Of a stretch of 64,000 bases of DNA, positions 1-64,000 are shown piece by piece (positions within the stretch are counted from its first letter, which is position 1; each line of letters starts with the position of its first letter). The position numbers and the translations under genes were made by a program. Under the pieces are notes generated by a model. The model was not told the origin of the DNA, searched no databases, and was given only the letters and a program-made list of their open reading frames with translations. The stretch covers positions 160,001 to 224,000 of the forward strand of contig JBAXKC010000001.1 of the NCBI GenBank assembly GCA_037137535.1, given 5' to 3'. The DNA is from a bacterium (GTDB taxonomy: Bacteria > Cyanobacteriota > Vampirovibrionia > Gastranaerophilales > JBAXKC01).

Positions 1-59
1 ATAGGAAAATTATATAATAATACCTGCAAGTATTCATAATTTATAGGGCTTTGAGCTAA

Positions 60-1013
60 ATGGAAAAAATTCTTGAAATAAATAATCTGAACGTAGGCTT
101 TAATATCGAAGAACAGTTCTTTGAAGCATTGCATGGCGTAACTTTTCACCTTGAAAAAGGTAGGTCATTAGGACTTGTTGGCGAATCAGGCTGTGGTAAA
201 TCCATTACAGCAAGCTCAATTATGCAATTATTACCCTCTAATGCTCTTGTTAAATCAGGAGAAATACTATATAAAAACGAAAATATCTTGAATTATTCAA
301 ATAAACAGATGCAACAACTTAGAGGAAGCAAAATTGTATTAATTCCTCAAGACCCTATGACTTCCTTAAATCCGCTTTACACAATAGGAGAGCAGGTTGT
401 TGAAGCTATAGAATATCATACAGATTTAACTAAAAAAGAAGCTAAACAATTGGCAATAGACACTTTAAAAGCAGTAAAACTACCCGAAGCCGAAAAAAGA
501 TATAATGACTATCCTCACCAATTTTCAGGAGGAATGAGACAAAGAGTAATAATTGCTATGGCTTTGAGCTGTAAACCCGAGCTTATTATTGCAGATGAAC
601 CGACAACAGCCCTTGACGTTACTGTACAGGCTCAAATCCTTGATCTTATAAAAGAAATTCAAAAAAATTACGGTACTTCACTTATTTTAATTACACACGA
701 CTTAGGAGTAGTAGCAGAAACCTGTAACGAAGTCGCTGTTATGTATGCAGGAAGAATTGTTGAATATGCTGATACCATTTCTCTTTTTGAAAATCCAAAG
801 CATCCTTATACTCAAGGATTAATAGAATCATTACCCGATACAAAAGAAAAAAAGCTTTTGACAATTGAAGGACAACCTCCAAGTATTTATGAAACAATAA
901 GCGGATGCCCATTTTACCCCAGATGTTCTAAAAAAATGGAAATCTGTACAACCGCATTTCCAAAAACCACTCAAATATCAGAAAGTCATACAGTAAATTG
1001 TTATCTTTACTAA
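60..1013 (+). CDS. Oligopeptide/dipeptide ABC transporter ATP-binding protein (OppD/DppD family)
   Basis: Walker A GESGCGKS, YPHQFSGGMRQR signature, IIADEPTTALD, C-terminal GCPFYPRC domain. Confidence 0.93.
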   Translation: MEKILEINNLNVGFNIEEQFFEALHGVTFHLEKGRSLGLVGESGCGKSITASSIMQLLPSNALVKSGEILYKNENILNYSNKQMQQLRGSKIVLIPQDPMTSLNPLYTIGEQVVEAIEYHTDLTKKEAKQLAIDTLKAVKLPEAEKRYNDYPHQFSGGMRQRVIIAMALSCKPELIIADEPTTALDVTVQAQILDLIKEIQKNYGTSLILITHDLGVVAETCNEVAVMYAGRIVEYADTISLFENPKHPYTQGLIESLPDTKEKKLLTIEGQPPSIYETISGCPFYPRCSKKMEICTTAFPKTTQISESHTVNCYLY

Positions 1014-1085
1014 AACTATACATTTTGCTTAATGACTGGTAATATTATTATAAGTATATACGGTTATTAAAGCAGGAGTGGCACC

Positions 1086-2009
1086 TTGGACGAAATTCAA
1101 CCTTATTTGCATTATCTTGAAATTGGCGAACTATATTTAAAAGTTGGCGAATATAACAAAGCAAAAGATAGCTTTGAAAAGCTGACCGAATGTAAAGAAC
1201 TTGAAGCTATGGCACATATTAAACTAGCGTCAGTTCAAGTAATATTAAATCACTATAAAACAGCAAAAGAACATTTTTTACGTGCAATAGAAATTGAAAA
1301 AGAAAACTATGTTGTATTATACAACTATGCAAACTTTCTTATTGACGTTCAAGAATATCCTGAAGCTATTGAAAATTATCAGAAAGCTCTTGAGCTTGAA
1401 CCGAGCTTGGCTCTTGCAAATTACAATATGGGACTTGCCTATACAAGACTTGAAAAATTTGAAGAAGCTATAGACTGTTATAATCTTTCATTAAAAATGA
1501 ATCCTGATGATTTTGACTGTCACTTTGATCTTGGTATTCTTTATTTTGAAACAAAACAACTAAAAAAATCTGTTGTTCATTTTCAAAAAGCTCTTGAATT
1601 AAATCCAGGTTCAAGCAAGTGTTATGAATATATGGCTCAATGTTTTATAGCTACAAATCAAGAGACAATCGCTATGACTCTTTACAAAAAAGCACTTGCC
1701 TTAAGTCCCGAAGATGCTGTTCTTTATTATAAAATAGGCGATTTGTTCTTATCTCAGGACAAAGCAGACGAGGCAATAAAATACTTTGATGAAGCATTAA
1801 GCCTAAATGCTGTTGATGCTCTTCTCATCTACAAAAGAGCCTGCAGCTATGCCAGCCTTGGAAATAATGACGAAGCATTAAAGGAACTTTCTATAGCAGT
1901 TGAATTTAATGAAGTTATTAAAGATCTTGCAATTATGGAAAAGAGTTTCGAGCTCTTAAAAGAAAACCCTAAATTTAAAGAAATTGTTAAAACAACAGAA
2001 AAACAATAG
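1086..2009 (+). CDS. Tetratricopeptide repeat protein
   Basis: Multiple TPR units (AIENYQKALELEP, AIDCYNLSLKMNP); TTG start after AGGAG. Confidence 0.88.
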   Translation: MDEIQPYLHYLEIGELYLKVGEYNKAKDSFEKLTECKELEAMAHIKLASVQVILNHYKTAKEHFLRAIEIEKENYVVLYNYANFLIDVQEYPEAIENYQKALELEPSLALANYNMGLAYTRLEKFEEAIDCYNLSLKMNPDDFDCHFDLGILYFETKQLKKSVVHFQKALELNPGSSKCYEYMAQCFIATNQETIAMTLYKKALALSPEDAVLYYKIGDLFLSQDKADEAIKYFDEALSLNAVDALLIYKRACSYASLGNNDEALKELSIAVEFNEVIKDLAIMEKSFELLKENPKFKEIVKTTEKQ

Positions 2010-2019
2010 TTCTGTTGTA

Positions 2020-2066
2020 TTGACTAGAATAATTATTATGATTATAGTTGTTATTGCAACTATAAT
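2020..2066 (+). promoter_or_regulatory. Sigma70-type promoter overlapped by a palindromic operator, probably for MarR autoregulation
   Basis: TTGACT(2020-2025)-17 nt-TATAGT(2043-2048); perfect inverted repeat ATTATAGTTG-N6-CAACTATAAT at 2041-2066. Confidence 0.7.
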
Positions 2067-2094
2067 CTTTTTTTATATTAATAAAGCATCTAAA

Positions 2095-2550
2095 ATGACA
2101 AAAAATAACAAATGTGAACTAAATTTTGAAGAATCCATAGCGTATGTAATTAATAGAACCGCTATTAAACTAAAAACATACCTATTTAAGCAATTCAAAG
2201 ACAGCGGATTTGATATAACTCCCGAGCAACTTGCAGTTTTAATCGGATTATCACAAAAAAACGGGCAATATCAAAAAGAACTTGGCGATAAAATCTTAAA
2301 AGACAAACCTAATATGACAAGGCTTCTTGATATATTAGAAAAAAGAGGTCTTATTACAAGGAAATCAGATAAAACCGACCGCAGAAAATTTAAAATTTTC
2401 ATAACTAAAGAAGGTGAAACAACTTTAGAATTACTCCTTCCAATTACAGTTGAAGCCAGAAACAAAGCTATCAAAGACATTAAAGATGAAGAAATTGAAC
2501 AAGTCATAAAAATATTAAATAAAATAACCTTAAACATTGAAAACGTATAG
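2095..2550 (+). CDS. MarR family transcriptional regulator
   Basis: ITPEQLAVL...DKPNMTRLLDILEKRGLITR..DKTDRR..ITKEG winged helix; start moved from 1984 to ATG 2095, downstream of the promoter. Confidence 0.9.
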   Translation: MTKNNKCELNFEESIAYVINRTAIKLKTYLFKQFKDSGFDITPEQLAVLIGLSQKNGQYQKELGDKILKDKPNMTRLLDILEKRGLITRKSDKTDRRKFKIFITKEGETTLELLLPITVEARNKAIKDIKDEEIEQVIKILNKITLNIENV

Positions 2551-2565
2551 TGAAGAGAACGAATA

Positions 2566-4062
2566 ATGCCTTTTAAAAAAAATCTTTTATTAAGCATAAT
2601 TATAATGAGCTTTGGATTAAATTCTGTTTTTGCGCAGGAGATTAAAAAAACTGAGACTCCAAAAACATCATCAAAAGTCATTACACCATGTAAAACCACT
2701 CAAATAAAAGAGAAAAAGCCAAACTACGCAAAATTATATTCAGAAATAACGCTTAATTTACAAGAAAACAAAATGACTTTAAGTTTGCTTGATAGTCTTA
2801 ATATTGCATTAAAAGAAAATTTTGACATTCAATCAATAACAGCTGAAAAAGATCGCCAAAAGTGGCTTTATCGTCAGCAGTTATCTACTTTTTTACCTGA
2901 CATAACGGCTGATTATACTTACACAAAATTTAATGGAAATATTTTAGTTGAATACGCTTTTTTGCTTAATGAAAAAGGCAACAGCGTAGATATGGGAATA
3001 AATGGAAATTGGGACGTATTTACAGGGTTTAGAAGGCTCTATAATACAAAAGAATTCAAAAACCTTTATAAGTCTGCTATTAAACAAAAAGATAGAACAG
3101 TAAATCAAGTATTATTAGACACTACTACCCAATATTATCGATTATTACAAGCTAAATTCAATATAAAAATATATCAGACAGCTCTTGCAAGTGCTCAGGC
3201 ACAATTAAAAATAAATCAAGAACAGCTTGCAGCAGGAGTAGGGACAAAATTTGACGTTTTAAGAGCCGAAGCGGAAGTAGCTTCCTTTGAACAGCTTTTA
3301 CTTGAAACGCAAAATAATTATAGACTTGCTCAAGCCCAGCTTTCTCAAACAATTGGAATTAATGTATTTACATTAGTTGAACCATTAGATGAAGAAATAC
3401 AACAGAAAGATTTATTTAAAGACACCTTAAACCTTAATAAACTTGTTGAAATAGCCCTTTACAACCAACCTGATATATTTATAGCTCAATATGACCTTAA
3501 TGCGACAAAATCCCGAAGAAACTCCGCTTATTCAGCTTATTTACCAACTATAAGCCTTAGAGAAAGAGGAGCCGAAGTCGGAGAAGATCATTCACACTTA
3601 GGACACAACAGAACAAGACAAATTGTTGCAACATGGACAGGTGGAACAGGTCTTGGACTATATTCCTTCAGTGAAATAAAAGCATTAAATGAAGAAGTTA
3701 AAAAATCTCAAATAAATAAAATTATCGTAGCAAGAGATGTTCAACAAAAGGTTTTAGCTGCATACAATCGAGTTATAACAACAAAAGAAGTAGTTGTGGC
3801 CGCACAAAAAGAAGTTCAATCAGCTGATGAAAGTTTAAGGCTGTCACTTGTCAGGCTAAAAGCAGGAGTTGGCATATACGTTGATGTATTAAATGCTCAA
3901 GACACACAAAATAGAGCTATGGTAAAATACTTAAATGCACTAAGCGACTATAATATTTTTCAGGCACAATTGCTTTACGAAACAGGGCTTATCTCTGAAA
4001 GCAATCTGATTGACGGTGTTACTCCAGCAAAATTACCAACTAAAGAACCGAAGAAAAAATGA
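2566..4062 (+). CDS. TolC family outer-membrane efflux protein
   Basis: Signal peptide; two OEP repeats (AGVGTKFDVLRAE, AGVGIYVDVLNAQ). Confidence 0.9.
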   Translation: MPFKKNLLLSIIIMSFGLNSVFAQEIKKTETPKTSSKVITPCKTTQIKEKKPNYAKLYSEITLNLQENKMTLSLLDSLNIALKENFDIQSITAEKDRQKWLYRQQLSTFLPDITADYTYTKFNGNILVEYAFLLNEKGNSVDMGINGNWDVFTGFRRLYNTKEFKNLYKSAIKQKDRTVNQVLLDTTTQYYRLLQAKFNIKIYQTALASAQAQLKINQEQLAAGVGTKFDVLRAEAEVASFEQLLLETQNNYRLAQAQLSQTIGINVFTLVEPLDEEIQQKDLFKDTLNLNKLVEIALYNQPDIFIAQYDLNATKSRRNSAYSAYLPTISLRERGAEVGEDHSHLGHNRTRQIVATWTGGTGLGLYSFSEIKALNEEVKKSQINKIIVARDVQQKVLAAYNRVITTKEVVVAAQKEVQSADESLRLSLVRLKAGVGIYVDVLNAQDTQNRAMVKYLNALSDYNIFQAQLLYETGLISESNLIDGVTPAKLPTKEPKKK

Positions 4063-4898
4063 AACAAAAACCTAAAAAAATAAGAATAGATGCTTTACTT
4101 GTAGAACGTGGTCTTTTTGAAACAAAAACTCAAGCTCAAAAAGCAATCTCTGACGGTAAAGTTAAGATAAACGGAATGATCTGTGAAAAAGCAGGAGCGC
4201 AATTTCTTGAAAATGTTCATTTAGAAATTGAAGCGGAAAAACTCCCTTATGTAAGTCGTGGAGGACTTAAACTCGAAAGAGCAATAAACGAATTCGGCCT
4301 AGACTTAAAAGATAAAATTTGTATTGATGCAGGAGCATCAACAGGCGGTTTTACTGACTGTATGCTTCAAAATGGAGCAAAAATAGTCTATGCCGTTGAT
4401 GTTGGCTACGGACAAATTGCATGGAGTCTAAGAACAAATCCACAAGTAGTCGTTATTGAAAAAACAAACATCCGAAATGCTGAATTTGAGCAGATATATA
4501 AAAAAACAAGTCCAACAGATACTGAAAATATGGCAAATTTTTGCTCTATGGATCTTTCCTTTATTTCCATAACCAAAGTATTAGAAAATATTAAAAAATT
4601 GATGAGACCTGAAAATATACAAATTCTTGCCTTAATTAAACCTCAATTTGAAGCAGGGAAAGAAGAAGTTCCTAAAACAGGTGTAATTAAAGATAAATCC
4701 GTACATGTTAAAGTAATTAAAAATATAATTGAGTTTGCTTGCAATTTAGAATTATATCCAGTAAATTTAACTTATTCACCTATTAAAGGCCCTGCCGGAA
4801 ATATCGAATATCTTATTTATTTAAAAGATACAAAAACTGATAATTTTCATGCTGATAGTGTAGAAAAGGTTGTAAATAGCGCAAATGACCTCTTATAA
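4059..4898 (+). CDS. tlyA: TlyA family rRNA methyltransferase
   Basis: S4 domain, YVSRGGLKL, DAGASTGGFTD, LIKPQFEAG, SPIKGPAGNIEYL. Confidence 0.95.
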   Translation: MKQKPKKIRIDALLVERGLFETKTQAQKAISDGKVKINGMICEKAGAQFLENVHLEIEAEKLPYVSRGGLKLERAINEFGLDLKDKICIDAGASTGGFTDCMLQNGAKIVYAVDVGYGQIAWSLRTNPQVVVIEKTNIRNAEFEQIYKKTSPTDTENMANFCSMDLSFISITKVLENIKKLMRPENIQILALIKPQFEAGKEEVPKTGVIKDKSVHVKVIKNIIEFACNLELYPVNLTYSPIKGPAGNIEYLIYLKDTKTDNFHADSVEKVVNSANDLL

Positions 4899-5772
4899 AG
4901 TTCACCCTTCAAGCGGAAAAACTTTTGATATAAATAACATAGGTATTATCTATAATATCGAACATAAAGGTGTTGAAAAAGTTGTTGAAAAGCTTGAAAA
5001 TGCACTTGAAAAATATTGCTTTAACTTTGTAAAAAAACATATTTCGCCCACTCAACAAAAAGAAATAGAAGCCTTTAAATTAAAAGTAGACCTTGTAATA
5101 GTTGTAGGCGGCGACGGAACTTTTCTTGCCGCTGCGAGATATTTTTCAAAATATAACATTCCCCTTCTTGGAATAAATACAGGGCGATTAGGCTTTCTTG
5201 CACAAATTCAAACACATGAAATAGAAGATGGAATAGAAAAAATACTTAAGGGTAAGTTTACCGTTGAAGAAAGACTTATGCTACAAGCTAAAAGCGAACA
5301 AGGACAAAGCTATTCTGCTTTAAATGACATTGTAATAAGGGGAAGCTCTATTACAAGGACAGCTAAACTTTTCATGTATATCAATGAGAAACATGTTTGT
5401 GATTATGTGGCAGATGGATTAATAATCTCAACCCCAACAGGCTCAACAGCTTATACTCTTTCAGCTGGAGGTCCTGTGCTTCATCCAAATCTGAATGCAT
5501 TTGTAATAGTTCCAATATGTCCGCATGCCCTTACTGCAAGACCTCTTGTCGTTCCTGCAAGCGAAAAAGTAAGAATAGAGCTTAAAAGCACAAATGAAGA
5601 TTTTTTATTAACTGCGGACGGACAAAAAAATATAACAATAAAAGGCAGCGAAAATATATTCATTGAAAAATATAATCATAATGCAAAACTTATCTCCATA
5701 GAAAACAATAACTTTTATTATATTTTAAGAAATAAACTTCATTGGGGAGTATCACCTGCGGGAAATTTCTAA
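4885..5772 (+). CDS. nadK: NAD(+) kinase
   Basis: GGDGTFL, GRLGFL, ALND, DGLIISTPTGSTAYTLSAGGP. Confidence 0.95.
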   Translation: MTSYKVHPSSGKTFDINNIGIIYNIEHKGVEKVVEKLENALEKYCFNFVKKHISPTQQKEIEAFKLKVDLVIVVGGDGTFLAAARYFSKYNIPLLGINTGRLGFLAQIQTHEIEDGIEKILKGKFTVEERLMLQAKSEQGQSYSALNDIVIRGSSITRTAKLFMYINEKHVCDYVADGLIISTPTGSTAYTLSAGGPVLHPNLNAFVIVPICPHALTARPLVVPASEKVRIELKSTNEDFLLTADGQKNITIKGSENIFIEKYNHNAKLISIENNNFYYILRNKLHWGVSPAGNF

Positions 5773-5838
5773 TAAGATTGCAAAAAGCTAAAAATAAGTT
5801 ATATTGTTAAATAGAGGTAAAACTCAGGAGAAAATAAT

Positions 5839-6171
5839 ATGACTAATAATTTGAATATATGCGTTTTATGCGGACAAAATTTAAAAAATGTAACCGATGA
5901 GGACAAACTAGAATTTAAAGACACAACAGTTTTATATTCATGTCCAACCTGTAAATTAATTTATGATGATTCAATTCATGCCTATTATAAAAATGGAAAT
6001 TCTATTGAAGCAAAGAACTTACAAGCAATAAGAACCTTTTTCAAAGAAGAAATGGATGACAATATTAAAGTCTTAACAATAGATAATATGGATAAAATTA
6101 TAAGCGAGGTAAAATACAGAATGGGTGAATTTAATATTTTCAACAACACTCCAAAAGAGATATATGAATAA
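5839..6171 (+). CDS. Small hypothetical protein with CxxC...CxxC zinc-ribbon-like N-terminus
   Basis: CVLC and CPTC; AGGAG RBS. Confidence 0.7.
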   Translation: MTNNLNICVLCGQNLKNVTDEDKLEFKDTTVLYSCPTCKLIYDDSIHAYYKNGNSIEAKNLQAIRTFFKEEMDDNIKVLTIDNMDKIISEVKYRMGEFNIFNNTPKEIYE

Positions 6172-6256
6172 TTAAATTGTGTATAATTTTAGACTATGGG
6201 ATAATCTCTTATAAAAATCCGTATATAAATTTCAAGAAGGTCTAAAATCAATACTT

Positions 6257-7210
6257 ATGAGTAATTTTCTAGTTATAAATCTATCATATTTTGGTGATGT
6301 TCTATTAACAAACGCTCTATGTCAGAATATAAAACTGGAATATCCTGAATCTAAAGTTATTTTTGCAGTAGATAAACCATTTTATGAAGCTGCAAAATAT
6401 ATGAAAGATGTTGACGATGTTCTGGCTTTTGATAAAAGAGGAGAACATAAAGGATTATTAGGCCTTTTAAAGTTTGTGACTAATTGTAAATATAAATTCA
6501 AAATAGACACCGCTTTCATAATGTACGGAAATGACAGGGGAATTTTGTTGTCCTTTTTTCTTGGTGTAAAAAAAAGAATCAGCGCTACTCCAAAGATAAC
6601 AAGACGATTATTGACGCATCAGGATCTTGATTTTGAAAACTATCACCAGACCCAAGATACAAACGCAAGTTTTCTTAAAACTCTTACAAATAAATCAATT
6701 ACTCCATTACCAATAAAATATCTTCCAGCAAAAGAAGCAATATCTTTTGCTGAAAATTTATTTTCAGAATTTGGAATAACCACAGATGACGAAGTTATAG
6801 GAATTTGTGCAACAAGCAAACGAATAGAAAAAGATATTCCTGTTAAAGATTGCGTTGACTTAATTAATCATTTAACAAAAAACAATAAAAAAGTACTTTT
6901 CACCGGAGCTGGAAAGCGTTCCGTCGACTATATAACTCAGATTCAAGAATTAGGTTGCAATAATTTTATTGATTTAGTAAATAAAACAACAATTTCTCAA
7001 TTAGCAAGCGTAATTAAAAAGTGTGATAAGTTTATTAGCGTAGATACAGGAACAATGCACCTCACATGTGCTATTGAAACGCCATTATTAGCCTTATTTT
7101 ATGACCCTTCTTGCATAGAAAGATGGGCGCCAAAAGAATTTTACAATCATAAGTTGCTAAAAGAGAATATAACTGTTGAAAATATTTTAGAAACTTTAGC
7201 TGAAATATAG
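6257..7210 (+). CDS. Glycosyltransferase family 9 (heptosyltransferase-like)
   Basis: SYFGDVLLT, FISVDTGTMHL, RWAP. Confidence 0.9.
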   Translation: MSNFLVINLSYFGDVLLTNALCQNIKLEYPESKVIFAVDKPFYEAAKYMKDVDDVLAFDKRGEHKGLLGLLKFVTNCKYKFKIDTAFIMYGNDRGILLSFFLGVKKRISATPKITRRLLTHQDLDFENYHQTQDTNASFLKTLTNKSITPLPIKYLPAKEAISFAENLFSEFGITTDDEVIGICATSKRIEKDIPVKDCVDLINHLTKNNKKVLFTGAGKRSVDYITQIQELGCNNFIDLVNKTTISQLASVIKKCDKFISVDTGTMHLTCAIETPLLALFYDPSCIERWAPKEFYNHKLLKENITVENILETLAEI

Positions 7211-7212
7211 TT

Positions 7213-7851
7213 TTAAAGCTCATCATCAGGGAGCAAAATCTTGCCTTCTGCTACAGCTTCATTAAAAATCTCTTTCATTTTAGCTGAAATATGTCGACCT
7301 GCAAGACAATGCATATAAAATGGGGGAGGATTCTCATTTAATAATTTACAGAATTCCTCTTTAATTTTTTTTCTTTCTTCAGGATTTTCCAAGCGATCCC
7401 AACCTTCTGTAGACCAAAGAGGTAAACATTTAAAAGTTATTTGATTTAAAGGATTCTTTTTATTATAGTTATTAATTAAATCTACTTCAGAACTTATATA
7501 TTCTTCATTCTCAGGAGCCACAAAACTAATTATTGTATTAACTCCTTTATTCACAATATAACGAAATTCATTAGAGTTCTCAAGGCAACTGCCTTTATAC
7601 AAAAAATCAGAATGCACTTTTTCAAAGGCCTCTGGCTCTTGAATTCCGCTCGCTGTAAAACTTGTATTAATATTTTTAGAATTTATTAAAAAAAAAGCTG
7701 AACTATTATTTGAAGGAAACAAAGTCTTATCTTTATAACTACTTTTTAAACCCTGATTTTCATCTATATTATTTACAGTCGCATTCATTTTATTATTAGT
7801 TTTATTATTTTTTGTCATTACTGAAAAATTATAATTTTTAATATTTAACAT
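7213..7851 (-). CDS. Protein-tyrosine/dual-specificity phosphatase-like protein with degenerate P-loop
   Basis: LYKGS, GVNTIISF, PFYMHCLAGRHIS; start at MLNIK chosen from RBS spacing and the paralog. Confidence 0.65.
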   Translation of the reverse strand: MLNIKNYNFSVMTKNNKTNNKMNATVNNIDENQGLKSSYKDKTLFPSNNSSAFFLINSKNINTSFTASGIQEPEAFEKVHSDFLYKGSCLENSNEFRYIVNKGVNTIISFVAPENEEYISSEVDLINNYNKKNPLNQITFKCLPLWSTEGWDRLENPEERKKIKEEFCKLLNENPPPFYMHCLAGRHISAKMKEIFNEAVAEGKILLPDDEL

Positions 7852-7903
7852 GATTAACATCCTCCCAGTTGATTAAAACATATAAATCAAAGAAATTGCT
7901 TTT

Positions 7904-8534
7904 TTATAATTCTTCATCAGGGAGCAAAATCTTGCCTTCTGCCAAAGCTTCATTAAAAATATTTTTCATTTCATTAGAAATATCTATACCTGCAAGACAA
8001 TGCATATAAAACGATGAGGGATTTGTATTTATTATTTTGCAAAACTCTGCTTTTATTTTTCTCTCTGATTCGAATCTTTTAATCCGTTCCATGTTTCGGG
8101 AGCCCATAGAGGTAAGCACTTAAAAGTAATCTGATCCAGCGGATTATTTTTATTATAATTCTCGATTAAATCTATTTCTTTGTTAATATATTTGATTTTT
8201 TTAGGATCGACAAAACTAATAATTGTCTTAACTTTTTTATTCACTATATAACGAAATTTATCAGTATTAACAATACATTCCCCTTTATATAAAAAGCTGG
8301 GAGCTATTTCTTCAAAATTTTCAGGTTTTTGAATACCTGCGGCTGTAAAATTTGTCTTTATATTAATATTTTTAGCATTTATTAATAACCACTCGAAAAT
8401 AATGACTTGTCTTCATCAATACTTTGGAATTTTGAATTTTTATCAAACTCTATAGTCTTTACCTCTGCTTTTATAGGATTCTTTTTAGTATTTGTTAAAA
8501 CCGGCAAATTATTGTGATTTTTAATATTTAGCAT
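7904..8534 (-). pseudogene. Frameshifted tandem paralog of the 7213-7851 PTP-like gene
   Basis: Starts MLNIKNHN at 8534; frameshift near 8385-8400, resumes LLINAKNINIKTNFTAAGIQKPENFE...; second frameshift in an A-run near 8056-8060; ends FYMHCLAGIDIS...EGKILLPDEEL. Confidence 0.85.
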
Positions 8535-8588
8535 AACTCTCTCCTTCTTTGGTCATATTAAAGTGGCTAAATATTAAATTTGATACGA

Positions 8589-8629
8589 AAAACCTCTACA
8601 ATTAGAAAAATTCTTCTTGTAGAGGTTTT
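8589..8629 (-). terminator. Inverted repeat downstream of ppdK
   Basis: AAAACCTCTACAA...TTGTAGAGGTTTT. Confidence 0.7.
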
Positions 8630-8655
8630 ACTTATATTTATAAAATTAAACGAAA

Positions 8656-11340
8656 TTAGTGTAAAATAACTTTCCCTTTACCTTTTTCCTCAAGAACTGC
8701 ATGAGCCGCGGCTAAAATAGCAATAGGAACTCTAAAAGGAGAACAGCTTACATAGTTCAAACCTATACTATGGCAAAATCTTATGCTCATAGGTTCTCCG
8801 CCATGTTCGCCACAGATTCCAAGTTTTATATATGGTTTTTTAGAACGTCCTTTTTCTATGGCAATTTTCATTAGTTCGCCGACTCCTTCTTTGTCTAACG
8901 TTTCAAAAGGATTTTCGAGCAATATTTTCTTATCCACATAAGCACCGAGAAATTTAGCTTCAGCATCATCTCTGCTAAATCCAAAAGTCATTTGTGTAAG
9001 GTCATTTGTCCCAAAGCTGAAAAATTCAGCATATTCGGCAATTTGATCAGCAGTTATAGCCGCTCTTGGTATTTCAATCATAGTACCGAATTGGTAATCT
9101 AACTGAATATTTTTTTCATACATAACTTGTTTAGCCACCAGTTCTAATTGAGTTCTTGCAGCTTTTAGCTCGTTAGCATGCCCGACAAGCGGTATCATAA
9201 CTTCAGGATGAACATCTATTCCCTCAAGTTTAAGGTCACAAGCTGCTTCAAAGATAGCTCTCACCTGCATTTCATTTATTTCAGGATAAATAAGCCCTAA
9301 TCTACAGCCTCTAAGACCCATCATAGGATTAGATTCCTTAAGCTCCGAAATTTTATGAAGAAGCTGTTCTTTTTCATTAAGCAGTTCGGGATTATCCCCT
9401 TTAACTCTTAATGTAATAACTTCTGTCAAAATCTCTTCATAATTCGGTAAAAATTCATGCAAAGGTGGATCTAAAAGACGAATGGTAACGGGTTTATCCC
9501 TCATTGCCTTAAATATTCCTTTAAAATCGGTATATTGCATAGGAAGTAGTTTTTCAAGAGCTTCTTTTCTAGATTCAGGAGTTCCTGCAATAATCATTTG
9601 CTGAACAACAGGAAGTCTATCTTGAGCCATGAACATATGCTCTGTTCTGCAAAGGCCAACACCTTGAGCCCCATACAATAATGCTCTTGCTGCATCTTCA
9701 GGGGTGTCGGCATTAGCTCTAACTTCCAAACGCTTAACATCACCTGCCCAACGCAGAAGTCTAAGAAAATCATCGCCTAACTCAGGCTCAACTGTATTAA
9801 TAACACCTTCATAAACTTCGCCTAAAGCTCCATCAATAGAAACTATATCACCTTTATTAAAAGTTTTGCCTCCGGCAATAAGAGTTTCATTTGTCAAATC
9901 AACTTTTACTGATTCGCAGCCTGCCACACATGGTTTGCCCATTCCTCTAGCTACAACAGCAGCATGACTTGTCATTCCACCTCTTGTAGTAAGAACGCCC
10001 TGAGCTGTTATCATTCCATGTATGTCATCCGGACAAGTTTCTATCCTTGTAAGAATAATTTTTTCACCTTGTTTTGCACGTTCTTCTGCTTCATCGGGAT
10101 TAAAAACAATCACTCCAGTTGCAGCACCAGGTGAAGCGTTAAGACCTGTTGCAAGAAGTCGTCCTTCTTTTTTTGCAGCTTCTTTCGCCTTTAAATCAAA
10201 GCTTGGCAATAATAATTGAATAAGCTGTTCAGGATCAATAAGCTGTAATGCCCTTTCTTTAGTAATAATACCTTCTTTCTGAAGGTCAATGGCTATTCTT
10301 AACGCAGCTCTAGCCGTTCTTTTTCCTGCACGAGTCTGCAATACATATAACTTGCCACGTTCAATTGTAAACTCCATATCTTGAATATCTTGATAATGTC
10401 TTTCAAGCTTTTTAGCAATAGACACATATTGTTTGTACTGCTCGGGCATTTCTTTCGCAAGTTCTGTGATAGGTTTAGGCGTTCTAATCCCTGCAACAAC
10501 GTCTTCACCTTGAGCATTTACCAAATATTCACCATAGAATACATTTTCACCTGTTGAAGGATTTCTGGTAAAGGAAACGCCTGTTGCGGAATCATTTCCC
10601 ATATTTCCAAAAACCATAGCCTGAACATTAACAGCTGTTCCCAATCTATGATCAATTTTATAATGATTTCGATATGAGATAGCTCGTGGAATATTCCATG
10701 ATTTAAACACCGCTTCAATAGCAAGCTGTAGTTGCAATAAAGGATCTTGCGGAAAATCTTTTCCCGTTTCTTTCTGAATAATTTCTTTAAAAGCAAGAAC
10801 AACTTCTTTTAAAGCCTCTCTAACTAGCTCGGTATCTAAATTAACGCTATATTTTTGCTTTATTTCATCAAGTTTACAGTCAAATTTATCTTTATTAATA
10901 TGCAATACTACACAGCCAAACATTTGCAGAAAACGTCTATAACTGTCGTATGCAAATCTTTCATTATTTGTTTGAGCAATCAAGCCTTGAATCGTATTAT
11001 CATTTAAGCCTAAATTTAAAATTGTTTCCATCATGCCGGGCATACTTAATTTTGCCCCTGAACGAACAGAAATAAGCAGTGGATTTTTATAATCTCCAAA
11101 TACTTTTCCTGTTTCCTCTTCCACCTTTTGAAGAGCGGATTTTACATCGTCCATAATACCATAAGGCATTCTATTTGAATGGTTGATATAATCCATACAC
11201 GTTTGAGTTGTAATGGTAAAACCAGGAGGAACAGGCAGCCCTGCCCTTGTCATTTCAGCCAGATTTGCCCCCTTACCTCCAAGCAAATCTTTCATTTCCG
11301 CATTGCCTTCTCTGAATAAATAAACTCTTTGAAGTGCCAT
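8656..11340 (-). CDS. ppdK: Pyruvate, phosphate dikinase
   Basis: LGGKGANLAEM, SVRSGA, GGMTSHAAVVARG, GLCRTEHMF, SFGTNDLTQ, GICGEHGG. Confidence 0.98.
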   Translation of the reverse strand: MALQRVYLFREGNAEMKDLLGGKGANLAEMTRAGLPVPPGFTITTQTCMDYINHSNRMPYGIMDDVKSALQKVEEETGKVFGDYKNPLLISVRSGAKLSMPGMMETILNLGLNDNTIQGLIAQTNNERFAYDSYRRFLQMFGCVVLHINKDKFDCKLDEIKQKYSVNLDTELVREALKEVVLAFKEIIQKETGKDFPQDPLLQLQLAIEAVFKSWNIPRAISYRNHYKIDHRLGTAVNVQAMVFGNMGNDSATGVSFTRNPSTGENVFYGEYLVNAQGEDVVAGIRTPKPITELAKEMPEQYKQYVSIAKKLERHYQDIQDMEFTIERGKLYVLQTRAGKRTARAALRIAIDLQKEGIITKERALQLIDPEQLIQLLLPSFDLKAKEAAKKEGRLLATGLNASPGAATGVIVFNPDEAEERAKQGEKIILTRIETCPDDIHGMITAQGVLTTRGGMTSHAAVVARGMGKPCVAGCESVKVDLTNETLIAGGKTFNKGDIVSIDGALGEVYEGVINTVEPELGDDFLRLLRWAGDVKRLEVRANADTPEDAARALLYGAQGVGLCRTEHMFMAQDRLPVVQQMIIAGTPESRKEALEKLLPMQYTDFKGIFKAMRDKPVTIRLLDPPLHEFLPNYEEILTEVITLRVKGDNPELLNEKEQLLHKISELKESNPMMGLRGCRLGLIYPEINEMQVRAIFEAACDLKLEGIDVHPEVMIPLVGHANELKAARTQLELVAKQVMYEKNIQLDYQFGTMIEIPRAAITADQIAEYAEFFSFGTNDLTQMTFGFSRDDAEAKFLGAYVDKKILLENPFETLDKEGVGELMKIAIEKGRSKKPYIKLGICGEHGGEPMSIRFCHSIGLNYVSCSPFRVPIAILAAAHAVLEEKGKGKVILH

Positions 11341-11445
11341 AATCTAAAACTCCCTAAAATAAAATATTTCAATAATTTATACCACTATCGCAGTATAAAT
11401 TTATTCATCTTAGGACTAAAACATATAGACTAATATCCCCTATGC

Positions 11446-12084
11446 CTATTGAGCGAGTCTTTTTTTCAAATCTTTTAATTTCTGCATTTCAGAAGAAGAC
11501 AGCTCATTTGCATTACCTAAAACCTTTGTCCATAAGACGGTTTCAGCAAACATTTCAAGTGTTTCTACTACATAATAAGCATCTAATAAGTTTTTATTAC
11601 CTATAACAACTCCATGATTGGCCATTAAGACAACATCATTTTCTAAGAATTTTTCAGAAACAAAATCCGCTAACTCTTGTGATGATGGCATAGCATAACT
11701 TGCCACAGGAATAGAGCCAAGTGAAAGAACTCCTTCAGCAAGTACAGGCATATTCAAAGCCCTCCCTGCAATAGCAAAAGCCGTTGACTTAGGACAATGG
11801 GCATGAATTATACAACTTAGATCAGGTCGTTTTCTGTAAATTTCTAAATGCATATTTCTTTCAGAAGAAGGGGGCTTTCCACCTTCAAATTCGCCTGTTT
11901 CTATATTGATAATTGGAATTAAAGACGGTGTAACATCCCCAAGATTATATCCAGATGGAGTTATAAGCATATAATCATCTATTTGCACAGAAATATTACC
12001 TGATTTACCTGGGACAAATCCCTTATCATAAAGCCTTTTACCTATTTCACATATTTGCTGCTTTATAACTTCAAAATCTTTCAT
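11446..12084 (-). CDS. Class II aldolase/adducin family protein
   Basis: SGNIS, ITPSG, PSSERNMH, IIHAHCP, LMANHG. Confidence 0.92.
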   Translation of the reverse strand: MKDFEVIKQQICEIGKRLYDKGFVPGKSGNISVQIDDYMLITPSGYNLGDVTPSLIPIINIETGEFEGGKPPSSERNMHLEIYRKRPDLSCIIHAHCPKSTAFAIAGRALNMPVLAEGVLSLGSIPVASYAMPSSQELADFVSEKFLENDVVLMANHGVVIGNKNLLDAYYVVETLEMFAETVLWTKVLGNANELSSSEMQKLKDLKKRLAQ

Positions 12085-12166
12085 ATTTCCCCTGCTATAT
12101 TTTTTAAAACAATAACAATATTTTATACAAAAACATTCTTAGAGATAAGGGTAATTTAAACTATTT

Positions 12167-13045
12167 TCATTTAATCTTTAAAAACGGACTAATTTTTCCG
12201 TCTAAAATTCCTATGTTTATAACTTTTTTGTCTTTAGAAGCCGTAACAATTACATTATTATAAATATAAAAATCATATTTCTGTTTTTTCTCTACAGAAA
12301 ATTGCTGACCTTTCAAAGCTATAATGTTATCAGAGCGAACACTTGTGAAAGGAGTAATCCCTGCCCAACTTAACAGCCCTCCACTAAATTTAAGATAAAG
12401 CTGTTTTACAGATGGAGTCAAAATCAAGTTTCCACTTATTCTATACTCAGAATTATTCAATTGAGAAGAATAAGGCTCAATAGCAGGATATAAAAGCCTA
12501 AAATCACTTTCAACAGTTTTTCCTACCTCAATATTTTCGGGATTAATCCTAACATTATCAGATTTTAAAAAAGTTGCTTTGTTTTTTAACGACTGGTAAG
12601 GCAAACCAAATAAATTCAGATTAACAAAATATTCCTCTCCTTTAGGAGCTGAAAAACTGAAATTCCCGTACTCATAATAATCAAAATCTCTGCTATATTG
12701 AGTATTTATACCGTTAGGATTACCATAAAGCCTAATCATATCTGCTTTTGATATATTATTAAGAAAGTCAAATTCAATCCAGTCCATTTTATTATTTACA
12801 AAACCGACTCTTATTTTTTGAAACTCACTTTCACCACTTGTATTAAAAACAATATTTTGTCCTGATGGAGGAGGTGCTTTGAATTTTGTTAATAATTCAA
12901 ACTCCTTTACAGTAGTTTTTCCAAAATTAATTTTTTCTAATCTATATTTTTCTAATTCATAAAGTTGCGGAACATTATCAGGAAATTTACATCCCAAAAT
13001 TAAAACTAGGAGGAAGAAAAAAGGCAAAAACCTATATTTTTTCAT
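12167..13045 (-). CDS. Putative lipoprotein with two-fold internal repeat
   Basis: MKKYR-hydrophobic-LILGC lipobox; KINFGKTT..F...MDWI vs NIEVGKTV..F...LSWA. Confidence 0.7.
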   Translation of the reverse strand: MKKYRFLPFFFLLVLILGCKFPDNVPQLYELEKYRLEKINFGKTTVKEFELLTKFKAPPPSGQNIVFNTSGESEFQKIRVGFVNNKMDWIEFDFLNNISKADMIRLYGNPNGINTQYSRDFDYYEYGNFSFSAPKGEEYFVNLNLFGLPYQSLKNKATFLKSDNVRINPENIEVGKTVESDFRLLYPAIEPYSSQLNNSEYRISGNLILTPSVKQLYLKFSGGLLSWAGITPFTSVRSDNIIALKGQQFSVEKKQKYDFYIYNNVIVTASKDKKVINIGILDGKISPFLKIK

Positions 13046-14070
13046 TGTTTATTTTTCCTCGATACTAAATCCGCAAACGCTTCGATTCTTGTTTTTATCA
13101 TTTCATCATTATCATGAACATCTGTTATTATCTGTAAAAATGGAATATCAAAATAATTCAATACATTTAAAACCTGTAATTTAACAGCATCATTAGGATT
13201 ACAACCAAAGGGAGAAATGAAAACAACTCCATCATATCGCATTCTTACATACTTTTCTAACTTTTTTAACTCATAATCAGTATAAACACCATAATTATTA
13301 TGAAAATACTCTTTCAAACTAAATGAATTTTTGCTTTTTCTTTTTATATATTTATTTTTTAACCACTTATCAACATATATGCCACAATACCCAAGTTTTT
13401 TATCTATATCTCTTATAGCAAAACTTTCCATTAACGAATAAGTATCGCCCATTATACCTATTAAAGCAGACGAATTCTCTTTTAATAACAATTTTTCTTT
13501 TTGAAATTCTTTTGAGAGATTTACACGTTCAAATGAAATTATTTTATTTTTTAATTCTGAATATTTCTGTTCTAATTCATACTTATTTTTTGCAGTTGCT
13601 CTTAACATACAAAACAATCGGTCTAAATCTTCCAACTGTTTAAGAACCTTAAAGCCTTTTATCATAGACTTAATTATACTTAGAGAATTAATCGAAGTTA
13701 TGACTTTTAATAAATTATACCAATCACGCAAAAAATTAATTTTATTTTTTATATCAATTGAAAAAGTAGTAGGATACCAATCAAAATCTTTAAATACATC
13801 AAGAAAAACATCTTTTGAAGGAGTTAATGAACATAAATCACAGCCTGAATAAAAAACAGCATAATCCGGTTTAATAGGTGCGACTGATAAAAAATCACCT
13901 AAAATCAACTTCAACGGAAAACATAATTCAGATTTTAAATTATTTTCCCCAAGTTTTGAATTTATAACATTTAGAGGCTGAACAATCTCCGCATCAAACC
14001 CCAAAAGTTTAAATGAAGCAGAAATAGCATAAGACACAGACCCTAAATTGGCTAAAGCGATTTTTTTCAT
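13042..14070 (-). CDS. Acyl-CoA dehydratase/activase-associated protein (2-hydroxyacyl-CoA dehydratase D / DUF2229-like)
   Basis: ELCFPLKLILGD, IGIMGDTY, YDGVVFISPFGC, KTRIEAFADL. Confidence 0.7.
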   Translation of the reverse strand: MKKIALANLGSVSYAISASFKLLGFDAEIVQPLNVINSKLGENNLKSELCFPLKLILGDFLSVAPIKPDYAVFYSGCDLCSLTPSKDVFLDVFKDFDWYPTTFSIDIKNKINFLRDWYNLLKVITSINSLSIIKSMIKGFKVLKQLEDLDRLFCMLRATAKNKYELEQKYSELKNKIISFERVNLSKEFQKEKLLLKENSSALIGIMGDTYSLMESFAIRDIDKKLGYCGIYVDKWLKNKYIKRKSKNSFSLKEYFHNNYGVYTDYELKKLEKYVRMRYDGVVFISPFGCNPNDAVKLQVLNVLNYFDIPFLQIITDVHDNDEMIKTRIEAFADLVSRKNKQ

Positions 14071-14244
14071 AGTAATTCCAAATATTCAGATACTTAATCA
14101 ATAACAAAAATAAAGCCCACGAACAAGTCGAAGGCTATAAAAGCGAGTAGCAAGTAGATTTAGAAGAGTTGAGGATTTACCCTTTAATCATATTTGTTTT
14201 TGGCTTAAATTTTATTCGCTTTTAGCAGTATTTTTAATGCAGTA

Positions 14245-14292
14245 ATAAAAGGTAATTTTATTTAATTATATTTAGTAAAAATTACCTTTTAT
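14245..14292. repeat. 15-bp inverted repeat (hairpin)
   Basis: ATAAAAGGTAATTTT...AAAATTACCTTTTAT. Confidence 0.55.
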
Positions 14293-14538
14293 ATCAATCA
14301 AACTAAAGACTTTATCGACTGATTTTTACTTTTCCAAAAAATTAAAAATCAGCAAATTCTTTAGAAAAGAAGCAAATCGCTCTTGTGGCTTATTCTATTC
14401 CTTCAGGTTTAGTCCAATTACTTTCTAGTTTTTTTACATTTAGTTTAAAGCTAGTGCTAGATACAGCTGTCTCACTCATTTATTTTTTCTCCTATTTATA
14501 AACAACCTTGATTTTTCATAATTAATATAATTTTTTAA

Positions 14539-15135
14539 TTACTGATTAATGTGGTTTTCAATTATTAATTTAATTTTTTCTAAATCTTTTATTCCAGAAA
14601 AGATCTTTTTATTAGAGCCATCTTTAAAAGTCAAATAAATCAGATGTGCACTACCATAAACTTTTTTTGGCAATTCAATAGTTTTAATATCTGTATATGG
14701 TGTTACTAATATGTTTTTTTGTGTTTTAAAGAATTTAAAAGGAAAGCAAAATATTATTTTTTTATTGGTTAGAACTGTTTTAAGACAGCCTAAAAACAAG
14801 AAAAAAATTAAAGAAAGGAAGCTTACAACAACGAAAAAATACAAATTTTGTCGGTTTACAATATCAACTTCATTGATTCCTTTATAAATAAAAAAAGGTA
14901 GATTATATACACCAACATAACCACCAAACGATAATGGAGCCAAAAAGTTAAATAACCAACTAAACTTAGGTTCAAATATTATTACTTCATCTTGTTCTAA
15001 AGAATTATTAATTATTTGCAAAGCTTTTTTTCTACAAAAATGACTGTATAGATGATAAAGGAGGCAAAAAGTTATCGCAGAATAGAACCCTAATATATTT
15101 GGAATATTAATCACAGTTGATAATGTTTTAGGCAT
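14539..15135 (-). CDS. Hypothetical membrane protein with C-terminal bacterial PH-like domain
   Basis: Three hydrophobic segments then VLTNKKII...PYTDIKTIE...LTFKDG. Confidence 0.65.
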   Translation of the reverse strand: MPKTLSTVINIPNILGFYSAITFCLLYHLYSHFCRKKALQIINNSLEQDEVIIFEPKFSWLFNFLAPLSFGGYVGVYNLPFFIYKGINEVDIVNRQNLYFFVVVSFLSLIFFLFLGCLKTVLTNKKIIFCFPFKFFKTQKNILVTPYTDIKTIELPKKVYGSAHLIYLTFKDGSNKKIFSGIKDLEKIKLIIENHINQ

Positions 15136-15509
15136 TTATTTATTTCCTTTATTCATATAAAACTTACCTTTCAAATTAAAACATCACCATAATAATAATA
15201 TTGACTTAATTGTAGCTAATATTTATAAAATAATGACTTTTATAATAAAAACCGATGATAGCTTTAAAAGAGTAATGATTCTGCGCATTTTGTCATAGCT
15301 TGTTTGAAATTACAAATGCGATTTAATGGAGAAATTAAGTATTATAGATACTTGTAGCTTTTATTAAAGGTGTAGGATTTCAGTTTAAGTTAATTTCTAT
15401 ATTTTGACCAAGACTTCATGATACAGCGACCAGAATTGAGTGATAGTTTACAACTCTGCTAATGTGCTTTAAAACTTCAATTATCAAAATATAAGTTGAA
15501 TTAATCTAT

Positions 15510-15554
15510 AAAAAAACTCCGCCAACCTTAAAATAAGGAATTGGCGAAGTTTTT
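15510..15554 (-). terminator. Terminator-like hairpin after phosphoglucomutase
   Basis: AAAAACTCCGCCAA...TTGGCGAAGTTTTT. Confidence 0.65.
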
Positions 15555-15568
15555 CAAGTTTTTTAAAA

Positions 15569-16996
15569 CTATAAAGAATTTACGTCTTGTTTAATACTGT
15601 TTACAAGTTTTTCAAGTTTTTCTTGTGAATCAGTTTCAAAGTAGATTCTTAAAAGTGGTTCTGTTCCGCTTGCACGAACTAAAATCCAGCTTTCGCCATC
15701 TTCCATAATAAACTTAACACCATCAAGTCTGTTAATGCTTTTTACTTTAATTCCGCCAACTTCTGAAGGTGGATTTTCTTTAAACATCTTCATAGCAGCT
15801 TCTTTTGTTTCTTCTGTTAAGTGAAGATCAATTCTATGGTTAATATAATGAGTTCCGATTTCGTTTTTTAAATCTTCAACAAGCTGTGAAAGCGGTTTAC
15901 CTTCATAAGCAACGGCTTCAAGGATTGAAAGATTAGCAAGAATACCGTCTTTTTCGGGAATATGTCCCCAAATGCTTAATCCGCCTGACTCTTCTCCGCC
16001 AACAATTACGTCTTCATTTCTCATTATTTGACCGACATATTTAAAGCCCACAGCTGTTTCATGAACTTTAATATCTCCATTCATTTTAGCAATTTTATCA
16101 ATCATTTGGCTTGTAGCAACTGTTTTTACAACAGAACCTTTTCTGCCTTTATTTTTGATAAGGTGCTTAAAGAGAATTGCAATAACTTCGTTAGGTGTAA
16201 CATATTTCCCTTTATCGTCAACAACACCAAATCTGTCAGCATCACCATCAGTTGAAAAACCAATAGAATCTTTATTTGCTTTAATTAATTCAATTAATTC
16301 ACCCAAAAACTCTTCTTTAGGCTCAGGCATACCGCCACCATAAAGAGGATCAACCCAGTTTTTAATTGTTGTTACATCAAAACCGTGTTCTTTTAAAATC
16401 CCGTCAAAATAGCCTCTTCCTGTTGAGAATAAAGGATCATAGAATACTTTAATGCCTGAAGATTTAATTTTATCAAAGTCAATAAGAGTATTTATCCATT
16501 TAAAATATTCAGGTTTTGGATCAAACTTTTCAGTTGTTCCTTTTTTCTCTGTAACAGCAATAACGCTCTCGTCATCTGCCTGAAGTTTTGCTACGTTTTC
16601 AACAATAACATCAGTAATATCAGGAGTTGCAGGACCTGCATAATCAGGAATATATTTAATTCCGCAATATTCAGGAGGATTATGACTAGCTGTAAACATT
16701 AAAGCACCTGCTGAATTTAAGTTTTTAGCAGCAAATGCAACAACAGGAGTAGGTGCATCCATTGATGTAAGTAAAACGTTAAATCCATGATTATTTAATA
16801 CGTCAGCAGCTCTTTGAGCAAATTTATCCGCTAAGAATCTTGTATCATAGCCAATAATAACAGGCTTAGATGAATCATACGCAGTTTTTATATAAGCAGC
16901 GATAGCTTTTGTAACGAGTTCCACATTGTCAAATGTAAACTGATCAGCAATAATTGCTCTCCAACCATCTGTTCCAAATTTGATCGGTTTTACCAT
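15569..16996 (-). CDS. Phosphoglucomutase/phosphomannomutase family protein
   Basis: FGTDGWR, TASHNP, DGDADRF, GGEESGG, RASGTEPLLRIY. Confidence 0.96.
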   Translation of the reverse strand: MVKPIKFGTDGWRAIIADQFTFDNVELVTKAIAAYIKTAYDSSKPVIIGYDTRFLADKFAQRAADVLNNHGFNVLLTSMDAPTPVVAFAAKNLNSAGALMFTASHNPPEYCGIKYIPDYAGPATPDITDVIVENVAKLQADDESVIAVTEKKGTTEKFDPKPEYFKWINTLIDFDKIKSSGIKVFYDPLFSTGRGYFDGILKEHGFDVTTIKNWVDPLYGGGMPEPKEEFLGELIELIKANKDSIGFSTDGDADRFGVVDDKGKYVTPNEVIAILFKHLIKNKGRKGSVVKTVATSQMIDKIAKMNGDIKVHETAVGFKYVGQIMRNEDVIVGGEESGGLSIWGHIPEKDGILANLSILEAVAYEGKPLSQLVEDLKNEIGTHYINHRIDLHLTEETKEAAMKMFKENPPSEVGGIKVKSINRLDGVKFIMEDGESWILVRASGTEPLLRIYFETDSQEKLEKLVNSIKQDVNSL

Positions 16997-17055
16997 TTTT
17001 GTCCCTCACTTATAAATTTTATTTTATATAACATAGAAAATAATACTAAATAAAT

Positions 17056-17089
17056 ATCCCGTTACAACCTATAAAAGGTTTAACGGGAT
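17056..17089 (-). terminator. Hairpin after the 529-aa gene
   Basis: ATCCCGTTA...TAACGGGAT. Confidence 0.6.
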
Positions 17090-17098
17090 GTCTATAAT

Positions 17099-18688
17099 TT
17101 ATAAGAAAGCTTGAAGTTTTTTCTTTGGCTCGGCTTGTGAAGTAGTGGAATTACAATCTGCATAAGCCTTTAAGCCTGGAGATACACTTGTACCTGTTCT
17201 GTGTTCCCTGAAAATATATTGCAATTTAGGTAATAAATAACCTAGGGAAATACTACATAATGCCATATTTAAAATCGTCATTCCGCCTTTTAATACTTTT
17301 GTCTTAGTAATAAGTGAATCGAGTGCTTTTTCTTCATTAATAGCCTTTCCAGCCTTATTTATAAAGTTACCGACATGATCATATAGATTTTTTAATTCAC
17401 TAACTTCAATAAACTTAGACGGATTTAAAATATGTTTTCCATCTTGCTCTATTACTTCAATAATTCCCATTTTCTGAGCGGTTTTTAGTAATTCATCAGT
17501 AAATTCACCTGTTTTATTATTTAAATTGCCTGTAATAAATTTAATAACTTTTTCTTCATTAAATTTATTGTCTTTATTCGCATTTGCAAATATTTCCACA
17601 GGCTTAAAGTTTTTAAATAAAGCCTTATTATTATCAAGAGCTTTAAAGTCAAGATTAATAGGTAGGTTTATTTTATCTGCAATCGTTGCTAATCCGTCTT
17701 TAATTATTTTTGAAGCAAAGAAGAAAAAGAAAATAATTCCGCCTTCTCTTAAAGCTATTTCAGCTCTTTCATCATTATTTCTTGCATTTAAAACTCTACT
17801 TCCTGAAATTGCAAAATCAACAGCAATCATATTTCCGACAGGATCAATCTGAGCAGAAGCTGCCTGATTTGCTAACTTGTCTATGATTCCGCCAAAAGCA
17901 ACCTGTTTTTTAGAATGTTTTTCCAGTATTGCCGTAAAGGTAGTATTTTTTGCAGGAACTGAAAGTGCCATGCCTTGCTGTAAAGATTGACCTGCAAGAT
18001 TTGGATAATTTGATTTTGTAGAGGGCTCTTTACTTCTTTTTTCTTCAATAAGTTTTTTAGTTAATCCTTGATTAAACTTAGGAAGAGCATAAGCAAGAAA
18101 AGCAAAAGGAACTAAAGTTGAAACAACTAACTTTGCAATATTATAACTCTTATACTTTGATTTATTAAGAACACCAAGTCCTGCTTTAAGAATTTCTTCT
18201 TCTGAAGCATTTTTATTTTTAAGAATGGTTTTTCCTAATTCTATAAATTTATTTTTATTGTCGCCTAAGCCCGCCACAAGTTTTCCATAAGCGTTTTCAT
18301 CTTTAAGATAAGCACTTATTAAATCCTGGTTGATTCCGTGTGAAAAGCATTGAACGCCTTCACTATTTATTTTTTTAAGTGATATATGCGGATTTATATC
18401 CTTGAAAGCCGGTATTAATGATGAAACTTTATCAAAAGCCCATCTACAAGCAGGGATACCGCCAAGCCAGACTACTGAAGTCCCGACTTCTTCTATAAAT
18501 CTTTCTCTTGCCTCATGAACTCCACTTTCTTTGGAGTGTTTGCTTCCCTCATTGTATGCCATAGTAGTTCTGCCGCATACATCAACCATATCTTTGGCTC
18601 CAACCAGCCATAGAGAAGAAGGATTGTCCAGATTGGACATAATAGGCGTAATGACTCTGCCTACTGTTGGAAGTGTTAAATTAATCAT
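17099..18688 (-). CDS. Hypothetical membrane-associated protein with two homologous halves
   Basis: 529-aa ORF, RBS GGAGGGAG; hydrophobic segments; internal duplication (see findings). Confidence 0.8.
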   Translation of the reverse strand: MINLTLPTVGRVITPIMSNLDNPSSLWLVGAKDMVDVCGRTTMAYNEGSKHSKESGVHEARERFIEEVGTSVVWLGGIPACRWAFDKVSSLIPAFKDINPHISLKKINSEGVQCFSHGINQDLISAYLKDENAYGKLVAGLGDNKNKFIELGKTILKNKNASEEEILKAGLGVLNKSKYKSYNIAKLVVSTLVPFAFLAYALPKFNQGLTKKLIEEKRSKEPSTKSNYPNLAGQSLQQGMALSVPAKNTTFTAILEKHSKKQVAFGGIIDKLANQAASAQIDPVGNMIAVDFAISGSRVLNARNNDERAEIALREGGIIFFFFFASKIIKDGLATIADKINLPINLDFKALDNNKALFKNFKPVEIFANANKDNKFNEEKVIKFITGNLNNKTGEFTDELLKTAQKMGIIEVIEQDGKHILNPSKFIEVSELKNLYDHVGNFINKAGKAINEEKALDSLITKTKVLKGGMTILNMALCSISLGYLLPKLQYIFREHRTGTSVSPGLKAYADCNSTTSQAEPKKKLQAFL

Positions 18689-18709
18689 TGATTAGTTCTC
18701 CCTCCAACC

Positions 18710-18796
18710 CTATAATCCCCATAGGAGTGACATCCAATCGACTCTTTTGAGCCAATTGGTACTCCTATTAATTCTAAATAAACTTTCGGTATGCAT
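18710..18796 (-). CDS. Unannotated 28-aa Trp-rich small protein or leader peptide MHTESLFRINRSTNWLKRVDWMSLLWGL
   Basis: Manual translation; GGAG 6 nt before ATG; paralog at 19130-19213 with synonymous codon differences. Confidence 0.75.
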   Translation of the reverse strand: MHTESLFRINRSTNWLKRVDWMSLLWGL

Positions 18797-18891
18797 CGTG
18801 ATCTCCATATATATTAAAAAACATTTTCTTCTTGATTTTTGCTTAATTATTGTTCAAATGTTAATAAATAGAACAAAAATTTAACTTTGAT

Positions 18892-19119
18892 TCATGTAAC
18901 ATCAATAAAAACATGAATACATCGCTTTTTTATCCTAAAAAAATCAATAAAATCAGCAATAATGCACGAAATTATATTTATTTGACTCATATAATGATTA
19001 ATTTTTAATAAATCTTGCTGTTTATCTTTCAAAGAGGTTAAGTTATCTCTCTTTTTTTCAGATAAAAGAGGTTTATTAAATATTAAACTGTCATAGTGTC
19101 TTAACAAATTCATCACCAT
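18892..19119 (-). CDS. Hypothetical 73-75 aa protein
   Basis: AGGAG immediately upstream (true start perhaps ATG 19113); follows the second small ORF. Confidence 0.5.
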   Translation of the reverse strand: MVMNLLRHYDSLIFNKPLLSEKKRDNLTSLKDKQQDLLKINHYMSQINIISCIIADFIDFFRIKKRCIHVFIDVT

Positions 19120-19129
19120 TACTCCTAAA

Positions 19130-19213
19130 TCATAATCCCCAAAGCATATTCATCCAGCTGACTCGTCTGAGCCAGTTTGATGAATTTAATATAATGCTTC
19201 GTAAATTGTACAT
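19130..19213 (-). CDS. Unannotated 27-aa Trp-rich small protein or leader peptide MYNLRSIILNSSNWLRRVSWMNMLWGL
   Basis: Manual translation; AGGA upstream; shares NWLxRVxWMxxLWGL* with 18710-18796. Confidence 0.75.
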   Translation of the reverse strand: MYNLRSIILNSSNWLRRVSWMNMLWGL

Positions 19214-19374
19214 AGGTTTTTATTTCCTGAATTTCTTTTATATGTTCATGTAAAACCATTACAAACAAATTATTGATTGGAAAGATTACACTTATTTACA
19301 AAAGTTAAAATTTAATATTACATTTTAAAAATTATACATGAAAAAATAGAAGTTTCAATAATCTTAATAAAGGC

Positions 19375-20190
19375 TTAATCTATACTGAAAGCAAAATCTT
19401 TACCAAGAACCTTTTCTCTGAGGCTTAGAAGGTCTTTACCATACGCCTTTGTCAGCTCGTCGCCCAGCGTCTGCTCTACATCAAGTAAAAACATATCATG
19501 AATAATAACTTCTTTCATAACAAGGACTATTCCTGGGTTTTTTGTCCATACAGCCTGTGGAGCACCTTTTATGCTTGAAATAACACCTGTTATTCCTTCT
19601 TTATCATCGACAGTTATAACAACCCAACGACCGCCTAAAGAATTTTCAATAGTTCGACCTAATCCATGCTGATAAACCAAGCCAAAATCAAGAGTTACAT
19701 CGTTATATCCGACAACTTTAATATCAACGCCACGGTCATAAGCTTCTTTTAACGGTTTTTCAAGATAAGGCAAATCTTCATGCCATAACTCCAGAAAAAT
19801 TTCACTTTGAGCATGTTCTATCATCTCAATTGCTTTTTTATAAATATTTTTTTCGCCATTCAAATTTAAAATAGGCTGAACAACATTTTCAGATAAATTA
19901 GACAAGTTATCTCTTAAAAAACTAACTGAAGAATTAAAAGCTCTTTCACATCTTGTTAAAAGCTCGTCATGAGGGATAGGAACATAAGTTGCAGGCTTCG
20001 CACCTGTTGCAACAACGACTTGTCGAGTCTCAAGACTTTTTAAAGTATCATAAGCTCTTGCCTGCGGAACTCCAGATTCTTTACTTACTTCATAACCTGT
20101 TGCAGGATTATGTTTTAACAATGCAACATAAACTTTAGCTTCATAAGAATTAAAGCCTAATTCTTTTAAATGTGATAAAATATCATCCAT
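19375..20190 (-). CDS. TrmB family transcriptional regulator
   Basis: LGFNSYEAKVYVALL...ATGYEVSKESGVPQARAYDTL; C-terminal PLD-like effector domain. Confidence 0.92.
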   Translation of the reverse strand: MDDILSHLKELGFNSYEAKVYVALLKHNPATGYEVSKESGVPQARAYDTLKSLETRQVVVATGAKPATYVPIPHDELLTRCERAFNSSVSFLRDNLSNLSENVVQPILNLNGEKNIYKKAIEMIEHAQSEIFLELWHEDLPYLEKPLKEAYDRGVDIKVVGYNDVTLDFGLVYQHGLGRTIENSLGGRWVVITVDDKEGITGVISSIKGAPQAVWTKNPGIVLVMKEVIIHDMFLLDVEQTLGDELTKAYGKDLLSLREKVLGKDFAFSID

Positions 20191-20353
20191 GAGTTCTAAT
20201 AATCTCTTCTCTTTTATTTATTAGTAAAACTAAAATTTTTATTACTATTTACTGCTATAAATAAGAATAACATAAACTTAATTATAACATTTTTGTCAAG
20301 TAATCAATAAAATTTAAAGAAATTCTTAAAATTACATTAACGTAGAAGATAAA

Positions 20354-21226
20354 ATGAATAAAATAAACTCCATTAAACACAAAATATTTGAATATTTAGA
20401 AATGATAAAATTTGAACATACTGTTTTTGCCTTACCCTTTGCCCTTGCAGGTATGCTTCTAGCTAAAAGTACAGGATTTCCTGACATAATAGCTGTTATC
20501 ATGGTCATAACAGCTATGGTAAGCGGAAGGACTGCGGCAATGAGCCTTAATCGACTAATTGACGCAGATATTGACAAACTTAATCCACGCACGCAGGATA
20601 GAGCAATTCCTGCAGGAAAAATCAAAAAAATATCCGCTTTAGTTCTTGCCCTAATAAGTTTCATTATTTTAACACTGGCAACAATGCAATTACCTTCTAT
20701 ATGCCTTAAATTACTACCTATGGCGATAGGGATATTGATTCTATATTCTTATACCAAAAGATTTACAGAATTATCGCATTTTGTCCTTGGTGCAGCCCTT
20801 GGAGCAGCAGCAACAGGAGGATGGATTGCCGTAAGCGGAGCATTAACTATACCTTCCGTTCTATGGGGAATAGCAGTAATGTTTTGGGTGGCAGGTTTTG
20901 ATATAATTTACGCTATTCAAGATATTGACTTTGACAGAGAACACAAGCTATTCAGCATTCCTGCCAAATTAGGAGCAAAAAATTCGCTGAGATTATCAAA
21001 ATTTTTACATGTTCTAACTGTATTAATTTTAGCCATAATTTCTTTTATCTATCCTCAAGGCTTCTTTTATTACTTTGCAATTGCCTTTATTGCTGTTATG
21101 TTTATATATGAACACTCTCTAATCAATGAGAATGATTTAAAAAAAATCAATATTGCTTTTTTTAATGTAAACGGTTACGTTAGTATTGCAGTATTTATAT
21201 TTGTACTTCTGAATAAACTATTTTAG
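20354..21226 (+). CDS. UbiA-family prenyltransferase (MqnP-like)
   Basis: KFEHTVFALPFA, NRLIDADIDKLNPRT, GFDIIYAIQDIDFD, AFFNVNG. Confidence 0.9.
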   Translation: MNKINSIKHKIFEYLEMIKFEHTVFALPFALAGMLLAKSTGFPDIIAVIMVITAMVSGRTAAMSLNRLIDADIDKLNPRTQDRAIPAGKIKKISALVLALISFIILTLATMQLPSICLKLLPMAIGILILYSYTKRFTELSHFVLGAALGAAATGGWIAVSGALTIPSVLWGIAVMFWVAGFDIIYAIQDIDFDREHKLFSIPAKLGAKNSLRLSKFLHVLTVLILAIISFIYPQGFFYYFAIAFIAVMFIYEHSLINENDLKKINIAFFNVNGYVSIAVFIFVLLNKLF

Positions 21227-21231
21227 GAACT

Positions 21232-22038
21232 ATGCAAAAAGTATTTAAAACATTAGAAGAAACCATAACCTATAAGATTTTTAAACTATTAGTTCTTTAT
21301 TTTGCAGAATTAATAGAAGTTGTAGGCGATTTAGGTATAAATTTATATCAGGCCGTCAAGTTTCTTTTTACCGGCGAAATCAACCTGAAAAACACTATTG
21401 ACCAATGCTCAAGATTTGGATTTGATTCCTTATATATAACACTTTCTATGGTTGGCGTGTCAGGAATGATTATAGCTCTTGAAATAGCGTATGAAATGTC
21501 GAAACAAGGAGCGGGAAACTTTGTAGGTTCGCTTGTAACTCTTTCAATGATAAAAGAGATAGGCCCTATAATGGCAAGTTTTGCTATTATATCAATGGTT
21601 GGCTCTTCAATGGCAGCGGAAATAGGTACAATGAAAGTAACTGAACAGGTTGATGCGTTAAAAATCCTTCGTGTAAATCCTATCGGTTATCTTATAGTAC
21701 CTAGAATAATAGCAGGATTTGTAATGATGCCTTTCATTGTCATAATCTCAACCTGTGTAGGAATCTTAGGAGGAATGATAGCAAGCAATTTAACAGCAGG
21801 GATAAGCTGTTTAAACTATCTGCAATCAGTATGGTCAGGTCTTTATGAAAAGGACATTATCGTATGCCTAATAAAAAGCTGTATTTTAGGCGGAATGATA
21901 TCTTTAATTTGCTCTTCTATCGGATATAAAACCGAAGGAGGAGCGATGGAAGTAGGAACAGCCACAACTAAAGCCGTTGTGTGGTCTTTTGTGACAATAG
22001 TTATAATTGATTATATAATATCATTAATGTTTTTCTAA
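21232..22038 (+). CDS. mlaE: MlaE family ABC permease
   Basis: KEIGPI, AAEIGTMKVTEQVDAL, GGAMEVGTATTKAVV. Confidence 0.93.
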   Translation: MQKVFKTLEETITYKIFKLLVLYFAELIEVVGDLGINLYQAVKFLFTGEINLKNTIDQCSRFGFDSLYITLSMVGVSGMIIALEIAYEMSKQGAGNFVGSLVTLSMIKEIGPIMASFAIISMVGSSMAAEIGTMKVTEQVDALKILRVNPIGYLIVPRIIAGFVMMPFIVIISTCVGILGGMIASNLTAGISCLNYLQSVWSGLYEKDIIVCLIKSCILGGMISLICSSIGYKTEGGAMEVGTATTKAVVWSFVTIVIIDYIISLMFF

Positions 22039-22051
22039 CCGGTGGTGTAAA

Positions 22052-22786
22052 ATGAGCGACAAAACCCTAATTGAACTTAAAAATGTAACAAAAATCTTTG
22101 ACAGAAGAGCAATATTAAAGAAAATAAGCTTTTCTGTAAAATCAGGAGAAACAGTTGCAATAGTAGGATTTAGCGGATCAGGAAAAAGTACTGTTTTAAA
22201 ATTAATAAGCGGACTGATTAACGCTAATTCAGGTGAAATCAAAGTAAGAGACGAAAACATAGCCATGGTCTTCCAATACTCGGCTCTTTTTGATTCATTA
22301 AATATTTATGAAAATGTAGCATTTGCCTTAAGAGAACGAAAAGAATTTAAGAAAAAATATAAAGAACATGAACTTCAAACAATAGTAAAAGAAAACCTTG
22401 GTAAAGTCGGATTACATAACATAGAAAACAAGTTTCCAAGTGAAATATCCGGCGGTATGCAAAAACGAGTCAGCTTTGCGAGAGCAATAATGACAAATCC
22501 TAAGATAATACTGTATGATGAGCCTACAGCAGGACTAGATCCAGTTTCCTCAACAGTTATTGAAGATTATATAGCTCACCTTAAAAATGAAACAAATGCA
22601 GCTTCAATCGTTGTTACTCACCAGATGTCAACAATTCAAAGAACCGCAGACCGAGTAATAATGTTATATAGAGGAAGAATCGTCTGGGAGGGAACTCCTC
22701 AAGAAATGTTAAAATCAACAGATCCTTTTGCTTATCAGTTTGTTCACGCAAAAAAAGACGGTCCAATGGTATCTGTTGCAGTTTAA
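22052..22786 (+). CDS. mlaF: MlaF family ABC ATPase
   Basis: GFSGSGKS, FQYSALFDSL, SGGMQKRV, YDEPTAGLDP. Confidence 0.93.
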   Translation: MSDKTLIELKNVTKIFDRRAILKKISFSVKSGETVAIVGFSGSGKSTVLKLISGLINANSGEIKVRDENIAMVFQYSALFDSLNIYENVAFALRERKEFKKKYKEHELQTIVKENLGKVGLHNIENKFPSEISGGMQKRVSFARAIMTNPKIILYDEPTAGLDPVSSTVIEDYIAHLKNETNAASIVVTHQMSTIQRTADRVIMLYRGRIVWEGTPQEMLKSTDPFAYQFVHAKKDGPMVSVAV

Positions 22787-22895
22787 CAAATTCCTACAAA
22801 GAAACTAGAGTATTTAACGGTTTAGTTGTATTATACTTACATCAAACAGGTATTTATTTTAAACTTCTTGTTATTAATAAAGGAAATTTATTCAT

Positions 22896-24266
22896 ATGAA
22901 ATTATCGCCTGCACTAAAGGTTGGTTTATTAACTCTTATAGCACTTATTATATTGATATTTAGTCTTATGTGGCTTAAAGGAAGAGCTCTTTCCAGCGGA
23001 GAGAGAATAGAAGTAATGTTCAAAGACGTAGACGGAATGCGTCCCGGTTCTGCTGTTCAAATGATGGGCATCAGAGTAGGACAAGTAGAAGATGTTATTC
23101 CTGTGGTGGATAAAGACTACAGCCATGTTAAATTAAAATTTGTGATAACTGATCCTAATGTTTCAATCCCTATTGCCTCAACCATTTCTATTCAGCAATC
23201 AGGAATTATTGGTGAAAAATTCCTTGAAATAACACCCCCTAAAATTCAAACAGTATTTTTACCTGTAAATAAAAAAACTAAAAACGAAGTCAAAGAGGGC
23301 GGAACAGTTAAATTCCTCTTTAAAGATAAATTTATCTCAATCGGTGAAATTAAAAAAGTTGAACGTGTGGATAAACTGACTTTACCAAAATTTTTACAAG
23401 ATGATATCAATTCAAATTTTGCGTATAAAATTGGTTATATAGTAACAAAACCGGGTGTAATAGTTCCTGATGGAAGTACTGCAAAACTTTCATTTGATAA
23501 AATAACAGAAAACCCTGAAGTAAAACTTACTCCTCCTGAGAAAATAATTGTTCAAGTACCTGACGCCACAACAAAATATACCATTGTTGAGCCGATGAGA
23601 TTTAAAGAATTTCTCGATATTCAATTAGAGTCGGTTTTAGCTCTAAAAGAAACAAATGACAGAATAAACGTTCTTTTATCAGAAGACTCTATTGATGATT
23701 TAAAAACAACCTTGAAAAATACTAAGAATCTTACTGCCAGTGCAAATGAAACATTAAAGCAGGCTAATCTTCTTATAACAAGCACCAGAAGTGACTTCAC
23801 AACGCTTATGACAATGGCAAATAAGCTTGGTAATAACGTTGATGTTCTTTCAAGAAATGTTAATGATATAGTCGGAAACGATCAATTCAAAAACAACCTT
23901 ATTTCAACGACAGAATCAATTAGAAAATCCACTCAAGAACTAAATGATTTAATCGAAAAATCAGAACTTAAAGACACTTTAAAATATATGAACTCAACTG
24001 TTAAAGATGCTTCAGAAGTATCGTCATACTTTAATAGCTATTTTAAAGATGTAAATGTAACTAAAAAAATGGATAAAACTATTGATAATTTGAATACTTC
24101 ACTTGAAAATATGTCTAAAACACTTGAAAAAGTGAATAATTTAAGTTCTGATGAAGATAAAAATCTCAGAGAAATTATTAGAAATTCATCTGACACAACT
24201 AAAAATCTTAAACACTTCTCTGAAAAATTAAATAAAAAATTCTTATTATTCAGACTAATGTTCTAA
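22896..24266 (+). CDS. mlaD: MlaD/MCE family protein with long helical C-terminus
   Basis: N-terminal TM, DGMRPGSAVQMMGIRVGQV, SGIIGEKFLEITP; follows mlaEF. Confidence 0.88.
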   Translation: MKLSPALKVGLLTLIALIILIFSLMWLKGRALSSGERIEVMFKDVDGMRPGSAVQMMGIRVGQVEDVIPVVDKDYSHVKLKFVITDPNVSIPIASTISIQQSGIIGEKFLEITPPKIQTVFLPVNKKTKNEVKEGGTVKFLFKDKFISIGEIKKVERVDKLTLPKFLQDDINSNFAYKIGYIVTKPGVIVPDGSTAKLSFDKITENPEVKLTPPEKIIVQVPDATTKYTIVEPMRFKEFLDIQLESVLALKETNDRINVLLSEDSIDDLKTTLKNTKNLTASANETLKQANLLITSTRSDFTTLMTMANKLGNNVDVLSRNVNDIVGNDQFKNNLISTTESIRKSTQELNDLIEKSELKDTLKYMNSTVKDASEVSSYFNSYFKDVNVTKKMDKTIDNLNTSLENMSKTLEKVNNLSSDEDKNLREIIRNSSDTTKNLKHFSEKLNKKFLLFRLMF

Positions 24267-24268
24267 TT

Positions 24269-25354
24269 ATGAAAAAATTTATAGCTAATCTTCATTATAA
24301 AACTGATTACAGCTTATTAGAAAAACTTGTTCTCCTTAATCTTAAGGCTTGTTCGGGATTTTATCGTGCAATAACATCGATTAGATTATGTTTATACAAA
24401 TATAATTTAATAAAATCCACTAAAGTAAAGGCTTATGTTATTTCAATTGGTAATATAACAACAGGAGGAACCGGTAAAACACCTCTTACTGCGGAAATAG
24501 CAAATTATATAAGCAATACACTTAATAAAAAAGTTGCAATTATAAGCAGAGGTTATGCGGGAAGCCTTTCTTCAAAAAATACAAATGTTATTAGCGATGG
24601 AACAAATATACTTTATACAGCAGAAGAAGCAGGAGAAGAGCCTTTTTGGCTGGCACAAAACTGCCCTAACTCAATAGTGATAACAGGAAAAAGCAGAATA
24701 ACCTCAGCAGAAAAAGCTATTAGCGACTATAATTGCGAAGTTATTCTACTTGATGACGGTTTTCAACATCTAAAAATCAAACGGGACTTAAATCTAGCCG
24801 TAATAGACAGCAAGAATAAATTTGGAAATGACTTACTCTTACCTGCCGGTCCTTTAAGAGAGGCTTTAAACGAGCTAAAAAGAGCTGATAAGTTTGTAAT
24901 TACGGATAAATATCAATCAGAAGAAAAAAACATCGAGTTTAAAAATCATCTTGAAGAAAAGTATAAAAAAATAACTTATATAAGTCCGTTTAAACCATAT
25001 AAACTCTATAATATCAAAACAAATCAAGAGTTAAGCAGTGAAATCACAACAGTTTTAGCTTTTTGCGGAATAGGTCAGCCTGATTCGTTTTTTAATTTCA
25101 TTGAAGAAATGAATATACAAATAAACGATAAAATTATTTTTAAAGATCACTATAAATACACCGAAAGCGACATTAAACTTTTAGAAAAAAAACTTAACGA
25201 ATTAAAAAATCTTGCTATTGTAACAACCGAAAAAGATGCCGTTAAAATAGCGGATTTAACAGAGAATTTACCAATTTATGCACTACAGATCAAACCAGAA
25301 ATAGACTTAGATAATTTATTGAAAGACCTAAGAGATGACAGAAAAGAAACTTAA
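24269..25354 (+). CDS. lpxK: Tetraacyldisaccharide 4'-kinase
   Basis: SIGNITTGGTGKTP, SRGY, LDDGFQH, LPAGPLRE, TTEKDAVK. Confidence 0.96.
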   Translation: MKKFIANLHYKTDYSLLEKLVLLNLKACSGFYRAITSIRLCLYKYNLIKSTKVKAYVISIGNITTGGTGKTPLTAEIANYISNTLNKKVAIISRGYAGSLSSKNTNVISDGTNILYTAEEAGEEPFWLAQNCPNSIVITGKSRITSAEKAISDYNCEVILLDDGFQHLKIKRDLNLAVIDSKNKFGNDLLLPAGPLREALNELKRADKFVITDKYQSEEKNIEFKNHLEEKYKKITYISPFKPYKLYNIKTNQELSSEITTVLAFCGIGQPDSFFNFIEEMNIQINDKIIFKDHYKYTESDIKLLEKKLNELKNLAIVTTEKDAVKIADLTENLPIYALQIKPEIDLDNLLKDLRDDRKET

Positions 25355-26405
25355 AATACTTGTTGTAAGATATCGTTTTATTGGTGATACTGTACTTACT
25401 GTACCGTTTTTAAGAAACCTAAGAGCCGCTTACCCTGATGCCATAATTGATATGATTGTTGGACCTGTTTCAGGTGAAGTTATAGCGGAGTGTCCTTATG
25501 TTGATAATTTTATAATCTTTGATACCACAAGAAAACATAAATATGAAAATACAGATACCGAAAGAAAAACCTTTTTCAGCTATGTAAAAATGATAAAAAA
25601 ACAAAACTATGATAAGGCTTATGTTTTAAAAAGATCACTATCAAGTGCATTATTAGTATTTTTAGCAGGAATAAAAGAGAGAATAGGCTTCGATACAGAG
25701 CATAGAGGTATTTTACTCACTAAAAAAGTAAAATATGATGAAAAAGTTCACGAAGTCGAAAGTTTCCTTGATGTATTAAAAGCAGATAATGTAGCGGTAA
25801 AAGACAGCTACCTTGAAAATCATGTATCAGAAAAAGCAAAAGATAAAATTGAAGATATTTTATACAGCTTAAAACTTGAAGATAATCCTAAAGTTTTAAT
25901 TCACGCAACAAGCGGAAATGCCAATAAACATTGGAGAAGTAAAGATTTTGCCGAAGTAATCGAATATTTATCAAATGTTAGACGCTGTCAGATATTTTAT
26001 ACAGGAACAAAAGCAGACTATGACATTTACAGCGAAATTCACAGCCATATAAATGCGACACTTAAAGTGAAACCTATAAATTTATGCGGAGAACTTTCAA
26101 TTCAGGATAGCATGGCCTTAATAAATAAAATGAACTTTGTTGTAGGAGTTGATTCAGGCACATTACACATTGCAGCCTCTTTAAATATACCTGTAATAGG
26201 TATTTATGGGCCTATGAGTCCTACAAAATGGAAAGCCTACGGAGATATTCATACGTCATTATATTCTGACAGAGAATGCGTTCCCTGCGGATTAAGAAAA
26301 AAATGCCCCATAAATAACCAATGTCTAAAAGACATAACTTCAGATATGGTTATACAAGAATGCAAAAAAGCCTTAGAAAACAAAACAAGAAACGGCTATG
26401 AATAA
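25335..26405 (+). CDS. LPS heptosyltransferase II-like, GT9
   Basis: FIGDTVLTVP, GVDSGTLHIAA, GIYGP, CVPC...C...CL. Confidence 0.88.
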   Translation: MTEKKLKILVVRYRFIGDTVLTVPFLRNLRAAYPDAIIDMIVGPVSGEVIAECPYVDNFIIFDTTRKHKYENTDTERKTFFSYVKMIKKQNYDKAYVLKRSLSSALLVFLAGIKERIGFDTEHRGILLTKKVKYDEKVHEVESFLDVLKADNVAVKDSYLENHVSEKAKDKIEDILYSLKLEDNPKVLIHATSGNANKHWRSKDFAEVIEYLSNVRRCQIFYTGTKADYDIYSEIHSHINATLKVKPINLCGELSIQDSMALINKMNFVVGVDSGTLHIAASLNIPVIGIYGPMSPTKWKAYGDIHTSLYSDRECVPCGLRKKCPINNQCLKDITSDMVIQECKKALENKTRNGYE

Positions 26406-27570
26406 AGAGTTTTATTCTATTCTTCAATCTGAACTGTTGTCAATTGAAGAAAAAAAACTGCTGAGAACGATTAAAGAGCATAGCCAGAATGAAGGCGCAT
26501 GGGTCAATCTTAACGGCAAAAAAGTATTGCAGTTCTGCTCAAATGATTATTTAGGATTATCAAAAGATAAGCGATTATTAGATTCTATTATTGAAGCGGT
26601 CAACACTTACGGACATGGATCAACAGGCTCTAGGCTTATTACAGGAACACATACGCCACATGTAAAGCTTGAAGAAAAACTTGCAGAACTAAAAAAAACT
26701 GAGTCTTCTCTTGTATTTTCATGTGGATATTCGGCAAATATAGGCATACTTTCAGCCATATTAACAGAACAAGATGCTGTTTATTCCGATGAATTAAACC
26801 ATGCCAGTATAATTGACGGTATAAAACTTTCAAAAGCTCAAAAATATATCTATAAACATTGTGATATGGAGCATTTAGACGAAATATTAAGCCAAAACAC
26901 AAATAAACATAGACTAAATATAATTATTACAGATTCTATCTTTAGTATGGACGGAGATAGAGCGCCATTAAAAGAAATAGTAAACTTAAAAAAGAAATAT
27001 AATACTGTTTTATACGTTGATGAAGCCCATTCTTTCGGAATATACGGAAAAAGCGGTGAGGGACTTCTAGGCGAGCTTGATTTATCCGATCAGGCAGAAA
27101 TACAAATGGGAACTTTAAGCAAAGCCATCGGCTCAGAGGGTGGCTATGTGGCAGGGAATAATACTTTAATAAACTACCTCATCAATAAATCGAGATCCTT
27201 TATTTTTTCGACAGCTCCTTCTATTGCAACTGCGGCCGCCTCTTTAAAAGCAATAGAAATAATCGAAGAAAATCCTAAACTTAGAGAAAACTTTATTTCA
27301 AACATTAAATATTTTTCTGAAGGCTTAAAAGATATAGAAACTCAAAAAAACTTCCGATTATTACCGCAAGACTCTGCTATATTTGCCATTGAGTTCGGAA
27401 ATATTGAAAAAACTCTAAAAATATCTCATAATTTATTAGACAATTATAATATTCAAGCAGTAGCAATAAGACCTCCCACAGTTAAACAACCTGTAATAAG
27501 GTTTACGTTAAGTGCTTTACATTCAAAAAATGATATAGATTATCTGCTAAATTGTCTTTTAGAACAATAA
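26398..27570 (+). CDS. bioF: 8-amino-7-oxononanoate synthase
   Basis: FCSNDYLGL, GSRL, NHASIIDG, FSMDGD, DEAHS, GTLSKA, AIRPPTV. Confidence 0.9.
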   Translation: MNKEFYSILQSELLSIEEKKLLRTIKEHSQNEGAWVNLNGKKVLQFCSNDYLGLSKDKRLLDSIIEAVNTYGHGSTGSRLITGTHTPHVKLEEKLAELKKTESSLVFSCGYSANIGILSAILTEQDAVYSDELNHASIIDGIKLSKAQKYIYKHCDMEHLDEILSQNTNKHRLNIIITDSIFSMDGDRAPLKEIVNLKKKYNTVLYVDEAHSFGIYGKSGEGLLGELDLSDQAEIQMGTLSKAIGSEGGYVAGNNTLINYLINKSRSFIFSTAPSIATAAASLKAIEIIEENPKLRENFISNIKYFSEGLKDIETQKNFRLLPQDSAIFAIEFGNIEKTLKISHNLLDNYNIQAVAIRPPTVKQPVIRFTLSALHSKNDIDYLLNCLLEQ

Positions 27571-27657
27571 ATTCTTCTAATCCAAATGAACTATGACAAG
27601 GTTATAAAAAAAACATAGAATGGATTGTAACTATAACTTTATAAAATCAATTTTTGT

Positions 27658-27686
27658 TAAAGTCCAAAGGCATTTTTGCCGAAATA
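27658..27686 (+). promoter_or_regulatory. Possible sigma28 (FliA/SigD-type) promoter upstream of surE
   Basis: TAAA-16 nt-GCCGAAAT, close to the TAAA-N15/16-GCCGATAA consensus. Confidence 0.4.
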
Positions 27687-27724
27687 CAATAAATAGAAGT
27701 AGTTAGATTAGAAAAGGGAGCGCT

Positions 27725-28510
27725 ATGAAAATATTAATTTCCAACGATGATGGAATTCAGGCTTATGGAATAAGAGCGTTAGCGCAAAGGCTTGCTTTTG
27801 AACATGAGGTTTATGTTATAGCCCCTGATCGAGAAAGAAGCGCAGCAGGTCATGCACTTACTCTTCACAGACCACTAAGAGTTGAAGAAGTAAGCATGGG
27901 TTTTGATGTAGCAAGAGCTTGGGAAATTTCAGGAACTCCTGGTGATTGCGTCAAAATAGGAATAAGTGCTATTCTTGATATTATGCCTGATTTTGTTATT
28001 TCAGGTATAAATCACGGTCCTAATCTGGGTGCAGATATAATTTATTCGGGAACAGTAAGTGCCGCAATGGAAGGAGCTGTTTTAGGCTTTCCAAGTATAG
28101 CGATATCACATTGCAACACTAAACGTTTTGAGGCTCACGATTTTACTTATGCAGCAGACTTTATCGCTAAGTTTTTAAGTAATATTAAAAAAATAAACTT
28201 CCCTACAAAAACAATCTTAAATGTAAATATTCCTGCTATAAGTCCCGAAGAAGTTACAGGGCTTGAAATTACAAGACTTGGAACAAGAATGTACACCGAT
28301 GCTTACGAAAAACGTCTTGACCCGAGAGGAAAGGTTTATTACTGGTTAGCCGGCGAAATCATTGACACAGCAGAAGAAGAAGGTACAGACATTATGGCTA
28401 TAAGAAATAATAAAATTTCTATAACCCCTGTAACCTTTGAAATGACTAATAAAAATATCATGCCTGAGCTTGAACAGGCCTTTTGCGGCGGTGCTTGTCA
28501 ACTGTTCTAA
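27725..28510 (+). CDS. surE: 5'/3'-nucleotidase SurE
   Basis: ILISNDDGI, SGTPGDCV, SGINHGPNLG, YSGTVSAAMEG. Confidence 0.96.
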   Translation: MKILISNDDGIQAYGIRALAQRLAFEHEVYVIAPDRERSAAGHALTLHRPLRVEEVSMGFDVARAWEISGTPGDCVKIGISAILDIMPDFVISGINHGPNLGADIIYSGTVSAAMEGAVLGFPSIAISHCNTKRFEAHDFTYAADFIAKFLSNIKKINFPTKTILNVNIPAISPEEVTGLEITRLGTRMYTDAYEKRLDPRGKVYYWLAGEIIDTAEEEGTDIMAIRNNKISITPVTFEMTNKNIMPELEQAFCGGACQLF

Positions 28511-28528
28511 CTAATGACAAATAAACAA

Positions 28529-28568
28529 AAATCCCCTGACAAATTAAAGATGGTCAGGGGATTTGTTT
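28529..28568 (+). terminator. Rho-independent terminator after surE
   Basis: AAATCCCCTGAC...GTCAGGGGATTT then GTTT. Confidence 0.75.
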
Positions 28569-28672
28569 AAATTGATATTTTTATATTCTTTGCATAAAAT
28601 AAACAAACTACATATATTTCCACACAGTTAAAAATATACTCAATTAAAAACTAATTGTATAAAAGAGAAAAG

Positions 28673-29458
28673 ATGAAAAATAAAATTAAAAATATTCTTG
28701 AAAATATTGAAAAAGAAGAAAATATTAAAATTATTTTTGCCATTGAAAATGGCAGTAGAGCATGGAAAATGGAAAGCAAAGACAGCGATTATGATGTAAG
28801 ATTTGTCTTTGTTCGACCACTTCAAGAGTATATTCAAATTAATAAGCCTTGTGATGTTATAAATGATTTTTACAATAGCGATGGAATAAAAGATAGTCAA
28901 AAAGATGCTCTAATAGACATTAGCGGATTTGACATTTTTAAATATATGAAACTGCTTGCAAACTCTAATCCTACAACAATAGAATGGCTTATGTCCGATA
29001 TTATTTATTACGGAGAGAGAAAAGAATCACTTAAAGAATATGTTTTAAAGAACTTTAGCCCACTTACACTTTTTCATCATTATAAATCCTTGTGCAATAA
29101 TAATTACTCTGATTTTATTAAGAACACTTCAAAAGTTACATATAAAAAATATCTATATGCTTTTAGAGGATTAATAAATGCGTTATGGGTTTATCACAAT
29201 AAATCTGTTCCTTCTATTAACTTCATTGAAACAGTTGAACAAAGTGAATATTTATTAGGAAAAAATGTTTATTTAAAACTAAGAGAAATTATAGAGCTAA
29301 AATCACAAGGCAAAGAAAAAGATATAATTTCAAATATTGATTTTATTGATGAATATATTGAAAATTTTCTAAATACAAATTATGATAATTTAAATAAAAA
29401 TAATCTTGATATAGAAGAATTAAATAAAGAACTTAGAAAAATAGTGCTAAATTCTTAA
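28673..29458 (+). CDS. Nucleotidyltransferase domain protein (YcgL/RlaP-like, pol-beta superfamily)
   Basis: AIENGSRAW..SKDSDYDVRF, SNPTTIEWL, KKYLYAFR; ATG 28673 preferred over TTG 28655. Confidence 0.88.
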   Translation: MKNKIKNILENIEKEENIKIIFAIENGSRAWKMESKDSDYDVRFVFVRPLQEYIQINKPCDVINDFYNSDGIKDSQKDALIDISGFDIFKYMKLLANSNPTTIEWLMSDIIYYGERKESLKEYVLKNFSPLTLFHHYKSLCNNNYSDFIKNTSKVTYKKYLYAFRGLINALWVYHNKSVPSINFIETVEQSEYLLGKNVYLKLREIIELKSQGKEKDIISNIDFIDEYIENFLNTNYDNLNKNNLDIEELNKELRKIVLNS

Positions 29459-29482
29459 TTTACAACAGAAACGAGCGCTTAA

Positions 29483-29953
29483 ATGATAATAACAATAATA
29501 GCCATCGGAAAAATAAAAGAAACTTTTCATAAAGAGGCTATAGATGAATTTCTTAAAAGACTGAAACCTTACCATCAAATAAAAATAAAAGAGCTTAACG
29601 CTGAACTTTTAAAGAATCCTAATGATGTTCAAAAATATATTGCAAATGAAGGCGAAAAAATCCTTGAAAATATTCCACAAAACGCATTTGTAATAACACT
29701 TGATTCAACAGGTAAATCTCTAACATCAGAAGATTTTGCCCAAAAATTTAATTTAATTACGCAAGAAGGATTTAATCATCTTGTTTTCATAATTGGTGGA
29801 GCTTATGGGCTGGCAGATGAAGTAAAACAAAGAGCCGACTTCCTTTTAAGTTTCTCAAAGATGACTTTTACCCATCAGATGATAAGAATATTTTTACTGG
29901 AACAAATATACAGAGCTATAAAAATATTAAACGGAGAACCATATCACAAATAA
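29483..29953 (+). CDS. rlmH: 23S rRNA pseudouridine-1915 N3-methyltransferase
   Basis: FIIGGAYG, LSFSKMTFTHQMIR, EQIYRA..I..GEPYHK. Confidence 0.96.
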   Translation: MIITIIAIGKIKETFHKEAIDEFLKRLKPYHQIKIKELNAELLKNPNDVQKYIANEGEKILENIPQNAFVITLDSTGKSLTSEDFAQKFNLITQEGFNHLVFIIGGAYGLADEVKQRADFLLSFSKMTFTHQMIRIFLLEQIYRAIKILNGEPYHK

Positions 29954-29984
29954 AAATGGCTGTTAATTTAATACAGCCATTTTT
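29952..29984. terminator. Bidirectional terminator between rlmH and rpoZ
   Basis: AAAAATGGCTGT...ACAGCCATTTTT between convergent genes. Confidence 0.8.
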
Positions 29985-30006
29985 AATTTTTTGATTAAAA
30001 CTATTA

Positions 30007-30249
30007 TTATCCTACAAGACCAGAATCATCGCTTTCGCTTGATTTTACCATAATAGCATGTTGAACCGGTTTTTCTTTTTTAGAATTACCAAAGCCCACT
30101 TCGTATTCATAACCGAAATCGCCCTGTGTTTTTCTTTGTTGAGCTTCGTCAACAAGTCTTTTTGCAAGTTCAGCTATTTCATATACAAGTGCATATTTGT
30201 TTTCTGACTTTTCATTAAGGTCTGATGCTATACGACAAATTTGATCCAT
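30007..30249 (-). CDS. rpoZ: RNA polymerase omega subunit-like protein
   Basis: ENKYALVYEIAELAKRL and EKPVQHAI match omega motifs; 80 aa. Confidence 0.65.
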   Translation of the reverse strand: MDQICRIASDLNEKSENKYALVYEIAELAKRLVDEAQQRKTQGDFGYEYEVGFGNSKKEKPVQHAIMVKSSESDDSGLVG

Positions 30250-30530
30250 TTATTACTCTCCTGAAATTGATTGTTTGCTATGAAGTATTCAAATTATAAC
30301 TTAAAAACATTATGTTATCAAATATAAGTAAACCGCAATAGTAATTTATTATTCGATAGAACTATCTTGTTTATTAATTGACATAAAAACTTAATTTCCT
30401 CAAAATAACAAGACTAAGGTATAATTGACTTATTCTATATTAATTGCTTGATTTTATCTTAATTTTAATGAATTAAGTTTATAAATAAGTTATAGTAAAA
30501 TTAATACAGGTGGAGGAGTTGGGGGCACAA

Positions 30531-31661
30531 ATGAAAAAAATTATTTCATCGATTTTAATCCTTTCAATAATACTTTTAAATACTACAACAGCTTATGCAT
30601 TATCAACAGAAGAAGTTGCAAAAGCCTCTGACTCTAAAATAAAAACCATTGAAGGAAAAATTGAAGAAAATAACGAAATAGATAAAAAGAAAAATATTTT
30701 CACAGGCCAAACACAAGAAATAAAACAGGGAACTGCCATTAAAATGACGGTAACCTCAGTTTTAAGTTCAACCGTCAATCAAGAAGGAGATGAATTTTTT
30801 GCTGAAGTAACAAACGATCTTGATGCACCGGGAGGTGTTGCTATACCTCAAGGAACTATTGCTCATGGAAAAATTACCAAAGTAAGAAATGCTAAACGAT
30901 TAGGAAGAGATGCCTATATTTCATTAAATTTTGATTACCTTGTAACTCCGGACGGTCGTGAAATTCCTGTAAATGCAGAAATGAGTACTAAGCATCATGC
31001 TGTTACTTCCGTCGCTAAAGTAGCACTTGAAGATACGGCTTATACAATGGCTGGAGGAGTTATAGGCGGAATATTCGCATTAAAACTCTTTGGAATAGGC
31101 GGAGCAATTGCGAGTAACGGTTATACTGTAGCAGGTGGAGCAGGACTAGGTGCAGCAGTCGGTGTAACAGTTTCACTTGTAAGAAAAGGCTCTGATAAAC
31201 TTATTTCCCCAGGGGACGAAATAAAAGTAAAAATGGATTCCGGCATAAAAGTTCCGATTCTTACCGAAGAATCATTAAGACAAGATGAAACAAAGCTGGA
31301 TGGATTAAAAGTCGCTATCACTAATTGCCAATTAGAAAAAGACCCTTTTGGAGAGCCAAACACAATTACATTAAGTCTAAATATTGATAATAAAACCGAA
31401 AATACTTTTAGCAGTTTTGATATAGCATTAGTAAATGACTATAAGTCAGTCTTTTATGCTTCTCCTTTTTCAAATACTGATATGTGGTTTACTAAAATAG
31501 CTCCAAATACAAAATTAAACGGGAAACTTTCTTTTTCTGTTGATAATCCTAAAAGAAAGCATTGGTTAGTCTTTTACGATAGTATGACAAGAAAACCTCT
31601 TGCAAAAATCTCAATAGATAATGCACAAAAAGATCTTAGAAAGAAAAAAGCAAGTAAATAA
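30531..31661 (+). CDS. Exported protein: TrbI/VirB10-like beta domain, glycine zipper, C-terminal Ig-like domain
   Basis: Signal peptide MKKIISS..AYA; GDEFFAEV..IPQGTIAHGKI; GGAGLGAAVG; ITLSLNIDNKT. Confidence 0.7.
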   Translation: MKKIISSILILSIILLNTTTAYALSTEEVAKASDSKIKTIEGKIEENNEIDKKKNIFTGQTQEIKQGTAIKMTVTSVLSSTVNQEGDEFFAEVTNDLDAPGGVAIPQGTIAHGKITKVRNAKRLGRDAYISLNFDYLVTPDGREIPVNAEMSTKHHAVTSVAKVALEDTAYTMAGGVIGGIFALKLFGIGGAIASNGYTVAGGAGLGAAVGVTVSLVRKGSDKLISPGDEIKVKMDSGIKVPILTEESLRQDETKLDGLKVAITNCQLEKDPFGEPNTITLSLNIDNKTENTFSSFDIALVNDYKSVFYASPFSNTDMWFTKIAPNTKLNGKLSFSVDNPKRKHWLVFYDSMTRKPLAKISIDNAQKDLRKKKASK

Positions 31662-32341
31662 TGAGCCAAATTTCTATAACTAAAAAAATAATCAATAAAA
31701 ACAATAAACAAATAGAAGTTTTTGTTGTTCCTGCAATGTCTTTTAATCAAGCAGACGGAACAATAAAAACTTTTCCGCATCCACATGGGAATAACTCGCT
31801 AACATTTGAATCTCTTGAAAAAGCAATAAACAGCATTGCTATTTCCGGCTATGACTATATAACAGCAGAAAGCTCAACTAATATAACCGCAAATACAGAT
31901 ACAAAGCCAAACTTCAAACTTGCAATCATTGAGCTGATAAAATTATTAAATGATAAAAGCCCCGAAGTAATAGCCTCTGCTGCTTATGCTCTCGGAGAAA
32001 TGGCAACTCCTCTTGCATTAGACAGTTTAATAGCTCTTCTTGGCAATGATGAACACAATATCAGAAAAAACACAATCGAAGCCCTTGCAAAAATAGGAAC
32101 TCCGTCAATAAAAAAACTTATAAACGCCCTTGAAGACAGCAACTGGGTAAAAAGAAACTCAGCCGCTATCGCTCTGGGGGAACTTACGGATTATAACAAG
32201 CATTTGAATGTAACTCCTGCGGTAAATCCATTAATTGCAAGACTTCAAGATAATCAACCAATCGTAAAAAGTACCGCAGCAAGGTCTTTAGGTAAGATTT
32301 ATAAAAAAATTACCGAGCAGCGTGATTTTCAAAGTTTTTGA
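31661..32341 (+). CDS. HEAT repeat (PBS lyase-like) protein
   Basis: VIASAAYALGE, IRKNTIEALAKIG, KRNSAAIALGE, VKSTAARSLGKI. Confidence 0.88.
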   Translation: MSQISITKKIINKNNKQIEVFVVPAMSFNQADGTIKTFPHPHGNNSLTFESLEKAINSIAISGYDYITAESSTNITANTDTKPNFKLAIIELIKLLNDKSPEVIASAAYALGEMATPLALDSLIALLGNDEHNIRKNTIEALAKIGTPSIKKLINALEDSNWVKRNSAAIALGELTDYNKHLNVTPAVNPLIARLQDNQPIVKSTAARSLGKIYKKITEQRDFQSF

Positions 32342-32421
32342 TTTTAATAAACCAAACAAATAACTTAATCAGAATTATAAAATTATATGTATATTTTAGC
32401 CTAACGTCCATACATAAATAA

Positions 32422-32453
32422 TTAACGCTTCAAGTCAAGACTTGAAGCGTTAA
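32422..32453. terminator. Perfect 15-bp hairpin between convergent genes
   Basis: TTAACGCTTCAAGTC-AA-GACTTGAAGCGTTAA. Confidence 0.75.
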
Positions 32454-32469
32454 AATTAGTTTTTTAAAA

Positions 32470-32796
32470 TTAATCATTGTTTACTTTAGGTTGTTCTTGG
32501 TTTCGCTTTGTTCTTAATCCCAAATAATCAAATATAGCATAAGCTGCAACAGCAGCACTTAATCCAGCAACACATTTGCGCAAGATTTGTTTATTTTTAC
32601 ATGCTACTTCTTCTATAAATTCAGGGGTTTTAGCAATGGTCTTTTTTACAGAATCATTTAAATCAAGTTTATCTTGAATGGATTGTGTGATTGTCCCGGC
32701 AGTAATAATAGCAGCAGAAATAGATTTTGAATTATCCCAAATATCAGATTTAGACTGACTAATTATTGGTTTTGCTCCAAAAGACGGTATATTCAT
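32470..32796 (-). CDS. Small hypothetical protein with N-terminal PSFGA motif and two hydrophobic helices
   Basis: [19 protein letters not shown] and VAGLSAAVAAYAIF segments. Confidence 0.75.
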   Translation of the reverse strand: MNIPSFGAKPIISQSKSDIWDNSKSISAAIITAGTITQSIQDKLDLNDSVKKTIAKTPEFIEEVACKNKQILRKCVAGLSAAVAAYAIFDYLGLRTKRNQEQPKVNND

Positions 32797-32805
32797 AAAT
32801 GCCTC

Positions 32806-33699
32806 CTATTTTTTATATTTTTTCAAATCTTCTTTAGTCATTGTTTTGTATTGCAATGAAGGCTCCTCGCACATTGCATGAAAGAAACCTATAAGTGTAG
32901 ACCCGGCAGCTTCAGTTACACCAGCAGCTACAGCTGCATTTAGAGCATTACCCGCTCCTGGGAACCAAGTGAAAAGTTTACTAGCAGTTTGAACACCTAC
33001 TGAACTTGCAGTGGTAACAGCAATAGAAGTCATTACTCCAGTAGATATAGGGTCAAGTCCGTAAACAGCAGCAAGTGATAAAGCCATAACTCCAGTAGCA
33101 GCCTGCAATGCTGCCATATCACCACCAGGTGCCTGTGCTAGTGCGGCAGCTATGCCTGCATTTGCAGCACTAGCTGCATGAACAATGCCCCAAGCTCTTT
33201 CGTCTCTTTCTTCTAATGTTAAACCTTTAAAAGAAAGCTTTCCCGTTTTTTTAGATTTTTCTACACCACCCATTCCACATTCGAGAATATTTTTCATTTG
33301 TTCTAATTCTTCTACCTTTTTAGGATCGGTTTCTTTTTTAATTTCTTTATTTAATTCTTTAATCCCTTTTTTGCAAATTCCTTGAATATATTCAGGGTGA
33401 GCCATTAATTCAATACCAATTTTTGTTGGTGGTACATTTTGTTGTAAATCTTGTAATTTCTCAGTTAGCTCTTCTTCTGATAATTCAGGAATTTCTTCCT
33501 TTTTACTCTTAAATGACAGATTTGTAAGACATTGAGCTTTTACAGCATGTCCTGCTTCCGCTGAACATAATAAATTTTTACCAAATGTTAAATTTGGCTT
33601 AACTTCTAGACTATTTTGCTTAGTTTTTTGTAAATCTTGTTTTTTAACCAAGTCTAAATTATTTGATAGGTTGCGGAGTGCGTTAAAATCTTTTAGCAT
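32806..33699 (-). CDS. DUF697/YcjF-like membrane-domain protein with long N-terminal extension
   Basis: IVHAASAANAGIAA..APGGDMAALQA..GVMALSLAAVYG...WFPGAGNALNAAVAAGVTEAAG; start at ATG 33699 (AAAGGA RBS, downstream of promoter). Confidence 0.75.
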   Translation of the reverse strand: MLKDFNALRNLSNNLDLVKKQDLQKTKQNSLEVKPNLTFGKNLLCSAEAGHAVKAQCLTNLSFKSKKEEIPELSEEELTEKLQDLQQNVPPTKIGIELMAHPEYIQGICKKGIKELNKEIKKETDPKKVEELEQMKNILECGMGGVEKSKKTGKLSFKGLTLEERDERAWGIVHAASAANAGIAAALAQAPGGDMAALQAATGVMALSLAAVYGLDPISTGVMTSIAVTTASSVGVQTASKLFTWFPGAGNALNAAVAAGVTEAAGSTLIGFFHAMCEEPSLQYKTMTKEDLKKYKK

Positions 33700-33741
33700 A
33701 CTTTTAAAATTTCCTTTTAATACAATTAAAGTCCGCATATT

Positions 33742-33770
33742 AATGTAAAAAAAAAATGAATCAATGTCAA
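33742..33770 (-). promoter_or_regulatory. Sigma70-type promoter
   Basis: TTGACA-17 nt-TACATT on the minus strand. Confidence 0.6.
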
Positions 33771-33976
33771 CCCCCCTAATGGATAATTATTGTAAACATT
33801 AATTACAATAAAAGACTAAACAGCTAACTTTAATTTGTTTAATAGAACTAAAACACCTATCAATAGAAGATAATACAGTTTTATCAGAAAAAATCCGTTC
33901 ATTTTGACACATAAAAGTTAGAAGATGAGATTTACGAAAAACTAAAGCTATAACTTCAATTACTCCTGCAAAAATA

Positions 33977-34008
33977 AAAACCATTATTATATAAATAATA
34001 ATGGTTTT
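33977..34008 (-). terminator. Hairpin after 34030-34380
   Basis: AAAACCATTATTAT...ATAATAATGGTTTT. Confidence 0.65.
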
Positions 34009-34029
34009 ATTTTACAAATCAAGAGTTAA

Positions 34030-34380
34030 TTAATCACCATGCTTATAATCCCATTCACGGTCAAGATAATCTGTTTCACTCTTCACAAGGTCATTTAAGT
34101 ATGATGAAGCTTTTTCAGCAGGAGTATCACACGAACTCAAATAATAAGCTCTAAAATAATCTGCTGCAGGTTGTTTTTCTTTAACTTGAATTCCTGTTTT
34201 CTCTAAAGCAGCTTCAACTCTTTCATCTCGCCTATCAGCTGTTAATAAACTTGTCTTATCAAGTTGATAAGGGTTGCTATCATAATGTTTACCTATTCCA
34301 AGCTCTTCTGATAGATTTGACTTTTGCTCAGGAGTAAGAGGTTTTTTAAAAACAAAATTTGATCCAAAAGTTATATTCAT
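34030..34380 (-). CDS. Hypothetical protein with N-terminal ITFGS motif
   Basis: AAGGA RBS, 116 aa, own terminator. Confidence 0.7.
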   Translation of the reverse strand: MNITFGSNFVFKKPLTPEQKSNLSEELGIGKHYDSNPYQLDKTSLLTADRRDERVEAALEKTGIQVKEKQPAADYFRAYYLSSCDTPAEKASSYLNDLVKSETDYLDREWDYKHGD

Positions 34381-34479
34381 GATTTTTCATCCTTAGTTTA
34401 AACGTATATTATTATAAACATATAAATTTTAAATATTGATTCAATCATAAAACTTCAATAACTTTTGTTACATATCTTA

Positions 34480-36030
34480 TTAATGTTTAAAATGCCTTAC
34501 ACCCGTTAATACCATCGAAATACCGTCTTTTTCAGCTTGTTCGATTACTTCTCTGTCTTTAATGCTTCCACCCGGCTGAATAATTGAACCAATTCTTGCA
34601 TAAGCCGCTGCGTTGATGTTATCAACCGCAGGTAAGAAGCCGTCACTTGCGATTACAGCATCTTTTGTGCCATCACAAGCTTGATTTAAAGCTAACTCCA
34701 TAGAAGCGATCCTGCTTGTCTGACCTGCCCCTATACCAATTGTTTTTTTGCCTTTTGCTATAACTATTGCGTTTGAGGTAACATGTTTAGCTACTTTCCA
34801 AGCAAAAATCATATCTTCCACCTGTTCGGCAGTCGGTTTATGAGTTGTAGCAATATTGAAATTATCTTTTGTTAAATCAACAACATCGGCAGATTGAACC
34901 AATGTACCAAACGGAAGAGCTTTTACAGTATTTTTCACAGCATTTCTATATTCAAGAGCTGAAAAATTATATGTGACAAGTCTTAAATTCTTTTTAGCCT
35001 TTAAAATTTCAAGAGCTTCATCGTCAAATGCAGGAGCAATTAGGACTTCAAGGAAAACACTTGCTGCATGCTTTGCTATTTGTTTATTAACAGTTGTATT
35101 AAAGCCGATTATTCCTCCAAAAGCACTAATAGGATCACAATCAAAAGCTTTTAAATATGCACCGTAGGAAGTTTCGCCCAGCGCAACTCCGCAAGGATTG
35201 CCATGTTTAATTACTGCAACAGCAGGAACATCAATAAACTCGGTAACAATGTTCATTGCAGCTGCCATATCCGCAATATTGTTGTAGGAAAGTTCTTTTC
35301 CGTTTAATACTTCATAATTAAGGCTATTTTCAGTTGCGTATAAAGCTGCTGATTGATGAGGGTTTTCGCCATATCTTAAATCTTGCTTTTTCTTTGCCAC
35401 AAAAGAAAAAAGTTCAGGCATTTCAGTTTTTTCAGAAGTTCTTTTGATTAATTCATTTGCAATAGCAGAATCATAATCGGAAGTTATTGCAAATGCTTCG
35501 ATTGCTAAGTCTTTTCTTAATTCCAAAGCAACTTCGCCATTATTTTCAGCTAAATTTGAAAGAACTTTTTCATATAAAGTCGATGAATTTACGCAAGCAA
35601 CAGAAAAATAATTCTTTGCAGCCGCTCTCAATAATGTAACTCCGCCAATATCAACAAATTCAACTAAATCTTCTATTTGGCTGAAATCTTTTTTAGACGC
35701 ATCTTTGAAAGGATATAAATTCACAACTACCATATCAACAGGAGAAATTCCGTTTTTGATAATCTCTTCAATATCAGATTCATTAGATTTCATAGCAAGA
35801 ATTCCTGCATGAATATTAGGATGAAGAGTTTTCACTCTTCCTCTAAGCAATTCTCTAAATCCTGTCAATTCAGTTATTTCAATAACATTGACGCCATTTT
35901 GTTTTAAAATATCATAAGTTCCGCCTGTGGAAACTATTTCATAATTAAATTTATCTTGAAGACTTTTTGCAAACTCAACAATTCCTGTTTTGTCGTAAAC
36001 GCTTATAATAGCTCTTTTTTTAGTAGACAT
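34480..36030 (-). CDS. purH: Bifunctional AICAR transformylase/IMP cyclohydrolase
   Basis: SVYDKTG, GRVKTLHP, LRYGENPHQ, GKELSYNN, KHGNPCG, IIQPGGS, TGVRHFKH. Confidence 0.97.
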   Translation of the reverse strand: MSTKKRAIISVYDKTGIVEFAKSLQDKFNYEIVSTGGTYDILKQNGVNVIEITELTGFRELLRGRVKTLHPNIHAGILAMKSNESDIEEIIKNGISPVDMVVVNLYPFKDASKKDFSQIEDLVEFVDIGGVTLLRAAAKNYFSVACVNSSTLYEKVLSNLAENNGEVALELRKDLAIEAFAITSDYDSAIANELIKRTSEKTEMPELFSFVAKKKQDLRYGENPHQSAALYATENSLNYEVLNGKELSYNNIADMAAAMNIVTEFIDVPAVAVIKHGNPCGVALGETSYGAYLKAFDCDPISAFGGIIGFNTTVNKQIAKHAASVFLEVLIAPAFDDEALEILKAKKNLRLVTYNFSALEYRNAVKNTVKALPFGTLVQSADVVDLTKDNFNIATTHKPTAEQVEDMIFAWKVAKHVTSNAIVIAKGKKTIGIGAGQTSRIASMELALNQACDGTKDAVIASDGFLPAVDNINAAAYARIGSIIQPGGSIKDREVIEQAEKDGISMVLTGVRHFKH

Positions 36031-36115
36031 GATTTAATCCTTAATAACTGATAACCTTTACCAATTTAGTTTTATTTTAATCAGTATAATTATATTTTAA
36101 AACAAAAACACTTAA

Positions 36116-36135
36116 AGCCTTTCAAAAGAAAGGCT
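36116..36135 (-). terminator. Hairpin after nuoN
   Basis: AGCCTTTC-AAAA-GAAAGGCT. Confidence 0.55.
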
Positions 36136-36164
36136 CTAATCTAAATAATCATGTTGAATTTTGC

Positions 36165-37634
36165 CTATTTATGAGTAAAATCCAAGGTCTTAATATTAGA
36201 AAACAAACTATAAGAGGCTTGCTGCGAAACGGTAATAAATGGAGTTGCAAGAATACCGACTATCAATACAGCCGCAAATGTAAATATCTGTATCGAACGC
36301 AAAGAATCAGATTTAGGAATTATTGCAGGCTGAGAAATACCATTTGAGTTTTCTGTATTAAATAAGGCTTTAACTACTCTTAGATAATAATAAACAGCAA
36401 TTAGCGTATTAATTAATGCAAATATCAATAACCATAAATTTTGAATACCCGAGAATAATATTGTTTTAAACAAATAAAATTTCCCGATAAAGCCTGCCGT
36501 TACAGGAATACCTGCAAGCGATAACATACAAACAGTAAGTCCCAAAGCAGTTACAGGTTCTTTATAAGCCAATCCTTTAAAATCAACGAGGTTAAATTTG
36601 CCTGTTTTATTTGAATAGATTTCGATAGCAGCCCATGCTCCGAAATTCATGAATAAATAACAGATTAAATAAAAGATTACGGCAGAAAAAGAATCAAGAG
36701 TTCCGACCGCTAATCCTAAAAGGACATAACCTGCTTGAGCAATTGAACTATAGCCCATTAACCTTTTGATGTTTTGCTGTTTTAAAGCTGATAAGTTGCC
36801 TATAGTCATTGTCAGAATTGCAATAAAACCTATAACATAAGTCCATACGGCAAAATTCACAAAGATCGTTCCTAATAACCTTATAATAAGAGCAAACCCT
36901 GCCATTTTTGAAACAACCGACAGATAAGCAGCAACAGGAAGCGGAGCTCCTTCATAAACGTCAGGAGTCCAAGAGTGGAAAGGAAAAGCTGATATTTTAA
37001 AACCAAGACCACCAAGTACCATTAGAAAACTCAAGACTAAAAGAGGGTTTACGTTATAAGTTGATATAAAAGTATAAATCTCAGTAAAATTAGTAGTTCC
37101 GCAAATTCCGTATAAAAGAGAAAATCCATATAAAGTAACAGCTGTCGATGCTCCACCTACGACTAAATACTTCAATGCCGCTTCAGAGCTTAATCTATCT
37201 GACTTTGTAAAGCCACAAAGAGCATAAGCAGAAATACCTAACGTTTCAACAGCAACCGTTGCCATAATTAAATCGCTTGCCCCTGCCATAAGCATTGCAC
37301 CTAAGCCTGCACAAAGAAACAACGTGAAATATTCGCCTTTATATTTACCAAAACTTTCCGTATATTTCTTTGAAAGCTGAATCGCAATAATAGTACCGAC
37401 TAACGTTAAAAAGCGAAAAACAAGACTATAATAATCAGAAGTGAAATTCAAATGAAATAATTCTATTGTTTCAAATCTGGGCATTAATGCAAAAGAAAAA
37501 ATCGCCGTCAAACATCCTGTCAAAGCTGTATAATAAACATAATGCTTTTTAGTGTTTTTTATCAAAAATGATAGAACAGTACATATCATTATTGTAGTTA
37601 TAATTATTGTTTCAGGAAGAAATCCTTGAATCAT
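36165..37634 (-). CDS. nuoN: Complex I subunit N (NdhB)
   Basis: SSEAALKY, FKISAFPFHSWTPDVYEGAP, KRLMGYSSIAQAGY, SLAGIP. Confidence 0.95.
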   Translation of the reverse strand: MIQGFLPETIIITTIMICTVLSFLIKNTKKHYVYYTALTGCLTAIFSFALMPRFETIELFHLNFTSDYYSLVFRFLTLVGTIIAIQLSKKYTESFGKYKGEYFTLFLCAGLGAMLMAGASDLIMATVAVETLGISAYALCGFTKSDRLSSEAALKYLVVGGASTAVTLYGFSLLYGICGTTNFTEIYTFISTYNVNPLLVLSFLMVLGGLGFKISAFPFHSWTPDVYEGAPLPVAAYLSVVSKMAGFALIIRLLGTIFVNFAVWTYVIGFIAILTMTIGNLSALKQQNIKRLMGYSSIAQAGYVLLGLAVGTLDSFSAVIFYLICYLFMNFGAWAAIEIYSNKTGKFNLVDFKGLAYKEPVTALGLTVCMLSLAGIPVTAGFIGKFYLFKTILFSGIQNLWLLIFALINTLIAVYYYLRVVKALFNTENSNGISQPAIIPKSDSLRSIQIFTFAAVLIVGILATPFITVSQQASYSLFSNIKTLDFTHK

Positions 37635-37655
37635 TTTTTATTCTCCGAAGTTTAC

Positions 37656-39176
37656 TTAGATATTTAACATTATCTGACTTATTGAGGACTTGAATATATC
37701 GGTCAAAGCAGTTGGATAGAGGCCGAAAAGAACTATCGCAACAACTAAAGACATATATATAACTAATTCATGTGGGGTTATATCTTGAAGTCTCTTTCTA
37801 GTTTCGAACATTGCCCCACAAAAAACCTGTTGTAACATCCACAACAAATAAATGGCAGTTAAGACAATTCCAAAAACTGCAAATATTGAGAAAATTTGAA
37901 TATTACTAAATGCAGTCGAAGTGAAAGCACCGTAAAAAACAAGAGTTTCCGCAGAAAAACCAGCTAATAAAGGCAAACCTAAACTTGCTAATGCTAAAAA
38001 TGAAGAGAAGTAATAAATTTTAGGCATTGCCTGAGCTAATCCGCCAAGCTCAGATATTTTTCTTGTATGAGTTCTTAAATAAATACTTCCAACCATCATA
38101 AACAGACCTGCACTTATCAAGCCATGAGCCACCATTTGAAAAACAGCCCCTGTAACTCCTGTAACATTCATAGCACCAATCCCTATAAGAACAATTCCCA
38201 TATGACTAACGCTACTATATGCAATTAGTTTTTTTAAATCTTTTTGAGCTAAGGCGATAATTGCCGCATATAAAATGTTAATAACTCCTAAAAGTACAAT
38301 AAAAGGAGCTAAAAGTTTAAAAACAGCAGGAAACGCTTGAAGGTTTATTCTGATAAGTCCATAAGCACCCATTTTCAGAAGAATTCCGGCAAGTAACATA
38401 CTTACGGGAGTAGGAGCATCAACGTGAGCATCAGGCAACCATGTATGAATTGGAACTACAGGTAGTTTAACTGCAAATGCGATAAAAAAGCCTAAAAACA
38501 TTGCAATACCGGCAGCTAAAGAATAATAATCAGAACTTGACGATAAGACCTGCATGTCAAAAGTCAGATTGCTTGTAGATTGATAGAAGAAATATGCCAA
38601 CGCAATAATTGACGCAAGCATAAATATACTTCCGAAAAAGGTAAATAGAACGAATTTAATAGCCGAATATTCTTTTCTTCCGCTTCCCCATATTGAAATA
38701 AGGAAATACATCGGAATAAGCTCCAATTCCCAGAATAAAAAGAACATAACAAGGTCTTTAGCTGTAAATACGCCCAAAACCGCTGTTGTTAAAATTAAAA
38801 TAAGTCCGTAATATAATTTATGTTTTTTTGTAATACTGCTTTTACTGGCAATACAGGCTAATAACGTTAAAAATGTCGTTAATAGAACCATTGTCATAGA
38901 AATGCCGTCTACTGCAAAAGTAAACTGAATACCTAATGGCTTTAACCAGTCATCACCGCCCGGGAAAGTAAGTCTTTGCAAAAACTGATAAGTAGGAACA
39001 TTGGTATTGAAAAAGAGGAAAATATATAAAGAATAAAAGAACAATAATCCTGCAAAACCTTTTGCAAAACGTCTTATTTTTACTTCATTATTTGGAAACA
39101 TCGGGCTTAAAATCAATAAGCCTGCGAGCATCGGGGAAAAAACCAATAAACTGAGAGATACCGCTTCCATCTTCAA
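37656..39176 (-). CDS. nuoM: Complex I subunit M (NdhD)
   Basis: FFLFWELELIPMY, HTWLPDAHVDAP, LLKMGAYG, KKLIAYSSVSHMG. Confidence 0.95.
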   Translation of the reverse strand: MKMEAVSLSLLVFSPMLAGLLILSPMFPNNEVKIRRFAKGFAGLLFFYSLYIFLFFNTNVPTYQFLQRLTFPGGDDWLKPLGIQFTFAVDGISMTMVLLTTFLTLLACIASKSSITKKHKLYYGLILILTTAVLGVFTAKDLVMFFLFWELELIPMYFLISIWGSGRKEYSAIKFVLFTFFGSIFMLASIIALAYFFYQSTSNLTFDMQVLSSSSDYYSLAAGIAMFLGFFIAFAVKLPVVPIHTWLPDAHVDAPTPVSMLLAGILLKMGAYGLIRINLQAFPAVFKLLAPFIVLLGVINILYAAIIALAQKDLKKLIAYSSVSHMGIVLIGIGAMNVTGVTGAVFQMVAHGLISAGLFMMVGSIYLRTHTRKISELGGLAQAMPKIYYFSSFLALASLGLPLLAGFSAETLVFYGAFTSTAFSNIQIFSIFAVFGIVLTAIYLLWMLQQVFCGAMFETRKRLQDITPHELVIYMSLVVAIVLFGLYPTALTDIFKSSISQIMLNI

Positions 39177-39179
39177 CCT

Positions 39180-41117
39180 CTACACAAACCAAATCAGCAT
39201 AATAAAAGCTGAAATAACTACAAAACCTGTTAATAAAATTGTCAAATATATCTGAACATTTCCATTTTGCAAAAGACATAACATTCTTCCAACAAAACCG
39301 ACAAATAATGCTGTTAAGTTAATAAGTCCATCGACTATATATTTATCAAACATAGAAAGAACTTGAGCTTTTCTCATAACTATTCTATACGCAAAAGCCT
39401 TATAAGCATCATCTATATAAAATTTATTGTATGAAAGTTTATACAATACAGGAATTTTATCTGTAATCTGCTCAACAGAAACAGGGAATTTAGACTTAAA
39501 CCTATCAAGATATAATAACCCTGCGAGTAACATTCCTCCAATAGCTAAAGAAACAGAAATAACAGGAATTAAAAGACTTTCAGAATGCTCTGCTATCTCT
39601 TTAGCAGGCACTAAAAATTGACTAAAAGAGCCTATACCCATAAAGCTGAGCTTTCCACTGAGCATAAAACCCAAGAATATAGATGGAATAGCCAATATAA
39701 TTAAGGGAATCGAAATAGCCAAACCAGGTTTGTGAGGATGTCCATGTCCTCGATATTCTCCTTCAAAAGTGAGAAAATAGGTTCTAAACATATAAAACGA
39801 CGTCATACCAGCAGTTAACAGAGCTATGACGAGTAAAAACGTGTTATGACTTGAGACTAAAGCAGAGAAAATCTCTTCTTTTGACCAAAAACCACTTAAA
39901 AACAAGCCCGAAATAGCGAAAGTACCTATTAAATAAGCATAAGCAACAACAGGCATAACTTTTCTTAATCCGCCCATATATCTCATATCCTGCTGATCGG
40001 CTAATCCGTGAATTACCGCACCAGAACAGAGAAACAGCATAGCCTTAAAATAAGCATGAGTTACAAGATGGAACATTCCTGCACCATAAGCACCCGCTCC
40101 GACAGCCATAACCATAAATCCGAGCTGACTACATGTTGAATAAGCCAATGCCTTTTTTATATCCGGCTGAGTAAGAGCTGTTAAAGCAGACATAAAAGCG
40201 GTTATAGCTCCAACCCATAAAATAATATTCATTACAATGGGAGAAAGACTGATAAAAGGAAAAACTCTCGCAAGTAAATACACCCCTGCTGCAACCATTG
40301 TAGCAGCATGAATAAGCGCACTTATAGGAGTAGGACCTTCCATTGCATCAGGAAGCCATGTATGAAGTGGATATTGAGCACTTTTTGCAATCGTTCCCAT
40401 AAAAAGCCCGAAACAAATCAGCGTAAATATCGGCATACCTGCCTTAGCAAAAACTAAAGGTGCAACAGCTCCTAATGAAGAAAAGCTTAATAAAATATCG
40501 GGGGAAGAAACCCAATAACTGAATGAAAAATAAAGCAATCCTAATATTCCTGCAAGGAAACCAAAATCACCGATTCTATTCATTATAAATGCCTTTTTAG
40601 CCGCAGAAGCAGCTGAAGGCCTTGCAAACCAAAAACCTATCAATAAATAACTTGAAACCCCGACAAGTTCCCAGAATACATACATTTGAAAAAGATTTGT
40701 ACTAAGAACAAGTCCCAGCATTGAAAAATTAAAAAGTGAAAGATAAGCGTAAAAACGGTTATAACCCTTGTCATGTCCCATATATTCATGGGTATATATC
40801 TGAACCATAAGGCTGACACTTGTTACAACCATAAGCATAATCGCTGAAAGCCTATCTATTACCCAACCAAAAGAAAGTTTAATATCTCCGATATTTAACC
40901 ATGTAAAGTTTCTTTCAAAATAAGCATTTGGATGAGAAATACACCATATCAATATTAACGAAGAAAGAATAAGCCCAATTGAAGTAGCACCGACAGTTAA
41001 GCCCATGCTTACTCTTTTATCACTATATCCTCTAAAACCTTTGCCGACAAGTATAAGCAGAAACGTCCATAAAGGAAGAGCCGCTATCATCCAAGCATTT
41101 TCAACTGCAAAATTCAT
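39180..41117 (-). CDS. nuoL: Complex I subunit L (NdhF)
   Basis: WELVGVSSYLLIGFW, KSAQYPLHTWLPDAMEGPTPISALIHAATMVAAG. Confidence 0.96.
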   Translation of the reverse strand: MNFAVENAWMIAALPLWTFLLILVGKGFRGYSDKRVSMGLTVGATSIGLILSSLILIWCISHPNAYFERNFTWLNIGDIKLSFGWVIDRLSAIMLMVVTSVSLMVQIYTHEYMGHDKGYNRFYAYLSLFNFSMLGLVLSTNLFQMYVFWELVGVSSYLLIGFWFARPSAASAAKKAFIMNRIGDFGFLAGILGLLYFSFSYWVSSPDILLSFSSLGAVAPLVFAKAGMPIFTLICFGLFMGTIAKSAQYPLHTWLPDAMEGPTPISALIHAATMVAAGVYLLARVFPFISLSPIVMNIILWVGAITAFMSALTALTQPDIKKALAYSTCSQLGFMVMAVGAGAYGAGMFHLVTHAYFKAMLFLCSGAVIHGLADQQDMRYMGGLRKVMPVVAYAYLIGTFAISGLFLSGFWSKEEIFSALVSSHNTFLLVIALLTAGMTSFYMFRTYFLTFEGEYRGHGHPHKPGLAISIPLIILAIPSIFLGFMLSGKLSFMGIGSFSQFLVPAKEIAEHSESLLIPVISVSLAIGGMLLAGLLYLDRFKSKFPVSVEQITDKIPVLYKLSYNKFYIDDAYKAFAYRIVMRKAQVLSMFDKYIVDGLINLTALFVGFVGRMLCLLQNGNVQIYLTILLTGFVVISAFIMLIWFV

Positions 41118-41123
41118 ATTAGC

Positions 41124-41474
41124 CTATCCTTTTAGCGATCTAAACTCTTCTACATCCACAGTTGGCTTTTTCCTAAAGAAGGATAACAGAATTGCCAATC
41201 CCAAAGCCGCTTCCGCAGCAGAAATAGCCATAATAAAAATTGCAAATACTTGCCCCCTTATTTCATTAGGGTCGCAGTATGCAGAAAAAGCAATAAAATT
41301 AATATTTACGGCATTTAATAATATTTCTAAAGACATCAAAACTCTTATAAAATTTCTTGAACTGATAAGTCCAATAAAGCCTATGCAGAAAAGAACTGCC
41401 GCCAAGCATAAAAAGTGAGTAAGCCCCACATTTAAAACAAAATCTTTAAAAAATGACAAAATTAAATTAGACAT
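41124..41474 (-). CDS. nuoK: Complex I subunit K (NdhE)
   Basis: LMSLEILLNAVN, AAEAALGLAI. Confidence 0.94.
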   Translation of the reverse strand: MSNLILSFFKDFVLNVGLTHFLCLAAVLFCIGFIGLISSRNFIRVLMSLEILLNAVNINFIAFSAYCDPNEIRGQVFAIFIMAISAAEAALGLAILLSFFRKKPTVDVEEFRSLKG

Positions 41475-42064
41475 TATACTTCCTCCTTTTTCGCTGAAGG
41501 ATTTTCTAAAAGCTGATCATCTTTTGTCGCAATTACAACAGCTCCTAAAATAGCGGCAAGTAACAATACAGATAATATTTCAAACGGCAAAAGGTATTTT
41601 GAAAAAAGCTGACTTCCAATAATTCCGGCAGTGCCTTCTTCTTTAACTACAGCAAGGGTTTGAGGGGAACGCTGTTTTAATACAATATTGTCAGGAGTTC
41701 TTTTTAATGACGAAAAGCCGGTTGTAATAGAGAAGAAAAGAACTAAGAACATTAATCCCGCTGACATAAAGCCAATGAGAGAACGTGGAACAAATGCTAT
41801 CCATAATTTTTCATCACTTGCTCTGGCTGTCATCATAATGGCAAAAAGTAAAACGATTGTTAAACCTACCGAATAAATTATTATTTGTGAAACCCCTGCA
41901 AAATCAGCCCCTAAAAGAAAATAAATGCCTGCAATAGAGAAAAAACAAGCAACAAGGCTCATTGCCGAATAAATTATTCGTCTTGAAACAATAACTCCTA
42001 ATGCCGATATAACAGTAAAAAAAGCTATAAAATAAAATGCCGCCGAATATACAAATGCTCTCAT
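41474..42064 (-). CDS. nuoJ: Complex I subunit J (NdhG)
   Basis: LGADFAGVSQIIIY, YLLPFEILSVLLLAA. Confidence 0.93.
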   Translation of the reverse strand: MRAFVYSAAFYFIAFFTVISALGVIVSRRIIYSAMSLVACFFSIAGIYFLLGADFAGVSQIIIYSVGLTIVLLFAIMMTARASDEKLWIAFVPRSLIGFMSAGLMFLVLFFSITTGFSSLKRTPDNIVLKQRSPQTLAVVKEEGTAGIIGSQLFSKYLLPFEILSVLLLAAILGAVVIATKDDQLLENPSAKKEEV

Positions 42065-42081
42065 AGTTACCCTTTAAAAAA

Positions 42082-42558
42082 CTAAATGTCTTTAGCCAAC
42101 TCCTCAATATAATATTTTGATTTTTCAGGAGAAAGCGCAAGTTTTTCTTTATCAAAAACAAGAGCTTCTCTTGAATGTGTAGATATTTCAAACTCATCAG
42201 ACATAACTATTGCAGATTTCGGGCAAACATCAGCACAATTTCCACAAAATATACATCTTCCAAGGTCAATAGTAAATTTTTCCACCTGCTGTTTATTATT
42301 CTCATCTTTTTGAGTTTCAATATAGATTAAATCAACGCAAGGACATACTTTTTGGCAAGCTTTACAGCCTATGCAAATAAGTTTACCGCTTTCATTAACC
42401 GTTAAAGCAGGTCGGCCTTTTAATCTGATATTAAATTCCTGTTTTTGTTCAGGATATTGAACAGTTATAGGTTCTCTGAATGCATGTTTACCAATGGTCA
42501 ACATGCCTCTGACGATTTCTTTTATTCCAACTGCCGTTTCAACAACTACTTTAAACAT
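42082..42558 (-). CDS. nuoI: Complex I subunit I (NdhI), 2x[4Fe-4S]
   Basis: TVQYPE, CIGCKACQKVCP, CIFCGNCADVCP. Confidence 0.95.
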   Translation of the reverse strand: MFKVVVETAVGIKEIVRGMLTIGKHAFREPITVQYPEQKQEFNIRLKGRPALTVNESGKLICIGCKACQKVCPCVDLIYIETQKDENNKQQVEKFTIDLGRCIFCGNCADVCPKSAIVMSDEFEISTHSREALVFDKEKLALSPEKSKYYIEELAKDI

Positions 42559-42567
42559 TTTTTCATC

Positions 42568-43680
42568 CTAGAATATTAACTTTATCAAAGCTGTAACAAA
42601 GAGATTTATCAGTGAAACAGGTAACAAAAATTTCCAGCAAAAGCTCATAAGCTGATCTGCTCTTAAACGTGGCAAAGTTGCCCTTATCCAGATAATAAGA
42701 AAAATAATTGCGTAAGTTTTTCCTACAAGCCAAAATGCTTGTTCTAAATGAACAAGAGAACTTAAAATTAATTTATTTGTAATTAATCCCGAAAATAAAA
42801 TATTAGCCAAATAATCATTAAACGGTGACAAAAAACCGCCTAAAAACAAAGTAGCTATAATAGCGCTTATAACAAACATTGCAGCGTATTCAGCCAAAAA
42901 GAACAATGCAAATTTCATTCCCGAATATTCTGTATTATATCCACTTACCAATTCACTTTCAGCTTCAGGCAAATCAAAAGGAACACGATTCAATTCAGCA
43001 ATAGAACATATTAAAAACACCCAAAAACCTACAAAACCAAGCCAGATATTCCAGCTGAACACATTCCAGTTCAAAAAGGCTGTATGCATTACTCCGCCTG
43101 ATTGTACGCCGACAATTTTATGTAAATTCATAGTTCCCGTTAAAAGAGCAATTGATATAGAAGTAACAACGAGAGGTATTTCATAACTTATCGCTTGCGC
43201 AGCCGATCTCATTCCGCCTAAAAGAGAATATTTATTACCGCTTGACCAGCCTGCCATGACTATTCCTATTGTTGAAACAGAAGAAATAGCTAGTATAGTA
43301 AATAATCCAAGTGGAATATTTGCCGCAACAAGTTTATCTGTATAAGGAACAAGGCAATATAACGTCATAATAGGAGCAAATACAATTATTGGGGCAAGTG
43401 TAAATGCAATTTTATTTGTACCGCAAGACATAATGTCTTCTTTTGTTAAAAGTTTTATAGCATCAGCCATTGTCTGAAAATAGCCCAAAGGTCCGACTCT
43501 GTTAGGTCCTTTCCTTACGGTCAACCACGCAAGAACTTTTCGCTCGAGAAGAACAAGGAAGATAACAACTGCCATCATCAATACTGCAATCGCAATAAAA
43601 GAGAATACAGGCATTGTTAAATCCGCAAAAATAGTCGGAATATGTAAAAAAGAAAATAATTTTAAATATAATTCTTGCAT
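42568..43680 (-). CDS. nuoH: Complex I subunit H (NdhA)
   Basis: ERKVLA..RKGPNRVGP, AAQAISYE, PFDLPEAESELVSGY. Confidence 0.96.
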   Translation of the reverse strand: MQELYLKLFSFLHIPTIFADLTMPVFSFIAIAVLMMAVVIFLVLLERKVLAWLTVRKGPNRVGPLGYFQTMADAIKLLTKEDIMSCGTNKIAFTLAPIIVFAPIMTLYCLVPYTDKLVAANIPLGLFTILAISSVSTIGIVMAGWSSGNKYSLLGGMRSAAQAISYEIPLVVTSISIALLTGTMNLHKIVGVQSGGVMHTAFLNWNVFSWNIWLGFVGFWVFLICSIAELNRVPFDLPEAESELVSGYNTEYSGMKFALFFLAEYAAMFVISAIIATLFLGGFLSPFNDYLANILFSGLITNKLILSSLVHLEQAFWLVGKTYAIIFLIIWIRATLPRLRADQLMSFCWKFLLPVSLINLFVTALIKLIF

Positions 43681-43683
43681 AAC

Positions 43684-44883
43684 TTATCGATCCACTTCGG
43701 GTAATACTACGTCAAGACTGCCAAATATCGCCATTAAATCCCCGAAAGGCCTGTCTTTAATCAACTCGGGGAGAACTTGAACTGCTGAAAAAGATGGGGT
43801 TCTCCATTTCACCCTATAAGGTTTAGCGGTTCCGTCACTTTTTACATAACAAGCCGTAATTCCTCTTGCCGACTCGATTAAGGAAGTTGCTTCGCCTGCT
43901 TGCAGTTTAAAAATAGCGGGATTTAACTTTTTAGCAATTAACTTTGTTTCATATCCGCAAACTTCACAATCGTCTTGATTACATGCGCAGTTTTGACGTT
44001 TAATATTTAATTCTTCTTTACTTCCGCCGTTTATTTTATCGATTGCCTGTTCGACAATTTTAACGGACTCTCGCATTTCTTCAATACGCACAGCATAACG
44101 GTCAGAAGTATCTCCATTTTTGCCTAAAGCAATCTTAAACTCCAATTCATCATAAACAGAATAAGGCTGGGCTTTTCTTAAATCAAAATCAACACCGGAT
44201 GCTCTAAGATTTGGACCTGTTATTCCATATTCAATAGCCATTTGTGGAGTTAAAACACCAATTCCTTTTGTTCTAGCTAAGAAAATAGGATTATTGGTTA
44301 TTATAGATTCGTACTCATCAAACATTGCAGGAAGTTTTACACAAAGGTCTTTTACTTTTAATAGCCATCCTTCGGGTATATCTTTTTTCACACCGCCATA
44401 AGTGTAGAAATTATACATCATTCTAGCACCTGTAAGCTCTTCAAATAGCTTTACAATGTCTTCACGCTCTCTAAAGGTATAAAAAAGTGGTGAAGTAGCG
44501 CCTAAATCAAGTAAAAATGTCCCTAACCACAAGAGATGAGAAGTTATTCGGTTTAATTCCATTGTTATTACACGAATATATTCAGCTCTTTTAGGAAGTT
44601 TTAATCCTGCTATTTCTTCAACAGCCATACACATTGAAGCTAAGTTAAAAAAGCTCGATAGATAATCAACTCTGTCGACCATAGGCAAATATTGGAAATA
44701 GCTTCTGCTTTCGGCAATTTTTTCCATTCCTCTATGCAAATAACCTATTACAGGCTTTGTATCTCTTATTATTTCACCTTCAAGCGACAAAATAAGCCTT
44801 AAAACACCATGAGTACTTGGATGTTGAGGGCCTACGTTTATTATCATTTCTTTTTCTAAAGTTTTACTCATTTTATCGGTCAT
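43684..44883 (-). CDS. nuoD: Complex I subunit D (NdhH)
   Basis: GPQHPSTHGVLRL, GYLHRGMEK, DRVDY, DVVLPEVDR. Confidence 0.96.
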   Translation of the reverse strand: MTDKMSKTLEKEMIINVGPQHPSTHGVLRLILSLEGEIIRDTKPVIGYLHRGMEKIAESRSYFQYLPMVDRVDYLSSFFNLASMCMAVEEIAGLKLPKRAEYIRVITMELNRITSHLLWLGTFLLDLGATSPLFYTFREREDIVKLFEELTGARMMYNFYTYGGVKKDIPEGWLLKVKDLCVKLPAMFDEYESIITNNPIFLARTKGIGVLTPQMAIEYGITGPNLRASGVDFDLRKAQPYSVYDELEFKIALGKNGDTSDRYAVRIEEMRESVKIVEQAIDKINGGSKEELNIKRQNCACNQDDCEVCGYETKLIAKKLNPAIFKLQAGEATSLIESARGITACYVKSDGTAKPYRVKWRTPSFSAVQVLPELIKDRPFGDLMAIFGSLDVVLPEVDR

Positions 44884-45352
44884 TCCAGCTTAATCTAGCA
44901 TCTTGCATAACATAATCTTTTCTTAAAGGATGCCCAATCCAATCTTCAGGAAGCAAAATCCTTTTCAGCTCAGAATGATTTATAAAATTTACTCCTAAAA
45001 GATCGTAAGTTTCTCTTTCGTGCCATTCAGCCGATTTATAAAGAGATGAAACACTTTCAATTTCAGGTTTTGCTCTGTTTAATTCTGTTTTTACAACTAT
45101 TTTAGAATTTGATTTAAGCGACAATAATTGATAATTAAGTTCAATAAAATCATTAAAATCAGTTCCGCATACAAAAAGCAACAAATAAAAATCAGCTTTA
45201 TTTTTTAACAGTTCAAAAGTCTTCAAAATATCCGAACTTTTAACTTTCAAAGTAAAAGTTCCGTCCGAAGAAGAAGTTTCTTCCAAAACCTCAATATCTT
45301 GCTCTATAAAAAGCTGAGAAATTATATTATCTGATTGCACTTGCATTTTCAT
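44873..45352 (-). CDS. nuoC: Complex I subunit C (NdhJ)
   Basis: [30 protein letters not shown]; start probably 45352 or 45346 rather than 45400. Confidence 0.92.
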
Positions 45353-45932
45353 CCTTGTATCCGTCTTTTTGTATGCCCCAAGTGTATATTTCCATTCCAT
45401 CTAATGCTAAAAGCATATCCGAATTACTATTTGGAGATAATTTTAATTTTGGCCTGTGAGCTTCAATATATTTTTGTCTATCTAAAATCGTTTCAGTTCT
45501 AATCTGTTTCTGCAATTTCATAATTCCCTCTAAAAGAGCCTCGGGACGAGGAGGACAACCTGGAATATAAACATCAACAGGAAGTATTCTATCAACGCCT
45601 TTAACTACAGAATAAGAATCATTCTCATACATTCCGCCCGTAATAGTGCAAGCTCCCATTGCAATAACGTATTTAGGCTCTGGCATTTGCTCATATAAGC
45701 GTAACAAGGCAGGAGCCATCTTATGAGTTATCGTTCCAGCCGTTATTATTAAATCTGCCTGTCTTGGAGTAGCTCTAAAAACTTCAGAACCAAATCTTGC
45801 AATATCAAAACTTGAAGCACTTGTGGAAATCATCTCGATACCACAGCATGAAGTAGCAAAAGTCAATGGCCAAACCGAATTTGACCTTGCCCAATTATAT
45901 ACGAAATCTATAGAACTGATAATTAATTGCAT
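45327..45932 (-). CDS. nuoB: Complex I subunit B (NdhK)
   Basis: [28 protein letters not shown]. Confidence 0.96.
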
Positions 45933-45949
45933 TTACCGACCTTAACTCT

Positions 45950-46309
45950 TTATTTCCATGTCAAAGCGTCTTTTTTACAGACATAAATAAGCCCTAATAT
46001 AAGAATCAGGATAAAAATGACAGCTTCAATAAAACCATAAAGACCTAATGATTTATATTTCACCGCCCAAGGAAACAGAAAAACCGCCTCAACGTCAAAG
46101 ATAATAAACATTAAGCCGTACATATAATATTTTATGTCAAATTGTACGTCTGATGAACCTAAAAGATTCATCCCACATTCATAAGTACTATTTTTAATAT
46201 CATTGGGAGATTTTGGCTGTAATAGCCATGACATAACCAAGGCAGCACTCGCAAATGCACCTGATAACACTAAAAATACCCCTAACGTCCAATATGCAGA
46301 CAACAACAC
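45950..46309 (-). CDS. nuoA: Complex I subunit A (NdhC)
   Basis: KNSTYECG, FIIFDVEAVFLFPWA. Confidence 0.95.
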   Translation of the reverse strand: MLLSAYWTLGVFLVLSGAFASAALVMSWLLQPKSPNDIKNSTYECGMNLLGSSDVQFDIKYYMYGLMFIIFDVEAVFLFPWAVKYKSLGLYGFIEAVIFILILILGLIYVCKKDALTWK

Positions 46310-46419
46310 ATGTACCCCTTTTTGTTGAGTATATAATTCTTTATAGCATAAATAGCATGAATTAATTTAATTCAACAAAGAAGGTTTAAGATTTATTAAG
46401 GGTTAAATATATAAAAATA

Positions 46420-47526
46420 TTATTTCTTCTTTACGTCTTCAAACACCGCAAAATATTTATCTGAGATTAGCTTCCAGTCAAATAATTTTGCACGCTCATA
46501 AGGTTTATTTTTAAATGTAGTCTGCAATGCTTTTTTTAAAGTGTCAGCATATTCTTCAATATTTTCAGGATTACATAAAATACCTGCATCACCTATAATT
46601 TCACGTCTTGACTCATCATCAGTAGCTACAATAGGTTTATTACAAGCCATAGCTTCTAAATACACCAGTCCAAATGGCTCAAACTCTGAAGGTAAAGTAA
46701 AAATATCACAACTTTTATAATAATGCTGAATTTCCTCATAAGGAACAGAAAGGAGTTTGAATCTCTTCTTTCCTAGTTTTGACATTCCATATTTCTTTAA
46801 AAAATCAACACCTTCACCGTTGGATAGAACTAAAAGACTGCCATATCCCAGTTTTTCTACCGCATCAACTGCAAGTTCCAGTCGTTTATTAGTCTGATAC
46901 CTTGCAGAAGCCAAAATTATCGGCCCCTCAAGAGGTAATTTAATTCCATTTATATAAGGATTGAATTTTTCAAAGTTAATTCCATTTGGAATATGCTCTG
47001 TATTAATATTTTCAAAATTATTATCAACCCAATCCTTCATATGAGAAGAAAGGGTGATATATTTATCCGGTTTGAATTTCAAGTTTCTTTCAGCAATTTT
47101 ACCGTCATTCATAAGACTTGAATGCTCTGTAAACACAATTGGAGTGCCTTTTATTTTTCTGACTACCCAACAGGCAAGTAAGCCACCCCAATCATTATTC
47201 GGATACAAAACATCATATCTGTTTAACAGCAAATGAACTACTGTCGGAAAAAATGCAGAAAAATGCTCAATTATAATTTCAGGCTTATTAAAAAAATTCT
47301 TCAAAAATTTATTTAATAAATTTATATGAATTTCTGTAGAATTTAATGCTTTTAACCTTGGAATACAGCCTATTTTTTTACATTGATCCGTTTCTTCGGA
47401 AGAAGCCAAAATATCTATATCACATTTTTCGGCTAAATATTTGGATAATTCTACAACAAAGGTCTGAGAACCACCGTTAGAGCTACCCACAGCAGGATGT
47501 ATCATTGCTATTTTCAACTTTTTCAT
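46420..47526 (-). CDS. Glycosyltransferase family 4
   Basis: IPNGI, FTLPSEFEPFGLVYLEAMAC. Confidence 0.92.
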   Translation of the reverse strand: MKKLKIAMIHPAVGSSNGGSQTFVVELSKYLAEKCDIDILASSEETDQCKKIGCIPRLKALNSTEIHINLLNKFLKNFFNKPEIIIEHFSAFFPTVVHLLLNRYDVLYPNNDWGGLLACWVVRKIKGTPIVFTEHSSLMNDGKIAERNLKFKPDKYITLSSHMKDWVDNNFENINTEHIPNGINFEKFNPYINGIKLPLEGPIILASARYQTNKRLELAVDAVEKLGYGSLLVLSNGEGVDFLKKYGMSKLGKKRFKLLSVPYEEIQHYYKSCDIFTLPSEFEPFGLVYLEAMACNKPIVATDDESRREIIGDAGILCNPENIEEYADTLKKALQTTFKNKPYERAKLFDWKLISDKYFAVFEDVKKK

Positions 47527-47564
47527 TGTTATAAAAACCCCAAGTCCCCAAAGTGCCTTAAAAA

Positions 47565-49064
47565 TTAAGCTGTAAGTCTTTCTTCTACTTTTTTCTTTCT
47601 TCCGATAAATTTAACAATATTTTCTAATACATAGTCATAATCAGTCGGATAGAATAATTTCATCGCCATCACATAAGAAACAATACCCGTAAATACTTCG
47701 GCACATAAAACCAAAAGCTGAGATTGCCCTAATGCAAATAAAACATTCTTTACCGTTAAAATACAAAGCCCCATCAATATAGAACTATTAAAGGCAGGTG
47801 CCAGATTTTCAAAAACGTCAGCAAACTTCCATTTTTGAATTTTCAAAAGAACTGACATGAATATAAAAGTTCCAATAACTCCTACGATAGAAGAAGCAAT
47901 GGCAACTCCTGTAAGATTAGCCAACTTATAACCTATAAAAAGACTTGCAACATATATTGGAGTATAAGTAAGAGTTAATTTTACAAGTACGTCAGATTTA
48001 CCGATACCCAATAAAATAGGCCCTATTGTCTGAGTAACTGATTTAAGCATTGCATAACAAAGAATTATCTGAAAAAGCAATACTGATGAATGCCATTTAG
48101 CCCCAAAGATAACACTTATATATTCGCCCCCTGCAACCATTTGCCCGATTGCATAAGGAAAACTTATTATAGAGATTAATTTTAGTGAGTTTAAAAAAGC
48201 TGATTTGAGTTTTTCAGGTTCATTCTGAAGTTTTGAAAAAGCAGGAAAGGTTACCATATTGACAGGGAATGCAATATTATTAACAACCATCATACTTTTA
48301 TCCTGTGCAAAGGAATAAACCCCTAGCGCCACAGATCCCATATAGTTTCCTATAAGGACATACCCCGAATTATTCAAACAATAATCAAGAATATTGCTCA
48401 AAAGAACATCTTTACCATAGGAAAACATATCTTTCCAATATTTAAAGCAAGGATTAAGCGATGGAACCCAACGTGTCATATTCCAAAGACTTATAGCATT
48501 AACAATAGCCCCGACTATCTTCGGATAAATAAAACTCCAAACCCCAAAACCCATAAGAGCAAGGATTATTGATAAAATAGTTCTGCCAAGATTAACCGTT
48601 GCATCTAAAATAGAAAGTTTCTTAAAATCCATGTTTTTAATTAAAATACTTCGATGTGTAGAAACAGAACAATTTATAAGTAATGCAACGGCACTAACTC
48701 TTATAATATCAGCCAATAATGGAGCTTTATAAAAACTTGCCGCAACAGGTGCAAAAATAAACTGTATTCCGACAAAAAGAACTGTTGAAGAAATAATTAA
48801 CCAATAAGAGGCATTAAGCCTTTCTTTAAAATTATCTTGAAAATGAACCACAGCAGAATTAACACCCATTGAAGATGCCATTTGAATAACAAAATCAATT
48901 GTAATTGACATTGTAACAAGACCAAAATCCTGTGGAGTTAATATTCTAGCTAAAACTATCGCACTTACAAACATTACTACTTTTTGAGCAAACTGTAAAA
49001 TAAGCGACCATTTTAAACTTTGTCTCGTTTTATCCCCAACATTGCTTGAGTTTAACGTCTCCAT
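47565..49064 (-). CDS. wzx: Polysaccharide flippase (Wzx, WzxC-like)
   Basis: LARILTPQDFG, many TMs, VTFPAFSK; start probably METLNSS. Confidence 0.88.
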   Translation of the reverse strand: METLNSSNVGDKTRQSLKWSLILQFAQKVVMFVSAIVLARILTPQDFGLVTMSITIDFVIQMASSMGVNSAVVHFQDNFKERLNASYWLIISSTVLFVGIQFIFAPVAASFYKAPLLADIIRVSAVALLINCSVSTHRSILIKNMDFKKLSILDATVNLGRTILSIILALMGFGVWSFIYPKIVGAIVNAISLWNMTRWVPSLNPCFKYWKDMFSYGKDVLLSNILDYCLNNSGYVLIGNYMGSVALGVYSFAQDKSMMVVNNIAFPVNMVTFPAFSKLQNEPEKLKSAFLNSLKLISIISFPYAIGQMVAGGEYISVIFGAKWHSSVLLFQIILCYAMLKSVTQTIGPILLGIGKSDVLVKLTLTYTPIYVASLFIGYKLANLTGVAIASSIVGVIGTFIFMSVLLKIQKWKFADVFENLAPAFNSSILMGLCILTVKNVLFALGQSQLLVLCAEVFTGIVSYVMAMKLFYPTDYDYVLENIVKFIGRKKKVEERLTA

Positions 49065-49066
49065 AA

Positions 49067-50476
49067 TTATCCTTCTATTTGTTCTGATTGCTCTGTAACA
49101 CATCCCCTGTTATACCAACAACCAAGAATTGCGATGATTGCCCAGAAGAATATATTACCTGACCTATCATAAAATGCATTACTGGCGGAATTTTGAACAA
49201 GAGTAATTACCGCTATAAGACAGGTAGCTGTTGCGATAATTCTAATATGAGGAGAATTCTCATTATTTTTTTCAAAAAGAATTAAAATTCCTTTAATAAC
49301 AATAAGCAATAAAGTTAAAATAAGTAAAAATAAACCAATCAGACCAAGGTTGTACCATGTTTCAAGATAAACATTATGAGGCGCATAAGATTCACCTAAA
49401 GGCATTACGACCTTTAAATAATTTCTTGCGGATTCAACTCCCTGCCCTAAAAAGATATTTCCATGCAAAATCATATTATATAAATTTCTCCAAATATTAA
49501 AACGCCAATTCAATGACGAATTATCGGAAAAACGTTGAACAATAAGACTTAAAGAGCCTGTAGCAATTAAAAAGCCCATTATTGCAGTTCCTAAAACAGA
49601 TAAACCTGCTAAAATCTGTAATCTGGTTTTCCAGCTAAGGAATAAGCTCATGAATAAAAATGCTAAGCCTGCATTGATATACGAAGTTTTACTAAACGTA
49701 GCCAATAGTGCAACCATATTAAAACCGATTGTAAAAATCCAATAAGTTTTTTCCTGTGCTTTAACCTTAAAAAGATACATAAATAAAGCAAAAGCAATAA
49801 AAAGAGAAACAGCAAAACCATAGTCATTAAAATTAAAGAAAGTGCCTCTAATTCTATAGACTCCTTCCATTACAATTCCGCCTTTTTTGGTAATAAGCTG
49901 TAAAACACCTGTTAAAGCAATAAAGTTGAAGATATAACTTAAATATTTTGATATTTTATCAAGATTTGCAGAATTAATTTGAGCATAATTATAAATTGAT
50001 AAAATTGTAAAAATAGCGAAATAACTTCTACCAAACTCTTTAATTACATCCATAATAATTTGATCGGGACGAAATATATTTAAAAGAATAAGAATGCTGT
50101 ATGCTGCTAATGTCCATAAATATGGCGAAAATTCGGCAACTTTTTTAAAATATTTGCCTATAAGCCATATTGTCGAAGGAAGTGCTAAAAGATACAGTCC
50201 GCCTGTTACAAGAACCTTATCATCTGTAGAAAGCAGTCTTGTTAAAGGATATAGAAATAATGCACTAAATAAAATAAAGGTCGGCTTATTATAAATAAAG
50301 GGTGTGACAATAATCCCTAATAGCCCGCCGATACTAAGAATTAAGCCTTTTACCCCTAAAAGACCTATAGCCAATAAGGATAAAAGAGCATATCCCGCTA
50401 TAAGCAAATATCTAAAGCGGGCCTTTCCATTATTATAAACTGTTGAAATTTCCATTTTTTTCTCCCAGTAAGTCAA
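49067..50476 (-). CDS. O-antigen ligase/Wzy-like polymerase
   Basis: YRIRGTF, TFSKT, SLNWRFNIW, APHNVYLE; polytopic. Confidence 0.85.
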   Translation of the reverse strand: MTYWEKKMEISTVYNNGKARFRYLLIAGYALLSLLAIGLLGVKGLILSIGGLLGIIVTPFIYNKPTFILFSALFLYPLTRLLSTDDKVLVTGGLYLLALPSTIWLIGKYFKKVAEFSPYLWTLAAYSILILLNIFRPDQIIMDVIKEFGRSYFAIFTILSIYNYAQINSANLDKISKYLSYIFNFIALTGVLQLITKKGGIVMEGVYRIRGTFFNFNDYGFAVSLFIAFALFMYLFKVKAQEKTYWIFTIGFNMVALLATFSKTSYINAGLAFLFMSLFLSWKTRLQILAGLSVLGTAIMGFLIATGSLSLIVQRFSDNSSLNWRFNIWRNLYNMILHGNIFLGQGVESARNYLKVVMPLGESYAPHNVYLETWYNLGLIGLFLLILTLLLIVIKGILILFEKNNENSPHIRIIATATCLIAVITLVQNSASNAFYDRSGNIFFWAIIAILGCWYNRGCVTEQSEQIEG

Positions 50477-50481
50477 ATGTC

Positions 50482-50514
50482 AGCAAAGAGCAGGAATTAA
50501 TCCCACTCTTTGCT
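50482..50514 (-). terminator. Intra-operon hairpin
   Basis: AGCAAAGAG...CTCTTTGCT. Confidence 0.5.
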
Positions 50515-50529
50515 AATTCTTAAATTAGA

Positions 50530-52722
50530 TTATTTTACTGTTTCAGCTTCCTCGTCATTACTTGGCATCATTGCTGATACAATTTGTTTAAGATATTGAT
50601 TAGAGCTTACAGCTTCTTCTTCCTGCTTTTCACGACTTATAATTCCGAATACAGGTGTTTTATAGTCATTAAGCATTTTAGCCACTTTTTTTATAGTTGA
50701 TTTAGTTGTTTCAATACCGGTCATAAGAATTAAACCGTCATAAGCGGCACTTGCGGTAATACAATCAGGAACCGCAGCAACAGGAGGCATATCAATAAGA
50801 ACCCAATCATATGTTTTACTAAGGTGTTTAATAAGCCCTGAAAATGCAGGTGAATGTAAAAATTCACTAGGTTCTGATACGTTTCCGCCATTTGTAATTA
50901 TATGAAGCTTCTCCGACTGACCTGATTTTTGAATATAATTAACTACATTACTCCACTCATAAGTTCCCATTGAATGAAGAGATCTTGTTGACTCCATAAG
51001 AAGCTCTCTAAGATTATTTTTATGTGAATTTATAACGCTGGCTTCTTTATGAAGAGAAGGTGTTCTGAAATCAGCATCAACAATAATTACATTTTGTCCT
51101 GACTTACTTAAGGCTTTTGCCACATTCATAAGAATTGTAGATCTTACTTTAGAATAATCAGTTGAAGTAAAGGCAATAGACTTAACTCCCGATCTATAGC
51201 CTCTTATTTTCATGGCTGAAAGCAATTTTTGATATGCAAGAGAATAAAATGAAGCGCTTTCTTCTATAGAAATATTTGTGCCTGATTCACCATAAAGCTG
51301 TTTATCAAGCCATGGAATAATTCCAAGAATAGGAGCATTAACATCTTTTTCAATGTCTTCGGCTTCTTCATAAGTGTCTTTTATTAAGTATGAAATTATA
51401 CCGTTAGCAACTCCCAATAAAGAACCTAACATTGCAAACATGAATACCAATGGAAATCTTCCAGGAAATTCAGGAGCTAAAGGCATTATTGCAGATTCTA
51501 TAAGGTTTGTATGGGCTTTAACTTCAGAAAGTCTAATATCTGACTCAATTTCTTTTTCTTTAAGTATATTAACAATATGTGACCAGTTTTCTTCTTCTTG
51601 AGTTAATTGAGCATAAGTGAACTGCTTTTGAGGAATTAACTTGCTTTTTCTTTTTAATGAAGCTAAAGCAGCTTTTAATCGACCACTTTCAGCTCTATAA
51701 CCACTAGAGCTTGCACTGCTGTCAGCAAAAGACTGCATTAAATTTGTTCTTACAGGATCAGCAATAACATTTTTAACTTCGCTTGATTTCCCTGTATTAA
51801 GTTTTACCTGTTCTGTAATATCAGCCTGCATTTGTCCCAACTGAGCATCAATTTGTTCTATTTTAGGATTTGTAATAGAATATCTTGCTCCAAGACTGGC
51901 TCTTTCTTCCTTAGAAAGATTATATTTTCCAATAAGTTCGGTAAAATTAGGATTACTGCCTAAAGCAACAGCATCTACTGACTTTTTCCATGGCATTCCT
52001 ATTCTACCTGAGAGAGAGCCTGCTTTGCCTGATTCTCTACTGGCACTTGAAGCAACTTCATAGAATTTATTTTCAAGGTCGCTCATCTGCGTAACAAGTG
52101 AGGTTGACTCAGCATTTATATCAACTGATGAATTTTTAATTTTAAATAATCTTATTTGTTGTCTTACATTTGCAAGATGGTTTTCTGCATTATCAAGCTT
52201 AACTTTAATAGTATTCTTAGTATTCATTAAACCTTGTCTTGCATTATTAAGATTAAAATTAATATAATTTGAAGCGTAGCTTTGAGCAATATCTCTAGCT
52301 ATCTCAGGGTTTTTCCATTTTGCTGAAATAGCAACAACATCGGTCCCCGGAGGACTTTGAGTCTTTAATGCCGCTTTCATTATCTCAGGGCCATTTTCAG
52401 CTTTAATATTTAACTTATATTTTGCATTTACTTCATTCCATACCTGTTGAGCAAGGTCATTAGAATTTATAATTTCAAGTTGTGTTAAAACAGGGTTAGA
52501 AAATTTACTTCCGTAATTTGTCGCTTTAGGATTTGAGCCTTCTGATATTGTAATTTGATCATCATCTGTAATCATAAGTTTTGCAGTTGATGAAAAAGAT
52601 GGCTTATAAATTAATCCTGAATAAATAATCCCTGCCGCAAGACCTAATGCGGTAAAAGTAAATATTGTTTTAGAATTATTTCTCAGCAGTCCAGTTAATT
52701 TATTTATACTTAAGTTTTCCAC
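50530..52722 (-). CDS. Wzc/GumC-like polysaccharide co-polymerase with degenerate kinase domain
   Basis: Two TMs flanking a coiled periplasmic region; PILGIIP, IIVDADFRTPSLH, YDWVLIDMPP. Confidence 0.88.
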   Translation of the reverse strand: MENLSINKLTGLLRNNSKTIFTFTALGLAAGIIYSGLIYKPSFSSTAKLMITDDDQITISEGSNPKATNYGSKFSNPVLTQLEIINSNDLAQQVWNEVNAKYKLNIKAENGPEIMKAALKTQSPPGTDVVAISAKWKNPEIARDIAQSYASNYINFNLNNARQGLMNTKNTIKVKLDNAENHLANVRQQIRLFKIKNSSVDINAESTSLVTQMSDLENKFYEVASSASRESGKAGSLSGRIGMPWKKSVDAVALGSNPNFTELIGKYNLSKEERASLGARYSITNPKIEQIDAQLGQMQADITEQVKLNTGKSSEVKNVIADPVRTNLMQSFADSSASSSGYRAESGRLKAALASLKRKSKLIPQKQFTYAQLTQEEENWSHIVNILKEKEIESDIRLSEVKAHTNLIESAIMPLAPEFPGRFPLVFMFAMLGSLLGVANGIISYLIKDTYEEAEDIEKDVNAPILGIIPWLDKQLYGESGTNISIEESASFYSLAYQKLLSAMKIRGYRSGVKSIAFTSTDYSKVRSTILMNVAKALSKSGQNVIIVDADFRTPSLHKEASVINSHKNNLRELLMESTRSLHSMGTYEWSNVVNYIQKSGQSEKLHIITNGGNVSEPSEFLHSPAFSGLIKHLSKTYDWVLIDMPPVAAVPDCITASAAYDGLILMTGIETTKSTIKKVAKMLNDYKTPVFGIISREKQEEEAVSSNQYLKQIVSAMMPSNDEEAETVK

Positions 52723-52769
52723 TATTAAAACTCCCTTTATGTCTAGTAACTAATTATGGAAATTCAGCT

Positions 52770-53942
52770 TTATCTGAAATTTTTATATCTTCTGGTCGGA
52801 TCAAATACGTCAAACCATGTATTTGTGGTATCTGATGCTCTTCTTACAGGCTCTATAATGTCAGAAATAAATCTTGTCACTCTAGCTATAGAAGAAACAT
52901 TCATATCACTTACAAGAATGGTATCGTTAGGTCTTAGAACAATGTCATTTTTTTGCGGATTTACAAATATTTTTGAAATATTACCACTTGAAGTTGTTCT
53001 TTGAACTAAAACGGTTTTTCTATTTGCATCAGGAGAAAATCCTTCAGAAAAAGCTAACGCTGAATTTATACCTGGGCTATTTGATTTAATATTATAAACA
53101 CCGGGTCTGAATACAGCCCCCATAACTCTTACAGGGAAATCAGCAGGTGCAATTGAAGAGCTTGAAATAAGTAAAAAGTCTTTATCGTTTATTTGAGCAC
53201 CTGAAGTTAATTCAGGCACATAAACACTATCTCCTGAACTTAAATAAATATCTTGTGAAGAGTCGCCCCCTTCTATCATTTTCATTAAATCAACAGACTC
53301 TTCTCGTCCTGTTTCATTATTGGTAATTTTTATATTTCTTAAATCTGCATTTAATTTAATTCCTCCAACATTTGCAATAACACTTGCTACTGTTGGCTCT
53401 GCTGTTTGCCTGAACTCGGTTGCCGTCTTATTTGGACCATTATCAGGCTCATATAAACCCGGTTTTTGCACAGCTCCTGTTATATAAATTTTTGCAGCAT
53501 GCATATTGTTTAACTTTAATGAAACTTTAGGTTTTACAAGATAATCACCCAATTTCTCTTTAAGAAGCTGAGTTAAATCTTCTACGCTATAACCCGCTAC
53601 AGCCATTTCACCAAATGGATCAATACTCGCAAAACCATCAGGTCTGACAAGTATGTCAGGCTGATTAAAATCAGGCTCACCATATACAGAAACAGCTAAA
53701 TTATCACCAGGTGCAATTAAATAACGGGTATTTAATATTTTAACTTTGGCATTTATTGTTCTGCTCGGCCTAATCGTTACATTAGGATTCTGTAAAAGAT
53801 TCATCTGGTCGGACATAAGTTCACTAGCCGCTACTACTGATTTAGCAGCACTTTTTGCTGAAACATCTACAGCCTGTACTTGATTTACGCTCATAAACAG
53901 AGCAAAAATCAAAGCTGAAGCTACAATAGTTTTTTTTGTCAT
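52770..53942 (-). CDS. Polysaccharide export protein (Wza/OPX, SLBB domains)
   Basis: YLIAPGD, VRPDG, GAVQKPGLY, GAVFRPGVY, LRPNDTI. Confidence 0.9.
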   Translation of the reverse strand: MTKKTIVASALIFALFMSVNQVQAVDVSAKSAAKSVVAASELMSDQMNLLQNPNVTIRPSRTINAKVKILNTRYLIAPGDNLAVSVYGEPDFNQPDILVRPDGFASIDPFGEMAVAGYSVEDLTQLLKEKLGDYLVKPKVSLKLNNMHAAKIYITGAVQKPGLYEPDNGPNKTATEFRQTAEPTVASVIANVGGIKLNADLRNIKITNNETGREESVDLMKMIEGGDSSQDIYLSSGDSVYVPELTSGAQINDKDFLLISSSSIAPADFPVRVMGAVFRPGVYNIKSNSPGINSALAFSEGFSPDANRKTVLVQRTTSSGNISKIFVNPQKNDIVLRPNDTILVSDMNVSSIARVTRFISDIIEPVRRASDTTNTWFDVFDPTRRYKNFR

Positions 53943-53997
53943 TAACTCTTCTCCTATATTCCCTCAATAAGTAGGTCATTATTTTATTATTTGTTTG

Positions 53998-54738
53998 TCA
54001 CGAAGCACCTTTACCGAAAAATACAACCGGAATTGTTTTTAATAGAATTTTGAAATCGAGTAAAATACTCCATTCTTCTATATATTTATAATCAAGCTCC
54101 ACCACTTTATTAAAATTGGTTATATCTGAGCGACCGCTAACCTGCCACATGCCTGTCAAGCCTGGAACAGTTGCAAATCTTAAATAACACCATTTGTCAT
54201 ACAACTCGACTTCTGAAGGCAATGGAGGTCTTGGCCCGACTAAACTCATTTCGCCTTTTAAAACATTAAATAATTGAGGAAGTTCATCAAGACTGTGCTT
54301 TCTAAGCAACCTGCCTATCCTTGTAACCCTCGGATCTTCTTTTAATTTAAACATCTTGTCGTTAGTCTGATTTTGCCCTTTTAATTTCTCGAGATCGGCT
54401 TCAGCATTTATTTTCATGCTTCTAAATTTATACATGTAAAAATCTTGACCGTATAATCCGACTCTTTTTTGTTTAAAAAATACAGGTCCTTGAGAATCGA
54501 GCTTGATTAATATAGCAATCAATATTAAAATCGGAGAAATCAATAAAATACCGAATCCTGTTCCTGCATAATCAATAAATTTCTTAATTGACCATTGCAT
54601 AGGTTTTCTGTATTGAAGATTAAAATTTCTTGAAAGAAGAAATCCTTCTCTCATCAGTTTTTTATTTTCAATTGTTTTAGCATGAGTAAAAACTTTATCT
54701 TCGTGCCTAACAATAGTTTTCACCTCTTCGTAAGCCAT
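53998..54738 (-). CDS. Priming sugar transferase (bacterial sugar transferase family)
   Basis: MYKFRSM, DPRVTRIG, SLDELPQLFNVLKGEMSLVGPRP, PGLTGMWQVSGRS. Confidence 0.95.
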   Translation of the reverse strand: MAYEEVKTIVRHEDKVFTHAKTIENKKLMREGFLLSRNFNLQYRKPMQWSIKKFIDYAGTGFGILLISPILILIAILIKLDSQGPVFFKQKRVGLYGQDFYMYKFRSMKINAEADLEKLKGQNQTNDKMFKLKEDPRVTRIGRLLRKHSLDELPQLFNVLKGEMSLVGPRPPLPSEVELYDKWCYLRFATVPGLTGMWQVSGRSDITNFNKVVELDYKYIEEWSILLDFKILLKTIPVVFFGKGAS

Positions 54739-54915
54739 ACACGCCTCCGAAATAACTTATCTTTAAGTAAATTCAAGCCTTAAATAAAAATTCAAGGTTG
54801 CCATCTACATAAATATTGATAAAATTCACATATATGTTTATTCCACAAATGGATAATCAAATTGTCTAATCAATGCATAGCCTGTAATAAAATTTTTAGG
54901 ATAAAATTATAAATT

Positions 54916-56220
54916 ATGACTGTTATTAATGAACGAAAAGCCGCTTTAGAGGTTTTAACAAAATATTTCAATAAAGCATGCTCTTTTGACAACGAATTAG
55001 AAAATTATTCGACAAAAGTGCTAAATAAAGCTGAATTTAGAGCTTTAAGCAATGGAACTGTCAAATATAAACTTCTTCTGGATTTCTATATTTCAAAACT
55101 AATTAAAATCAACGCAAAAACAAATCCCTACGCTATTAATGTTTTAAGACTGGGAATATACGAGCTTATTTTTACTAAAAATCCACCTTATGCCGTTATA
55201 AACTCTTATGTAGAAATAATGAAAACCTGTAAAAAAGAGTTATCCTCTTTTATAAATGCGGTCTTACGCAACTTTACACGAAAAAAAGAAGAATTAGACA
55301 AAATTATAAACAAAATGCCTTTACTGGAAAAAACAAGTATTTTACACTCTCACCCCGAATTTATGGTGAAAGAGTGGCTAGAAACCTATGGAGAAGAAGA
55401 AACAGTTAAAATTTGCAGCTATAATAACTCTGCTCCTAAAATCTCATTAAGAATTAACTCTTTAAAAACCGATTTAAACACTTTCACAAAAACACTTTCA
55501 GAAAATAATATTAATTTCTCTTTTAGCAAAGTCAAAAATATCATTATTTTAGAAAATGCTTTGGATATAAGAGAAATAGCAGGATTTAAAGAAGGAACAT
55601 TCGTTGTTCAAGGTGAAGGCTCTACTCTTGTAAGCTATGTACTATCACCGGAAGAAAATGACGAAATACTTGATATGTGTGCAGCACCAGGGGGGAAAAC
55701 CTTACACATAGCAGAACTTATTAAAAACAATGGAAAAATAACCGCAGTTGATATTAGTGCTAAAAGACTTGAACGAATAAAAGAAAATGCAAACCGGCTT
55801 GATTTTGACTGTGTAAATACATTTTGCTCCGATGCAACAACATTCCAAAGCTCGCAAAAATACGACAAAATATTAGTAGATGCACCATGCTCAAATACGG
55901 GAGTTCTCTCTAAAAGAGCCGATGCTCGCTGGAATAGAACACCTGAAGATATAATTAATCTTTCAGTTTTACAACTAAAAATACTAAATAATGCTGCAAA
56001 ACATTTAAAACAAGGCGGGATTATTGTATATAGCACATGTAGCATTGAAAAAGCTGAAAATGAAGAAGTTATCTCAAACTTTTTAGAAGAGAATAAAGAT
56101 TTTAAACTTGAAGACGTTTCAGACTTTGTTTCATTTAAAACAAATAACAAAATGCTTACGCTTCTTCAATCAACTAATAATACAGATGGCTTTTTTATTG
56201 CAAAACTAAAAAAATATTAA
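54916..56220 (+). CDS. rsmB: 16S rRNA m5C967 methyltransferase
   Basis: NusB-like N-terminus, SHPEF, DMCAAPGGKT, DAPCSNTG, YSTCS, DGFF. Confidence 0.94.
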   Translation: MTVINERKAALEVLTKYFNKACSFDNELENYSTKVLNKAEFRALSNGTVKYKLLLDFYISKLIKINAKTNPYAINVLRLGIYELIFTKNPPYAVINSYVEIMKTCKKELSSFINAVLRNFTRKKEELDKIINKMPLLEKTSILHSHPEFMVKEWLETYGEEETVKICSYNNSAPKISLRINSLKTDLNTFTKTLSENNINFSFSKVKNIIILENALDIREIAGFKEGTFVVQGEGSTLVSYVLSPEENDEILDMCAAPGGKTLHIAELIKNNGKITAVDISAKRLERIKENANRLDFDCVNTFCSDATTFQSSQKYDKILVDAPCSNTGVLSKRADARWNRTPEDIINLSVLQLKILNNAAKHLKQGGIIVYSTCSIEKAENEEVISNFLEENKDFKLEDVSDFVSFKTNNKMLTLLQSTNNTDGFFIAKLKKY

Positions 56221-56569
56221 TTATGCCCAAATTAAAACAACTCCCTCAATAAAGAAAAAGTTGTTGTTATTTTTGATTTAAATTAGTACATCCATCTTAA
56301 ACGAAATTATTAAATTGTCTGATTAGTCTATATATAATAATACAAAAATGATTTTTTATTGCTTCAAATCGTAGTAGTATTACACAAATGTAACATTGAG
56401 AATTCACAGACAAAACAATAAACACAGCCCAACCTCATTCAGAGGCATTAATATATAAACAATCAAAACATGCCATCAGAAAAAACAGCTTAGTTCTATT
56501 TACTAATTACAAAATTTAGTGTATGATGGTTTTGATTTTACATCCTTTAGTACTTAAACGATATGTCTG

Positions 56570-56598
56570 ATCTAGTTTTCAAAAACTAGATTTTTTTT
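56570..56598 (+). terminator. Rho-independent terminator
   Basis: TCTAGTTTT-CA-AAAACTAGA followed by a T-run. Confidence 0.7.
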
Positions 56599-56663
56599 GC
56601 CAAAAATTCGACAAAAGTCGAATAAGGATAAAATATAACACTAAATAAAAATACAATCAACTT

Positions 56664-57317
56664 TTATCTATTTGGCTTATCAAGCTTAAAAAGCATCTTA
56701 TAAAGCGTATCTTTAAAATAAAAATCCATTATCATATATTCCTTAGCAGGACTATACGAAACTTCTATTGCAAATTTATTAAACGGTTTAGGCTTTAAAA
56801 TAGGCATAAAAGGAAACTTTAAAACTTTTTTAACTAAAAGCATTCTTTTTTGTCGTTTCGTATAATTCTTTTTAACTTCTTTTCTTGCGACAAGCTCCCT
56901 ACCTACAAATTGCTTTTTAAACACAGGTACAAGACCGATAAGCTTGCCGTTTTGCTTAAACATAACGAAGTCATAAGAATTATAATTTGATGGCTTTAAC
57001 AGATACTCACCCACCGCAAGTTTAATTGTGCGACAATTCAATACATTTGAAATCCTAATCAACGGATAAGGACTATAAATAATAGATCGATAATACTCCA
57101 TCGTTTCATCGGGATCTTCGTTATTAAGATAATTAATATCTAAAATAGGCAAATCGTCATATATTTTTTTGTATTCCTCAGGAGTAAGTGTTTTTTGAAC
57201 TTCCGGCAAAATAATTTCAGGATTATTTTTTTGTTTTGCACTTTTTGCATCACAAAATGCTCCCTGAAAAGAGAATACAATAATTAATAAGAAACAAAAT
57301 AATTTTTTTTTCGTCAT
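56664..57317 (-). CDS. Hypothetical exported protein
   Basis: Signal peptide MTKKKLFCFLLIIVFSFQGAFC. Confidence 0.75.
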   Translation of the reverse strand: MTKKKLFCFLLIIVFSFQGAFCDAKSAKQKNNPEIILPEVQKTLTPEEYKKIYDDLPILDINYLNNEDPDETMEYYRSIIYSPYPLIRISNVLNCRTIKLAVGEYLLKPSNYNSYDFVMFKQNGKLIGLVPVFKKQFVGRELVARKEVKKNYTKRQKRMLLVKKVLKFPFMPILKPKPFNKFAIEVSYSPAKEYMIMDFYFKDTLYKMLFKLDKPNR

Positions 57318-57399
57318 ATAAATTCGGCTCTGCTACTTCTATTATTATATTTTAACCCTATATCAAAAAAACACAATTAAAATAATTTTAAAAACATGC

Positions 57400-57429
57400 T
57401 TGACAACAAAACCGTGTCTTAGTTAATAT
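57400..57429 (+). promoter_or_regulatory. Promoter of tRNA cluster
   Basis: TTGACA followed 17-18 nt later by TTAATA/TAATAT. Confidence 0.55.
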
Positions 57430-57452
57430 AAATATATTCTGAAATCCACTTA

Positions 57453-57526
57453 CGGGAAGTAGCGCAGCTTGGTAGCGCACCTCGCTTGGGACGAGGGGGT
57501 CGCAGGTTCGAATCCTGTCTTCCCGA
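57453..57526 (+). tRNA. tRNA-Pro(TGG)
   Basis: Acceptor CGGGAAG/CTTCCCG; anticodon arm CCTCG-CTTGGGA-CGAGG; GGTTCGAATCC; no encoded CCA. Confidence 0.96.
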
Positions 57527-57569
57527 TATCTAAAGATCAGAATTAAACCTTGAAAATATAATAAAAAAT

Positions 57570-57642
57570 GCGGGTGTAACTCAGTTGGTAGAGTGATAGC
57601 CTTCCAAGCTATATGTCGAGAGTTCGAGCCTCTTCGCCCGCT
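57570..57642 (+). tRNA. tRNA-Gly(TCC)
   Basis: GCGGGTG/CGCCCGC; ATAGC-CTTCCAA-GCTAT; T-loop TTCGAGC. Confidence 0.95.
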
Positions 57643-57665
57643 ATTTTTATATTTTATAATATTAT

Positions 57666-57742
57666 GGCGAGTGTCGCCAAGTGGTCAAGGCATCGGTTTG
57701 TGGTACCGATATGCGTGGGTTCAACTCCCATCACTCGCCCCA
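57666..57742 (+). tRNA. tRNA-His(GTG)
   Basis: G-1, GCGAGTG/CACTCGC, TCGGT-TTGTGGT-ACCGA, C discriminator plus encoded CCA. Confidence 0.96.
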
Positions 57743-57754
57743 TATATAATTTTA

Positions 57755-57781
57755 AAAGCTCCTTGTTTAGAGGAGTTTTTT
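57755..57781 (+). terminator. Terminator after tRNA cluster
   Basis: AAAGCTCCT...AGGAGTTTTTT. Confidence 0.7.
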
Positions 57782-57897
57782 AATGTTGTTTAATATTTCA
57801 TTTTAAAATGATAATAGCATTTTAAATTTACTCTGATTTTATCAGATCACCAAAATAAAGAGATGATTAAAGGATAATTCTTAATATTGCGATAAAA

Positions 57898-58266
57898 CTA
57901 TGATTTATTCAACTTAAGTTGATTAATAATGAATAAAGCGATTCCATTAAGAGTAAACAAGACGGGCAAGTATATTACAGACCCAAATAAAAAAATAAGG
58001 CCATAAACGATAATACAATTAACGATATTTAGTTTTGCCCCAGTATCATTGAACAGCATAAGAACGGAAGCAAAAAGAAAACAACAAATAATATATATGG
58101 CTGTAACTACACTTGATAATATACTACAAACAATCATTGAATATTTTTCTTTAATTTTTTTCTTTATAATAAAAATTACAAGGGGTGAAAGTATTAATGA
58201 AACAATAAGCACCAATCCAACAAAATTAGGATTAAAAAGTGATAAAGCTAATGAGATTAAATTCAT
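57898..58266 (-). CDS. Hypothetical membrane protein (about 3 TM)
   Basis: Highly hydrophobic 122-aa ORF, AAGG RBS. Confidence 0.6.
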   Translation of the reverse strand: MNLISLALSLFNPNFVGLVLIVSLILSPLVIFIIKKKIKEKYSMIVCSILSSVVTAIYIICCFLFASVLMLFNDTGAKLNIVNCIIVYGLIFLFGSVIYLPVLFTLNGIALFIINQLKLNKS

Positions 58267-58416
58267 AAATATTTAAACCTCTTATTGGATTAATAACATA
58301 CAAGATAATTGTCATTACGAGTATACTGATTTTTTTTGAATTAAGCAACGTTGATAAGTTTCTTAGTTTTGTAGATTTCAAGCAAGCATGGCATGATTTA
58401 ATTCCAATTATTTTTT

Positions 58417-58439
58417 ATCACCGCCCCATATATAATTTT
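58417..58439 (+). repeat. Direct-repeat copy of the tRNA-His 3' end (att-like)
   Basis: CGCCCCATATATAATTTT identical at 57736-57753 and 58422-58439, with ATCAC just upstream of both. Confidence 0.75.
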
Positions 58440-58465
58440 TGATAATTTAACAGATTCTATTCACT

Positions 58466-58499
58466 TTATTTTATTGATGGGCTTAAAGCCCTACCGACT
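58466..58499 (-). repeat. REP-like palindrome, copy 1
   Basis: TTATTTTATTGATGGGCTTAAAGCCCTACCGACT; minus strand reads GTAG-GGCT...AGCCC. Confidence 0.65.
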
Positions 58500-58632
58500 G
58501 TAATCTTTTCTTAGGCTCTATTATTAGATTTAAAATTAATATTTAAGTTTATAAAAAAGAGCTAGTAATACAAATTTGCTAATGCTTTAGCTTTTTTATA
58601 AAATATTACAATAATGCTTGTAGTTTTAATCG

Positions 58633-59763
58633 GGAGCCATTGAGGATTACACAAAAGCTATCTCTATTAATCCTACCTATGAAGAGGCTTATGTCAACAG
58701 AGGATGGTCTAAATCAAAGTTAGGCAATGAGACAGGAGCAATTGAGGATTATACAAAAGCTATCTCCATCAATCCTAGCGATACTAAGGCTTATGACAAC
58801 AGAGGAAGCGCTAAAGCTATGTTAGGAGATAAAACAGGGGCAGTTCAGGATTATAATAAAGCTATCTCCATCAATCCTAATAATGCAAAGGCTTATTACA
58901 ACAGAGGCAATTTAAACTATGAGTTAGGCAATTATGCAGGAGCAATTGAGGACTATACAAAAGCTATCTCCATTAATCCTAACGTTGCAGAGACTTATAG
59001 CAACAGAGGATTGGCTAAATCAAACTTAGGTAATAAAACAGGAGCAATTGAGGATTATACAAAAACTATCTCCATCAATCCTAATAATGCAGAGGCTTAT
59101 TACAACAGAGGAACAGCTAAAGCTCAGTTAGACAATTGTACAGGAGCTATTGAGGATTATACAAAAGCTATCTCCATCAATCCGAGCTATGAAGTGACGT
59201 ATTACAACAGAGGAAAGTCTAAAGCGGAGTTAGGAGATAAAACAGGAGCTATTGAGGATTATACAAAAGCTATCGGCATTAATCCTAACTTTGCAGAGGC
59301 TTATCGCAATAGAGGATTGGCTAAATCAGACTTAGATAATAAAACAGGAGCTATTGAGGATTATACAAAAGCTATATCCATTAATCCTAGCTATGCAGAG
59401 GCTTATAGCAACAGAGGGTGGGCTAAATTAGACTTAGGAAACAAAACAGGTGCAATTGAGGATTATACAAAAGCTATATCCATTAATCCTAGCTATGCAG
59501 AGGCTTATGATAACAGAGGATGGGCTAAAGATGAGTTAGGAGATAAAACAGGAGCTATTGAGGACTATACAAAAGCTATCGGCATTAATCCTAACCTTGC
59601 AGAGGCTTATATCAACAGAGGATTGACTAAAGATGAGTTAGGAGATAAAACAGGAGCTATTCAAGATTTGACAAAAGCAAAAGAGCTCTATTTAAGTCAA
59701 CAAGATTATGAAGGATACAAATTACTGATTGAAGCTATAAATAAAATAAATAATGGAAATTAA
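58633..59763 (+). CDS. TPR tandem-repeat protein, apparently 5'-truncated (possible pseudogene)
   Basis: About ten 102-bp units GAIEDYTKAISINPxxAEAYxNRGxAK; repeats continue in frame 186 nt upstream of ATG 58819 to a TAA at 58627-58629. Confidence 0.85.
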   Translation, partial: GAIEDYTKAISINPTYEEAYVNRGWSKSKLGNETGAIEDYTKAISINPSDTKAYDNRGSAKAMLGDKTGAVQDYNKAISINPNNAKAYYNRGNLNYELGNYAGAIEDYTKAISINPNVAETYSNRGLAKSNLGNKTGAIEDYTKTISINPNNAEAYYNRGTAKAQLDNCTGAIEDYTKAISINPSYEVTYYNRGKSKAELGDKTGAIEDYTKAIGINPNFAEAYRNRGLAKSDLDNKTGAIEDYTKAISINPSYAEAYSNRGWAKLDLGNKTGAIEDYTKAISINPSYAEAYDNRGWAKDELGDKTGAIEDYTKAIGINPNLAEAYINRGLTKDELGDKTGAIQDLTKAKELYLSQQDYEGYKLLIEAINKINNGN

Positions 59764-59785
59764 GAGCCTAATTAAACCACCGGAA

Positions 59786-59818
59786 TTATTTTATTGATGG
59801 GCTGAAGCCCTACTGACT
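59786..59818 (-). repeat. REP-like palindrome, copy 2
   Basis: TTATTTTATTGATGGGCTGAAGCCCTACTGACT. Confidence 0.65.
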
Positions 59819-59927
59819 CAATATTGAATAATATTGTAGCTACATGTTAATAATCAGTATATATAATCTTTTGGAGCATAAAAGTAAAAATAAATTTGGA
59901 TAAAATAATTTTACGAGGTGTTTTAAA

Positions 59928-60491
59928 ATGTCAAAAACAAATAAATCAATTTGGCAAGATATAGAAAAATCTTTAAATGAGCTTGATAAACAAGAGCTAA
60001 TCAATTTATTAAAAAATATATATGAAAAATCAACTGATACTGAAATGCTTATTAACGCAAAATTTGATAAAAAAAGTAAAAGAGTGTTGGAAAATTATCG
60101 AAAAAAAATCATCAAAGCTTTTATGACTGACAAAGAACCTCCTGAGTTGCCTAAAATAAAAGAAGGAATGAGTGCAATAAGCGACTATAAAAGTGCAACT
60201 AAAGATTTAGCAGGCACTATAGATTTGATAATAACTTATTCTGAGCATGCAATAAAATACTCTAATGAGCTTTGTTATGACGAAGAAGATCTTGAAAACA
60301 GCGTTTATGATCTTATGCAAGAAATGAAAGATATTATTTTAGAAAATAAAGCCGAAAGATATCTTGAATCTTTCAGCGATGAATTGCTAAAACTGCATAA
60401 ATTAGCGGATAAAGCAGAAGATTTTATGTTTGAAGCGTTTATAGGTGAAGCTTTAGAAGAAATAGGTTTAAAAGAAAGTGATGATGAATAA
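59928..60491 (+). CDS. Acidic helical hypothetical protein (DUF6155-like)
   Basis: LNELDKQELINLL, AISDYKSA..GTIDLIITY; GAGGTG RBS; overlaps next gene. Confidence 0.65.
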   Translation: MSKTNKSIWQDIEKSLNELDKQELINLLKNIYEKSTDTEMLINAKFDKKSKRVLENYRKKIIKAFMTDKEPPELPKIKEGMSAISDYKSATKDLAGTIDLIITYSEHAIKYSNELCYDEEDLENSVYDLMQEMKDIILENKAERYLESFSDELLKLHKLADKAEDFMFEAFIGEALEEIGLKESDDE

Positions 60492-62250
60492 ATCTATTCA
60501 GTATAAGTGGTTAGAAGCTCTTAAAAATACTAACCTTGATAAAAAACGGCTTAGTAGAGGTGAGGAATATGCATATTCCGGAAATATAACTAATTTAAGT
60601 ATAAATATAAATGAAGTTATAGCTGAAGTTGAGGGAAACTATGATAATTATGAAATTGAAATAAACTTTAAAAAATTATCGTCTAAACAAATTGAAACTC
60701 TTGTTAAAGTTATACAATCAAACCCTGAAATCTCTTCAGAACTTAGTATAGGAAATTTGCCTTATAAATTATTTGAATTATTGCAAGAAGAGAATATTTA
60801 TATTATTCCCAATTCATTTAACAGTCAGGGTTCATATTGTGATTGTCTGGATGATACAAGACCCTGTAAGCATATTATTGCTGTTTATTATGTTTTATCG
60901 CAAGAAATTTCAGGAAAACCTCTTTTGCTTTTTGAATTAAATGGAATATCGTTAAAAGAACTTTCTGAAAAGATAGAAATTCCTTTAGGCTTTGAATATA
61001 AGGCTGAAAAAACACTTAAGCAAAAAATGCAGGAAAGGTTAAAAGCTCTTTTAGATAAGGCAGATAAAGCTAAGCTAAAAGAAATAATTTTTGACCTGAC
61101 ATTTAGGTCAAAAGAGAATTACATCAAGTACCTTGATATAATTGAAGATAAAATAGGATTGGAAGACAATGAAAATACTGAAGTTGCTTCTGAAAAGTTT
61201 ATGTTTAATTGGGATAAATTAAAGTGGAAACTCAAAAAAATCGAAGAATATGGCTATGATTTTGACTATGATGAAGCAGAATCTCTGGATATAGAAGATA
61301 AATTTAATGAAATCATAGAGGAATTAGAGAAGAAAGAAGCTTCAAAGGAAGCACGCAAAGAATTTATTGATGAAGCTTTATCTTATATCATTTCTGATTT
61401 TGGCGGTGAAGTTATGGATACAATTTATGTTGCTTGTTATGATAAAGACGAGCTTTATTATTTCGCTGAAAATATTAGAAATAGCAATCCCGCAATGGCA
61501 ATGAAAGTCTATAAAAAGCTTTCAGATAAAAAAGAATATTTAAAATTAAGACGAGATAATCTTAAAAGTAACAGTGATTATTATGATTTAGTGCTGTTTT
61601 ATGAAGGAAACAATGAACCTCAAAAAGCAATAGAAACTGCTTATGAAGGATTGCAAAAAGTTCAATATTACAAAGGGGATTTGCAAGAATATTTAGCAGA
61701 AAAAGCCTTAAATTCTAATAATAGAGAAGAATATTTAAAATTAAAATTTGAGAAATACACTGATAAGCTTACTCTGCAAGACTATAAAAAATTTAAAAAT
61801 ATTTGTAATGATAAAGAATGGCAGCAATATGAGCCTAAGATTCTATTAAAACTCGAAAAACTTCATTCGAGTGATAGATTACTAATTTATATGCATCGAA
61901 AAGAATTTGAAAAGGCTGCTAATACCTTATTGGAATATTATTCTGGATATTATAATTTTAGACCAAAATCAATAAGTTTTTCCGTTGCGGAGGAGTTGAA
62001 AGACAAATACCCTGAAAAAGTTTTACAGTTTTATTTAAATTCTACTGGCGATCTTAATTCAGCTAAAGACAGAAAAATCTATGCTAATCAGGCTTTAATC
62101 GTATTAAAAATACAAGCTATATGGGTAAATGTGTTAAAAACCCCAGAAAAATGGCTTAACTTTGCTAAAGATGTAAAATATAAAAATAAAAACCGAAAAG
62201 CTTTTCAAGAAGAATTTAATAAAGTTATTCCTGATTGGAAACATTTGTAA
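60478..62250 (+). CDS. SWIM zinc-finger protein with C-terminal helical domain
   Basis: RLSRGEEYA, AEVEG, CDCLDDTRPCKHIIAVYY. Confidence 0.85.
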   Translation: MMMNKSIQYKWLEALKNTNLDKKRLSRGEEYAYSGNITNLSININEVIAEVEGNYDNYEIEINFKKLSSKQIETLVKVIQSNPEISSELSIGNLPYKLFELLQEENIYIIPNSFNSQGSYCDCLDDTRPCKHIIAVYYVLSQEISGKPLLLFELNGISLKELSEKIEIPLGFEYKAEKTLKQKMQERLKALLDKADKAKLKEIIFDLTFRSKENYIKYLDIIEDKIGLEDNENTEVASEKFMFNWDKLKWKLKKIEEYGYDFDYDEAESLDIEDKFNEIIEELEKKEASKEARKEFIDEALSYIISDFGGEVMDTIYVACYDKDELYYFAENIRNSNPAMAMKVYKKLSDKKEYLKLRRDNLKSNSDYYDLVLFYEGNNEPQKAIETAYEGLQKVQYYKGDLQEYLAEKALNSNNREEYLKLKFEKYTDKLTLQDYKKFKNICNDKEWQQYEPKILLKLEKLHSSDRLLIYMHRKEFEKAANTLLEYYSGYYNFRPKSISFSVAEELKDKYPEKVLQFYLNSTGDLNSAKDRKIYANQALIVLKIQAIWVNVLKTPEKWLNFAKDVKYKNKNRKAFQEEFNKVIPDWKHL

Positions 62251-62351
62251 TCGCCAAATCTCAGAAATTAAGATAATTATATCTCACAATATGTTTCTAT
62301 ATATTAAAATGATAATAGAATTTGAAATTCACTTTGGGTTCTTTCATGTGA

Positions 62352-62390
62352 AAAACCTCCGTTTTTTAATTTACTACTTTTCGGAGGTTT
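62352..62390. terminator. Hairpin between convergent genes
   Basis: AAACCTCCG...CGGAGGTTT. Confidence 0.55.
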
Positions 62391-62445
62391 ACACAAAATT
62401 ATTTATGGATTCTTAGGGGTTAAATTTATAGTTGATAAAATTTAC

Positions 62446-62835
62446 TTATTTGTTAACTTTAATATCTTTACTTGCTTGAATAGTTGCAAATAAGCCATTT
62501 ATTGACATTAGAAAGCCAAAAGCAATTACACCTACAGCCGCTCCTACAACAGCACCTTTTTTTAAAACACTCGGAAAATCAAGCTTTTTAGCTTGCATCA
62601 ATTTATCAACAAGCTCTTTTCCATATGATTCTATTCTTTCTATAGGTTTATTAGTTTTAATTTGTGATAGAAGTTCATTTTGTCTAAAGCCATCATATGC
62701 AGCTGTTAAAGCACCTGTAGTAGTGCCTATTGCAGTTGATGTCATTAACTCTGTTTGACATGGAAAAAGTTCTTTCTTTTTCTCTTTACTTGATGTAAAG
62801 GCTAAAGGCTGACTAAAATTAACTTTCATCATCAA
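62446..62835 (-). CDS. Small hypothetical protein with N-terminal LAFTS motif and two Gly/Ala-rich hydrophobic helices
   Basis: STAIGTTTGALTAA and GAVVGAAVGVIAFGF; GGAG RBS. Confidence 0.75.
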   Translation of the reverse strand: MMMKVNFSQPLAFTSSKEKKKELFPCQTELMTSTAIGTTTGALTAAYDGFRQNELLSQIKTNKPIERIESYGKELVDKLMQAKKLDFPSVLKKGAVVGAAVGVIAFGFLMSINGLFATIQASKDIKVNK

Positions 62836-62904
62836 AGCTCCATTTTTACTTATCTTATAATTATAAAAAAAACTTATAAAACAAAATTGCCTATTAATAC
62901 AATA

Positions 62905-63999
62905 TTAATCTTCTTCATGTAAAACTTGCATAATACTTGATACTTTCTCTGCAATACGCGTAGCCGCCTCTTGTTTTTCTTTTGTATTACAAACAACAGG
63001 TATTTTTAATATAGTAATATCATTAGCTATCTTACCCCAATCAATATTAGCGACTTTATCACCAAATTTACATAATTTATCAGCATTTATACTAAGTTTG
63101 CCAGTCCATGTTTTATTTAATACGGTACCAGTATCTTCAAAAGCTTGTCTGAAAATCTCATGTTCTCCATTTCTATAGCTATCTTTTATGCTTCTTCCAA
63201 CAGCTTGTGTTACACCTGCAGCAAGGGTTGCTGTTACAGCTGCACCTGCATAAGGAACCATTGTACCAACATCAATAGCCAAGGATGTATTCGATGCTAG
63301 CCATTGCAATGATTTAACTCCCATATTTGTAGCACTTGTTGCTGCATTTACCCCCATACATGCCCCAACAAGACATTGCATCATTTCACTTTCGCCGGGC
63401 ATGTAAACAGACGCCAAACTTCCTGCCATTAATATCTCATTTAATTGTAGAAAAGGAATATCAGCACCTGGCACTAAATGAAAAAATGTAGCAATTCCTG
63501 CAGCAAAACCAGTATGAAGATGTATTGCACTATTGGCTTCTTCATCCTCAGGATCTTCGCCAAACATCCATTCCCAAACACCTTTAAATTGAACTTCTTT
63601 ATGCTCATGCTCAGAAGAACCTTCGACATTACGTTGTTGCACTCTTAAAGGACTATGTTTCTTATTCGGGACTTGATCTAAGGCAAGCTCTGCCTCAAGA
63701 CTTTTAAGTCCAGCGTTTAAGAATTTATATTCCTCACATTTTCTTTTTTCTTCGGGAACAGAGTCTAAAGCTTTTTTTACAGCTTCTAATCCCAAAACAA
63801 GCTCAGTTTTAGAGATTTTACTGTTTGTACTTTTTAAATTCTTTTTACTAGGGGCGATTTCAATTGAAGTAGGAGTATTTAAACTTCCAAAATTTGTAGT
63901 TGCGTTGTATTTATACATATTTGCATTTTTAATTGCTGCTGCCTCATTATAAGAATACAATTGAATACTATTTTTAATTGCAACAGTATCTTTATTAAC
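62905..63999 (-). CDS. DUF697-like membrane-domain protein, paralog of 32806-33699; frame open to the window edge
   Basis: AIHLHTGFAAGIA..VPGADIPFLQL..ILMAGSLASVY...VPYAGAAVTATLAAGVTQAVG; no stop between 63960 and 64000. Confidence 0.75.
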   Translation of the reverse strand, partial: VNKDTVAIKNSIQLYSYNEAAAIKNANMYKYNATTNFGSLNTPTSIEIAPSKKNLKSTNSKISKTELVLGLEAVKKALDSVPEEKRKCEEYKFLNAGLKSLEAELALDQVPNKKHSPLRVQQRNVEGSSEHEHKEVQFKGVWEWMFGEDPEDEEANSAIHLHTGFAAGIATFFHLVPGADIPFLQLNEILMAGSLASVYMPGESEMMQCLVGACMGVNAATSATNMGVKSLQWLASNTSLAIDVGTMVPYAGAAVTATLAAGVTQAVGRSIKDSYRNGEHEIFRQAFEDTGTVLNKTWTGKLSINADKLCKFGDKVANIDWGKIANDITILKIPVVCNTKEKQEAATRIAEKVSSIMQVLHEED

Positions 64000-64000
64000 A

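Follow-up and report, generated by a model that had tools for sequence, protein, structure and literature searches.

A 64,000-nucleotide stretch (hereafter, the window) of the genome of an uncultured, non-photosynthetic member of the Gastranaerophilales encodes several proteins that carry a short Phe-centred motif at their N-termini or domain boundaries, and the question raised by this locus is whether such a motif constitutes a signal and, if so, of what kind. A preliminary description proposed a lineage-specific secretion, chaperone-binding or protease-cleavage signal. The analysis reported here, extended to the whole genome, discloses a tag carried by about 60 mostly unrelated proteins, ca. 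2% of the proteome, in which a leader of about 5–80 residues ends in the motif. This tag is real: it is coding, modular and conserved, and it does not coexist with Sec-type signals. It constitutes a peptide signal of some kind, restricted to the lineage and specific in position. We consider a functional targeting or docking tag the best reading, with a probability of about 0.85. Literature searching found no published description of a Phe-Gly leader tag.

Motif-bearing proteins in the window

The motif strings originally quoted are all found at their places. When a 10-column matrix built from all genes outside the window is used for scoring, the twelve window instances fall into (i) six strong sites, namely IPSFGAK (11.8 bits), NITFGSN (11.7), NTSFTASG (12.8), KLSFKG (10.4), LAFTSS (9.2) and VAFGG (17.7), with a tail frequency of at most 1.3e-4 over 620,646 internal positions; (ii) three intermediate sites, NLTFGK (7.7), TTNFGS (7.5) and VQFKG (6.2); and (iii) three weak sites, NLSFKS (4.7), VNFSQP (3.6) and NTTFTA (1.6). 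The xSFG and xSFKG classes thus hold with this window-free matrix, whereas xNFTA and several other picks lie near background. Sites of at least 9 bits within the first 90 residues occur in 6 of 62 window ORFs, compared with 0.9 in shuffled sequences (maximum of 3 in 50). In agreement with the proposed association with orphans, all six ORFs belong to the 18 scanned without a Pfam family and none to the 42 with one (hypergeometric p 3.7e-4, calculated by hand). Two of these six, 14539–15135 and 57593–57793, look like chance matches because a polar leader is missing.

The 215-residue PTP-like protein (7213..7860, minus strand) displays a polar leader of 67 residues that terminates in NINTSFTASG (12.8 bits; 7645–7668), with no hydrophobic N-terminal region (0.62). 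The effector-like phosphatase cargo of the preliminary description was overstated, the Y_phosphatase2 match (E 3.4e-4) remaining sub-threshold at 20.7 bits against a curated cut-off of 27; its Cys-loop reads HCLAGRH, which we take to depart from the canonical C-x5-R. A second, broken PTP-like copy (7904..8534, minus strand) is spread over three frames and retains the leader and IKTNFTAAG (~8352). The 529-residue orphan (17099..18688, minus strand) contains a strong internal KKQVAFGGI site (17.7 bits; 17888–17902) and an NTTFTA at background (1.6 bits), and it lacks an N-terminal leader, since the frame is closed by a stop directly upstream, at 18692. Its distant homologues in relatives, L219:14894-16582 and L232:14220-15896 (18–25% identity), possess an N/Q-rich leader with [VI]SFKG at its end. 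Finally, a 116-residue orphan (34030..34380, minus strand) starts with MNITFGSN (11.7 bits; ~34357–34377) and has neither a Pfam family nor a homologue other than itself among the proteins of 63–203 residues searched.

The remaining carriers belong to two copies of a two-gene cassette, both on the minus strand, which account for 4 of the 7 window proteins; these are therefore not independent, and the dispersal first ascribed to the orphan set was exaggerated. The first gene of copy 1 (32806..33738) encodes a 310-residue DUF697-like protein (PF05128, E 2.5e-4, 21.3 bits against a cut-off of 27.7) with three motif copies, including (i) NLTFGK (33577–33594, 7.7 bits), (ii) NLSFKS (33505–33522, 4.7 bits) and (iii) KLSFKG (33223–33240, 10.4 bits), the last directly preceding the helical core. 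The second gene (32470..32796) encodes a 108-residue protein with Gly/Ala-rich hydrophobic segments and the N-terminus MNIPSFGAK (11.8 bits; ~32770–32790), with no Pfam family above the cut-off; in the relative G018, the corresponding small gene begins with MKINFKG. In copy 2, the first gene (62905..63960) encodes a 351-residue paralogue that matches the 310-residue protein (E 1.1e-5) and shows no match to the PF05128 profile. It carries TTNFGS near the N-terminus (63883–63900, 7.5 bits), 10 residues off if an internal Met is the start, and EVQFKG ahead of the helical core (63580–63594, 6.2 bits). The second gene (62446..62835) encodes a 129-residue small membrane-like protein (19-mer hydropathy 2.21) with LAFTSS at residues 11–16 (62788–62805; 9.2 bits, or 11.6 bits by the held-out genome matrix), and the weak VNFSQP (3.6 bits) right ahead of it.

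Genome-wide definition of the tag

The genome scanned comprises 2.95 Mb and 2705 ORFs at 31% G+C. When residues 2–61 are compared with those beyond residue 80, VSF is the top N-terminal 3-mer (71 observed, 20 expected, p 1e-18) and SFKG the top 4-mer (20 observed, 2.5 expected, p 3e-12), so that the N-terminal enrichment suspected from the window emerges from unbiased k-mers across the genome. A two-fold cross-validated matrix, describing an N-rich context followed by [VIL]-[SA]-F-[KGTS]-[GAS], selects 76 of the 2705 N-terminal regions at a cut-off of at least 11 bits, against 15 in shuffled, 11 in reversed and 7 of 1752 in internal sequences. The core regular expression occurs 95 times at N-termini, compared with 18.7 expected from the internal rate, whereas its reversed form gives 23 against 19.1. 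The enriched zone covers the first 60–80 residues (0.3–0.6 per 1000, against 0.14–0.17 past residue 80); the enrichment thus reaches past the extreme N-terminus.

Before composition, neighbours and signal peptides were counted, 11 carriers judged false positives were removed, namely ClpB, Met aminopeptidase, RNase HII, two AspRS pieces, MotA, MqnA, DUF2339, a porin, a GNAT protein and a TPR lipoprotein, leaving a set of 65. The tagged load amounts to 2.8% in the source genome and to ~1–1.7% in the sampled relatives. The source genome forms a family of its own among the genomes compared.

Composition, coding and conservation of the leader

The stretch that ends in the motif is rich in Asn, Ser, Thr and Lys and poor in acidic residues, which bears out the low-complexity leader originally perceived. 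Asn reaches 18% (against 7%) and N+S+T+Q 41% (against 23%), and D+E falls to 5.6% (against 10.6%) and returns to 13% directly after the motif, a composition that is partly circular since the matrix context columns favour Asn. A hydrophobic h-region within the first 40 residues is found in 0 of the 65 tagged proteins and in 558 of the 2640 others, in line with the reported lack of Sec signals. Some leaders hold the motif two or three times, and an extra core motif is present in 9/65 tagged proteins versus 158/2640 others.

The tag could, in principle, be functionless, i.e., an artefact of A+T-rich composition, of wrong starts that turn a 5′ UTR into apparent protein (with TTTAAAGGA serving for ribosome binding), of paralogous relationships, or of recent copying of a DNA cassette at the 5′ end. 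The low G+C content (31%), the encoding of FKG mostly as TTT AAA GGN and the presence of paralogous carriers (five tandem C25 genes and the cassettes) fit this explanation; nevertheless, the shuffled, reversed and internal controls run 5–10 times lower, the Gly codons track genome usage without GGA bias, and Ser is drawn from both codon families (35 TCN and 18 AGY). A Shine-Dalgarno sequence precedes the called start in 37/65 tagged genes, compared with 1093/2635 others, and an in-frame start with such a sequence within 12 codons past the Phe, as wrongly called starts would leave, occurs in 0/65. All 2171 leader codons are open in the coding frame, whereas the other two frames contain 11.5–13.4 stops per 100 codons. 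Moreover, only paralogues share similar DNA in the 5′ region (27 pairs out of 2080), 57 of the 76 carriers are BLAST singletons, and the Phe is invariant in homologues of 25–60% identity. The functionless explanation is thus largely refuted, and we regard it as scarcely credible.

The structural models place the motif five residues ahead of the fold in both cases examined, the NrnA-like protein and the 310-residue DUF697-like protein, as the preliminary description had it, although one of the two models is poor. The NrnA-like model has a mean pLDDT of 89.9, with coil over residues 1–45 (pLDDT of 40–51) and the fold starting at residue 46; the sole invariant leader residues of this family are M1, N29, V38 and F40, and ordinary NrnA relatives of ~320 residues lack a leader. 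In the 310-residue model (mean pLDDT 49), the motif lies in coil with a pLDDT below 50, ahead of helix 175–199. Its Phe, F170, with which the F of EVQFKG in the paralogue aligns, is one of nine invariant columns in nine DUF697-like homologues (25–61% identity). A profile of this cassette family recovers 2595 relatives at E ≤ 1e-3; the F170 segment is missing in 101 of 148 distant relatives, and the Phe is kept in 29 of the 148, as an add-on. A leader that is coding, acid-poor and predicted to be disordered, with a Phe that stays invariant in diverged homologues of the DUF697-like and NrnA-like families as the sequence around it drifts, indicates selection on the peptide, and it is this retention that makes the tag a functional signal of some kind.

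Tagged proteins

The carriers are mostly non-homologous orphans, the 76 bodies resolving into 65 BLAST components with 57 singletons, or else additional enzyme copies that exist beside a retained untagged version. The latter comprise adenosine deaminase, DHH/NrnA, LOG and J-domain proteins, for which untagged paralogues are also present, a pattern suggestive of relocalisation. Carriers of up to 230 residues make up 35/65 of the set, and the longest reach 997–1763 residues. Some carriers are paralogous, including five tandem genes on C25 and the window cassettes.

A possible type III export route

As an address label, the tag would be read as an extended peptide by a cytoplasmic receptor. The likeliest destination would be export through one of two flagellar-type type III gates, with the tag acting like the docking region of rod and hook (so-called early) subunits, and with tagged extra enzyme copies and membrane-active cassettes as cargo. 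This route, including the identity of the reader, is put forward tentatively; it is the best guess because the rod and hook proteins of the genome themselves carry tag-like sites (NTVGFKGS and KVNFENIF, NTVAFKAQ, DDVSFNGLL). Seven of ten early subunits rank in the top 17% of proteome scores and three in the top 6%, whereas the three late subunits do not. The genome contains two complete export gates (two copies each of FlhA, FlhB and FliP), one of them in a basal-body-only operon; this second gate adjoins rod, FliE and FliF genes, and its FlhB type is found in 31 of 31 genomes of the order searched. VirB4 and TssC were not found, which also counts for a type III route. According to one preprint, most Gastranaerophilales have retained no more than flhB, fliI and flgG, "postulated" to serve secretion (10.64898/2026.04.24.720558). 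In early Salmonella subunits, according to Bryant et al. (2022, PMC8983047), an N-terminal hydrophobic signal is combined with a gate-recognition motif that docks at FlhB_C. In an exploratory, post hoc comparison, leader starts with at least two I/L/V, at least two S/T/N/Q and no acidic residue occur in 15/42 long leaders versus 332/2640 others, and may resemble this hydrophobic signal.

Several observations speak against type III export. The gate-recognition motif F-x-x-x-hydrophobic is not reproduced, position +4 being hydrophobic in 22/65 tags, at the level of the 36% background for Phe residues in general; less decisively, the Phe falls before residue 24 in 23/65 and before residue 30 in 31/65; and neither the rod-protein N-terminal family PF00460 (to E 10) nor any recurrent family is found in 62 leaders. 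The co-occurrence with flagellar loci proposed as a check failed to appear, with 5/65 tagged genes within 10 kb of such loci against 7.2% of the others. In addition, G034 and G045, two relatives from the class, contain only 2/402 and 3/415 tags, compared with 1.4–1.9 in shuffled sequences, despite two FlhA genes (core regular expression, 5 against 4.5 and 5 against 1.9, respectively); their higher G+C (45–51%) may blunt the matrix. Tags are likewise at background (5/1276) around the FlhA_C-only gene in 80 relatives.

A broader proposal, which we hold to be unlikely, is that in Gastranaerophilales a flagellar-type type III apparatus has become a general export machine with a sequence-defined tag, TPR adaptors and stand-alone FlhA_C rings reading the tag and passing some 60 cargo proteins to the gate. 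The candidate apparatus would be the basal-body-only set kept by every genome of the order, the tag would consist of the Asn-rich leader followed by [VIL]-S-F-K/G-G, and the cargo would comprise the extra copies of enzymes, the phosphatase-like and J-domain proteins, and the membrane-active cassettes of two genes. If true, no type III route with a recognisable consensus signal would precede it, nor would any comparable effector set in the cyanobacterial phylum.

Alternative readers and fates

TPR proteins bind short extended peptides, and since TPR-protein genes are enriched beside tagged genes, they represent another possible receptor. The tag might then dock to a TPR-repeat protein, or less plausibly to another cytoplasmic receptor, perhaps together with soluble or membrane-anchored FlhA_C-only paralogues, sending proteins to a scaffold or site with export being optional, a possibility to which we give fairly long odds. 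TPR-like genes constitute 7/107 immediate neighbours, compared with 2.1 ± 1.4 at random (0/300 trials reach 7), and 11/198 genes at most two positions away, compared with 4.2 ± 2.0 (0/300). Two of the four FlhA_C-only genes adjoin a TPR gene, and a tagged 111-residue gene lies beside one such pair (C2:105936-109057). The tag is above chance in four sampled genomes with an FlhA_C-only gene (G000, G015, G028 and G031) and at or near background in three without it (G034, G045 and G088), and the repeated motifs in single leaders fit avidity for a multimeric receptor. On the other hand, the neighbour association is post hoc and involves only 10/65 tagged genes, and it could arise because both kinds of gene reside in accessory regions; the seven genomes compared represent just two clades, with G+C as a confounder; and the loci of the 80 relatives mentioned above show no tag excess.

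It is rather improbable that the tag is a processing site at which a protease, e.g., the C39 domain of an ABC exporter, would cut at or beside Phe-x-Gly and remove the leader as a propeptide, with export or exposure of a new N-terminus. The genome does encode two C39-peptidase ABC transporters of ~700 residues, the motif ends in Gly/Ala/Ser as many cleavage sites do, F-G-[GAS] occurs in 6/65, more than half of the carriers are small (at most 230 residues), and the spacing of five residues ahead of the fold in two models would suit a cut. Double-glycine leaders form amphipathic, acidic helices in which position −2 is Gly, whereas the present leaders are acid-poor and have Lys at this position in 21/65; cargo reaches 997–1763 residues, and several motifs in one leader are odd for a single cut. 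More improbable still is a conditional stability tag, in which either a cut ahead of the Phe would leave this residue at the N-terminus, where it is destabilising for ClpS/ClpAP, or the leader would itself act as a degron. The invariant Phe and the disordered leaders are the only features in its favour, nothing points to a protease or ClpS, and a degron on extra enzyme copies has no obvious rationale.

Significance

Short address tags defined by sequence, such as Sec, Tat, sortase, PEXEL and RxLR signals, first revealed large sets of secreted or relocated proteins. With the present tag, a one-line rule selects ~2% of the proteome in a group about which little is known, uncultured, including animal-gut-associated bacteria and sister to the photosynthetic cyanobacteria, and the proteins selected are mostly without any annotation. 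Should the tag serve export, it would list the candidate secretome of the group and assign a testable job to the partial flagellar gene sets retained by the order; should it serve docking, it would indicate a so far unrecognised hub.

Comparison with known signals

Several established signal classes can be set aside. A 12-residue mean hydropathy of at least 2.0, expected of Sec (type I) and lipoprotein signals, is reached in 0/65 leaders, with Cys in the leader or within five residues past the Phe in 7/65 (lipobox test); RR, required for Tat signals, occurs in 0/65; and a hydrophobic 16-mer after the motif, typical of type IV (class III) prepilins, in 0/65, the true pilins of the genome reading KGFTLAEVLV. 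Cargo peptides of encapsulins and bacterial microcompartments (BMC) resemble the tag in that short motifs are carried on disordered terminal extensions, which mark extra copies of ordinary enzymes; nevertheless, the search of G000, a genome rated 100% complete, yielded no encapsulin (PF04454) and no BMC shell gene (PF00936), and the motifs presumably differ. Double-glycine (C39/PCAT) leaders are also short and N-terminal with small residues at the end, and two C39 ABC transporters are present, but the consensus of that family is not matched (F-G-[GAS] in 6/65, D+E 5.6%, Asn-rich leaders, cargo to 1763 residues).

Effector signals of injectisomes (non-flagellar type III systems) are polar, Ser/Thr/Asn-rich, acid-poor and disordered, and are not known to share a conserved sequence motif. 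The tagged proteins have similar N-termini and effector-like cargo (phosphatase-like, J-domain, pentapeptide and membrane-active proteins), whereas the tag motif is sharp and the second gate, lying beside rod, FliE and FliF genes, is flagellar in type. Compared with early flagellar subunits, on the other hand, about one tag in three is found less than 24 residues from the start, the ~60 carriers are non-flagellar and unlinked to flagellar genes, and the consensus is [VIL]-[SA]-F-[KG..]-[GAS] rather than F-x-x-x-hydrophobic. Even so, the tag resembles the early-subunit signals described in PMC8983047 in being N-terminal, unstructured and unchaperoned-looking, and both combine a short Phe-centred motif some tens of residues into the protein with, in many cases, small non-polar residues near the N-terminus.

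Enrichment of a sharpened motif in protein N-termini

The genome that contains the window (2.95 Mb in 81 contigs, 31% G+C), the sole representative of its family in the genome set compared and with its closest kin in the same order, yielded 2705 non-overlapping ORFs for the enrichment tests. In a sharpened form the motif is real, and consists of an Asn-rich, acid-poor N-terminal leader ending in [VIL]-[SA]-F-[KGTS]-[GAS], hereafter the tag. An unbiased k-mer comparison of residues 2-61 with residues beyond 80 places VSF at the top of 5402 3-mers (71 seen versus 20 expected, p 1e-18) and SFKG at the top of 3582 4-mers (20 versus 2.5, p 3e-12), both outranking the hydrophobic words of signal peptides. 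The strict pattern [ILV][ST]F[KG][GSANT] within residues 2-25 was found in 18 proteins, compared with 4.2 ± 2.1 in shuffled sequences and 4 for the reversed pattern. A 10-column matrix (consensus N-N-N-[NT]-[VIL]-[SA]-F-[KGTS]-[GAS]-N), trained on one half of the proteins and tested on the other, reaches at least 11 bits in 76 of the 2705 N-terminal regions, against 15 shuffled, 11 reversed and 7 of 1752 internal segments. The composition-free core pattern occurs 95 times in N-termini, where the internal rate predicts 18.7, whereas its mirror image occurs 23 times (19.1 expected). The enriched zone spans the first 60-80 residues. DNA pattern counts, considered as a tag counter across genomes, gave a weak signal (41 versus 23 in this genome) and were not adopted.

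Instances within the window

The content of the window is mostly ordinary, including an NADH dehydrogenase operon, lipopolysaccharide and polysaccharide genes, PPDK and ABC transporters, and 42 of the 50 ORFs scanned match a Pfam family at E <= 1e-5. All strings quoted in the preliminary description, which proposed an 'xSFG/xSFKG/xNFTA' export or processing signal on orphan proteins, are present. Scored with a matrix trained without the window's genes, six of the 12 instances reach 9.2-17.7 bits and bear out the sharpened motif, whereas three score 6.2-7.7 and three 1.6-4.7; this matrix gives no support to the 'xNFTA' variant or to VNFSQP. A site of at least 9 bits is present in 6 of 62 window ORFs (0.9 in shuffles), two of which look like chance matches. 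As to whether the motif might be equally frequent in orphans and conserved proteins, all six lack a Pfam family. A homologue search with the 116-aa window orphan returned only itself, and the 529-aa protein has no leader, which is present in its distant homologues.

Several neighbouring features of the window deserve mention. A second PTP-like copy at 7904-8534 (-), split across three reading frames and retaining leader and motif, is a recent pseudogene adjoining the intact copy at 7213-7860. Just upstream of the first copy of the cassette described below, a HEAT-repeat protein (31661-32341, +) is abutted by a 383-aa ORF (30510-31661, +) that starts with GTG and matches no Pfam family. Two overlapping ORFs at 59928-60491 and 60478-62250 (+), of 187 and 590 aa, are likewise without a Pfam family at E <= 1e-5. 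The 590-aa one contains a C-x-C...C-x-H stretch, SYCDCLDDTRPCKH, tentatively likened to a SWIM-type zinc finger.

Anatomy of the leader and its carriers

After removal of 11 of the 76 carriers, judged false positives with the motif inside a housekeeping domain or signal peptide, 65 leaders were analysed. They comprise 18% Asn (7% elsewhere), 41% N+S+T+Q (23%) and 5.6% D+E (10.6%), a bias partly built into the matrix and to that extent circular; D+E return to 13% immediately past the motif. The Phe lies between residues 9 and 81, and a further core motif is found in 9 of the 65 tagged proteins and 158 of 2640 others. None of the 65 tagged proteins has a Sec-like hydrophobic region, found in 558 of 2640 others, nor a twin arginine or prepilin-like helix.

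Most carriers scanned (46 of 68) lack a Pfam family at E <= 1e-4; the remaining eight of the 76 stood outside this set, namely three of five paralogues on contig C25, C2:180, C51, C68:2941, C80 and window 62446-62835, the last being scanned separately. Domain-bearing carriers include an adenosine deaminase, a DHH/NrnA-type phosphoesterase, a LOG-like protein, a J-domain protein, two nucleotidyl transferases, a PTP-type phosphatase, an AAA protein, a pentapeptide-repeat protein and an alpha-amylase-domain protein. The genome also encodes an untagged paralogue of the tagged deaminase, NrnA, LOG and J-domain proteins, which are therefore extra copies, an arrangement expected if a duplicate were relocated. 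On C25 (29118-30881), five tandem paralogues of 111-115 aa share an identical 24-residue leader ending in QVAFSGN, and the array is flanked on one side by a RecN-like gene and on the other by a 653-aa ORF that contains the motif internally.

Conservation and modularity

The 310-aa window protein, DUF697-like, and its 108-aa downstream neighbour (32806-33738 / 32470-32796) form a two-gene cassette that recurs at window 62905-63960 / 62446-62835, on contigs C15 and C10, and in relatives. Nine homologues with 25-61% identity share only nine invariant columns, among them the Phe of KLSFKG. When 1.84 billion representatives were searched with a profile, 101 of the 148 aligned relatives proved to lack the KLSFKG segment and a further 29 to retain the Phe with its [VIL][SAT]F surroundings; the motif is thus an addition confined to one sub-family, placed ahead of the helical core. 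Homologues of the tagged NrnA-like protein, at 60%, 51% and 27% identity, have leaders that cannot be aligned, only M1, N29, V38 and F40 being invariant, and the usual NrnA proteins of ~320 aa have no leader. In the confident structural model of the tagged NrnA-like protein (pLDDT 89.9), low-confidence coil occupies residues 1-45 and the fold begins five residues past the motif; the 310-aa cassette protein yields a poor AlphaFold model (mean pLDDT 49), which agrees in placing the motif outside any confident fold.

Rejection of artefactual origins

The Ser codons of the motif are drawn from both families (35 TCN, 18 AGY) and its Gly codons track genome usage, so the constraint acts on the peptide and not on DNA or a ribosome-binding site. 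A Shine-Dalgarno sequence precedes the called start of 37 of 65 tagged genes and 1093 of 2635 others. In the 12 codons past the Phe, none of the tagged genes offers an in-frame start preceded by a ribosome-binding site, and the 2171 leader codons are open in the coding frame, the other frames containing 11.5-13.4 stops per 100 codons. Codon usage, start sites and frame openness rule out a ribosome-binding-site or untranslated-leader artefact. A single paralogous family is ruled out since, with leaders removed, BLAST sorts the 76 carriers into 65 components, of which 57 have a single member, and a recently copied 5' DNA cassette is ruled out except among paralogues, to which 5' similarity is confined (27 of 2080 pairs).

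Distribution among relatives

Sampled as 400-kb stretches and counted at 11 bits or more, six relatives contain 4/417 (G015), 6/413 (G028), 6/359 (G031), 2/402 (G034), 3/415 (G045) and 0/374 (G088) carriers, with shuffled counts of 0.4-1.9; the tag is therefore present in at least three other families. The core pattern ranks the sampled genomes identically to the matrix, and the source genome has the highest load among them (2.8%), a cross-genome comparison that involves small counts and is confounded by the higher G+C of signal-free genomes. A description of the tag was not found in the literature on flagella, secretion or signals of Gastranaerophilales, Melainabacteria and Vampirovibrionia, subscription journals and preprint supplements lying outside the scope.

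Candidate readers of the tag

The general idea of a lineage-specific signal in the preliminary description is supported. We regard leader and motif as very probably a functional targeting or docking tag (roughly 85%); the identity of its reader is something we infer. The genome encodes two C39 ABC exporters and three secretins, and searches in it found no type IV (VirB4) or type VI (TssC) secretion markers and no encapsulin or microcompartment shell genes. Given a functional tag, a processing site, which the preliminary description also allowed, seems improbable.

A receptor of another kind, such as a TPR protein, is a rather unlikely reader. As a second lead, TPR-protein genes are enriched among the immediate neighbours of tagged genes (7/107 versus 2.1 ± 1.4), a count of 7 being reached in 0 of 300 random sets. 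Every tag-bearing genome also has one to four genes encoding only the FlhA cytoplasmic ring domain; the four in the source genome (C2:107681-109057, C34:182-1675, C27:25204-26991 and C60:3193-4608; 458-595 aa) match that domain alone (profile positions about 270-655), two with hydrophobic segments in front as read from the alignment, and TPR genes adjoin two of the four. Both associations were noticed post hoc and are entangled with phylogeny, and among 80 loci around such genes in relatives, the best of 544 and mostly Gastranaerophilales/Melainabacteria, tags show no excess (5/1276).

Comparison with flagellar-type export

The source genome encodes two full flagellar-type export gates, with FlhA, FlhB and FliP each present twice (C3:62223-67045, C13:60-10372, C21:47287-48312 and C7:23236-23808). 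One gate is a fliPQR-flhB-flhA operon, while the other FlhA belongs to a basal-body-only operon with fliI, fliH, fliF, fliE, a lytic transglycosylase and rod genes. The second gate type is present in 31 of 31 genomes of the order searched, one family having only this type, and genomes of the class generally encode two full-length FlhA proteins. According to a preprint, most Gastranaerophilales keep only partial flagellar sets, postulated to secrete (10.64898/2026.04.24.720558). At the locus of the second FlhB on C21, a 403-aa ORF with an Asn-rich leader and YKFAFTGKP (L269:114-1325, -), which also neighbours a sigma-factor-like ORF, lies directly upstream, with a 164-aa Gly-rich small protein on the other side.

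Given a functional tag, a flagellar-type type III gate is the likeliest of these candidate readers, though put forward tentatively, in which case tagged proteins would be exported. The tag does not follow the F-x-x-x-hydrophobic rule of the FlhB-docking motif of flagellar early subunits, and many tags lie too near the N-terminus for it. Leaders match no flagellar family, tagged genes show no linkage to flagellar loci, and two relatives with two gates have no clear tag signal; together these points argue against simply equating the tag with the docking motif. Descent of the leader from the N-terminal domain of rod proteins was rejected (0/62 matches). A single structure prediction pairing the C-terminal domain of the second FlhB with the NrnA-like leader scored 0.00 and is evidence neither way. 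In Salmonella, early subunits carry an FlhB-docking motif (PMC8983047), and the rod/hook proteins of the source genome display tag-like sites at the corresponding position, 7 of 10 ranking among the highest-scoring 17% of the proteome.

Follow-up and report, generated by a model that had tools for sequence, protein, structure and literature searches.

To our knowledge, only a few bacterial leader peptides have a sequence that matters in its own right, namely TnaC, SpeFL, PepNL, SecM and the Erm and Cat leaders. Leader peptides known to act in this sequence-dependent manner come mostly from model Proteobacteria and Firmicutes. TnaC, which lies upstream of tnaA, carries a conserved Trp, a conserved Asp and a terminal Pro immediately before its stop codon. 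Small partner proteins of the KdpF/AcrZ type, on the other side of the comparison to be made here, possess a hydrophobic helix of membrane-spanning length. Reports on SpeFL/orf34 describe a 34-codon translated leader of speF in gamma-proteobacteria with a conserved I-R-R core encoded by two consecutive rare Arg codons, and with a hydrophobic C-terminal effector domain that, depending on a ligand, arrests the ribosome at the stop codon, all three stop codons being found across species; a hairpin holds the 3' end of this ORF, and the pace of the ribosome picks between alternative mRNA folds (PMC6386406; bioRxiv 10.1101/604074). PepNL is encoded by 14 codons and arrests at its own stop codon without any inducer, with tRNA-Asp in the P site and in a manner that depends on UGA (PMC11890864). 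Here we describe a family of bacterial micro-ORFs that, judged from its sequence, is a new member of this known class of sequence-specific leader peptides, the mechanism by which it would act being a proposal.

Two micro-ORFs ahead of a putative membrane protein gene

The window, that is the whole stretch of 64,000 nucleotides of bacterial DNA that was analysed, contains two micro-ORFs on its minus strand, designated A and B, which are present exactly where the preliminary description had put them (19213-19130 and 18796-18710). Sequencing runs containing the DNA of this window are labelled as freshwater and lake-water metagenomes. The features of the locus, in the order of its transcription, are:

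19331..19358, minus strand: sigma-70-like promoter, putative (TTGAAA, 16 nt, TATAAT), upstream of micro-ORF A
19130..19213, minus strand: micro-ORF A, 27 codons plus TGA, MYNLRSIILNSSNWLRRVSWMNMLWGL-stop
19140..19201, minus strand: hairpin A, predicted, with three stacked stems that comprise 22 pairs
18892..19119, minus strand: 75-codon orphan ORF between A and B, with GGAG before its third codon (ATG)
18710..18796, minus strand: micro-ORF B, 28 codons plus TAG, MHTESLFRINRSTNWLKRVDWMSLLWGL-stop, directly preceding the 529-aa gene
18721..18768, minus strand: hairpin B, predicted, inner stem of 11 bp capped by an AAAA loop and enclosed by the outer stem AUAGGAGU/ACUCCUAU
18686..18704, minus strand: Shine-Dalgarno stretch GGAGGGAG and ATG of the 529-aa gene, 21 nt past the stop of B
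17099..18688, minus strand: gene of a 529-aa protein, uncharacterised Melainabacteria family

Both micro-ORFs have the plausible ribosome-binding site originally claimed for them, GGAG situated 6 nt 5' of the ATG in B and AGGAAA situated 11 nt 5' of the ATG in A, and their stop codons fall 10 nt (A) and 21 nt (B) before the starts of the 75-aa and 529-aa ORFs, respectively, just as had been reported. Over the last 15 codons, the two copies differ by the synonymous changes AAC/AAT, CGA/AGA, CTT/CTA and TGA/TAG, all four of which the preliminary description had read correctly, and by four non-synonymous codon differences in addition. The proposal that each ORF lies within a hairpin likewise held, with pairing predicted between 19201 and 19140 and between 18768 and 18721. 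Predicted hairpin A runs from the single CGA (Arg) codon, at which its 5' arm begins, to the final Trp codon, within which its 3' arm ends, and predicted hairpin B starts just 5' of an AGG codon and ends just before the last Trp codon. Examined in a 146-nt context, hairpin A has a z-score of -4.92, with none of 200 shuffles folding equally well, and hairpin B a z-score of -2.37, with one of 200 shuffles doing so; the inner stem GGCUC-NNNN-GAGUC found in both displays one compensatory pair (C-G vs U-A). Nothing in Rfam overlapped these hairpins at E <= 10 in a scan of the window from 17000 to 21000. A 24-nt DNA pattern common to A and B occurs twice in the 2.9-Mb genome (reversed control, 0); in 60 relatives the same motif was matched only once, with 2 mismatches and inside a gene on the plus strand, a match put down to chance.

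The simplest reading of this arrangement is that A and B represent a tandem duplicated leader carried by one transcript. The promoter-like site upstream of A, which likely marks the start of this leader transcript, agrees with the consensus at 11 of 12 positions and is the best of 10 sites in 16900-19500, but since these 10 sites do not exceed what shuffled sequences yield (mean 12.0), it should be taken as a consensus match only. RNA-library contigs cover only 18481-18712 and 17490-17676; they are short, identical and possibly DNA-derived, and come without strand or transcript ends. The stretches that separate each micro-ORF from the start following it contain no terminator-like site, the only two such sites in 16900-19500 falling within the span of the 529-aa gene.

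What are the remaining neighbours of the two micro-ORFs? The 75-aa ORF that separates them probably represents spacer DNA or else a gene confined to this lineage; whether it is a gene at all is doubtful. Searches of 200 genomes of the Melainabacteria order to which the family belongs returned no credible homologue of it (best per-genome E 7.9e-4, the matches being scattered and stop-containing), a collection of 5.8 billion proteins matched it to itself only, and no remnant of the 529-aa family was detected between A and B in any frame. The original statement that each micro-ORF directly precedes a gene is accordingly right for B, which is followed by the conserved 529-aa family, and not upheld for A, which is followed by this orphan. 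The TrmB-family gene noted upstream on the same strand is indeed present (PF01978, E 2.3e-21), yet it is not a conserved neighbour: neither TrmB nor phosphoglucomutase was found near the leaders of relatives in any of 100 loci (with about 1.5 kb of flank each), which places both genes outside the leader unit.

A leader family in one Melainabacteria order

The pattern M-N-x-x-W-G-L-stop produced 146 matches in 142 of the 201 genomes of the order, usually one per genome, against 2 matches for a reversed-pattern control; all of them end in TAA, TAG or TGA and none in TGG, even though the pattern permitted TGG. A profile made from 78 peptides recognised members in 148 of the 169 genomes of the order's largest family and in both genomes of another of its families (2/2), and gave one marginal match (E 0.006) in the other families and orders of the phylum (about 229 genomes). 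Among the genomes searched, the leader family is, by these matches, limited to one Melainabacteria order. Micro-ORF A fits the pattern, micro-ORF B is matched by the profile at E 7.3e-7, and the profile marks two places in this genome, with copy B among the matches listed and the other place taken to be copy A; in sequence terms, the two copies are divergent members of the MNLIWGL-stop leader family (hereafter the WGL family).

Codons and motifs were counted in 78 distinct copies. Asn is encoded by AAC in 42 and AAT in 35 of them, Gly by GGT (29), GGC (27), GGG (13) or GGA (9), the final Leu by TTG (37), CTA (17), TTA (11), CTT (7) or CTG (6), and the stop codon is TAG in 35, TAA in 35 and TGA in 8. 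With every Gly codon, both families of Leu codons and each of the three stop codons in use, it is the peptide that is under selection, so that what the preliminary description had proposed for the window extends, by family-wide codon variation and by the 146-to-2 ratio of pattern to control matches, to the family as a whole. An in-frame ATG with a Shine-Dalgarno sequence that gives 12-45 codons precedes 74 of the 80 distinct pattern matches with enough upstream sequence, whereas the two remaining frames yield such a start in 1 of 160; three of the six copies that have no such frame are 55-57-codon versions from one genus. Homologues with frame, start and a true stop kept, which the preliminary description had looked to, therefore exist.

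It should be borne in mind that the invariance of W-G-L-stop is partly a product of ascertainment, because the search patterns required it. Of the leaders that precede the 29 best homologues of the 529-aa protein, 13 end in MN(L/M)xWGL-stop, 3 end in ILNIF-stop and 13 are His-rich, which shows that the W-G-L-stop ending is common, though not universal, in a gene-first sample of this kind. None of the leader loci from 10 relatives matched Rfam at E <= 0.1, none of the 72 micro-ORFs long enough for a scan had a credible Pfam match (the other 6 of the 78 being too short), and full-text literature on leader peptides or small ORFs of Melainabacteria and Gastranaerophilales contained no match to the family, the Melainabacteria paper among those listed dealing with an unrelated RiPP pathway. 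As far as Pfam, Rfam and these literature searches reach, the family is undescribed, as had been supposed from the start.

Anatomy of a typical member

Members are 15-56 codons long, with 27 codons as the commonest length (28/78). Directly before the stop codon they carry the C-terminal consensus (V)(K/R)LMNL(I/V)WGL, in which V occupies position -10 in 51 of the 78 copies, K or R position -9 in 61 and L position -8 in 59, followed by M in 72, N in 77 and L in 71, and all 78 end in W-G-L. The N-terminal part is basic (28% Lys+Arg, 3% Asp+Glu), and the longest hydrophobic stretch of these peptides is the 8-9-residue C-terminus, with nothing of transmembrane length. A single Trp is present in 73 of the 78 members. 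The W-x5-W-x4-W pattern that had earlier been singled out as the hallmark of the two window peptides is peculiar to this genome, and the analogy with Trp sensing by TrpL or TnaC that was built upon it consequently has no basis at the level of the family. More specifically, copies A and B keep Val at -10, M-N at -7/-6 (M-S in B) and W-G-L, and have Trp instead of Leu at -8 and two extra Trp codons each.

The second hallmark is an Arg-Arg pair, found in 53 of the 78 copies within the N-terminal consensus x-N-(I/L)-R-R-N/H. The codon used for these arginines is CGA in 97 of 106 instances, the other Arg residues of the micro-ORFs being encoded mostly by AGA, and CGA is rare in this genome, accounting for 114 of the 2158 Arg codons in the long ORFs of its contig 1. 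The only tRNA-Arg anticodons of this genome are ACG, CCG and TCT, which means that CGA must be read by tRNA-Arg ACG through inosine-A wobble, a slow mode of decoding. Between the Arg-Arg pair and the C-terminus lie anywhere from about 18 to about 40 residues.

A third element is the predicted helix P1, in which the bases right after CGA-CGA pair with bases 0-5 nt past the stop codon, thereby enclosing the ORF. Among the 61 loci in which R[RQHS] occurs within residues 1-16 and at least 20 nt separate leader and gene, the P1 duplex was better than in 300 shuffles at p <= 0.05 in 39 and at p <= 0.01 in 27, with the reservation that these loci are related to one another and hence do not represent independent trials. 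The 39 loci contain 37 distinct predicted 5' arm strings, many of them near-identical and some 14 clearly different by eye, and 20 of 74 cognate arm pairs score below the 5th percentile of non-cognate pairs. RNAalifold found no consensus structure in 38 leaders, an outcome explained by the 3' arm not being column-aligned, and it is for this reason that the per-locus comparison of duplexes with shuffles was used instead.

Neither of the latter two elements is obligatory. Minimal versions of 15-18 codons (e.g. MNKHSKKLMNLIWGL-stop, 2-4 nt before the main ATG) have no Arg-Arg and no P1; copies A and B have no Arg-Arg pair either, only one CGA in A and an AGG in B, and their P1-like hairpin closes within the ORF rather than 3' of the stop and contains an extra inner stem. 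Only the C-terminal peptide and its proximity to the gene are therefore universal.

The downstream protein family and the leaders of its sister paralogues

The 529-aa protein has no Pfam match and no name in any source. Its family has matches in 183 of the 201 genomes of the order, at 3-6 copies per genome, and its relatives in a protein atlas are Melainabacteria hypothetical proteins only. Relatives at 52-61% identity exist; of two scans of metagenome contigs for close relatives, the first returned none and the second a single locus at 33% identity. The pattern search in related genomes, for which the preliminary description had suggested that downstream genes be recorded, tied the leaders to this one gene family: in 76 of 78 copies, the next ORF after the leader matches the family's N-terminal profile (E <= 2.2e-11). 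Since the first 38 copies had served to build that profile, the independent test consists of the later 38, of which 37 match. The exceptions to this adjacency are L137, from one genome of another family, and copy A of the window. After refinement of the start codons, the leader-to-gene gaps amount to 2-80 nt, except in one copy that overlaps its gene by 1 nt. On the other side of the leader, terminators of the upstream gene can be seen immediately before several copies. At the level of genomes, 141 of the 142 that are positive for the pattern also have the protein family, and the pattern is present in 1 of the 18 genomes with no match to the family.

The downstream proteins have diverged considerably, 35 of the 39 that were compared with the protein of locus L058 being only 22-54% identical to it, and their N-terminus is the best-conserved part. 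That the last eight residues of the leader are nearly fixed next to such divergent proteins suggests a very conserved partner, for instance the ribosome. An AlphaFold2 model of a 454-aa homologue (pLDDT 85.9, pTM 0.79) is all-helical and, by eye, consists of two similar halves. Fold searches with this model against solved structures gave no convincing match, the best E being 0.42 with Foldseek and the best Z 5.7 with VIA, a value within the noise for helical proteins. The membrane location of the family is a reading of its predicted hydrophobic helices.

Sister subfamilies of the 529-aa family have leader attenuators of the classical kind. All 12 loci examined before sister paralogues have His-rich ORFs (4-6 His), and 10 of the 12 also have, 32-64 nt before the gene, a hairpin followed by a T-run, with a computed folding energy of -16 to -18 kcal/mol. 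A paralogue on contig 4 of this genome is preceded by a Met/Cys-rich leader ORF and a terminator-like hairpin.

Comparison with the described systems

How do these features relate to those of the leaders introduced above? As in SpeFL/orf34, two consecutive rare Arg codons are present (in 53/78 members), any stop codon may be used, the C-terminus is hydrophobic, and a predicted helix involves the region at the 3' end of the ORF; unlike in SpeFL/orf34, the Arg-Arg pair is missing from copies A and B. Furthermore, the motif of the WGL family, N-I-R-R-N, comes without the flanking His pair of the SpeFL motif, HIRRxxH (bioRxiv 10.1101/604074). The gap to the gene is 2-80 nt in the WGL family, as against 257 nt with a Rho site in SpeFL, and the downstream gene encodes an uncharacterised membrane protein rather than ornithine decarboxylase. 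None of the 72 scanned micro-ORFs matches PF10940 (SpeFL, DUF2618) at E <= 10, and the best hit of this model in the genome, which maps to an unrelated site, scores 12.6 bits where the cut-off is 25.

With TnaC and PepNL, the family has in common that it consists of upstream ORFs of 15-30 codons with conserved residues near the C-terminus that would act at termination. Unlike TnaC and PepNL, with which it shares no motif, all 78 members end in Leu, and neither tnaA nor pepN is found downstream. The terminal Pro of TnaC occurs in none of the 78, all of them having W-G-L instead, and the identity of the stop codon is free, unlike in PepNL. The hisL/trpL attenuators resemble the WGL leaders in being translated leaders whose RNA helices are, or in the WGL case would be, coupled to where the ribosome stands; in contrast to them, the WGL leaders have no run of a single residue and conserve the peptide itself. 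No T-run terminator hairpin was seen between WGL leader and gene in the folded leaders. Finally, a membrane-spanning helix of the KdpF/AcrZ type is absent from the WGL peptides, whose longest hydrophobic stretch is 8-9 residues.

Proposed mechanism and competing explanations

Considering these sequence features together, we take as the likeliest reading, somewhat more probable than not, that the micro-ORFs form a translated cis-acting leader, which would work like SpeFL/orf34 but belong to a different family. Its conserved C-terminus, while still nascent, would act inside the ribosome by slowing or blocking release at the stop codon, and the slow CGA-CGA pair would set the pace of the ribosome or sense Arg-tRNA. 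Where the ribosome stands would determine if P1 is able to form, as a ribosome at CGA-CGA would cover its 5' arm and a ribosome at the stop codon its 3' arm, and would also decide whether the start of the main gene is occluded, re-initiated on or kept transcribed. SpeFL/orf34, TnaC and PepNL follow a logic of this kind. When the gap is only 2-6 nt, a ribosome residing at the stop codon might bring about occlusion or re-initiation; when the gap is longer, it might act on transcription, and control of P1 and of RNA fate would provide another route.

The simplest variant, in which the leader would unmask the Shine-Dalgarno sequence of the main gene, is not supported, as there is no shift in accessibility between the modelled states: the mean unpaired probability of the main Shine-Dalgarno sequence and AUG is 0.60 in free RNA (76 loci), 0.63 with a ribosome at Arg-Arg vs 0.66 in free RNA at the same 53 loci, and, for a ribosome located at the stop codon, 0.66 vs 0.63 in free RNA at the same 65 loci. 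Bypass, readthrough or frameshifting that would fuse the leader to the main ORF was rejected, given that the gaps (2, 4, 6, 21, 25, 31, 32, 46-50 nt and others) keep no consistent frame. Two observations sit less comfortably with an arrest leader: the variable distance between Arg-Arg and the C-terminus is not easily reconciled with an exit tunnel that holds a fixed ligand pocket, and a conserved amphipathic C-terminus would be expected of a small partner protein as well.

Could the micro-ORFs then encode precisely such a protein? We regard this as possible, yet doubtful. A small functional product with a basic N-terminus and an amphipathic C-terminal helix would be translationally coupled to the downstream membrane protein and would bind or assist it, serving as a subunit, an assembly factor or a regulator made in fixed ratio. 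The strong conservation of the peptide and its strict adjacency to one gene family (76/78) are what this explanation predicts, gaps of 2-6 nt in some genera are typical of coupled genes, and the N-terminus of the main protein is its best-conserved part. Other features are harder to accommodate. There is no hydrophobic stretch of transmembrane length, and some versions comprise 15 codons only; the C-terminus is near-invariant while most of the downstream proteins compared share no more than 22-54% identity; and neither CGA-CGA kept at the nucleotide level nor an ORF-enclosing helix whose arms are complementary and yet differ between lineages would be expected of a plain protein gene, to which the ordinary regulatory leaders on sister paralogues may be added. 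Complex prediction with a 33-aa leader peptide and its 454-aa neighbour scored 0.00 in both runs, which is no answer either way. The arrest or attenuator leader and the small partner protein, both already offered in the preliminary description, thus remain the two live readings.

A plain starvation-sensing leader, with regulatory codons (CGA-CGA, or the three Trp codons here) and RNA helices but no role for the peptide, is considerably less probable. It would account for the retention of CGA-CGA, for the location of the P1 5' arm where a ribosome stalled at these codons would cover it, and for the His-rich and Met/Cys-rich leaders on the paralogues, and it has a precedent in orf34, whose two Arg codons sense arginine (PMC6386406). 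It leaves unexplained, however, why the C-terminal peptide is conserved in the face of synonymous codon variation, and it is at odds with the minimal versions that have no Arg-Arg, with the single Trp of 73 of the 78 members and with the window itself, where no terminator-like site lies between leader and gene.

An RNA-only, riboswitch-like cis-regulatory element with an incidental reading frame is very improbable, for although A and B have stable hairpins with one compensatory pair and relatives have P1, such an element would not produce third-codon-position variation, switching between Leu TTR and CTN, the use of all three stops, or ATG plus Shine-Dalgarno in frame in 74/80 vs 1/160 in other frames, and it has no Rfam match and no counterpart of the window's 24-nt motif in 60 relatives save the chance match within a gene.

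Returning to the translated cis-acting leader, a bolder version of it may be put forward tentatively. The (V)KLMNLIWGL tail might be a new sensory arrest peptide that works with any stop codon and responds to a metabolite or to Arg-tRNA, and the helical membrane-protein paralogues might each be wired to a different amino-acid-reading leader, be it His-rich, Met/Cys-rich or Arg-Arg/WGL.

Implications

The WGL leader family comes from uncultured Melainabacteria and offers an unusually clean signature, in which an invariant C-terminal peptide stands beside a freely varying stop codon, a rare-codon pair is kept at the nucleotide level, and an ORF-enclosing helix is predicted from complementary arms that differ among loci. 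It is thus a ready candidate for cell-free arrest assays. The leaders also mark an abundant protein family, uncharacterised in both fold and function, as one that would be under tight control through translation, which represents the first functional clue to that family. Should the sensory-arrest reading prove true, these proteins would constitute an unrecognised set of amino-acid-responsive membrane proteins.

Variant leaders of the 529-aa family

The 529-aa putative membrane protein (window 17099-18688, minus strand) belongs to a family found in Melainabacteria only, at 3-6 copies per genome. The predicted structure of the 454-aa homologue at locus L058 is confident, all-helical and built of two repeats; its comparison with solved structures gave no convincing match.

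The micro-ORFs directly upstream of these genes do not all end alike. At loci L009, L013 and L022, which represent two other families of the order and carry closer homologues of the 529-aa protein, ...ILNIF-stop (for example, MGQSRNQRKFIFRRIMGVILNIF-stop) stands in place of ...LIWGL-stop, and for this reason the core common to both types of leader may be (L/M)-N-(L/I)-(I/F). Length varies as well: three leaders of a single genus (L106-L108) reach 55-57 codons, an EEAGGRQGRL-like insert separating the N-terminal Arg-Arg pair from KAKAP...LMNLAWGL-stop, and the family gene still begins no more than ~30 nt 3' of the leader.

In the f3 leaders (alignment A5), the Ala-Pro codons (GCC CCN) of the conserved K-A-N-A-P segment have their complement in the Trp-Gly codons (UGG GGC), with which they pair in many of the predicted folds. 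The K-A-N-A-P stretch may therefore be constrained both as RNA and as protein.

Other types of leader upstream of related genes

Genes of a sister subfamily within the same putative membrane-protein family, recognizable by the N-terminus ..NIISAIGNxSSVYPLxxRDCG.., are preceded by leader ORFs rich in His (for example, MENQILKLHHHHHHSDLRRAVNW-stop), and in the genome containing the window (G000) a Met/Cys-rich micro-ORF, MKTNQPINFCKNMLMMFMMCCCMMHVLV-stop, and a hairpin with a T-run lie upstream of the gene for a distant 677-aa paralogue.

L015, L017, L023-L025, L027-L033; additionally L073, L083: His-rich leader ORFs
G000 contig C4, ~6,740, outside the window (-): Met/Cys-rich micro-ORF, locus L066

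Of 12 loci tested, a set that excludes L073 and L083, 10 have a hairpin (-16 to -18 kcal/mol) and a T-run 3' of the His-rich ORF. This combination looks like a classical histidine attenuator placed ahead of a non-biosynthetic gene; a search of 10 relatives' loci against Rfam (E <= 0.1) gave no match for the His-rich leaders.

Occurrence in other samples

Contig pieces identical to window 19036-19240, which includes micro-ORF A (19213-19130, minus strand), one of the window's two leaders, and to window 19388-19500 were found in a lake-water metagenome run from a different study (X4). More than one sample therefore contains the window's organism or a strain very close to it.

Follow-up and report, generated by a model that had tools for sequence, protein, structure and literature searches.

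To our knowledge, regulatory leader peptides acting at the ribosome have been described in only a few model bacteria. In TnaC, a conserved tryptophan and the last residue before the stop codon make the ribosome stall at the stop, which controls the downstream genes; the system responds to free tryptophan and operates through Rho-dependent termination across a long spacer. In translational attenuators of the erm/cat type, a leader ORF is combined with an mRNA hairpin that sequesters the Shine-Dalgarno sequence (SD) or the start codon of a resistance gene, and the position of the ribosome decides downstream expression. As outlined in the reports cited here, TnaC is a short upstream ORF of the Escherichia coli tna operon with stalling at the stop codon (PMC8450073, PMC8429421), and erm/cat-type attenuators are a case of regulation by a leader ORF (PMC5499644). 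For orf34/SpeFL, the leader of speF in Salmonella and E. coli, it is described that translation opens up an inhibitory structure at the ribosome binding site (RBS) that follows and that ribosome pausing at two consecutive arginine codons re-routes mRNA folding (PMC6386406). The very short E. coli leader PepNL is described as blocking release at its own stop codon with no inducer, the arrest occurring at UGA and being relieved by Trp-tRNA read-through (PMC11890864).

We analysed a stretch of 64,000 nucleotides (hereafter the window) from a Gastranaerophilales genome, in which two micro-ORFs, A and B, precede other genes on the minus strand. As judged from sequence comparison, they are paralogous copies of an upstream ORF found clade-wide in Gastranaerophilales, and they are the only micro-ORFs of 12-50 amino acids ending in WGL-stop in the whole 2.95-Mb genome. 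Micro-ORF A (18710-18808, minus strand) encodes 32 amino acids from its first ATG, ending in NWLKRVDWMSLLWGL before a TAG stop; the ATG at 18796 (28 amino acids), with a GGAG 6 nt upstream of it, is the more likely start. Micro-ORF B (19130-19213, minus strand) encodes the 27 amino acids MYNLRSIILNSSNWLRRVSWMNMLWGL, followed by TGA, and belongs to the same WGL-stop leader family. Neither copy contains a CGN-CGN codon pair and each contains three Trp codons. The distance from the micro-ORF stop to the next ATG is 21 nt for A and 10 nt for B, and that to the downstream SD is 4-5 nt in this genome. Micro-ORF A is followed by the putative regulated gene (17099-18688, minus strand), encoding a protein of 529 amino acids, whose SD GGAGGGAG (18698-18705, minus strand) lies 5 nt past the stop of micro-ORF A and 9 nt short of the ATG at 18688. 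Micro-ORF B is followed by an orphan ORF of 75 amino acids (18892-19119, minus strand), with AGGAG (19126-19122) in between. The 75-aa product has no match in Pfam or NCBIfam, its sole database match is this very sequence in a shorter reading, and comparison revealed no likeness to the 529-aa protein. Upstream of micro-ORF B, just past the stop codon of a gene encoding a TrmB-family regulator, is a promoter-like site, TTGAAA-16-TATAAT (19331-19358, minus strand; 11 of 12 consensus matches), which is a consensus match only, the promoter scan as a whole being not enriched (5 sites found vs 5.4 expected).

The 529-aa protein belongs to an orphan family restricted to Melainabacteria, whose members are all-helical and 450-530 amino acids long. 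It has no match in Pfam or NCBIfam, and its homologues are all annotated as ‘hypothetical’. The AF2 model (pLDDT 82.4) gave no Foldseek match, and the best Z of 6.2 in a wide VIA-align search corresponds to noise for a helical protein. The Atlas neighbours of the protein are exclusively hypothetical proteins of Melainabacteria.

We identified 26 distinct copies of the micro-ORF in at least seven families of Gastranaerophilales. The W-G-L-stop ending is present in all 26, and an Asn occupies position -7 in 25. The Gly codon is GGA in 6 copies, GGC in 6 and GGT in 14; the Leu codon is TTA in 10, TTG in 10, CTA in 5 and CTG in 1; and the stop codon is TAA in 15, TAG in 10 and TGA in 1. Conservation in the peptide alignment is concentrated in the last residues before the stop, the middle being variable and changing in length. 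This comparison shows that the WGL leader is under selection at the amino-acid level at its last residues (W-G-L, then stop). Because all three stop codons are in use, no release-factor-specific mechanism is indicated. In all WGL micro-ORFs examined for their position (27/27), the end of the micro-ORF is followed after 10-48 nt by the ATG of a 529-aa gene orthologue, with a tightly kept distance between stop and SD. A micro-ORF of a conserved type precedes the orthologue at each of the 29 loci examined, with 15 ending in WGL, 11 containing a His-run (in front of orthologues of family f3) and 3 ending in NIF. The WGL-stop leader is thus probably a cis-regulatory upstream ORF, conserved just ahead of one orphan gene family.

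Like TnaC, the WGL leaders are short upstream ORFs with a conserved Trp and a conserved last residue before the stop. Unlike in TnaC, the stop codon lies 4-5 nt before the next SD, all three stop codons are found in the family and stalling is only putative. No sequence relationship between TnaC and the WGL leaders is apparent by eye. PepNL is arrested at UGA, whereas TAA, TAG and TGA are all used in the WGL family. The arginine codon pair of SpeFL has a counterpart in the in-frame CGA-CGN pair of 14 of the 27 WGL leaders (CGA and CGT account for 6% and 10% of Arg codons) and of many upstream micro-ORFs of the relatives, but the tandem pair is missing from copies A and B, and the downstream gene is an orphan instead of an ornithine decarboxylase gene. 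Copy B has AGA-CGA within the hairpin loop described below; copy A has no such pair. The Rfam covariance models, which the earlier note had named as a check, identified no known family here: at the gathering threshold only three tRNAs were detected in the window, only chance snoRNA and lncRNA matches between 18300 and 19500 at E<=10, and only tRNAs in 18 related loci at E<=0.1. In the literature searched, which covered few subscription journals, no report links Melainabacteria, Gastranaerophilales, Vampirovibrionia or ‘WGL’ to leader peptides, upstream ORFs, attenuation or stalling.

Each of the two micro-ORFs contains a hairpin on the minus strand. In hairpin A (18721-18768), inside micro-ORF A, the outer stem has 8 bp (AUAGGAGU/ACUCCUAU), the inner stem has 11 bp (CCAAUUGGCUC/GAGUCGAUUGG) and the loop is AAAA; the hairpin ends with the U of the Trp codon in WGL. 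Hairpin B (19140-19201), inside micro-ORF B, stacks stems of 8, 7 and 7 bp below an AGAC loop: the apex CUGGCUC/GAGUCAG (7 bp) is followed by the 7-bp stem AUUCAUC/GAUGAAU and by an 8-bp outermost stem, which widens the hairpin from 19200-19141 to 19201-19140. The 3′ arm of hairpin B is placed on the conserved W-M-N-M-L-W codons, both hairpins terminate at the UGG of the shared WGL-stop, and both persist when the 666-nt leader is folded as a whole. Reading the minus strand thus bore out what the earlier note had described at these coordinates, namely a shared apex and outer stems that differ between the copies and yet pair. Over the last 16 codons, 34 of 48 nucleotides are identical between A and B, compared with 5 of 21 just upstream. 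Nine of the 11 inner-stem positions of A are still paired in B, with one compensatory change (U-A to C-G), one one-sided change and two broken pairs, and the outer stems are closed by unrelated 5′ sequences. The 15-nt apex motif occurs in two exact copies in the window (0.23 expected) and nowhere else in the 2.95-Mb genome; since copies A and B are paralogous, the shared apex may partly reflect descent.

The stretches of 91 nt (A) and 96 nt (B) have minimum free energies of -28.8 and -28.2 kcal/mol, which are reached by 0 of 200 dinucleotide shuffles for A (z -4.00) and by 1 of 200 for B (z -4.44). The earlier note had proposed a double constraint, on peptide and on structure, and comparison with codon-preserving shuffles as a check. 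Synonymous recodings drawn from the codon usage of the genome fold equally well in 3 of 2000 cases for A and 4 of 2000 for B, and none does (0/400 for A and 0/400 for B) when the structure is confined to the ORF. Permutation of codons among the same amino acids, a weaker control than synonymous recoding, is significant for B (2/1000) and not for A (244/1000). The apex uses rare codons (CTC, 2.9% of Leu codons; GTC, 8.1% of Val codons), and the minus-strand RNA is more stable than its complement in both copies (-23.4 vs -17.6 kcal/mol for A, -22.1 vs -20.1 kcal/mol for B). With an ending that is invariant in 26 of 26 copies and folds that beat synonymous recodings, the double constraint is supported. 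The DNA runs that hold this stretch contain zero variants, hence no population-level covariation. Two contigs from RNA libraries of the possible source sample cover 18481-18712 and 18513-18701, i.e., the 5′ end of the main gene, which is weak evidence of expression; these are assembled contigs that stop short of the hairpins, so that they are uninformative on the hairpins and their ends cannot show RNA ends.

In contrast to erm/cat-type attenuators, the large hairpins A and B contain neither an SD nor a start codon and end at least 15 nt upstream of the SD. The nearest equivalent to the erm/cat arrangement is a separate weak hairpin touching the main AUG (18683-18717, minus strand), present at A only, in which GAUUAU (the Leu and stop codons of micro-ORF A) pairs with AUGAUU at the main start codon, the SD being in the loop and inner stem. 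It has a predicted energy of -7.0 kcal/mol (z -2.84; 2 of 200 shuffles equal it), and copy B has only a weak equivalent (-3.1 kcal/mol; 31/200 shuffles). The earlier note had also suggested that the 3′ arm of copy A could re-pair with the downstream RBS; we saw no sign of this in modelling, the accessibility of the RBS being 0.33 at every ribosome position. When a ribosome was placed along the micro-ORF in partition-function models of the relatives, the accessibility of the main RBS shifted by at most about 0.1-0.17. A long-range pairing of a CU-rich segment of the 5′ UTR (19293-19274) with the main SD, taken from the whole-leader fold, was within chance (67/500).

RNA structure accompanies the WGL peptide in some lineages only. 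Leader L019, from a different family, contains an analogous intra-ORF hairpin (4 of 400 recodings as good). Its outer 3′ arm covers the Met-Asn codons that are also covered in copy B, and its inner 5′ strand has AUUGGC in common with copy A in another reading frame (T-L-A vs N-W-L). For six A-N-x-P-x-V leaders, pairing of a GGC...GUC apex is seen in 35 of 42 cells, compared with 21-43% in slid controls, and one compensatory pair is present; covariation in this six-sequence alignment is weak (39 of 500 shuffles as high). Other leaders form a long-range helix, different in sequence in each lineage, with the 5′ arm just past the Arg pair and the 3′ arm just past the stop codon (L007, 0/500; L028, 0/500; L015, 1/500; L013, 2/500; L009, 3/500; L010, 9/500; L018, 10/500; L033, 12/500; L014, 15/500; L011, 18/500). 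The seven leaders closest in peptide sequence (K-x-W-M-N-x-x-WGL: L004, L005, L035, L036, L037, L040 and L045) are no more structured than synonymous recoding predicts (z -0.29 to +0.61; an equally good fold in 91-375 of 400 recodings), and the hairpin is therefore not needed by the WGL family. The search for a conserved fold put forward in the earlier note gave none: RNAalifold found no consensus structure in a MAFFT alignment of 15 leaders, probably because the arms are in different registers, and MAFFT failed to align the apex of A and B with the apex of other leaders. An order-wide search of 401 genomes for the apex together with TGGATG returned 63 matches, and among those checked the only leaders were our two copies and that of the genome of L019; 30 fetched loci had no WGL micro-ORF, and 30 other matches were outside the check. 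Closer relatives of the 529-aa protein (P0002-P0006, 53-60% identical), which come from Logan/JGI assemblies, entered the comparison as proteins. A metagenome scan for closer relatives returned one locus, at 33% identity, and the species-representative genomes include no member of the family of this genome.

Most relatives have, further upstream, an intrinsic terminator and a second micro-ORF, in which two adjacent arginine codons read CGA-CGN. Among the loci other than our own for which 200 nt or more of upstream sequence is available, 20 of 23 have a terminator-like hairpin with a T-run between the upstream micro-ORF and the WGL leader, and in 11 of the 22 scored loci a segment near the stop of the upstream micro-ORF is complementary to the 5′ arm of the terminator (p<=0.05). 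This arrangement, with tandem regulatory-looking codons followed by alternative antiterminator and terminator hairpins, would be similar to that of the trp and his attenuators, as would be the His-run leaders of family f3. The window differs from these attenuators in having no terminator-like site on the minus strand from the promoter-like site to the main gene (19358 to 18688; best candidates -5.2 and -5.8 kcal/mol), and hairpins A and B have no trailing U-run. The locus in the window lacks the upstream micro-ORF/terminator element; we infer that it has lost this element and has instead a second leader copy (B) before the 75-aa ORF.

The earlier note had offered, as an alternative, that TGGCTC-N4-GAGTC is a double-stranded DNA operator of the adjacent TrmB-family regulator. 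Its gene (19375-20190; Pfam TrmB, E 2.3e-21) is indeed immediately upstream on the same strand, and the motif is near-palindromic and present in two copies in the window. However, the half-sites are no true DNA palindromes, as pairing needs G.U wobbles and works on one strand only, the complement folding worse by 2.0-5.8 kcal/mol. Moreover, both sites are within ORFs, with the promoter-like site about 130 and 560 nt upstream of them, no regulon is evident in the genome (no further exact copy; seven one-mismatch matches vs 2 for a reversed control), and no TrmB homologue is present in the fetched flanks of any of the 110 related loci. With unrelated stem extensions in the two copies, which are sensible for RNA and not for a protein-binding site, nothing supports the operator, and we regard it as extremely improbable. 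The hairpins could also be neutral relics, i.e., a duplicated segment self-complementary by accident and functionless, since there are only two paralogous copies in one genome, copy A is unexceptional under codon permutation and close peptide relatives do without hairpins. Against this, the copies have diverged and yet both are still paired over a long stretch, by way of outer stems that are unrelated in sequence and of one compensatory change. The apex has kept its rare codons, no recoding folds as well within the ORF and an analogous hairpin exists in L019; pure accident therefore seems very unlikely.

Two other readings accept a function for the leaders. The hairpins could be elements of mRNA stability or processing in an AU-rich regulatory leader, either protecting from endonucleases or forming a site for a double-strand-specific RNase that splits off the main-gene mRNA. 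Their stems have a length of 19-22 bp, they leave both the leader RBS and the main RBS unmasked, the position of the ribosome leaves the modelled RBS accessibility unaltered, and close peptide relatives function without them; the ends of the RNA-library contigs at 18712 and 18701, 9-20 nt 3′ of hairpin A, are a weak hint in the same direction. But hairpins within translated ORFs would be melted by ribosomes, and their 3′ arms are exactly on conserved codons, ending at the Trp codon of WGL in both copies, a placement that is the same in L019, which makes a stability element rather unlikely. The WGL peptides could alternatively be micro-proteins working in trans, e.g., as partners of the downstream helical protein, with hairpins that only tune their synthesis. 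Amino-acid conservation, the constant position next to members of one protein family, and a basic N-terminal half followed by a hydrophobic C-terminal half would all suit such peptides, and a predicted complex of the peptide with the 529-aa protein (score 0.00, verdict ‘no answer’) is neutral on binding. Conservation concentrated immediately before the stop, with a middle variable in sequence and length, is on the contrary typical of peptides acting at the ribosome, and both the replacement of the peptide at this site, in other families, by an unrelated micro-ORF with a His-run or a NIF ending and the tight spacing between stop and SD fit a cis device better, so that a role in trans appears unlikely.

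We cautiously favour, as the somewhat probable reading, that the hairpins are selected mRNA structures in paralogous copies of a WGL-stop leader that serves ribosome-sensing cis-regulation of the 529-aa gene. As far as can be deduced from sequence, the leader is possibly a termination-arrest peptide accompanied by a lineage-specific mRNA hairpin. A ribosome translating the leader would melt the hairpin and then terminate slowly, or be arrested, on WGL-stop, where it would cover the SD and prevent closure of the weak hairpin between the last leader codons and the main AUG. The passage of ribosomes through the leader and their exit from it would then set the expression of the 529-aa gene, by occlusion followed by termination-reinitiation. 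The direction of regulation could be on or off, because a ribosome parked at the stop itself covers the SD in this genome. The hairpin would be the structural half of the device in this lineage, a half possibly formed in other lineages by the long-range helix and the CGA-CGN pair, together with the upstream micro-ORF and its terminator/antiterminator. The translation-coupled switch proposed in the earlier note therefore stands in part: it fits the context, with a stop codon 4-5 nt before the SD and a ribosome-dependent terminator/antiterminator in relatives, but its alternative pairing was not seen in modelling and the hairpin is absent from the closest-peptide homologues.

More tentatively, and as a possibility that we consider doubtful, WGL-stop could be a termination-arrest motif not described before, around which Melainabacteria have built a ribosome sensor with two tiers. 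In such a sensor, the upstream CGA-CGN micro-ORF would govern the terminator/antiterminator and the second micro-ORF would park a ribosome beside the RBS of a gene for a membrane-associated orphan protein; in the present genome, the duplicated WGL leader would replace the terminator tier and the intra-ORF hairpin, setting the transit time of the ribosome, would replace the codon-pair sensor.

The WGL leader comes from uncultured non-photosynthetic relatives of Cyanobacteria, in which it would control a lineage-specific protein, and its invariant three-residue C-terminus, WGL, has no match in the libraries searched. The family offers a natural series in which the same peptide ending lacks RNA structure in some leaders and is combined with a long-range helix or an intra-ORF hairpin in others; joined by whole-leader replacements at the same site (His-run and NIF-ending micro-ORFs), this series could reveal how the peptide and RNA halves of such devices evolve. 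If termination is arrested at WGL-stop, the motif would be a new and very short arrest module that is testable in vitro, and it would hint at when the orphan gene is needed, e.g., under amino-acid or translation stress.

On the minus strand of the window, a promoter-like site (19358-19331, 11/12 matches to the consensus) is followed in order by micro-ORF B (19130-19213, minus strand; peptide MYNLRSIILNSSNWLRRVSWMNMLWGL, stop TGA), a 75-aa orphan ORF that begins 10 nt after B, with AGGAG within those 10 nt, micro-ORF A (18710-18808, minus strand; peptide MEITMHTESLFRINRSTNWLKRVDWMSLLWGL, stop TAG) and an ORF of 529 aa (17099-18688, minus strand), which starts after a 21-nt spacer 3′ of A containing GGAGGGAG. 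No terminator was detected between the promoter-like site and the 529-aa gene. Since a GGAG precedes the second ATG of micro-ORF A (18796) by 6 nt, the true length of A is probably 28 aa. A and B, hereafter leaders, are the only micro-ORFs of 12-50 aa in this genome to end in Trp-Gly-Leu-stop (WGL), and the SD starts 5 nt after the stop of A and 4 nt after that of B. The 529-aa protein belongs to no Pfam or NCBIfam family and has no recognisable family or fold. A paralogue of 617 aa is encoded elsewhere (G000 contig C4, 86933-88786, plus strand); within the 60 nt upstream of it lies a 17-aa ORF, MFLKFQRVESLEGRNLI, that does not end in WGL and whose TAA overlaps the paralogue ATG (TAATG). The window also carries three consecutive tRNA genes (57453-57739, plus strand).

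The earlier note had described a hairpin inside each micro-ORF, with outer stems that differ in sequence yet pair, and both features were recovered. Hairpin A (18768-18721, minus strand) has an outer stem of 8 bp, an inner stem of 11 bp and an AAAA loop; hairpin B (19201-19140, minus strand) consists of an apex of 7 bp enclosing AGAC, a middle stem of 7 bp and an outermost stem of 8 bp. The UGG of W-G-L marks the end of both. The two copies are identical at 34/48 nt over the last 16 codons and at 5/21 directly upstream. The outer stems are made from unrelated 5′ sequences, and inner-stem pairing is kept in B at 9/11 positions, at one of them through a compensatory change from U-A to C-G. The hairpins exceed chance expectation: their folding energies are -28.8 (A) and -28.2 kcal/mol (B), with z-scores of -4.00 and -4.44 against dinucleotide shuffles, and both are retained when the full leader of 666 nt is folded (MFE and centroid structures; z -5.7, 20 shuffles). 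They also go beyond coding need. When synonymous codons for each peptide were drawn from the genome's own codon usage, only 3/2000 recodings of A and 4/2000 of B folded as well, and none of 400 for either copy when structure was confined to the ORF. The expectation that they would outperform codon-preserving shuffles held for B when codons were permuted among identical amino acids (2/1000) but not for A (244/1000). Rare codons occupy the apex in both copies: CTC and GTC, which make up 2.9% of Leu and 8.1% of Val codons, respectively. A 24-aa ORF starting with TTG (18681-18755, minus strand) is shifted by one frame (+1) with respect to leader A; the AGGAG 6 nt upstream of it falls within the 5′ arm of hairpin A and its stop codon, TGA, shares bases with the main ATG (ATGA). 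It has no counterpart at copy B and may be due to chance.

Homologues of the 529-aa protein are present in 47/61 genomes of the same order. Upstream DNA of the orthologues was read at 29 loci, leaving out L022, where the match begins at residue 62, close to the end of a contig. All 29 have a micro-ORF of a conserved type directly ahead of the gene: 15 WGL-stop, 11 with a His run, all in family f3 (e.g., M..NSLKLHHIHHHS.LGRL), and 3 ending in ...ILNIF. The f3 leaders (L020, L021, L023-L027, L029, L031, L032 and L017) precede the orthologue by about 100 nt (e.g., MIKNNSLKLHHIHHHSDLGRL or MFTPSVKRHHHNHHHCH) and are enclosed by strong nested stems whose 3′ arms come after the stop; the third type, ending in ...IMGVILNIF or ...KIILNIF, precedes f4 and f5 orthologues (L012, L016, L008 and L034). 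Titles of records for additional loci give the group as Candidatus Gastranaerophilales / Melainabacteria. Among 81 further loci, the WGL type was found in 14 and the NIF type in one, these 15 being the closest orthologues; a scan of the more distant paralogues in this set (about 20-29% identity) found no leader of either type.

Altogether, 27 WGL micro-ORFs occur in distinct contexts (26 nucleotide-distinct) in families f1, f2, f3, f6, f7, f8 and f9. W-G-L-stop is invariant in the 26 distinct sequences, with varying codons for Gly (GGA 6, GGC 6, GGT 14), Leu (TTA 10, TTG 10, CTA 5, CTG 1) and stop (TAA 15, TAG 10, TGA 1); selection at this C-terminus acts on the peptide and not on the nucleotides. 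Asn is found at -7 in 25/26 (AAT 13, AAC 12). The position by the RBS is fixed as well, the stop always lying 10-48 nt ahead of the main ATG. In nine loci (L009, L011, L014, L033, L013, L015, L018, L006 and L019) this spacer contains a conserved GGAGG(C) 17-19 nt before the main ATG, farther away than SDs usually are; the L009 group has it within a 4-codon mini-ORF, ATG-GAG-GCT-CAT-TAA.

Conservation of RNA structure across WGL leaders is not uniform. When leader plus spacer was compared with synonymous recodings, the window's copies (z -3.56 and -3.23), L030 (-3.43) and L018 (-2.93) stood out, L042, L009, L006 and L028 were near -2, and the seven leaders with peptides most like the window's (..K-x-W-M-N-x-x-WGL) showed no excess structure (z -0.29 to +0.61). 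Some leaders carry a long-range helix of lineage-specific sequence, with its 5′ arm after an Arg pair and its 3′ arm after the stop, adjoining the SD. By shuffling of the spacer (500 shuffles), it is significant in L007 and L028 (0/500 each), L015 (1/500), L013 (2/500), L009 (3/500), L010 (9/500), L018 (10/500), L033 (12/500), L014 (15/500) and L011 (18/500), ten sequences that amount to about five lineages, kin not being independent, and not in the remaining 15 non-own leaders. In A-N-x-P-x-V-type leaders, a short apex hairpin (GGC-N4-loop-N4-GUC) pairs in 35/42 cells, against 21-43% with slid partners, with one compensatory pair (A-U in 4, G-C in 2) and weak covariation (score matched by 39/500 shuffles). 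RNAalifold, proposed earlier as a covariation check, was run on 15 leaders aligned with MAFFT and returned no consensus structure.

A hairpin resembling those of the window lies within the leader ORF of L019 (family f6), with 4/400 recodings as good. Its outer stem UAUUCA/UGAAUA falls on the same Met-Asn codons as AUUCAUC/GAUGAAU of copy B; its inner 5′ strand shares AUUGGC with copy A in another frame (T-L-A vs N-W-L), and the Val codon GUC is common to both. Among the matches checked in an order-wide pattern search, the apex plus TGGATG occurs as a leader only in this genome and in that of L019. Conserved codons thus carry the 3′ arms, their complement coming from the 5′ half of the peptide, which is variable; this bears out the dual constraint on peptide and structure suggested previously.

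Most related loci carry a second micro-ORF further upstream (e.g., MRIRKYQRRCFYTN in L009 and MKKLNYTNIRRNKLRLSKA in L036), followed by a GC-rich hairpin and a T-run (L009:780-1060; equivalent stretches in, e.g., L005, L036 and L013). An automated count of terminators within the 210 nt preceding the WGL leader gave one in 20/23 non-own loci with enough sequence and none at the two own copies. A segment near the stop of the upstream micro-ORF complements the 5′ arm of the terminator (p ≤ 0.05) in 11/22 scored loci, and an in-frame CGA-CGN arginine pair occurs in 15 upstream micro-ORFs and 14/27 WGL leaders (CGA and CGT represent 6% and 10% of Arg codons). This tier has the layout of a ribosome-dependent attenuator; the micro-ORF, antiterminator-like segment and intrinsic terminator look like a ribosome-mediated attenuator undescribed so far. 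In the window, the 75-aa ORF contains near its C-terminus ..RIKKRCIHVF.., similar to the upstream micro-ORF of relatives (MRIRKYQKRCFYTN), which is only a suggestion of relatedness. An 8-bp hairpin (AUUCAUGU/ACAUGAAU; 18890-18918, minus strand) straddles the stop of this ORF, and this stretch may be left over from the attenuator tier.

The reading that we favour, at slightly better than even probability, is a ribosome-sensing cis leader peptide with associated mRNA structure. The rivals are all unlikely: that the hairpins are an mRNA stability or processing element is the least so, followed by a trans-acting role of the WGL peptide as a micro-protein, and a neutral relic is less probable still. 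Last comes the alternative raised in the earlier note, that TGGCTC-N4-GAGTC is a DNA operator for TrmB, which finds no support here and which we consider very improbable. The window does contain two copies of the motif, where 0.23 would be expected, but there is no third exact copy in the 2.95-Mb genome, both sites lie within ORFs, and none of 110 related loci has an adjoining TrmB homologue. Moreover, G.U pairs in the stems of both hairpins limit pairing to one strand, and the minus-strand RNA folds more stably than the complementary strand does (A, -23.4 vs -17.6 kcal/mol; B, -22.1 vs -20.1 kcal/mol).

A cis-acting leader would work through the ribosome translating it. Given the distances from stop to SD, a terminating or arrested ribosome would cover the SD, and the arrangement of stop, SD and AUG would suit termination-reinitiation or occlusion. 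At A, a local hairpin pairs the last codons of the leader with the main AUG (-7.0 kcal/mol, z -2.84), and a ribosome at the stop of A would also release this start codon. A simple hairpin hiding the SD was considered and is not supported, because neither RBS lies within the large hairpins and ribosome position barely alters accessibility: in partition-function models, that of the RBS is constant at 0.33 for A and rises by about 0.1-0.17 in helix-bearing relatives with a ribosome over the 5′ arm.

The closest analogues of WGL leaders are the termination-arrest leaders TnaC and PepNL (PMC11890864) and the speF leader orf34, where a pair of adjacent Arg codons, together with refolding of the mRNA, governs the downstream RBS (PMC6386406). 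The defining features of arrest leaders that can be assessed in silico are present in WGL leaders. The window's locus differs from classical attenuators in having no terminator and from erm/cat attenuators in having no SD within its large hairpins. Covariance models of Rfam gave no family match and we found no description of the WGL element in the full-text literature searched; on balance, it probably belongs to a known kind of element, that of ribosome-sensing leader peptides accompanied by mRNA structure. The hairpin would be the means by which this lineage sets how ribosomes pass through the leader and which conformation its mRNA adopts.
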